DNA of 25,192 nt from Candidatus Hydrothermales bacterium (GTDB lineage Bacteria; Hydrothermota; Hydrothermia; Hydrothermales; JAJRUZ01): the NCBI GenBank assembly GCA_039630575.1, contig JBCNUW010000024.1, forward strand, positions 1-25,192, in the 5' to 3' direction. Shown piece after piece: positions 1-25,192 of the stretch. Position numbers and translations under genes: made by a program. Position 1 is the first letter of the stretch. Every line of letters begins with the position of its first letter. A model generated the notes under the pieces. The model made no database searches, was not told the DNA's origin, and saw only the letters and a list, made by a program, of their open reading frames with translations.

Positions 1-287
1 CAGTACGGTCCCTATCTGCTGTGGGCGTAGGAATCTTGAGGGGGTTCGACCCTAGTACGAGAGGACCGGGGTGGGGAGGCCTCTGGTCTACCAGCTGTCC
101 TGCCCAGGGCATCGCTGGGTAGCCATGCCTCTAAGCGATAACCGCTGAAGGCATCTAAGCGGGAAGCGCGCCCCAAGATTAGGTGCCCCTGAAGGTCCCC
201 GGAAGACTACCGGGTTAATAGGCCGCAGGTGTAAGTCCCGCAAGGGATTGAGCCGAGCGGTCCTAATAGACCGTCCGCCTTCACAAT
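1..287 (+). rRNA. rrl: 23S rRNA, 3' end (partial; position 1 corresponds to about E. coli 2601)
   Basis: Sarcin-ricin loop AGTACGAGAGGA at 54-65, collinear with E. coli 2654-2665. Conserved GCTGAAGGCATCTAAG, GAAGACTAC, GTGTAAG and CTAAT blocks are present. About 61% GC against an AT-rich background. The 3' end is estimated by analogy to E. coli. Confidence 0.97.
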
Positions 288-320
288 CCCTATCCTCCCT
301 TTATTACCAATTCTTATTTC

Positions 321-659
321 TCACTTTATCTTAAAACTATATCCAAGCGCCCTTTTTGTTATCTCCCTTAAATGATCCTCAGGCTCTACTCTACCTTCCT
401 CCTTCAAATTCAAGCCTATTATCAATGGAAAAGATAATTCCTCATACCTCCTCCTCTTCTTCTCATCTATTTTCTGATATATCGTCTCCTCAACAAGGAT
501 TACTCCATACTCACCACACCCTATTAATCCATCTAATAACTTTGAAAGCTCCTTCTCATCTTTCACCCTTCTTGTAACACAACCAGCTAACTTAAATCCT
601 GCATCATATCCCTCCTCTGTTATTGCTAATATTTTTATCTCCCTTTCCTTTTCTCTCAT
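321..659 (-). CDS. atpF: V/A-type ATP synthase subunit F
   Basis: 112 aa with GFKLAG, YGVILVEE, PLII and C-terminal KRALG motifs. Lies downstream of subunit C in the operon. Confidence 0.92.
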   Translation of the reverse strand: MREKEREIKILAITEEGYDAGFKLAGCVTRRVKDEKELSKLLDGLIGCGEYGVILVEETIYQKIDEKKRRRYEELSFPLIIGLNLKEEGRVEPEDHLREITKRALGYSFKIK

Positions 660-1678
660 AAAATTAAAATCTCTCTCCTTATTTCATGCCCAGGTAATCC
701 ATGATACTTACCAAAAGAAATTATTCTAAGATTCACAACCTCGTTATACTTTGCAATCACATATGCCAACGGAATTGCTACTGATAAGGGATCCCTTAAA
801 AATCCCTTTATCGCCCAATAAATCAAAACTTCCTCAAATCTTTTCTCAAACCCTACAATGTCTCCTTCTAACACATACTTCGCTAATTCGTTGTATCTTG
901 TCCCTGAAAGTACCTCAGCAACCTCTTTAAAACTTTGAGACTTCAAAAGCCTTTTTCTTTGTGAATCTGTTAGAAAACCTATAGGTAAAAGCTCTATTTT
1001 CCCTAAAGGAATAGCACCATGTTTTAAATACAAAAGGACTCCCACTATATTTTTTAAATCACCCCAAGAATTCAATATGTAAAGTATTAATTCTCTGTTC
1101 CCATTTACCCTTTTCAGTTTATCTAATGCCCATTCATAATAAGACTTTTCTAAATAATTCTCTACAAATTCAATATCACCTTCCCTAACTCTTTTAATCA
1201 ATATACTTGTTATTTTAAAAGGTAAAGTAATTCTAAAAGATAAAAGTAAACTCAAAACTCCTGATGCATCCTCTTTTGAAACCAAAGCCTTTAACTTTAC
1301 TTCATCAAGCTCAAGAATTGGAAATAAAGCTCTTTCTATTTCTTGTTCAGAAAAATTTCTCATCTTTCCTCTTATTATAGCTCTAACATTCGCAATAAGA
1401 AACTTTGAAAAAAGTATGTATAATAACTCCCATGGCCTTCCAGAAGAGAAACTCATTAAACTGTTTACACTATCTGCAAAATTTTTATTTATCCCTCTTA
1501 AAACTTTTTCCAAATCAATTTCTCCTCTTTCAATATTCCTCGCATAATCTGTTCTACCTAATAGCTCTACTAATTTTTCAAAACTTTCAGCCTGTAAAAA
1601 CTCTTCTATCTCTGCTCTTTTTAAAAGTTTTTCCTTCCTGGCTTTTATCCTCGCATTTATATAACCAAAATCATCCAT
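656..1678 (-). CDS. atpC: V/A-type ATP synthase subunit C (d)
   Basis: 340 aa with N-terminal FGYINARIKA and C-terminal EVVNLRII..GK motifs. Operon position fits. Confidence 0.93.
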   Translation of the reverse strand: MDDFGYINARIKARKEKLLKRAEIEEFLQAESFEKLVELLGRTDYARNIERGEIDLEKVLRGINKNFADSVNSLMSFSSGRPWELLYILFSKFLIANVRAIIRGKMRNFSEQEIERALFPILELDEVKLKALVSKEDASGVLSLLLSFRITLPFKITSILIKRVREGDIEFVENYLEKSYYEWALDKLKRVNGNRELILYILNSWGDLKNIVGVLLYLKHGAIPLGKIELLPIGFLTDSQRKRLLKSQSFKEVAEVLSGTRYNELAKYVLEGDIVGFEKRFEEVLIYWAIKGFLRDPLSVAIPLAYVIAKYNEVVNLRIISFGKYHGLPGHEIRREILIL

Positions 1679-2255
1679 AATGAAATTTAAAAATCTCTTT
1701 AAATAATATCTGCATTAAATAAGGTTCAGCCTTCTTTAACCTCGATTCAAGCGTATTTAAAACCCTAATTTTACCATCCATTCTTTCTAATATCACTCCA
1801 AAAAATATACCCTCATCAACCTTCACTTCAAAATTAAGTTTCTTTTCTTTAATTATCTCTCTAATAAATTCATAATCGTAGGGAGAACAAAACACTCTTC
1901 CTTCCTCTTCCCCAAAATTTACGAGAGACTCAAAGAAAATATTTTCAATCTCTTTTTTATAATTTCCTTCCTTCCTCTTTTTGACTATTTCTTCCCTAAA
2001 AAATTCTATGAGTCTTTCATAAATTTTATCCCTCGAATTTAAAAACTCATTGAGAACTTTCATTCTTACTTCGGCTATTCTTTTTACCCTCTCAATTCTT
2101 AAAAATTCTTGAGTCTCTCTTATAATACTTTCACTAATTTTTAACTTTTCCTTCTCAAAATTATCTCTTATTTTTTTTATCTCTTGATTTTTCTCCTTCT
2201 CTATTTCCTCAATTACTTTTTTAATTTTCTCCTTAACAAATTCTTTAACTGTCAT
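1671..2255 (-). CDS. atpE: V/A-type ATP synthase subunit E
   Basis: Coiled-coil N-terminus followed by GVIL..DGKIRVLNTLESRL. Sits between subunits K and C. Confidence 0.9.
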   Translation of the reverse strand: MTVKEFVKEKIKKVIEEIEKEKNQEIKKIRDNFEKEKLKISESIIRETQEFLRIERVKRIAEVRMKVLNEFLNSRDKIYERLIEFFREEIVKKRKEGNYKKEIENIFFESLVNFGEEEGRVFCSPYDYEFIREIIKEKKLNFEVKVDEGIFFGVILERMDGKIRVLNTLESRLKKAEPYLMQILFKEIFKFHYG

Positions 2256-2581
2256 TAAATTTTACCCATAAGCATAAAAGCTATAACAAATCCAAGTATT
2301 ACGGTAGTTTCCGGGATTGCAAGCATCACAATTACCCAAATAGCTGTTTCAGGTCTTTCTGCAATAGTTCCAGCCCCTGCTGCCCCAATTCTTGATTGAG
2401 CCCAACCAGTTCCAAGACCTGGAATACCTACAGCCAGAGCAACTCCTATGTAGGCTAAAAGCTTTGAAAGTCCATTTTCTCCTTCTACTTTCGCTGTTTC
2501 AGCCACTTCAGCTGCAAAAAGCATGGATGAGTATAAAACTAAAAAAATTACTGTCCATAAAAGAAACTTTATTTTTTTCAT
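2255..2581 (-). CDS. atpK: V/A-type ATP synthase proteolipid subunit K (c), single hairpin with N-terminal leader
   Basis: GLGTGWAQSRIGAAGAGTIAERP and AIPETTVILG with the carrier Glu. Hydrophobic N-terminal extension ends in LFA-A. Confidence 0.95.
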   Translation of the reverse strand: MKKIKFLLWTVIFLVLYSSMLFAAEVAETAKVEGENGLSKLLAYIGVALAVGIPGLGTGWAQSRIGAAGAGTIAERPETAIWVIVMLAIPETTVILGFVIAFMLMGKI

Positions 2582-2590
2582 CTTTTTTAA

Positions 2591-4489
2591 TTATCTTATT
2601 TCAAGGATTTGAACCTCTTTAAATCTTTTAAATAAAGGTCTATATTCCCTTCCACCAGCAACATAAAATTTTGTAAAAAACTCAACAAATTGTAATCTTA
2701 ATCCTTGAATTGTGGGATCAAAGATTCCAAGTAAAAAAGCGAGCATATGAAACAAAAGCATCACAGTTATACCAACTAAAATTGAAGGCAACAAATTAAT
2801 GAATTTGTTTGCAATTACCGCTATTATTGCAGATGAAAGCCCTATTGCCATAAGTCTAGCAAAAGAAAGTATATGACCAAAAGCAGAAAATATCTCTATT
2901 GGTGCTGCTGGCCCATGAAATCTAAAAGATAGAACCATAAAAATTAATAACATCAATAGAAAAATCTGATTAAAAGATGAAGGTATAATACCTAAAGAAG
3001 AAAGAGCAATCATTAAAACACATATAAGACCCATTAACATGGAAAGAACTCCAATAGCATGCTCTTTGTGCCCCAAAACAAAAGCATTGATTATACCAAG
3101 TATTAAACCAAGTATAACCTGGGAAGTTCCAAAAATTATTGCTAATAAAAGATAAGTATTTGCTTCATGCACTCTATGAAAAATAGGCTTAAATCCAAAT
3201 CTTTCAAGAACATCTCCAAACATTTCCATATATAAGATTCCAAAAATAATAGAAAAAATTGACGCAACTACAAAAACATAAGAAACCCTCTTTATTAAAA
3301 AATTATTTTTTAACCTAAAATAAATAAAAGAAAAAAGAAGTAAACCTAAAAATCCATAACCTATGTCACCTAACATAAAACCATAATAAAGTGGAAAAAA
3401 AAGTCCAAGCAAAGGAGTAGGATCATAAGTTCTATAAACAGGTAAAGAAAAAAACTCTATAAATGGCTCAAAATTCTTAAAAAAAGATGAATTTTTAAGC
3501 AATACTGGCACCCTTTTATACTCCTCCTTTTTGGGAATTGACTCTCTAATATAACATTTATGTCTCTTTACTAACTCTCTTAACTTGTCAATCTCCTTCT
3601 CAGGTAAAAATCCTTCAAGATAAAAGAAATACTTAGTAAGATAAACCCCCTTTTCCTTTACACTTAACAAATCCCTTAAATCCTCAAGAATGTAAAAACT
3701 ATTATAAAGGAAACTTATATTCTTCTCAATAAAATCTTTTTTTCTTAATTCGTTTTCTTTTAATTTCTCGGGTATTTCCATAAGTTTTTTCTTTAAAAAT
3801 GAGAGCATTTCTTTAAAAGAAAGCTTTGCTATCTCATGAGGTAAAACCAATTCAGGAAAACCCTCTTTCCATAGTCTTTCCTTTAGTTCCTCTGAAATTG
3901 AAGGTGAATGAGCTATAAGAACAGCTATTTGATTTCCCTTTATTACTCTATGAAAAATTTTTACCTTTTCTCCATAATCTTTCCTAAGAGCCTCCCTTAC
4001 TCTCTCTAATAATATCAGATCCTCTCTTGATAACAGAACCCCTCTTAAATTAAATTCTTCATTTAATTCAATTTCTTTTTTATCTACTAACTCCTCAAAA
4101 GCCTCCAAAATCTTCTTAAACGAAAAATATAAACTTCTTTCTTCCAGTATTTTTCTTTCCTCTTCTTTTAATCTCTGATATTCCTGATAAATTGAATTTA
4201 ATCTTAATATGAGATCCTCTATACTTCCAAACTCAATTTTTTGTGTATCAACTTTTAAAACTAACTCTTCTTTTCTTATTTCATTTATTAAATATATCCC
4301 TCGTTCTATCTTTCTAAGAAGTTCTTTTTCTTTATCATTTAAAGCACTTCTTATCTTTTCACCTTCTTTTAACTCAAAATCACTATCCTCTACGTGTAAA
4401 ACCGAAAGCTCCTGTAATTCAACGAGGAATCTATCCAATTTCTCTATCTCACCAATAATTTCAACCTTTTTCATTTTTAAACTACCCAT
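2591..4489 (-). CDS. atpI: V/A-type ATP synthase subunit I (a)
   Basis: 632 aa with YDPT, GFMLGDIGYG, LSFARLMAIGL (essential Arg) and LRLQFVEFFTKFY motifs. Confidence 0.96.
   Translation of the reverse strand: MGSLKMKKVEIIGEIEKLDRFLVELQELSVLHVEDSDFELKEGEKIRSALNDKEKELLRKIERGIYLINEIRKEELVLKVDTQKIEFGSIEDLILRLNSIYQEYQRLKEEERKILEERSLYFSFKKILEAFEELVDKKEIELNEEFNLRGVLLSREDLILLERVREALRKDYGEKVKIFHRVIKGNQIAVLIAHSPSISEELKERLWKEGFPELVLPHEIAKLSFKEMLSFLKKKLMEIPEKLKENELRKKDFIEKNISFLYNSFYILEDLRDLLSVKEKGVYLTKYFFYLEGFLPEKEIDKLRELVKRHKCYIRESIPKKEEYKRVPVLLKNSSFFKNFEPFIEFFSLPVYRTYDPTPLLGLFFPLYYGFMLGDIGYGFLGLLLFSFIYFRLKNNFLIKRVSYVFVVASIFSIIFGILYMEMFGDVLERFGFKPIFHRVHEANTYLLLAIIFGTSQVILGLILGIINAFVLGHKEHAIGVLSMLMGLICVLMIALSSLGIIPSSFNQIFLLMLLIFMVLSFRFHGPAAPIEIFSAFGHILSFARLMAIGLSSAIIAVIANKFINLLPSILVGITVMLLFHMLAFLLGIFDPTIQGLRLQFVEFFTKFYVAGGREYRPLFKRFKEVQILEIR
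2605..2615 (-). promoter_or_regulatory. T-loop-like hairpin GGTTCAAATCC upstream of atpK (inside the atpI 3' end)
   Basis: Plus strand reads GGATTTGAACC, 23 nt before the atpK ATG. No SD in the spacer. One of five copies placed this way. Confidence 0.6.
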
Positions 4490-4831
4490 TTAAATTTCCC
4501 CCTTTAAAATTATTTTTTCTAATATCCTTAATGCCTCCTCCTTGTAATTGTCAAAATTTAAAATAAGGTCCTGAGCTTTATTTTTTCCCTCCTTAAAAAT
4601 TTTTTCACATTCCTCTTCTATCCTTAAAATTCCACTTTTTATCATTTCTTCTTTTCTCTTATTCATTTCTTCGATAAAATCACGAAGCTCTTTTTTTATC
4701 TTTAATTTTTCTCTTTCAATTAACTCTTTTTTTTCTCTCAATTTTTCTTCTACTAAGGGAAAGTTTTGTTCCTCCTCTTCAAGGAGACAAAAAAGATTTT
4801 CCCTTATTTTAATTTTTTCCTGACTATGCAT
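4490..4831 (-). CDS. Probable V/A-type ATP synthase peripheral stalk subunit G/H
   Basis: 113 aa, highly charged and helical, immediately upstream of subunit I as in Thermus-type operons. The assignment rests mainly on position. Confidence 0.7.
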   Translation of the reverse strand: MHSQEKIKIRENLFCLLEEEEQNFPLVEEKLREKKELIEREKLKIKKELRDFIEEMNKRKEEMIKSGILRIEEECEKIFKEGKNKAQDLILNFDNYKEEALRILEKIILKGEI

Positions 4832-4869
4832 AGAAAATATAAAATTAAATTATAAAGTGGAAATTAATT

Positions 4870-5433
4870 CTAAATCAAAAATAAAGTTACTTTTGTTCCT
4901 CTTTGATATTCTGATTCAACTTTTATTTCAGAACCCATAAATTTTAAAAGTCCTTTTACAATTGATAAGCCAATTCCAAGATGACCTTTAAAGAGGCGAA
5001 AATTTGTTAAAAAAAATGGCGTAAAGATTTTCTCTATCTCTGTTCTTGAAATTCCTATACCTGAGTCAATTATTTCTAAAATAACAAGATCTTTTTTATT
5101 TATTTTTATTTTTATTAATCCTGACCGTGAAATCGCAATTTTTGAATTGTTAACTATTTCCTTTATAACCCTATTTAAATAATTTTTATCAATTTCTAAA
5201 AACAAACTGTCCATCGGTGAAAAAAGGTCAATTTGAAATATGATCCCCTCTTCTTTTTCTCTCTCAACAAATTCTGTTACAAAATCATAAAGATTAATTT
5301 TTCTTTTATTTAATATAATTTTACCATCCATGATGTTTTGTAAAAGCAAAAGTCTTTCCATTTCACCTCTGAGAAAATCACTACTTTCTACACTTATTTT
5401 TCTTAAAAATTCATACATATGAAGTGGTATCAT
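4870..5433 (-). CDS. Histidine kinase-like HATPase_c protein lacking a recognisable H-box
   Basis: N box EIVNNSKIA, G1 DSGIGI, F box IFTPFF, G2 HLGIGLSIVK and terminal ESEYQRGTKVTL. Confidence 0.8.
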   Translation of the reverse strand: MIPLHMYEFLRKISVESSDFLRGEMERLLLLQNIMDGKIILNKRKINLYDFVTEFVEREKEEGIIFQIDLFSPMDSLFLEIDKNYLNRVIKEIVNNSKIAISRSGLIKIKINKKDLVILEIIDSGIGISRTEIEKIFTPFFLTNFRLFKGHLGIGLSIVKGLLKFMGSEIKVESEYQRGTKVTLFLI

Positions 5434-6804
5434 TTATAAGATAATTCTTATTTTATTTCCAATACCTCTTTCTACTTCAATCTGTACATAATATCCAAGA
5501 GTTTTGAATATAATTCCTACAACTGAAAGATCCTCACTTATATCCTGGGGATCTAAAATTAAATTTAAATCGTTATCTGTCATTCCTATACCAGAATCTT
5601 CAATTTGAATCTCTCCGTCTCTGAAATATATACTCATAAATCCCCTTATTCTATTGAACGAAATTAAATATCTAAAAAGATATAGAAAAGCAATTCTTAA
5701 AAGATCTTTATCTCCCTCGCAAATAAACTCTTCCTTTTCAATGTTAATTCTAATTTTTTTTCTCGTAATTTCAAATTCAAGAATACTTAAAGCTTCCCTT
5801 ATTATCTCCACGATATCTAACTTTTGAAGAGGAGTTGTAATATTTTCTATAAGTTCTTCCTTTTTTTTATATTTTAGCAAAGTAGCTTTTACATTTATCA
5901 CAGGTAGCATCCTCTTTGTAAAATTGTAAGAAAATTTAATATTTTTCTTTAAGAAGAAATACAGAGTAAGAGTTGATAAATATTCAAAAAAACTGCTCAT
6001 CTCAGTTTCAATTTCTTTATCTGTGTAAATACCTAAAACTCCTAATTCGTTTTCGATCAATTTAGAGTAAAACAAATGTAAGTCTTTGTTCTTATATCTT
6101 ACCTTATTTAATCCTTTTTTAATCTTATCTCTACATAAATCGTCATAAAAAAATTCATCAAGAAAGATTGATGAAAATAATGTGTAAACTGGTAAAACAT
6201 CGTCTTCAAAAAATAAAAATAAAAAATCAAATTTATCCTTAAGTATTCTTCTTAAAATATAAAATATTATTTCTAACAAATGTTCTTCCCTCTCACAGTT
6301 TATTATTTTAAAAAAGGCTAAATTGAAAAGTTCAGCGTACTTTTGATAAGTGTTTGACTTTTCCTCTGAATTCTTTAAAAGATCTTTATAGAAGAAAACT
6401 AAGGAAAAAAGGGGGTCTCTCTCTAAAATTTTTTTTTCACTTATCTCAAGACTATCAAAAAGTTTATCAATTTCTTCTTTTTTCAAACTCTTTTTAATCA
6501 ATTCTTTTATCTTAATTTTCAATTCATTTTCTCTTCTTCTGGAAAAATAAAAAAAAAGAAAATTCAATAAACTTTCATATTTTTTATCTAATTCTCCTTC
6601 AATAGAAATCTTTAAATCAATTTCATCATCTACTTTTCTAATACTAATGTTTTTAAAAGGAGATATCGTGATTTCGTAACCATTCGTTTTCACCTTTATT
6701 ATAACATTAACAGCTTCCCTCTCAAGAAAGTTCTTGATGCATTGGGCTGCTTCTATCTCATTTTTTAAATTAATACATTTAAGTATCGCCTCCTCAAATT
6801 TCAT
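5434..6804 (-). CDS. Degenerate sensor-kinase-like protein (C-terminal HATPase-like domain)
   Basis: The C-terminal part has GDKDLLRIAFLYL, IEDSGIGM and EVERGIGNKIRI. The N-box Asn residues and the G2 box are degenerate. The N-terminal part is unassigned (possibly GAF-like). Confidence 0.6.
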   Translation of the reverse strand: MKFEEAILKCINLKNEIEAAQCIKNFLEREAVNVIIKVKTNGYEITISPFKNISIRKVDDEIDLKISIEGELDKKYESLLNFLFFYFSRRRENELKIKIKELIKKSLKKEEIDKLFDSLEISEKKILERDPLFSLVFFYKDLLKNSEEKSNTYQKYAELFNLAFFKIINCEREEHLLEIIFYILRRILKDKFDFLFLFFEDDVLPVYTLFSSIFLDEFFYDDLCRDKIKKGLNKVRYKNKDLHLFYSKLIENELGVLGIYTDKEIETEMSSFFEYLSTLTLYFFLKKNIKFSYNFTKRMLPVINVKATLLKYKKKEELIENITTPLQKLDIVEIIREALSILEFEITRKKIRINIEKEEFICEGDKDLLRIAFLYLFRYLISFNRIRGFMSIYFRDGEIQIEDSGIGMTDNDLNLILDPQDISEDLSVVGIIFKTLGYYVQIEVERGIGNKIRIIL

Positions 6805-7633
6805 TTATATTTTTAAAAGTTGACTTATCTATATTAAGCTTTAATATATCTCTTGTTTTTTTCTTTATAAATATCTCATATGTTGAAGGATATCTAACAG
6901 GAATTGTAGAGGGGTCCCTTCCCTCAGAAACAAGTGTAATAATATCTAATAGTTCTTTTAAATAAACCTTTTCTATACTGTAACTCATCAAAGCACCCAT
7001 AAGAGCATGGCTTTTTTCAAAACCGAATACTGGAATATTAATTTTTAAAAGCTCCTCAATGAAGTATCTTGAGGAATTTTCATCTATTGTTAAATCACTT
7101 GGTACAAGTAAAAATAGGTCAATGTTATTTAACTCAGAAAGAGCCTTTTTAACAGCTCTTCCTTGAACAAAAACTATTTTTAAATCAATGTTAAAATTCC
7201 TTGCTGCTCTCCTTAATTCCTCAACATAGTTACTCTGGGAAAATTCATAAGGCAAAATTACGCCCACTTTTTTTACCCATTTCATTAAAGTTGAAATTAT
7301 TGTGAACAAAACAGAGGGTGGCAATTCATACCTTAAACCAGTTCCTGTTATAGGTATTTCATAAACTGGTTTTTTTACATAACCAACTATACAAGGTTTT
7401 TCCCATTTATTTTTTGTATATAACTCTAAAGCCTTGTCTCCGAGTAAAATAACTAAATTATAAATTTCAATTTTGTTCGTAAAATTCTCTGGTTTTGAGA
7501 GAATAACATTATCTTTAATCACTTCTTTTATTTTCTTTAAAACTTCTTCATTCCCTAACCCATCTATTATCAATGTTTCTGCTAAAACTTTACTACAAAG
7601 AGAAAATATGAAAATTATTTCTATCTTTCTCAT
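6794..7633 (-). CDS. ABC_sub_bind-family periplasmic substrate-binding protein
   Basis: Signal-like N-terminus with motifs VILLGDKAL, VKKVGVI, IPVFGF...GALMSY and GRDPSTIPV, typical of PF04392-like proteins. Confidence 0.75.
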   Translation of the reverse strand: MRKIEIIFIFSLCSKVLAETLIIDGLGNEEVLKKIKEVIKDNVILSKPENFTNKIEIYNLVILLGDKALELYTKNKWEKPCIVGYVKKPVYEIPITGTGLRYELPPSVLFTIISTLMKWVKKVGVILPYEFSQSNYVEELRRAARNFNIDLKIVFVQGRAVKKALSELNNIDLFLLVPSDLTIDENSSRYFIEELLKINIPVFGFEKSHALMGALMSYSIEKVYLKELLDIITLVSEGRDPSTIPVRYPSTYEIFIKKKTRDILKLNIDKSTFKNINEI

Positions 7634-7671
7634 AATTAAATTTTATAATAATATAATTAAAACTGCAAATT

Positions 7672-8838
7672 ATGGCTATTTTTACTTTAATTCTCCTTTC
7701 TCAGGCCGAAATCTCCCTTTATAATTATTATTCAAAAAGACTAGTTAATAAACAAATTTTAGATAAGTCCTTGAAATTCTCAATCTGTGTTTTTAAATCC
7801 CTAGATTTTAGCTTGGAAAAAATAACCCAATTTTTTGAAATTTTTTCAAATTCATATATATTTAAAGATTTTTATTCCTTTTCTTTTAATATGAACTCTT
7901 TCAAAACTAGATATGACAGTTTAATTTCAACTAAGCTTTTTTTTAGAAGAAACATAGATAAAATAAATTTTCTTAAAGATTTGAAATTTGCCTATCAGAA
8001 CAATTTTAAAGGCATTTACTCTTACATAAACATCAGTTCTCCAGCATTTTATAATAAGCATAAAGATTCTATTGGCAGATTTTCTTTTTATGACCAATCA
8101 ATTATTAGCTTTCTATATTTAAAGAGCTTAAGAACTGGCTTAGGACTTAAAATGCTTAATAAAAAATTTGAAAGAAATTTATCTCCCTTTATTTTCTTTA
8201 ACTCAGACATCATGGGTATAAATTACTTGATAAATCTTTATATTTTTGATAATAAACTTTTACCATCTTTTAAACTTTTTTACTTTAACGAACTTTTTTT
8301 CTTTATGACAGGTTTTTCAAAAAAAATTGAATTTTTTAACCCTTTAGAAGAGTATAGTTTTCTTTTGTTTAATTTTCCCTTTTTAATAGAAAAGGGGGAA
8401 AGAAATTTTGTTTCTCTTATTTTTTATGAATTCTTTTTAAATATTAAAAGAATTATAATAAAATTTGGTTACAAAAAATTTTTTGATAATCTCTTTGACG
8501 CCCTTATTTTTGAAAATGAAAAGTTTTTAGTAAAGAAAAGAAAAAATTTAGAAGTCACTTCTCTTGAATTTTACTTTTTTAATAAAACCTCTTTTAGGTA
8601 TGAAAACTATAATAAAGAACCGATTTTTCTTTATTTAATTTATAAGATAAACTATAAAAATTTTATTTTTGAACCTAAATTAATTTATATAAATAAAAAC
8701 AACCTTTTTGCTTTTAAATTCAAAACAGCCTATATTTTAAAAAAGAAATTCACCCTTTTTATTCAATATGATTATTTTAGGCCAGAGTCATCTATACTTA
8801 AAAGGGAGGTAAAATTTGGAATCCAAAAAAGATTTTAA
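7672..8838 (+). CDS. Hypothetical protein, possible outer-membrane beta-barrel
   Basis: 388-aa ORF with a short hydrophobic N-terminus, aromatic-rich alternating segments and C-terminal Phe (KFGIQKRF). No family recognised. Confidence 0.5.
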   Translation: MAIFTLILLSQAEISLYNYYSKRLVNKQILDKSLKFSICVFKSLDFSLEKITQFFEIFSNSYIFKDFYSFSFNMNSFKTRYDSLISTKLFFRRNIDKINFLKDLKFAYQNNFKGIYSYINISSPAFYNKHKDSIGRFSFYDQSIISFLYLKSLRTGLGLKMLNKKFERNLSPFIFFNSDIMGINYLINLYIFDNKLLPSFKLFYFNELFFFMTGFSKKIEFFNPLEEYSFLLFNFPFLIEKGERNFVSLIFYEFFLNIKRIIIKFGYKKFFDNLFDALIFENEKFLVKKRKNLEVTSLEFYFFNKTSFRYENYNKEPIFLYLIYKINYKNFIFEPKLIYINKNNLFAFKFKTAYILKKKFTLFIQYDYFRPESSILKREVKFGIQKRF

Positions 8839-9715
8839 ATCAGGATATGTCTCAATAGTGGGAAGACCTAATGTAGGTAAATCTACCCTTCTAAATTCTT
8901 TAATAGGAGAATTTATCTCAATAATAACTCCTAAACCACAAACAACAAGAGTTAATATTTTAGGAATAAAGACAACTCCTAATTATCAGATATGTTTTTA
9001 TGATACTCCTGGAATGCTTAAAAAAGTAAGGTATGAACTTCATAAGACAATGGTTGAAGAGATAAAAAAGGTAATTGAAGACTCAGATCTTGTAATTTTG
9101 ATGGTTGAACCTATTCCTGAAATTGGAGAAGTGGAAGAAAAGTTGATTGAGCTTATTAAAAATTCTAAAAAAGAAACAATACTTGTTATAAACAAAATAG
9201 ATACCGTAAGCAAGAATGAAATTTTGCCTATAATAGATCTTTACAGTAAGTTAAACCTCTTTAAGGAAATTATCCCTATATCTGCCTCAAAGGGTGATGG
9301 TGTTGATATTCTAGAAAGAAAGGTTGTTGATTTACTTCCCTACGGAGAAATGCTTTACGAGGGTGAGGATCTCTCAGATAAGCCCCTACGCTTTTTTATT
9401 GCTGAAATTATAAGAGAAAAAATTTTTAACCTTTATGGAGAAGAAATTCCCTATTCCTCTGCAGTTGAAGTTGAGGAATGGAAAGAGGAGGAAAATAAGG
9501 TTTACATAAAGGCTATAATATATGTTGAAAAGGATTCGCAAAAAGGTATTATAATTGGAAAACAAGGCGAAAAGATTAAAAAAATTGGCACTTTGGCAAG
9601 AATAGATATAGAAAAAAAAATAAATAAAAAAGTTTTTTTAGATCTTTGGGTTAAAGTGAAAGAAAACTGGAGAAGTGATTTGAATTTCTTGAAAAAAATA
9701 GGTTATGTAAGTTAA
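8816..9715 (+). CDS. era: GTPase Era
   Basis: GRPNVGKSTL, PQTTR, DTPG, NKID, EEIPY and KH-domain IIIGKQG motifs. TTG start with SD GGAGGT at 8805-8810. Confidence 0.97.
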   Translation: MESKKDFKSGYVSIVGRPNVGKSTLLNSLIGEFISIITPKPQTTRVNILGIKTTPNYQICFYDTPGMLKKVRYELHKTMVEEIKKVIEDSDLVILMVEPIPEIGEVEEKLIELIKNSKKETILVINKIDTVSKNEILPIIDLYSKLNLFKEIIPISASKGDGVDILERKVVDLLPYGEMLYEGEDLSDKPLRFFIAEIIREKIFNLYGEEIPYSSAVEVEEWKEEENKVYIKAIIYVEKDSQKGIIIGKQGEKIKKIGTLARIDIEKKINKKVFLDLWVKVKENWRSDLNFLKKIGYVS

Positions 9716-9742
9716 ATTTTAAATATGGGAGGTGTTAGAGAG

Positions 9743-10273
9743 ATGGTTATATTTATACCACTTTTTATTTTTGGAGGTGTTTCAAAGAAGGGAACAAAGT
9801 CAGAGTATAAAGAAATTAACTTAAAATCATCAGAATTTGGATATGGTGATATGATTCCGGTCAAGTATACTTGTGATGGTGAAGATATATCACCACCTTT
9901 AGAATGGACTGATGTACCAGAGGGAACTAAAAGTTTTGTTTTAATTTGTGATGACCCTGATGCTCCAATGGGTACATGGGATCATTGGATTCTTTTTAAT
10001 ATACCATCGGATGTTAAGAAGTTAGAAGCCGGGATAAAACCTCTTGAAAAACTTGAAAACGGAGCAATTCATGGTAAAAACAGTTGGGGAAAACTAGGTT
10101 ATGGTGGCCCTTGTCCCCCCTCTGGAACACACAGATACTTCTTTAAGTTATATGCTCTCGATACTTCTCTTGATTTAAAACCAGGAGCAACAAAGAAGGA
10201 AGTATTAAAAAAGATGGAGGGACACATAATCGGTTATGGTGAATTGATGGGAAAATATAAAAGATCAAGATAG
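9743..10273 (+). CDS. YbhB/YbcL family PEBP (Raf kinase inhibitor-like) protein
   Basis: YTCDGEDISPPL, DPDAP, HW and GYGGPCPP.GTHRY motifs. Start moved from 9725 to ATG 9743 because SD GGAGGT lies at 9728-9733. Confidence 0.93.
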   Translation: MVIFIPLFIFGGVSKKGTKSEYKEINLKSSEFGYGDMIPVKYTCDGEDISPPLEWTDVPEGTKSFVLICDDPDAPMGTWDHWILFNIPSDVKKLEAGIKPLEKLENGAIHGKNSWGKLGYGGPCPPSGTHRYFFKLYALDTSLDLKPGATKKEVLKKMEGHIIGYGELMGKYKRSR

Positions 10274-10279
10274 ATAAAA

Positions 10280-11182
10280 TTAAGAAATAAAATATTTTTC
10301 AATAAATTTAAAACATTCAACCATTGAACTAAAGTTTGATTTCCCTTTCATACTATAGGCTGGACCGTGATCTGGAGAAAGTCTTTTAAAAGGTAAACCG
10401 AGAGTTATTTGAATTGATGGACCAAGAAGTTTTGCAGCTGTTGTAGCCTGATCATGATAAAAAGCAAAAATTCCATCAAAGTCCTTGTAAACTGAATAAC
10501 CAAAAAAAGAATCTGAAGGAAAAAAGCCTTTTAAATTTTTACCAAATTTTAAGTATTTTTTTAACTCCCTTTCTTCCTCCCCAAATTCCTCTCCATGAGG
10601 ATTTATTGATAAAAGTGCTATCTTCGGATTTTTCTTTATTAATTTCTTTATCTCCTTTTTAAAGATGGATAGTCTTTCTAAATAAAGATCTTTATTTATA
10701 TAGTTAAAAACTTCTCTTAGAGGGATGTGCTGAGTAAAAAGCCCTATGAATTTCCCTCTAAAATAAAAACTCATCAAGGCTTTTTTTCTTTCAATTCCAA
10801 TTTTCTCGCATAAATACTCAGTTTGCCCAACAAAAGTAGGAACAATTTTTCTAATAGCTTCTTTTGATACAGGTCCAGTTATAATTACTCCCTTTTGTTT
10901 TTTAACCTTTTCAATTACCCAGTTTAGAGACTCAATTGAAAATTTCGCTCCTTCTATAGAGGCACAATTTTTCTCTTTCTTCCTTATCCTGTATATATCT
11001 TCAAAAAAGATACTTTTATTAGAAAGATTTATTCCAAATTCCTTTGCTTTTTTTTTAAAAAAATAGGAGTCAGAACCTACTATAATACTGAATTTTAATT
11101 TTTTTAATTTAGACAAAGCCTTTAAAAGAATTTCAGGACCAACACCAAAAGGATCTCCTGGAGATACGTATACTTTAAGCAA
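10280..11182 (-). CDS. pdxA: PdxA-family dehydrogenase (divergent)
   Basis: GDPFGVGPEI, TGPVSK, TQHIPL, NPH, YHDQ, ITLGLP and SPDHG motifs. Downstream of surA. TTG start. Confidence 0.85.
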   Translation of the reverse strand: MLKVYVSPGDPFGVGPEILLKALSKLKKLKFSIIVGSDSYFFKKKAKEFGINLSNKSIFFEDIYRIRKKEKNCASIEGAKFSIESLNWVIEKVKKQKGVIITGPVSKEAIRKIVPTFVGQTEYLCEKIGIERKKALMSFYFRGKFIGLFTQHIPLREVFNYINKDLYLERLSIFKKEIKKLIKKNPKIALLSINPHGEEFGEEERELKKYLKFGKNLKGFFPSDSFFGYSVYKDFDGIFAFYHDQATTAAKLLGPSIQITLGLPFKRLSPDHGPAYSMKGKSNFSSMVECFKFIEKYFIS

Positions 11183-11441
11183 TTTTTTTCCTCTCTAAAT
11201 TTAAAATCTTTACATATTTATCAAACTCAACTTTTTTTAAATTTTTTTCAGGGACTTCTAAAATTTCGATTTCAATATTTCTGTCTATCAATTCAATTTT
11301 AATTTTATCTTTCTTTTTAACCTTATAAGAGGCTTTAACCTTTTTTTCATTTACATAGATTAATCCTCTTTCGCAAGCAATTTTAGCATATTTTCTGCTT
11401 TTTATAATATTAAAAAACTTTATAAATTTATCAATCCTCAA
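11175..11441 (-). CDS. S4-domain RNA-binding protein, RqcP/YabO (Hsp15)-like
   Basis: 88 aa reading MRIDKF...IIKSRKYAK..CERG.I.VN...KAS..VK..D.I. TTG start. Confidence 0.85.
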   Translation of the reverse strand: MRIDKFIKFFNIIKSRKYAKIACERGLIYVNEKKVKASYKVKKKDKIKIELIDRNIEIEILEVPEKNLKKVEFDKYVKILNLERKKIA

Positions 11442-11447
11442 ATTAAC

Positions 11448-12707
11448 TCATTGATCGAATATTTCAAAATAAACTTTATCTTTTAACTCAGAAGCCTTTT
11501 TTTTCAAAAGTTGTTGAACCTTTCGCTGAAAAAGGAGATTCTGAATTTGAAACTTAATCTCCTCAAAAGATGGTTTACCTCCTCTGCTATAATAAATCCT
11601 TTTAAAAATATGATAACCGTAATCCAAATAAAAGGGTCCAACTATATCTCCGTCCTTTGAGTTTAAAAGTTTTGTCTTTACATCCTCCTTTAAGTTTTCA
11701 GAAGGAACAAAGCCCAAATATCCTTTTTTATCTTTTGTTAGGGGATCTTCTGAGTATTTTCTTACTGCTTCCTCAAATCCCTTTTCCTCAGCAAATTTAA
11801 TCGCTTCTTTAGCCTTGTTTAATGTCCTTATTGTATCCTCCTTTGTAGGAAGTGTTGCAATAACAATTTGCCTTAAATGAATCTTATTTTCTTTTTTATC
11901 TACAATTTGAAAAATAAAAAAACCAAGATCCCCTTGAATTGGTTGTAAAATCTCACCTTTTTTAGACTTATATAATTTCTCTTCAACTTCTTGAGGAAAA
12001 GTTCCCCTTTCTATATAACCTATGTCTCCTCCTTTAATAGCCGAAAATTTGTCATCAGAATATTTGAGAGCAAGATAACCAAAATCAGCACCCTCTTTTA
12101 ACTCTTTATATACTGATTCTGCCTTCTTTCTTGCTGTCTCTACTATTTCCTTTGAGGGCTTTACAGGGATAAATATATGTGAGATTTCAAATCCTTCTGG
12201 AAGTTCAGGAATAGAATCTATATAATCATTATAAAATTTTTCAATTTCTGAAGGTGTTATTTCTATTTTTGGTGTTATATATTTTGCTATATATTTTTGA
12301 ATATATAAATTACGTTCAACCTGTTCATAATACTTTTCTTTTAATGTTTCCTCATTTAAGTTTTCTTTTCTAAGTTCATCGGCGAAAACAGAGTCACCCA
12401 TCTCTTTCTTTAACCTACTTATTTCATCTTCAAGATAAGAATTTATCTCTTCATGTTCTACTTTAATTGTGGTATCCTTTTTAGCCTCAATTAAAATAAG
12501 TTCATTTTCTATTAAACTTTCTAATATTTTCTTCCTTAAATCTTTTTCCTCCTCCTCTTTTAATTCAGGTTTTAAAAGTTTAAAAAATTTAAGAGCCTCT
12601 TTAACCTCACTTTCAAGTATAGGTTTTTTATCAACAACAGCTACAATTCTATCTCTATATAAAAGGTTTTCAGAGGTAAAAATTATAAGACTAAATAAAA
12701 TCTTCAT
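11448..12707 (-). CDS. surA: SurA-like periplasmic peptidyl-prolyl isomerase/chaperone
   Basis: DRIVAVVD..PILESEV N-terminal domain and two parvulin domains (SHIF...FGYLALKYSDD...GGDIG; KYSED...GYLG...GYHIF). Confidence 0.9.
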   Translation of the reverse strand: MKILFSLIIFTSENLLYRDRIVAVVDKKPILESEVKEALKFFKLLKPELKEEEEKDLRKKILESLIENELILIEAKKDTTIKVEHEEINSYLEDEISRLKKEMGDSVFADELRKENLNEETLKEKYYEQVERNLYIQKYIAKYITPKIEITPSEIEKFYNDYIDSIPELPEGFEISHIFIPVKPSKEIVETARKKAESVYKELKEGADFGYLALKYSDDKFSAIKGGDIGYIERGTFPQEVEEKLYKSKKGEILQPIQGDLGFFIFQIVDKKENKIHLRQIVIATLPTKEDTIRTLNKAKEAIKFAEEKGFEEAVRKYSEDPLTKDKKGYLGFVPSENLKEDVKTKLLNSKDGDIVGPFYLDYGYHIFKRIYYSRGGKPSFEEIKFQIQNLLFQRKVQQLLKKKASELKDKVYFEIFDQ

Positions 12708-12709
12708 CT

Positions 12710-13888
12710 TTAAACCATCTCAATCGATAACGAGACAGCTCCTCCCCCTCCCAAACATAAAGCAGCAAATCCTTTTTTCTTACCATAATGTTTTAAGGCA
12801 TGAATAAGTGTAACAAGGATTCTGGCTCCTGAAGCTCCTATAGGATGGCCAATTGCTATTGCACCTCCATGAACATTCACTTTTTTTGTGTCTAATTCAA
12901 GAGCTTTTGCATCAGCCAGAAATTGTGCAGCAAATGCCTCATTTATTTCCATCAAATCGAAATCGTTAGGATGTTTCAATCCAGATTTCTCCGTTAATTT
13001 CTTTATAGCCCCAATAGGTGCAAAAAAAAGCTCCTTTGGTTCGACAAAATTTGTAGCGTAAGATATTACTCTTGCTATAGGTTTTAAATTCAATTCCTTT
13101 ACTGCCTTCTCTGAGGCAATAACAACCGCTGCAGCACCATCATTGAGTCCCGGTGCATTTCCAGCTGTAACGGTTCCATCTTTCTCAAAAACAGGTTTTA
13201 ATTCAGCTAATTTTTCAAGCGAAGTGTCCTCCCTTGGTGATTCGTCCCTATCAATTACTTTTATACCTTCCTTTGTTTTTATTTCTATGGGTATTATCTC
13301 CTCTTTAAATTTACCCTCCTTTGTCGCCTTTACTGCTTTCATATGACTTTCATAAGCTAATTTATCTTGTTCCTCCCTTGTTATACCTGCTTTTCTTGCC
13401 GTATATTCAGCGAGATTACCCATATGCTGGTTGTTAAAAGAGCACCATAAACCATCATAGACCATATGATCAACAGCTTTAGAATCACCATACTTTACTC
13501 CAGATCTTAAATTCAAAAGATGGGGAGCATTGCTCATTGACTCCATTCCACCACAAATTGCAACTTCTATATCCCCTGCCTTTATCGCCTGAACACCTAA
13601 CATGCAAGCCTTTAGACCTGATCCACAAACTTTATTAACTGTAAATGCAGGGATTGATGCATTTAATCCAGCTTTTATAGAAGCAATCCGTGCTGGAGCC
13701 TGCCCCAACCCAGCTGGTAAAACACATCCCATTATAACTTCATCAACTTTTTCAGGAGGAATATTTGCCCTCTTAACAGCTTCCTTAATCACTATTCCAC
13801 CCAAATCTGTTGAATTTAATGAAGATAAATTTCCTAAAATTTTTCCAACTGGTGTTCTTACACCTGATATAATAAAAACTTCTTTCAT
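12710..13888 (-). CDS. Acetyl-CoA C-acetyltransferase (thiolase)
   Basis: NKVCGSG (catalytic Cys), GGMESMS, EINEAFA, GHPIGASG and CLGGG motifs. Confidence 0.97.
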   Translation of the reverse strand: MKEVFIISGVRTPVGKILGNLSSLNSTDLGGIVIKEAVKRANIPPEKVDEVIMGCVLPAGLGQAPARIASIKAGLNASIPAFTVNKVCGSGLKACMLGVQAIKAGDIEVAICGGMESMSNAPHLLNLRSGVKYGDSKAVDHMVYDGLWCSFNNQHMGNLAEYTARKAGITREEQDKLAYESHMKAVKATKEGKFKEEIIPIEIKTKEGIKVIDRDESPREDTSLEKLAELKPVFEKDGTVTAGNAPGLNDGAAAVVIASEKAVKELNLKPIARVISYATNFVEPKELFFAPIGAIKKLTEKSGLKHPNDFDLMEINEAFAAQFLADAKALELDTKKVNVHGGAIAIGHPIGASGARILVTLIHALKHYGKKKGFAALCLGGGGAVSLSIEMV

Positions 13889-13909
13889 TTTTATTTTTCT
13901 AATTACTTT

Positions 13910-13920
13910 GGATTTGAACC
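13910..13920 (-). promoter_or_regulatory. T-loop-like hairpin GGTTCAAATCC in the thiolase 5' UTR
   Basis: Minus strand reads TTTA-GG-TTCAAAT-CC-AAA, 21 nt before the ATG, with no SD. A TAAAAT -10-like hexamer lies just upstream (13938-13933). Confidence 0.65.
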
Positions 13921-13951
13921 TAAATAAAAATTATTTTAATATATTTTATTC

Positions 13952-15223
13952 ATGAAAGTAAAAGTAAGGTTTTATGAAGAATTGAATGATTTTTTACCAG
14001 TCCATTTAAGAAAAAGAGAATTTGAACTTTTTCTTGAAGAGGGTAAAAAAGTAAAAGATATACTTGAAATTTTTAAAATTAAAAGTGAGTATGTACATCT
14101 TGTTCTTGTAAATGGTGAAAATTCCTTCTTGGAAAGAAAGTTAAAGGAAAATGATAGAGTTTCCTTTTTTCCTATATTTGAGACTATTGATATAACTCCA
14201 ATAAAAATAATAAACCAAAAAAGAGTAAAGGAAAGTATTTACGAGAAAAAAAACGGTTACTCAATATGTCTTGTCTGTGAGAGAAGATGTAAATTAAAAA
14301 AAGGTGATTTGGGATTCTGTAAAACAAGAATCAATGTGGATGGAAAAATTTACACATTAATTTATGGTGATATATCTTCTCTCAGTATAAATCCCATCGA
14401 AAAAAAACCATTTTTTCATTTTTATCCTGGTACTAAAGCACTCACTGTGGGTTCTTTTTCCTGTAATTTTTTATGCCCCTGGTGTCAAAATTTTGAGATA
14501 AGTAAGACACCAGAAAATATAGGAAAGGGAGAGTATATATCACCAAAAAGATTTATTGAACTAATGAAGAAATACAAGTGTGCAGGGACAAGTATTTCCT
14601 TTAATGAACCAACTCTTTTACTTGAGTATTCTGTTGATGTTTTTAAACTTGCTAAAAGTGAAAATTATTATAATACCTTTGTTTCAAATGGTTATATGAC
14701 AGAAGAAGCACTCAATAGATTAATAGATGCAGGTCTCGATGCCATAAATTATGATCTAAAAGGAAATAGAGAATTTGTTAAAAAGTTTTGTGGAGCCGAT
14801 GTAGAAAAAGTTTGGAGAAATATAAAGATTTCAAAGAATAAAGGTTTATGGGTTGAAATAATAACTCTGGTCATTGAGGGCTTTAATGATAAAGAAGAAG
14901 ATATAAGGGGTATTGCAAAAAGAATAAAGGAAGAAGTTGGAGATGATATCCCATATCATTTAACTAGATACTACCCATCATATAAATTTAGTTCACCTCC
15001 CACCTCTGTTAAAAGACTTGAGATTTTAAGAGATGTTGCTTTAAATGAAGGATTACAATATGTTTATATTGGGAATGTCCCTTTTCATAAATATGAAAAT
15101 ACCTATTGTCATAATTGTAAAGTTTTACTTATAAAAAGAAATATTTTTGATGTAGAGGAAAATAAAGTAATTAAGGGAAAATGTTTTAAATGCGGTGTAA
15201 AAATTCCTGGAGTATTCATTTAA
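13952..15223 (+). CDS. amrS: AmmeMemoRadiSam system radical SAM enzyme with N-terminal Ub-Mut7C-like ubiquitin domain
   Basis: CLVCERRC...GFC, PIEKKPFFHFYPG, CNFLCPWCQN (CxxxCxxC), FNEP, YVYIGNV...NTYCHNC and CFKCG motifs. Residues 1 to about 85 read RFYEELNDFLP...VKD...V.LVLVNGE...DRVSFFP.FE.IDI. Confidence 0.92.
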   Translation: MKVKVRFYEELNDFLPVHLRKREFELFLEEGKKVKDILEIFKIKSEYVHLVLVNGENSFLERKLKENDRVSFFPIFETIDITPIKIINQKRVKESIYEKKNGYSICLVCERRCKLKKGDLGFCKTRINVDGKIYTLIYGDISSLSINPIEKKPFFHFYPGTKALTVGSFSCNFLCPWCQNFEISKTPENIGKGEYISPKRFIELMKKYKCAGTSISFNEPTLLLEYSVDVFKLAKSENYYNTFVSNGYMTEEALNRLIDAGLDAINYDLKGNREFVKKFCGADVEKVWRNIKISKNKGLWVEIITLVIEGFNDKEEDIRGIAKRIKEEVGDDIPYHLTRYYPSYKFSSPPTSVKRLEILRDVALNEGLQYVYIGNVPFHKYENTYCHNCKVLLIKRNIFDVEENKVIKGKCFKCGVKIPGVFI

Positions 15224-15234
15224 CTAAAATAACT

Positions 15235-15264
15235 TTGAAAATTAAAGATAAATTTCAATAAAAT
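15235..15264 (+). promoter_or_regulatory. Putative sigma70 promoter of pruA
   Basis: TTGAAA (15235-15240), an 18-nt spacer, then TAAAAT (15259-15264). The AT-rich background lowers specificity. Confidence 0.45.
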
Positions 15265-15274
15265 TAAACTTAAT

Positions 15275-15285
15275 GGTTCAATTCC
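15275..15285 (+). promoter_or_regulatory. T-loop-like hairpin GGTTCAATTCC in the pruA 5' UTR
   Basis: 33 nt before the ATG and a few nt after the predicted transcription start. This leader also carries SD GGAGG. Confidence 0.55.
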
Positions 15286-15318
15286 TTCTTCTAACTTGTA
15301 AAATTGGAGGGAAATTAA

Positions 15319-16881
15319 ATGGCTTTTAATGTTTCTACATTTAGAAATGAACCTTTTACAGATTTTTCTGATCCATTAAATAAAAAAGCTTTTGAAGAAG
15401 CCTTAAAAAAAGTGGAGTCTGAACTTGGAAGAAAGTATCCGCTTATAATTAAAGGTAAAGAAGTTTATACAAATGAAACTTTTAAAAGTATTAATCCATC
15501 AAAATACGATGAAATTATAGGCGAATTTTCAGTTGCAAAGAGAGAGCATATAGAGGAGGCTATTAATGTTTCATGGGAAACCTTTGAAGAATGGAAAAAA
15601 ATAAATGCAAAGGAAAGGGCTGCAATTTTACTTAGAGCAGCCTACTTATTGAGAAAAAGAAAACATGAATTTTCTGCTACAATGGTTCTTGAAGTTGGGA
15701 AAAATTGGGCTGAAGCAGATGCTGATACTGCTGAAGCGATAGATTATTTGGAATTCTACGCAAGGGAAGCTGTTAGGTTTGGAGAACTTCAAAGCCTTAC
15801 ACCTTTTGAAGGTGAAATTCCGGAATACTTTTACATTCCCCTTGGAGTAGGTGTTATTATTCCACCATGGAACTTTCCTTTAGCTATCACATTAGGAATG
15901 ACAACTGCAAGTATAGTGACAGGGAATTGTGCAATTTTAAAGCCATCTTCTGATGCTCCTTTAATTGCCTATAAATTTGTCAAACTGATGCATGAAGCAG
16001 GATTACCAGAAGGGGTTTTAAATCTTCTTACAGGATCTGGATCTAAAGTGGGTGATCCTCTTGTTTCCCACCCCAAAACAAGATTTGTAGCTTTTACAGG
16101 ATCAAGAGAGGTTGGGTGCCATATTTACGAACTTGCAGCAAAAGTAAGTCAGGGACAAAAATGGTTAAAAAGAGTTATAGCTGAAATGGGTGGAAAGAAT
16201 GCAATAATAATTGATAAAGAGGCAAACTTTGAGGATGCTGTAAAATGGGTAATAGTCTCTGCTTATGGCTATCAAGGACAAAAATGTTCAGCTTGCTCGA
16301 GACTTATTGTTCACAAAGATATTTATGATAAATTTATTGAAATGCTTTTAGAAGAGGTAAAGAAAATCAAAATTGGACCTGCCAGAGAAAACTACTTCAT
16401 GGGGCCAGTAATTAATGCTTCATCAGAGAATAAGATATTAAGTTATATAGAAACTGGAAAAAAAGAGGGTAAATTGATTTTTGGAGGTAAAAAAGCACAG
16501 ATTGAAGGTGGTTATTTTATTGAACCAACAGTATTCATAGATATTGATGAAAATGCTACTATAGCTCAAGAGGAGATTTTTGGTCCAGTACTTTCTGTAA
16601 TAAAAGCAAAAGATTTTGATGATGCCATAAGAATTGCAAATAACTCAGACTATGGTCTTACAGGAGCTGTTTTCTCATTTAATAGGAAAAATATTATAAA
16701 GGCAAAAGAAGATTTCCATGTTGGTAATCTTTACATTAATAGGAAATGCACGGGTGCTTTAGTAGATGTTCATCCTTTTGGAGGATTTAATATGTCAGGA
16801 ACTGATTCAAAAGCAGGTGGAAGAGACTATCTACTTTTATTCCTTCAAGGTAAAAGTGTTTCAGAGAGAATATCCTTTTAA
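15319..16881 (+). CDS. pruA: L-glutamate gamma-semialdehyde (P5C) dehydrogenase
   Basis: FRNEPFTDF, IPPWNFPLAI, FTGS, AEMGGKN, GQKCSACSR, EEIFGP and GTDSKAGG motifs. Confidence 0.96.
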   Translation: MAFNVSTFRNEPFTDFSDPLNKKAFEEALKKVESELGRKYPLIIKGKEVYTNETFKSINPSKYDEIIGEFSVAKREHIEEAINVSWETFEEWKKINAKERAAILLRAAYLLRKRKHEFSATMVLEVGKNWAEADADTAEAIDYLEFYAREAVRFGELQSLTPFEGEIPEYFYIPLGVGVIIPPWNFPLAITLGMTTASIVTGNCAILKPSSDAPLIAYKFVKLMHEAGLPEGVLNLLTGSGSKVGDPLVSHPKTRFVAFTGSREVGCHIYELAAKVSQGQKWLKRVIAEMGGKNAIIIDKEANFEDAVKWVIVSAYGYQGQKCSACSRLIVHKDIYDKFIEMLLEEVKKIKIGPARENYFMGPVINASSENKILSYIETGKKEGKLIFGGKKAQIEGGYFIEPTVFIDIDENATIAQEEIFGPVLSVIKAKDFDDAIRIANNSDYGLTGAVFSFNRKNIIKAKEDFHVGNLYINRKCTGALVDVHPFGGFNMSGTDSKAGGRDYLLLFLQGKSVSERISF

Positions 16882-16896
16882 TTCTATTTAAAGTTT

Positions 16897-18795
16897 GTGA
16901 AAGAGAAAATTTTTAAAAAAGAAGAAATAGTTAAAAATAAAGGAAAAGAGATAAAAGAACTTTTAAATGATGATAATTTATTTCTTGTAGCTTTAGTTGA
17001 TGGAAAGCCAAAAGATTTGACCTACAAAATAAAGGGCAGTGAGGAAGAGATAAGATTGTTAGACTTTGATCATCCCCTTGGTAGGGAAACTTTCTGGCAT
17101 ACTTCATCTCATGTAATGGCTCATGCAGTAAAGGAACTTTTTCCTTTTGCAAAGCTTACTATAGGACCACCTATAGAAAGTGGTTTTCATTACGATTTTT
17201 ATATGGGTGAAAAAACCTTTACTCCTTCAGATCTTGAGAGAATTGAAGAAAAAGCAAAGGAAATAATTAAAAGAGATTTAGAAATAAAAAGGATAGAAAT
17301 AAAAAAAGAAAAAGCAATAGAAATTTTTAATGAAAGAAAAGAGGATTTTAAGGTTGAACTTTTGAAAGAAATAGAAGATGAATATGTAAGTTGTTATGAG
17401 CAGGGAGATTTTATTGATCTTTGCACCGGACCTCATCTTATAAGAACGGGTCTGATAGGGGCATTTAAAATTATTTCATCATCATCCTCTTATTGGAGAA
17501 AAGATGAAAAGGGACCTGTGCTTCAAAGAATATATGGAATAGCATTTCCAAATGAAAATGATTTAAAAAGTTATTTGGAAAAGTTAGAGGAAGCAAAAAA
17601 AAGAGACCACAGGAAACTCGGAAAGGAACTTTCCTTATTTCAACTTTCTGAAGATGTAGGGTCAGGTTTAATTTTATGGCTACCAAAAGGTGCTTTTATA
17701 AGAAGAGAGATAGAGAATTTTTTATACCAGGAACATGTTAAAAGGGGTTATCAACCTGTTTATACACCTCATGTTGGTAAAAAAAGATTATGGGAGACTT
17801 CTGGGCATCTTGAGTTTTATAGAGAGAACATGTATCCTGAGATGACTTTAGAGGATGGTGAGGGCTATTTTATAAAACCCATGAATTGTCCTTTTCACAT
17901 TCAGGTTTACAAAAATGAGCTTAGAAGTTTTAGAGATTTACCCCTTAGATTTTTTGAATTTGGAACAGTTTATCGTTTTGAGAGAAGTGGAGTTTTGCAT
18001 GGATTGACAAGGGTTAGAGGATTTACCCAGGATGATGCTCATATTTTCTGTACTCCTGAGCAGGTTGAAAAAGAAATAAAGGGTGTTATAGATTTTGCTC
18101 TTTTTGTTCTTTCTAAGTTTGGTTTTAAAAATTATAGAGTTTTTGTATCTACAAGACCTAAAGATTTTGTTGGAACAGAAGAGATGTGGGAAAAGGCAAC
18201 AGGTTCACTTATTTTAGCGGCAAAGGATTGTTCTTTAAATTTTGAAATTGCAGAAGGTGAAGGTGCCTTTTATGGTCCTAAAATAGATATCTTGATAAAA
18301 GATGCAATTGGGAGAGAATGGCAATGCACTACTATTCAGTTTGATTTTAATTTACCTGAAAGGTTTGGAATAACTTTTAGGGATAGTGATGGAAAGGAAA
18401 AAAAACCTTATATGATACATAGGGCTCTTTTAGGTTCAATGGAGAGGTTTTTTGGAATTTTAATTGAACATTATAGTGGTGATTTTCCAATTTGGCTTTT
18501 ACCTGAACAGATAAGGATTTTACCATTAAGTGATAAATTTTTTAAATATGCAGAAAATGTGAGAGAATTTGTAAACAAGAGTGGGTTAAGGTGTAAAATA
18601 GATTATGATAATGAAACTCTTAGTTATAAAATTAGAAAAGCAGAGCTTGAAAAAATACCATATATTATTATTGTTGGAAAGAAAGAAGAGGAGCAGAACT
18701 CTGTTTCAGTTAGGAAACATAAGGAAGGTGATTTGGGTTCAATGACCGTAGAGGAATTAGTAAATAAAATAAAAAAGGAAATTGATATCAATTAG
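16897..18795 (+). CDS. thrS: Threonine--tRNA ligase
   Basis: HTSSHVMAHAV, DLCTGPH, RDHRKLG, KPMNCP, RVRGFTQDDAH and HRALLGS motifs. GTG start. Confidence 0.98.
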   Translation: MKEKIFKKEEIVKNKGKEIKELLNDDNLFLVALVDGKPKDLTYKIKGSEEEIRLLDFDHPLGRETFWHTSSHVMAHAVKELFPFAKLTIGPPIESGFHYDFYMGEKTFTPSDLERIEEKAKEIIKRDLEIKRIEIKKEKAIEIFNERKEDFKVELLKEIEDEYVSCYEQGDFIDLCTGPHLIRTGLIGAFKIISSSSSYWRKDEKGPVLQRIYGIAFPNENDLKSYLEKLEEAKKRDHRKLGKELSLFQLSEDVGSGLILWLPKGAFIRREIENFLYQEHVKRGYQPVYTPHVGKKRLWETSGHLEFYRENMYPEMTLEDGEGYFIKPMNCPFHIQVYKNELRSFRDLPLRFFEFGTVYRFERSGVLHGLTRVRGFTQDDAHIFCTPEQVEKEIKGVIDFALFVLSKFGFKNYRVFVSTRPKDFVGTEEMWEKATGSLILAAKDCSLNFEIAEGEGAFYGPKIDILIKDAIGREWQCTTIQFDFNLPERFGITFRDSDGKEKKPYMIHRALLGSMERFFGILIEHYSGDFPIWLLPEQIRILPLSDKFFKYAENVREFVNKSGLRCKIDYDNETLSYKIRKAELEKIPYIIIVGKKEEEQNSVSVRKHKEGDLGSMTVEELVNKIKKEIDIN

Positions 18796-18856
18796 GTTCC
18801 ATATCCCCTATTTTTTATATTTTATCTTTTGATTAAATTCAAGAAATTTTTCATTA

Positions 18857-18867
18857 GGTTCAATTCC
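18857..18867 (+). promoter_or_regulatory. T-loop-like hairpin GGTTCAATTCC in the infC leader
   Basis: Reads ATTA-GG-TTCAATT-CC-AAT, 22 nt before the ATG, with no SD. Confidence 0.65.
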
Positions 18868-18889
18868 AATAAAAAAATTCGAATTATTT

Positions 18890-19438
18890 ATGGGAAGAAA
18901 ATGGTATCCAAGAGGTCCAGTTGCAAGGGATAAAGAGCCCTATCGTGTTAATGAAAACATAAAAGCAAAAGAAGTAAAAGTGGTAGATGAGAATAATAAA
19001 TTTTTGGGCGTGATGCCTTTGAAGGAAGCTCTTGAGCTTGCCTATGATAGAGGTTATGATCTTGTTGAAATAGTCCCGACCGATAATCCACCCCTTTGCA
19101 AAATTCTTGATTATGGAAAATTTAAATATGAAATGAAAAAAAAGAAAAAACATACTAAAACTGCTGAGGAAAAGGAAATATCCTTTAGACCCTCTACAAG
19201 TGAACATGATCTTGAATTAAAAATTAAAAAATTAAATGAATTTATTAAAGGTGGACATAAAGTAAGAGTTAGACTTTTTTTTAGAGGAAGAGAAGTAATT
19301 TTTATTGATACACAAGGAAGAGAGATAATGGAAAAGTTTATTGATAAAGTTAAAGAATTTGCTGAACCAGAAGGTGAAATTAAAAAGGCCGGAGATAAAC
19401 AACTTTTTGTTATAATGAAACCAAAAAAGAAAAAGTAA
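18890..19438 (+). CDS. infC: Translation initiation factor IF-3
   Basis: RVNENI, DLVEI.P...PPLCKILDYGKFKYE, KEI.FRP and FFRGRE motifs. Follows thrS. Confidence 0.96.
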   Translation: MGRKWYPRGPVARDKEPYRVNENIKAKEVKVVDENNKFLGVMPLKEALELAYDRGYDLVEIVPTDNPPLCKILDYGKFKYEMKKKKKHTKTAEEKEISFRPSTSEHDLELKIKKLNEFIKGGHKVRVRLFFRGREVIFIDTQGREIMEKFIDKVKEFAEPEGEIKKAGDKQLFVIMKPKKKK

Positions 19439-19941
19439 TGAGAAATTATCTTTTGAAATTTGTGAAACTTTTTTCTTTTTTTGAAAGATACGGAGTGATC
19501 TATGCTATTTTTGGTGATTCTGCAATGTACATCTGGGGTATAAGGAAGAAGTTGAGGTATATAGAAATAATTATTGATTTTGATGAAGAAAATATAAAAA
19601 GATTTTTAAAGCTTATGCTTAACATGGGTATGAAAATAAAGGGCAACATAAAGTATAAGTTTTTACCAGATATTCTTAAAAAGAGAGATAAAATAGAAGT
19701 GGATTATCTTATATTTTATCATAGAAGAATTTTACCATGGAGAATTAAGTTATTTTTGAAAGAAAATTTGTGTAGGTATAAAGTTGTAGAAAAAAAATTA
19801 GAGGATACAAAGATTTATGTATTGTCCTCTGAAGATGTTTTTAATTTAAAGATGAGGGATATAAATTTAAGATCTCTTCAAGATATACATTTTCTTAGGG
19901 CAAAGCTTAAAGATGTTTTTGAGAGGGCTTTTTCAAAGTAA
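19438..19941 (+). CDS. Degenerate nucleotidyltransferase-fold protein (DUF6036/MNT-like)
   Basis: YAIFGDSAMYIWG resembles the GG.A...hG motif, and LSSEDVFNLK...LQDIHFL resembles the EDL..hK...DL.Dh helix. The DxD position reads YIE. Coupled to infC by TAATG. Confidence 0.55.
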   Translation: MRNYLLKFVKLFSFFERYGVIYAIFGDSAMYIWGIRKKLRYIEIIIDFDEENIKRFLKLMLNMGMKIKGNIKYKFLPDILKKRDKIEVDYLIFYHRRILPWRIKLFLKENLCRYKVVEKKLEDTKIYVLSSEDVFNLKMRDINLRSLQDIHFLRAKLKDVFERAFSK

Positions 19942-21330
19942 TTTGCTAAAAAATTTTTTATAAAGTTCCTTAAAGGATTTGTTTGTAAAAAGATTTCTAT
20001 TTAAAACTTTTGCAAAATCTTTGATATTTTCGTAAAGAGAAAATCCTATTTTAGGATTTCCAAAGGGATAGATAGATTTGTTAGAAAGTAAAGGATCTTC
20101 TCTTCTATCAAAATAATTATTAAAAGGTAATGGTGAAAATTGAGCTGGATAAATTTTTACCTTATTTACGAAAAGATACTCATAAGTTTTCATTATTTCA
20201 TCTATATCGTCATCTATGGTTCCAATTAACACGTAGGCACCTAACTCTTGGCTAAAACCAGCTTTTTTAAGATTTTTTATAGCATTATCAAAGTCTTTAA
20301 TTTTAAGTTTTTCTGACCAACTTTTTTTTAATTTTTCTTCATTTATTGTTTCGAGTCCTATTCTTATTGTTTTAAAATTAGCCTTTTTTAAAAGATTAGC
20401 CATTTCCTGGTCAATGTAACGCGCATGAATGGCATTTGGGGTATGAACCCTTATATTTAATTTTTTTTCAATAAATTTTTTTAAAAATTCTTTAAATTTT
20501 TCCTTTGGGTACAAAAGGGCATCGTCGTAAAAGGCAAGATCTTTTGCTTCCTTTAATCTATGAATTTTTTCTATTTCCTCAATTACGCTTTCATCTTTTA
20601 ATGAAATAAACTCCGGAAATAAAATATTAGAAGCACAATAAACGCATTTAAATGGACAGCCTAAAGATCTTATGACTGCAAAGTGTTTTAAAATCGGATA
20701 CTCAAGGTAAAACTCAAAAGAAACTGCTTTACCGTTTAAGTATTTTTCTTTATCAATTTTTTTACAAGTTAATCTCTCAATTTTTTCTAAAATATTTGTT
20801 ATATTTATATCTGGAATAAGAAAAAGATCATTAAAATTTTTCTCAGCATGTTCCTTACAAAAAAACACATATCTACCTCCCAGTACATATATAGAATTAG
20901 GATAAAAATCTTTTAAAAAGTCAACTGTCTTTCTTATTCCAGGATACCAATAGGTCATTCCACTTGTTATAAAAATAAAATCAAAACCTTTTTGTTTTTT
21001 TAAATAATCCTTTAAATTTTCTTCATTCCAACCATAAATTTTATACTTCCTTTTTATGTTCTCATAAATTTTTGGTTTAACTATCTCTCTTGATGGAAAT
21101 TTTCCAGTTGAAAAACTTCTGTCCCTTATTTCTTTTAGCTCTTTTTTACTCAGTTTCTCTACGAAATGGGGATTGTGTCTGTCCATAAAATCAACTAAAA
21201 AAACTTCAAAACCCTCTCTCTTTAGAATACTTCCTAAAATTAAAAGACCAAGAGGTTTTATCCAAAAATCATATAGTGAAAAATCTGTTACCCATGGATT
21301 TACTAACAGAACTTTTACTTTATTATTCAC
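19933..21330 (-). CDS. Cobalamin-binding-domain radical SAM protein
   Basis: LLVNPW..DFSLYDFWIKPLGL, TSGMTYWYPG and LGG.Y (B12-binding region), plus GCPFKCVYC, FYDDAL, TPNAIH and IGLET. GTG start. Confidence 0.88.
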   Translation of the reverse strand: MNNKVKVLLVNPWVTDFSLYDFWIKPLGLLILGSILKREGFEVFLVDFMDRHNPHFVEKLSKKELKEIRDRSFSTGKFPSREIVKPKIYENIKRKYKIYGWNEENLKDYLKKQKGFDFIFITSGMTYWYPGIRKTVDFLKDFYPNSIYVLGGRYVFFCKEHAEKNFNDLFLIPDINITNILEKIERLTCKKIDKEKYLNGKAVSFEFYLEYPILKHFAVIRSLGCPFKCVYCASNILFPEFISLKDESVIEEIEKIHRLKEAKDLAFYDDALLYPKEKFKEFLKKFIEKKLNIRVHTPNAIHARYIDQEMANLLKKANFKTIRIGLETINEEKLKKSWSEKLKIKDFDNAIKNLKKAGFSQELGAYVLIGTIDDDIDEIMKTYEYLFVNKVKIYPAQFSPLPFNNYFDRREDPLLSNKSIYPFGNPKIGFSLYENIKDFAKVLNRNLFTNKSFKELYKKFFSKLL

Positions 21331-21360
21331 TTTTCTTAAAATTATATTCTAAATTTATTA

Positions 21361-21373
21361 GAGTTCAAATCTC
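21361..21373 (+). promoter_or_regulatory. T-loop-like hairpin GAGTTCAAATCTC in the TolB-like gene leader
   Basis: Reads TTA-GAG-TTCAAAT-CTC-AA. The stem differs from the other copies but keeps pairing. The loop-closing C is 22 nt before ATG 21393. Confidence 0.6.
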
Positions 21374-21392
21374 AACAGAAATGATTGAGAAT

Positions 21393-22466
21393 ATGTTAGC
21401 ATTTCTATGTTCTTTTCTTATAAATTTACAATTTAAGTCAATTCACCAGTATGAGTTTGAAAAATACAGGTATATCTTTGAAGGTGAAGAAAAATACTTT
21501 GAATATGTTGAGAAGTTGACCTCAGGAGGTGATAACGCAGAAGCTTATTTTTCCTTTGATGGTACAAAGTTAGTATTTCAGAGATCTGACTATGAAAAAT
21601 TTATGTGTGATCAGATTTTTATTTATGATTTAAAAAAGAAAAAATATTTTTTAACTTCAACTGGGAAAGGTAGAACAACCTGTGGTTATTTTATGCCTGA
21701 TAATAAAAAAATTGTTTACTCATCAACACATCATCTTTCGCCTTTTTGTCCTGAGGTTCCAAAATTAGAATTAAAAAGATACTATTGGCCAATTTTCCCC
21801 TATGATATATTTCTTTATGATCTTGAGAGTAAAAAATTGGAAGCTCTGACTTTTAATCCACTTTATGATGCAGAAGCCACTGTAAATAAAAAGGGTGAAA
21901 TAGTTTTCACCTCTTTTAGAGACGGAGATATTGGTGTTTATCTTTTGGATTCAAAAACAAAGGAAGTAAAGAAAGTTATAAATTTTTATGGTTATGAAGG
22001 GGGTCCATTTTTTATGCCTGACAATGAATATATAGTTTATAGAGCCTTTTATCCAGAAAATGAAGAAGAGTTTAAAAGTTATAAAGAACTCCTTGAAAAA
22101 AAGGTTGTAGCACCACTTAGACTTGAGATTTACCTTGCTAAAAAGGATGGGACAGAGATTAAAAAAATAACAAATTTTGGTAAAATCTCCTTTGCTCCTT
22201 TTCCTCATCCAAACGGTAAATATATAATTTTTTCCGCCAACCTGGATGTACAAAAACCTCATAACTTTGATCTTTATATAATAAAAACTGATGGTACAAA
22301 CCTTGAAAGGATCACTTTCTTTGATGGTTTTGACTGTTTTCCAATGTTTTCTTGGGATGGAAAATATCTTGTTTTTTCATCAAACAGAGTAGGAGAGAAA
22401 GAGAAAGAAACTAACATATTCCTTGCAAAGTTAAGTGAAGATTTTATAAGAAAACTTGAAGAATAA
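21393..22466 (+). CDS. TolB-like PD40-repeat beta-propeller protein
   Basis: NAEAYFSFDG, CDQIF, STGKGRTTC.YF, YDAEAT, GYEGGPFF, SFAPF.HP.G and FDCFPMFS.DG repeats. The ORF-track start at 21276 overlaps the divergent gene, so ATG 21393 (or 21381) is preferred. Confidence 0.85.
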   Translation: MLAFLCSFLINLQFKSIHQYEFEKYRYIFEGEEKYFEYVEKLTSGGDNAEAYFSFDGTKLVFQRSDYEKFMCDQIFIYDLKKKKYFLTSTGKGRTTCGYFMPDNKKIVYSSTHHLSPFCPEVPKLELKRYYWPIFPYDIFLYDLESKKLEALTFNPLYDAEATVNKKGEIVFTSFRDGDIGVYLLDSKTKEVKKVINFYGYEGGPFFMPDNEYIVYRAFYPENEEEFKSYKELLEKKVVAPLRLEIYLAKKDGTEIKKITNFGKISFAPFPHPNGKYIIFSANLDVQKPHNFDLYIIKTDGTNLERITFFDGFDCFPMFSWDGKYLVFSSNRVGEKEKETNIFLAKLSEDFIRKLEE

Positions 22467-23133
22467 AGTTCTCTGTATAATACCAGCGAGAAAAGGATCA
22501 AAGAGGTTAAAAGATAAAAATATTCAACCTCTTTTAGGGAAACCCTTAATTTTATACACCATAGATGAAGCTTTGAAGACGAAAATTTTTGATAGAATAG
22601 TTGTAACTACCGATTCCGATAAAATTAAAAGTTTAGCCTTAAGTAAAGGTGTAGAGGTTATTGATAGACCAAAGAAGTTAAGTGGTGATAAGGCGAAGAT
22701 AGAAAGTGCTGTTTTTCATGTTTTGGGGAAAGTTGGTAAAGATTTTGATTTTATTGTTTTGTTGCAACCTACTTCGCCTTTAAGGGAAAGTGTTGATATA
22801 GTGAGGGCTTTTAATAAAATATTAAGAAAAAAGGCAGATTTTCTTGTGAGTGTAACTGATTTTGTAAAACCTTTGAAGTGGTTACTTTCAAGAAAAGGTT
22901 TTTATTTTAGTTTTTATTTTCATAAGGGTTTTAGAAAAAAGTTATTTTTGCCAAACGGTGCAATTTTTATAGCAAAATTAAAGGCTTTTTTAAAAGAGAA
23001 AACCTTTTATGGTAAAAGACTTATAACATATTATATGCCAAGAGAAAAATCTGTTGATATAGATACTGTTTATGATTTAAAATATGCTGAATTGATTTTA
23101 AAAATAAAAAATGAGTTTAAAAAGCCTAACTGA
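22456..23133 (+). CDS. neuA: Acylneuraminate (nonulosonate) cytidylyltransferase
   Basis: IIPARKGSKRLKDKNI, LQPTSPLR, NGAIF and SVDIDT..D motifs. TTG start. Confidence 0.93.
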   Translation: MKNKVLCIIPARKGSKRLKDKNIQPLLGKPLILYTIDEALKTKIFDRIVVTTDSDKIKSLALSKGVEVIDRPKKLSGDKAKIESAVFHVLGKVGKDFDFIVLLQPTSPLRESVDIVRAFNKILRKKADFLVSVTDFVKPLKWLLSRKGFYFSFYFHKGFRKKLFLPNGAIFIAKLKAFLKEKTFYGKRLITYYMPREKSVDIDTVYDLKYAELILKIKNEFKKPN

Positions 23134-24142
23134 AAACAAGGTTTTTTTAGTAGCTGAGGCTGGTGATAATCATAATGGTTCTGTTGAAATTGCAATATAC
23201 CTTTGTGATCTTGCAAAAAAAGCAGGTTGTGATGCTGTTAAATTTCAAACTTTCGTAACTGAGGAAGTTATATTAGAAGGAACTGAGAAGGCATCGTATC
23301 AGATAGGCAGAGATGAATCAAAAGATATGTTTGAAATGGTTAAGAAACTTGAACTTACTTTTGATGACTTTAAAAAAATAAAAAAATACTGTGATAAAAT
23401 AGGAATAATTTTTTTTTCAACACCTTATGATATAAAGTCAGCTGAATTTTTAAATGAAATAGGTGTTCCTTTTTTCAAGATAAGTTCAACTGATTTAGAT
23501 AACTTTTTTTTGCTTGAAAAGGTTGCAGAATTTAAAAAACCGATAATAATTTCAACTGGAATGTCAGATCTATCTGAGGTAAAAAAGACTTATGATTTTT
23601 TGAGAAAGAAAAAAGTAGAGGAAATTGCAATTCTACAATGCACTTCTAATTATCCTGCACCCTTTGAGGAACTTAATTTAAAAGTTATTGAAACATACAA
23701 AAAGGAATTTCCTGAAGCCATAGTAGGTTTTTCAGATCACTCAGAGGGTCTTCTTGCAGGTTCAATAGCTCTATCTCTTGGTGCAAGAATTTTAGAGAAA
23801 CATTTTACTTTATGGAAGGGTCTTCCAGGTCCTGATCATAAGGCTTCATTGTCTCCTGAGGAGCTTTTTGAATGGGTAAAAAATATAAGACTCGTAGAGA
23901 GAATGCTTGGTGATGGTATAAAAAAAATAACAGAAAGTGAAAAGGAGATAAAAAAAGTTGCAAGGAGATCTATATATTTAAAAAGAGATAAAAAAAAGGG
24001 AGAAATTATTACAAAGGAAGATATTACTGTTTTAAGACCAGTTAAAGGTATAACCCCTGATAGGATTTATGAAGTTATAGGCAAAAAGCTAAGGAAAGAT
24101 AAAAAGAGATTTGAACCAATTTATGAAGAAGATATTGAATAG
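23111..24142 (+). CDS. neuB: N-acetylneuraminate/nonulosonate synthase with C-terminal SAF domain
   Basis: AEAG.NHNG, AVKFQT, IISTGM, CTSNYP, GFSDH, EKHFTL, PDHKASL and RRS...RP..GI motifs. Confidence 0.95.
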   Translation: MSLKSLTENKVFLVAEAGDNHNGSVEIAIYLCDLAKKAGCDAVKFQTFVTEEVILEGTEKASYQIGRDESKDMFEMVKKLELTFDDFKKIKKYCDKIGIIFFSTPYDIKSAEFLNEIGVPFFKISSTDLDNFFLLEKVAEFKKPIIISTGMSDLSEVKKTYDFLRKKKVEEIAILQCTSNYPAPFEELNLKVIETYKKEFPEAIVGFSDHSEGLLAGSIALSLGARILEKHFTLWKGLPGPDHKASLSPEELFEWVKNIRLVERMLGDGIKKITESEKEIKKVARRSIYLKRDKKKGEIITKEDITVLRPVKGITPDRIYEVIGKKLRKDKKRFEPIYEEDIE

Positions 24143-24224
24143 TTTTTATTTTGTTTAAAAGAGTAGTATTCACCATCAATTTCCAAAGTATAGAGTAACG
24201 CAATGTGGGAGCCATTGCCAATTT

Positions 24225-24412
24225 TTAACTCATGTTTGCCAACTTAACTTAAAAAATCTTTGAATATCAGTCATTTTCATCTTGTCCCTACTTAAAAATA
24301 TTTTCCTTTTTATATCTTCTTTTTAAAAATTAAAAATTATTGAAAATCAATTGATTTTTAAAATAATAAAAAGCCCAAAATTTTTAAGGTAAAAATGGCA
24401 AACATGGGTTAA
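24225..24412. repeat. 17-bp inverted repeat pair (16/17 identical)
   Basis: TTAACTCATGTTTGCCA (24225-24241) is the reverse complement of TGGCAAACATGGGTTAA (24396-24412) with one mismatch. Confidence 0.7.
24343..24358. promoter_or_regulatory. Perfect 16-bp palindrome, possible operator
   Basis: AAAATCAATTGATTTT in the long intergenic region. It is AT-rich, so chance cannot be excluded. Confidence 0.35.
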
Positions 24413-24718
24413 CTTTTGAAATTGAAAGCTGTTAAAAATTAAATTTTTGGTCTAAAAAACGGCAAATATAGTTAGAAAATCCATTCCAAGGTGTTGCTGT
24501 TAAGATATTAGAGAAGTGCTCAGGATAAAGAGTTCCTCAACAATTTCTTTGTCCTCTGAAATTATAGTGCCATGCCCAAAAATTTTATTTTCAAAAATTA
24601 TTGTAAATTAAGCATTTTAAAAAAATAAGTGTAAAAAATGGGTAATAACTTTTATCAGTCTAAAACGTTACGGAATTATACAGAGACTTGATTTTTTCAA
24701 TCCTGTATCATTATATAA

Positions 24719-25192
24719 ATGAATTATTTTTTATTAGGTGTAATCTTTAACTTTTATGTAAAAGGATATTTAAGTTCTGATTCAAGTAGTGTTAAAATAG
24801 ATTATTATTTACCTGAAGGAATCTTAAAAATAGTTATAATTTACAATTACAAAGAGAAAGATTATATTGTAGCTGAATATAAAAATCCTTTTCCTGAAAA
24901 AAAGATAAAAGATTGTTTTATATGGGCAACTACTGGTAAATGGAGAAAAAAGGGGAATTTAAAGATAAAAGTATTTTATACTAATGGAGAAAAAGAATAT
25001 TTTATTTCTGGCGAGAATCTACCAATCTGGAATTTTAAAAATGAGGTCTCATCATTTCAAAGAAATGAAAGCCTAGTTGAGATAGAAAAAGGACATTGGA
25101 TAGATCCTTTGCTTATAAAAGTTTACAAAGGGTCAGATATTTATAGTTGGAGAACATTTGCTTATGATCCACAGCATACAGGTTATTATCCT
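24719..25192 (+). CDS. Exported protein with PQQ-like beta-propeller start (partial, runs off the window)
   Basis: Manual translation gives 158 open codons, MNYFLLGVIFNFY...SWRTFAYDPQHTGYYP. The end matches the W..F..D..HTG motif that precedes PQQ-like propellers. Absent from the ORF track because there is no stop in the window. Confidence 0.75.
   Translation, partial: MNYFLLGVIFNFYVKGYLSSDSSSVKIDYYLPEGILKIVIIYNYKEKDYIVAEYKNPFPEKKIKDCFIWATTGKWRKKGNLKIKVFYTNGEKEYFISGENLPIWNFKNEVSSFQRNESLVEIEKGHWIDPLLIKVYKGSDIYSWRTFAYDPQHTGYYP

Follow-up and report, generated by a model that had tools for sequence, protein, structure and literature searches.

A short motif with the T-loop signature of transfer RNA recurs on the sense strand about 22 nt before the start codons of many genes in a Candidatus Hydrothermales bacterium, in a family whose sister family has ordinary ribosome-binding sites at the same genes. 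Our best reading, drawn from sequence comparison, is that this leader element is a signal that may substitute for the Shine–Dalgarno (SD) sequence; because it stands where the sister family has an ordinary ribosome-binding site, it may represent an undescribed translation-start signal. No published description of a T-loop leader element was found in the literature. The window, meaning the whole 25,192-nt stretch of DNA analysed, comprises positions 1 to 25,192 of contig JBCNUW010000024.1, forward strand (assembly GCA_039630575.1; GTDB lineage Bacteria; Hydrothermota; Hydrothermia; Hydrothermales; JAJRUZ01). Below, f1 denotes the family with the expanded motif, made up of uncultured thermophiles, and f2 the SD-using sister family.

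Motif copies in the window

The window contains six matches to the search pattern GTTCRANTC compared with 1.16 expected, and none of 100 shuffles reached six. The five sense-strand copies reported in the first-pass annotation were all found where it had placed them, on the same strands, upstream of five genes that include atpK, encoding the V-type ATPase c/K subunit (start 2581, minus strand). Its gaps of 25, 23, 35, 24 and 22 nt are inclusive counts of the gaps of 24, 22, 34, 23 and 21 nt used here, and it was also right that only the outlier, pruA, carries GGAGG, as part of an SD sequence GGAGGG at 15306–15311 that coexists with the hairpin. Its description of all copies as lying in leaders holds in that each precedes a start codon, but the atpK copy is located inside the final codons of atpI (stop 2591–2593) and is not intergenic. 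The single further match that it had noted, antisense in neuB, is present but was rejected as a family member on account of its flanks and the lack of a downstream start codon.

Table 1 Motif copies and putative promoter elements in the window
Feature	Position	Strand	Details
T-loop mini-hairpin GGTTCAAATCC, atpK leader	2605..2615	-	9-mer 2606-2614; closing C to ATG 24 nt; no SD
T-loop mini-hairpin GGTTCAAATCC, thiolase leader	13910..13920	-	9-mer 13911-13919; start 13888; gap 22 nt; no SD
Putative -10 box TAAAAT, thiolase promoter	13933..13938	-	Ends 13 nt before hairpin G53
Possible -35 box TTGAAA, pruA promoter	15235-15240	+	Conserved in f1 orthologues
Putative -10 box TAAAAT, pruA promoter	15259..15264	+	Conserved in f1 orthologues
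T-loop mini-hairpin GGTTCAATTCC, pruA-like aldehyde dehydrogenase leader	15275..15285	+	9-mer 15276-15284; start 15319; gap 34 nt
T-loop mini-hairpin GGTTCAATTCC, infC (IF3) leader	18857..18867	+	9-mer 18858-18866; start 18890; gap 23 nt; no SD
Putative -10 box TAAAAT, TolB-like gene	21337..21342	+	20 nt before G53
T-loop mini-hairpin GAG-TTCAAAT-CTC, TolB-like PD40 gene	21361..21373	+	9-mer 21363-21371; gap 21 nt to ATG 21393; no SD
Chance match GTTCAAATC, antisense inside neuB	24108..24116	-	G/T flanks; no start codon downstream

The thiolase hairpin is conserved in 5/5 aligned f1 genomes, with variation at loop positions 59/60 (AT, AC, CC or TT), and the infC hairpin is retained in 5/5 f1 genomes with a match as well as in an f1-like contig of bin G010. 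The TolB-like copy has an A:U variant at the second stem pair, and its orthologue in G005 carries AGG/CCT instead of GAG/CTC, which amounts to two compensatory pair changes. The putative -10 boxes are supported by conservation of the upstream sequence TATTAAAATA among f1 orthologues of the thiolase gene and by an invariant TTTTCTTAAAAT upstream of the TolB-like gene in five f1 orthologues.

Genome-wide position, structure and probable transcription

Genes and starts were called with a simple purpose-written ORF caller, whose start calls are crude, and a motif was associated with a start codon when an ORF of at least 50 aa opened 15–40 nt past it on the sense strand. The whole genome contains 195 matches to the pattern, 46 of which lie in tRNA T-arms. 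Among the 149 others, 87 are located 15–40 nt before a start codon, compared with 14.8% of random positions (binomial p = 2e-34); these 87 non-tRNA copies form the clean set used below. The positional enrichment that had been suspected from the window is therefore confirmed across the genome. The same pipeline applied to a sister-family genome (1.195 Mb) returned only background (6/48), and the reversed 11-mer occurs 0–1 times as against 95 for the motif. Genes preceded by the hairpin include those for EF-Tu, EF-G, IF3, RRF, the ribosomal proteins S1, S12, S15, S21, L31 and L32, RpoD, FtsZ, ACP, Csp and GAPDH, a set typical of housekeeping, highly expressed genes.

The distance to the start codon varies with the presence of an SD sequence, scored as GGAG or GAGG in the leader. 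The 66 copies lacking one are spaced at a median of 22 nt (IQR 20–24), with 60 of them at 18–26 nt, whereas the 21 copies with an SD show a median of 28 nt and a range of 22–40 nt (Mann–Whitney p = 1.8e-7). In these 21 leaders the hairpin-to-SD distance is free (11–25 nt) and the SD-to-ATG distance stays at 5–10 nt. The spacer between motif and start codon is A/U-rich in most copies. For 13/87 copies, the motif falls inside the 3′ end of an upstream same-strand ORF and the spacing is unchanged, indicating that the element is not tied to the 5′ end.

Only the core GGTTCAAWTCC is conserved, and information content falls to near zero outside this 11-mer. The loops in the clean set are TTCAAAT (38), TTCAATT (31), TTCAAGT (6), TTCGATT (4), TTCAACT (4), TTCGAAT (3) and TTCGACT (1). 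When single positions were freed in the pattern, no change was tolerated at 54, 55 or 58 and positions 59/60 were free, in counts that include some tRNAs. The element thus has the 7-nt loop of the tRNA T-arm (RF00005), UUCRANU with U54 U55 C56 R57 A58, closed by G53:C61; U54, U55 and A58 are invariant and C56 is nearly so. TTCAAAT is the commonest loop both in the leader motif and in the genome's own tRNAs (20/47). The two populations differ at position 59, which is T in 35/87 leader copies compared with 3/47 tRNAs, and in the use of TTCAATT (31/87 compared with 2/47).

Base pairing is supported for a stem of only about 2–3 bp, in which the closing G:C is set by the search pattern (this fixes G53, C61 and T60). 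The adjacent pair is G:C in 79 of the 87 copies, A:T in 5, and T:A, G:T and A:C in one each; the five A:T co-occurrences compare with 0.41 expected (p about 1e-6). A third pair is formed in 55/87 copies compared with 39.9 in shuffles, none of 5000 of which reached 55. Beyond the third pair there is no signal: the following positions pair in 38, 40, 34, 34 and 25 of 87 copies, with shuffles giving 34–40 (40.3 and 37.6 for pairs 4 and 5). The first-pass annotation's view that pairing is kept while flanks change is accordingly upheld for about 3 bp genome-wide, but not for its outer pairs such as TTT/AAA, and a full 5-bp T-stem is unsupported in the clean set and was rejected, an earlier apparent signal having come from tRNA genes contaminating the set. 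The leader element also differs from a tRNA T-arm in its AU-rich arms (50% GC compared with 89% in the genome's own tRNAs), in the absence of a cloverleaf or acceptor stem, and in its location in mRNA leaders. The median predicted free energy of the 17-mers is -1.5 kcal/mol at 37 °C but rises to 0.0 when the temperature is set to 65 °C, at which only 11/87 copies are predicted to form the hairpin; by itself, the element cannot be a stable structure in a thermophile. Covariation of the flanks as base pairs favours RNA over a DNA operator, as had been proposed from the five window copies.

Promoter-like sequences lie upstream of the motif. TANAAT peaks 9–20 nt upstream, with 39 occurrences in 12 positions against about 2–3 per 3-nt bin elsewhere, and 36/87 copies have TANAAT 8–23 nt upstream; the 14 occurrences in the 87 motif–ATG spacers match the background rate. 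The motif was rejected as a sigma-70 -35 element, since the -10 hexamer expected about 17 bp downstream of such an element shows no enrichment there. Because the predicted sigma-70-type -10 (and -35) boxes lie upstream, the motif is probably transcribed and probably lies within the transcript near the mRNA 5′ end, at 0–13 nt from it as judged from the predicted -10 boxes, in keeping with the initial placement in mRNA leaders.

Lineage restriction and exchange with Shine–Dalgarno sites

All 6 genomes of one family show the expansion of the motif, and none of the other 266 in the phylum does. At each of the five window genes, f2 and outgroup orthologues lack the hairpin and carry an AAGGAGG-type site. 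Among 476 orthologue pairs, an SD is present in the G006 partner of 33/44 hairpin genes compared with 171/432 others (p = 8.6e-6). An anticorrelation with SD presence, which the first-pass annotation had suggested looking for, is thus seen in the orthologues, which carry the SD instead, but not within the genome, where 9/44 hairpin genes and 111/432 others have an SD, no significant difference given the crude start calls. Reciprocally, the loop has degenerated in f1 orthologues with a strong SD (atpK in G001 and G004; pruA in G005). A further 84 genes have an SD in G006 and neither SD nor hairpin in the Hydrothermales source genome, showing that the hairpin is not the sole alternative to the SD. 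Across two genera, orthologous genes retain the motif; a MITE or dispersed repeat was rejected on the basis of the near-zero information beyond the 11-mer and the divergence of orthologous flanks.

Like an SD sequence, the element occupies the leaders of orthologous genes where relatives have AAGGAGG, and its position is set with respect to the start codon, in first cistrons and in internal ones alike. It differs in lacking complementarity to the 16S 3′ tail, in lying 18–31 nt rather than 5–10 nt upstream of the start, and in having the signature of a hairpin instead of pairing as a linear site. If an SD is defined by complementarity of 4 nt or more to the 16S tail, 5–10 nt before the start, the element does not count as one. 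Both f1 and f2 have the same, intact 16S anti-SD tail, and a search of the 16S rRNA for a stretch complementary to the loop found none. A search for a family-specific reader likewise found none; TruB, TrmFO, TrmI-like, S1 and S21 each exist as a single copy in f1 and in f2.

Proposed role and alternative explanations

Bacterial start-site selection is accounted for by SD pairing, by leaderless 5′ AUGs and by A/U-rich leaders of loose definition. We give about an even chance to the motif being a transcribed cis-acting RNA element that acts in translation initiation in place of the SD. A minimal hairpin, in which 2–3 bp close a 7-nt loop UUCAAWU with the T-loop signature U54 U55 C56 A57 A58 N59 U60, would lie a few nt from the 5′ end of many mRNAs, or sometimes in the end of the preceding cistron, and an A/U-rich spacer would put the start codon about 22 nt downstream. 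The hairpin would take the SD role by recruiting or positioning the ribosome on abundant housekeeping mRNAs, and would be recognised as a T-loop by a component whose usual target is the T-arm or elbow of tRNA, for which part of the ribosome or a T-arm-binding protein are candidates. The L1 stalk, RNase P and T-boxes all read the tRNA elbow. The more specific proposal that the ribosome or an initiation-associated factor reads an mRNA-borne T-loop, setting the start ~22 nt downstream, is tentative and stands somewhat below even.

If this reading of an mRNA-borne T-loop is correct, it would constitute a third general mode of bacterial start selection beside SD pairing and leaderless initiation, and one that evolved recently enough for an SD-using sister family to remain for comparison. 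Recognition of mRNA through a discrete, structured element modelled on part of a tRNA would be a new mechanism; here the signal keeps a fixed AUG distance and replaces strong SDs on the genes that a whole family expresses most. Six genomes with the element and sister genomes with an SD at the same genes provide a natural comparison, and mutational predictions are built in for the loop, the spacing and both covarying pairs.

Known leader elements resemble this one in part. The E. coli thrS operator mimics an anticodon arm and T-box leaders bind whole tRNAs, both in gene-specific feedback; they resemble the motif in that the leader RNA imitates a piece of a tRNA, or binds one, and so governs translation or transcription, whereas the motif is a generic T-loop copy before dozens of unrelated genes. 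A/U-rich S1 sites, the T7 gene 10 epsilon and the ompA 5′ hairpin act as SD-independent enhancers or 5′ stabilising stem-loops; like the motif, they sit in leaders ahead of the ribosome footprint, and they boost expression independently of an SD. Stabilising 5′ hairpins are long and stable, and we know of no enhancer or stabiliser of this kind with a T-loop signature or a comparably fixed AUG distance. The absence of a catalogued counterpart, as first supposed, is consistent with a cmscan of the window against Rfam 15 (E <= 1), which returned only LSU rRNA at 1–287, although very short motifs are hard for covariance models.

A possible but less probable explanation is that the motif is a substrate or landing site for T-arm enzymes (TruB, TrmFO, TrmI) or another T-arm binder that marks, modifies or protects the 5′ part of the mRNA, with an effect on stability or quality control and no direct start-codon selection. 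The invariant U54, U55 and A58 are exactly the residues that, by textbook accounts, are modified in tRNA; genes for TruB, TrmFO and a GCD14/TrmI-like protein are present, and the predicted distance from the 5′ end suits a 5′ protective element. According to one study, TruB-family enzymes recognise GUUCNANNC when it is displayed on a short stem-loop: in vitro, E. coli TruB acts on a stem-loop of 3 bp about 0.3 times as fast as on tRNA, TRUB1 requires a stem of at least 2 bp, and 2–3 bp suffice in vitro or in reporters (PMC13492117). In sequence and pairing the leader element has this loop and a stem of at least 2–3 bp. Eukaryotic TRUB1/Pus4/TruB mRNA sites are scattered, however, with no position fixed to start codons, whereas the leader element occurs about 90–130 times in each small genome, at a fixed position in the leader. 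Action by these enzymes leaves unexplained the 18–26 nt spacing, its relaxation where an SD is present and the reciprocal SD swap in orthologues. The copies inside upstream cistrons also speak against it, as does the presence of the same enzymes in the sister family, which is without the element, and a 2–3 bp stem would be a poor nuclease block. Were it true, the action of tRNA-modifying enzymes on roughly a hundred mRNA leaders would likewise have no precedent in bacteria.

We consider it unlikely that the motif is a DNA element, that is, an operator or promoter-proximal site for a family-specific transcription factor or sigma-associated factor co-regulating housekeeping genes. Its position just past predicted -10 boxes is classic for an operator, the gene set resembles a growth-rate regulon, the lineage restriction is as expected of a new regulator, and the stem is too short for a convincing free hairpin. 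Yet the orientation is strictly sense-strand, the spacing is linked to the start codon and depends on SD presence, and some copies fall inside the end of the preceding ORF of an operon, as in atpI–atpK. The flanking pair moreover covaries from G:C to A:T, a change that a DNA-reading protein would not select, and the failure as a -35 box noted above also counts against this explanation.

Far less probable still is cleavage of the motif by RNase P or RNase Z, as a tRNA-like processing signal that punctuates polycistronic mRNAs. Both enzymes use the T-arm for recognition (textbook knowledge) and some copies do lie between cistrons, but there is no acceptor-stem-like pairing to make up a minihelix (~12 bp of acceptor plus T-stem), ARAGORN found 0 tRNA or tRNA-like genes in the window, no Rfam family other than LSU rRNA matched there, and most copies directly follow predicted promoters. 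Chance, tRNA-gene remnants or a small mobile repeat are effectively refuted, even though the 11-mer matches exactly the T-arm core most frequent among the genome's own tRNAs, by the positional statistics, the rarity of the reversed 11-mer, the lack of sequence conservation outside it and the retention of copies at orthologous genes.

SD-trained gene finders will mis-call starts in f1 genomes, as exemplified by the TolB-like gene of the window. Its maximal ORF opens at GTG 21276 and an in-frame ATG at 21381 lies 9 nt past the motif; the start at ATG 21393 fits the genome-wide spacing.

Copies of the element in the window and the genome

The window contains six matches to GTTCRANTC where 1.16 would be expected, a number that none of 100 dinucleotide shuffles attained. 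Five matches lie on the sense strand ahead of unrelated genes, as described in the first-pass annotation, namely atpK, thiolase (thl), a pruA-like aldehyde dehydrogenase, infC and a TolB-like PD40 protein gene; 24, 22, 34, 23 and 21 nt, respectively, separate the C that closes the loop from the ATG. No start codon follows the sixth, likewise noticed before, which is antisense within neuB. The assignment of the copies to mRNA leaders upstream of genes holds for their position before the start codon but not fully for the atpK copy, which falls within the final codons of atpI; the ATG first taken as the start of the TolB-like gene has in-frame alternatives at GTG 21276 and ATG 21381. No tRNA was found in the window by ARAGORN, and the element matches no Rfam family; the sole Rfam match in the window is the end of a 23S rRNA gene. 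This feature and five ORFs of 113–456 aa are listed in the table.

Window features identified by Rfam, and ORFs with no Pfam family at E <= 1e-5
Feature	Position	Strand	Remarks
23S rRNA gene 3' end	1-287	+	Rfam LSU_rRNA_bacteria positions 2627-2925; truncated at contig start
ORF without Pfam family	4490-4831	-	
ORF without Pfam family	5434-6804	-	
ORF without Pfam family	7672-8838	+	
ORF without Pfam family	19438-19941	+	
ORF without Pfam family	24719-25192	+	

At window 18795-18806 (+ strand), ~50 nt before the true infC hairpin, the thrS stop codon is overlapped by GGTTCCATATCC, which resembles a T-arm motif whose loop has 8 nt and may be a decayed copy of the element or a chance occurrence. 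The C-terminus of atpI (window 2591-2640, - strand) is several codons longer in f1, the family that carries the element, than in its sister family f2. The f1 extension carries the hairpin, and in f2 a Shine-Dalgarno (SD) site is embedded in the last atpI codons.

The genome containing the window (G000) is a 94.7%-complete draft of 1.886 Mb in 95 contigs with 30.3% GC, in which ARAGORN identified 47 tRNA/tmRNA genes and a simple custom codon-score caller identified 1664 ORF-based genes, the gene and start calls of the latter being approximations. GTTCRANTC has 195 matches in this genome, 46 of which are tRNA T-arms, and 87 of the 149 non-tRNA matches have a start codon (ORF >= 50 aa) 15–40 nt downstream. 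Random G000 positions satisfy the same criterion in 14.8% of cases (binomial p = 2e-34), which bears out the positional enrichment suspected from the window. With another rule (ORF >= 60 aa within a window of 10–45 nt), 83 matches qualify, every one at 18–40 nt. The 62 non-tRNA matches outside the set of 87 lie mostly within coding sequence, on both strands and without GG/CC flanks. In the f2 genome G006 (1.195 Mb), the identical pipeline placed 6 of 48 matches before starts, which is the background level. A relaxed pattern allowing single deviations gave a noisy set of 486 matches, 177 of them near starts, and from its tails we estimate that G000 holds ~130–140 true copies, the firm count being 87.

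Relation to Shine-Dalgarno sites and candidate readers

The 87 leaders fall into two groups that differ in the spacing between the loop-closing C and the start codon. GGAG/GAGG is absent from 66 of them, and here the spacing is narrow (median 22, IQR 20–24, 60/66 at 18–26 nt), while in the 21 leaders with an SD site it has a median of 28 and a range of 22–40 nt (Mann-Whitney p = 1.8e-7). In the SD-bearing leaders the distance from hairpin to SD varies from 11 to 25 nt and that from SD to ATG is normal, at 5–10 nt. Copies within the 3' end of an upstream same-strand ORF (13/87), such as that between atpI and atpK, keep the usual spacing.

All five window genes keep the hairpin in f1 and have AAGGAGG-type sites without the hairpin in f2 and outgroups, indicating that the hairpin is the derived state. 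Among 476 G000–G006 orthologue pairs with coincident starts, the G006 partner has an SD site for 33 of 44 hairpin genes as against 171 of 432 other genes (p = 8.6e-6), a contrast diluted by a few tRNA-adjacent pairs that are still among the 28 strict rows after the removal of six. Inspection by eye of the strict pairs (33 rows, nine of them tRNA-adjacent) found an SD site in ~21–22 of the 24 non-tRNA G006 partners. Where an f1 orthologue has a strong SD site, the loop has drifted, to TTCCACT at atpK (in G001 and G004) and to TTGAAT at pruA (in G005). The anticorrelation with SD sites proposed earlier was not borne out within G000, where 9/44 hairpin genes and 111/432 others have an SD site, a non-significant difference given by crude start calls. 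The AUG-tied spacing, its relaxation where an SD is present, the evolutionary SD swap and the internal-cistron copies together make an SD-replacing element in the leader RNA the best-supported reading of these sequences; the hairpin would position initiation at the start codon in place of an SD site.

SD use among the non-hairpin orthologues is lower in G000 than in G006 (111/432 versus 171/432, with crude start calls), and G000 appears to use SD less than the sister family overall. Against the substitution reading stand 84 genes for which G006 has an SD and G000 neither SD nor hairpin; several of these look leaderless. TANAAT ends 4–10 nt before the start codon in 65/482 genes of G000 and 50/482 of G006 (orthologue pairs; 21 in both), a start-proximal placement suggesting that leaderless transcripts are common in f1 and f2 alike.

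Candidate readers of the element were sought in the ribosome and among T-arm enzymes. The 16S comparisons use f1 genomes other than G000, which is without an assembled 16S gene. Two f1 and two f2 genomes share one and the same intact anti-SD tail, and the loop complements ATTTGAA, AATTGAA and TTGAA are absent from the mature 16S of these four. Alignment of the 16S over 1683 columns shows 66 fixed differences between the families (two genomes each) and no obvious insertion. In the 16S leaders of G001 and G005 (both f1), TTGAA, the loop-core complement, stands ~25 nt before the conserved GTTTGATC; it is absent there from the two f2 leaders, and its occurrence in f1 is probably due to chance.

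In the main rival explanation, the leaders would be substrates of T-arm enzymes. In vitro, E. coli TruB modifies 3-bp GUUCNANNC stem-loops (PMC13492117). However, such enzymes occur in the sister family too, which is without the element. TruB, TrmFO, GCD14/TrmI-like, S1 and S21 are each single-copy in f1 and f2, no family-specific copy or fusion of any of them was found, and the open-frame length of TruB is similar in the two families.

Full-text searches of literature outside subscription-only journals, by motif as DNA and as RNA and by keyword, gave no published description of the element among the matches listed. None emerged either from a search for WOR-3 papers or from term look-ups in WOR-3 genome papers, and the publications containing the DNA 11-mer, among the matches listed, concern tRNAs. 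One WOR-3 isolate has been described (PMC12285271).

Stem, loop and promoter context

An apparent covariation of exactly 5 bp, as in a T-stem, proved to come from tRNA T-arms preceding ORFs (~14 rows with GC-rich stems). In the tRNA-free set, support extends to only two flanking pairs beyond the closing G:C. The pair adjoining the closing G:C (n = 87) is G:C in 79 copies, A:T in 5 and T:A, G:T and A:C in 1 each, the A:T co-occurrence exceeding the 0.41 expected (Fisher p ~1e-6). The next pair outward is paired in 55/87 copies compared with 39.9 in shuffles, none of 5000 of which equalled it, and pairs 4 to 8 give no pairing signal (38, 40, 34, 34 and 25 of 87). Thus the element consists of a stem of 2–3 bp on a 7-nt loop and is not a full T-arm. 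Orthologous leaders show compensatory changes, with GAG/CTC in genus g1 of f1 versus AGG/CCT in G005. Orthologue alignments show a conserved hairpin and -10 box with a divergent spacer and, together with a logo that included some tRNA T-arms, confine conservation to GGTTCAAWTCC.

The loops of the 87 copies are TTCAAAT (38), TTCAATT (31) and five rarer variants. When one position was freed at a time, in counts that include some tRNAs, positions 54, 55 and 58 (tRNA numbering) tolerated no change and 56 few, 57 followed the order A>G>T, 59 accepted any base and 60 followed T>C>G. As read from these counts, the tolerance profile is that of a T-loop. TTCAAAT is also the commonest T-loop in G000 tRNAs (20/47). 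The stem arms are 50% GC in the element and 89% in those tRNAs. At 37 °C the 17-mers have a median predicted free energy of -1.5 kcal/mol, and at 65 °C of 0.0, so the hairpin would need a partner to stay folded. An anticodon-loop mimic (CAA anticodon) was considered and rejected, since the position corresponding to 37 is not restricted to purines and the variable positions agree with T-loop 59/60.

TANAAT hexamers are concentrated at positions that place their final base 9–20 nt upstream of G53 (39 in 12 positions versus ~2–3 per 3-nt bin elsewhere) and occur 8–23 nt upstream in 36/87 copies, with TTGA-type -35 boxes peaking ~17 nt further upstream. No TANAAT enrichment was found between motif and ATG (14 matches in 87 copies). 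In the window, TAAAAT or TTAAAT precedes the thl, pruA, infC and TolB-like hairpins by 11–20 nt and is conserved in orthologues. Assuming that transcription starts ~7 nt after the predicted -10 box, we infer that the hairpin would begin 0–13 nt from the mRNA 5' end. A DNA operator fits less well than an SD-substituting RNA element, since the predicted position downstream of the promoter, the strict strand specificity and the covariation all argue against a promoter or operator role; a processing signal or a repeat also fits less well. The spacing and the absence of a downstream -10 box rule out the motif as a -35 box or a sigma-54 or ECF promoter.

Distribution and downstream genes

In a scan of 272 genomes of the phylum, GGTTCAAWTCC occurs 67–149 times in each of the six f1 genomes (two genera), 22–29 times in f2 genomes and at most 31 times elsewhere; the f1 counts are not independent, as these genomes are only six and mutually related. 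G000 has 95 copies, 22 of them in tRNA/tmRNA. In each of G010 (f2, 67% complete) and G003 (f1, 8% contamination), the same genes occur in an f1-like and an f2-like copy; these bins are probably mixed, so caution is due with the motif counts obtained from them.

A Pfam name could be given to 69 of the 87 proteins encoded downstream. These are mutually unrelated and of kinds typically made in abundance, among them translation proteins (EF-Tu, EF-G, IF3, RRF, S1, S12, S15, S21, L31 and L32), a RpoD-type sigma factor, FtsZ, DnaN, ACP, a cold-shock protein and GAPDH, as well as malate and isocitrate dehydrogenases, PPDK, beta-oxidation enzymes and cytochromes.
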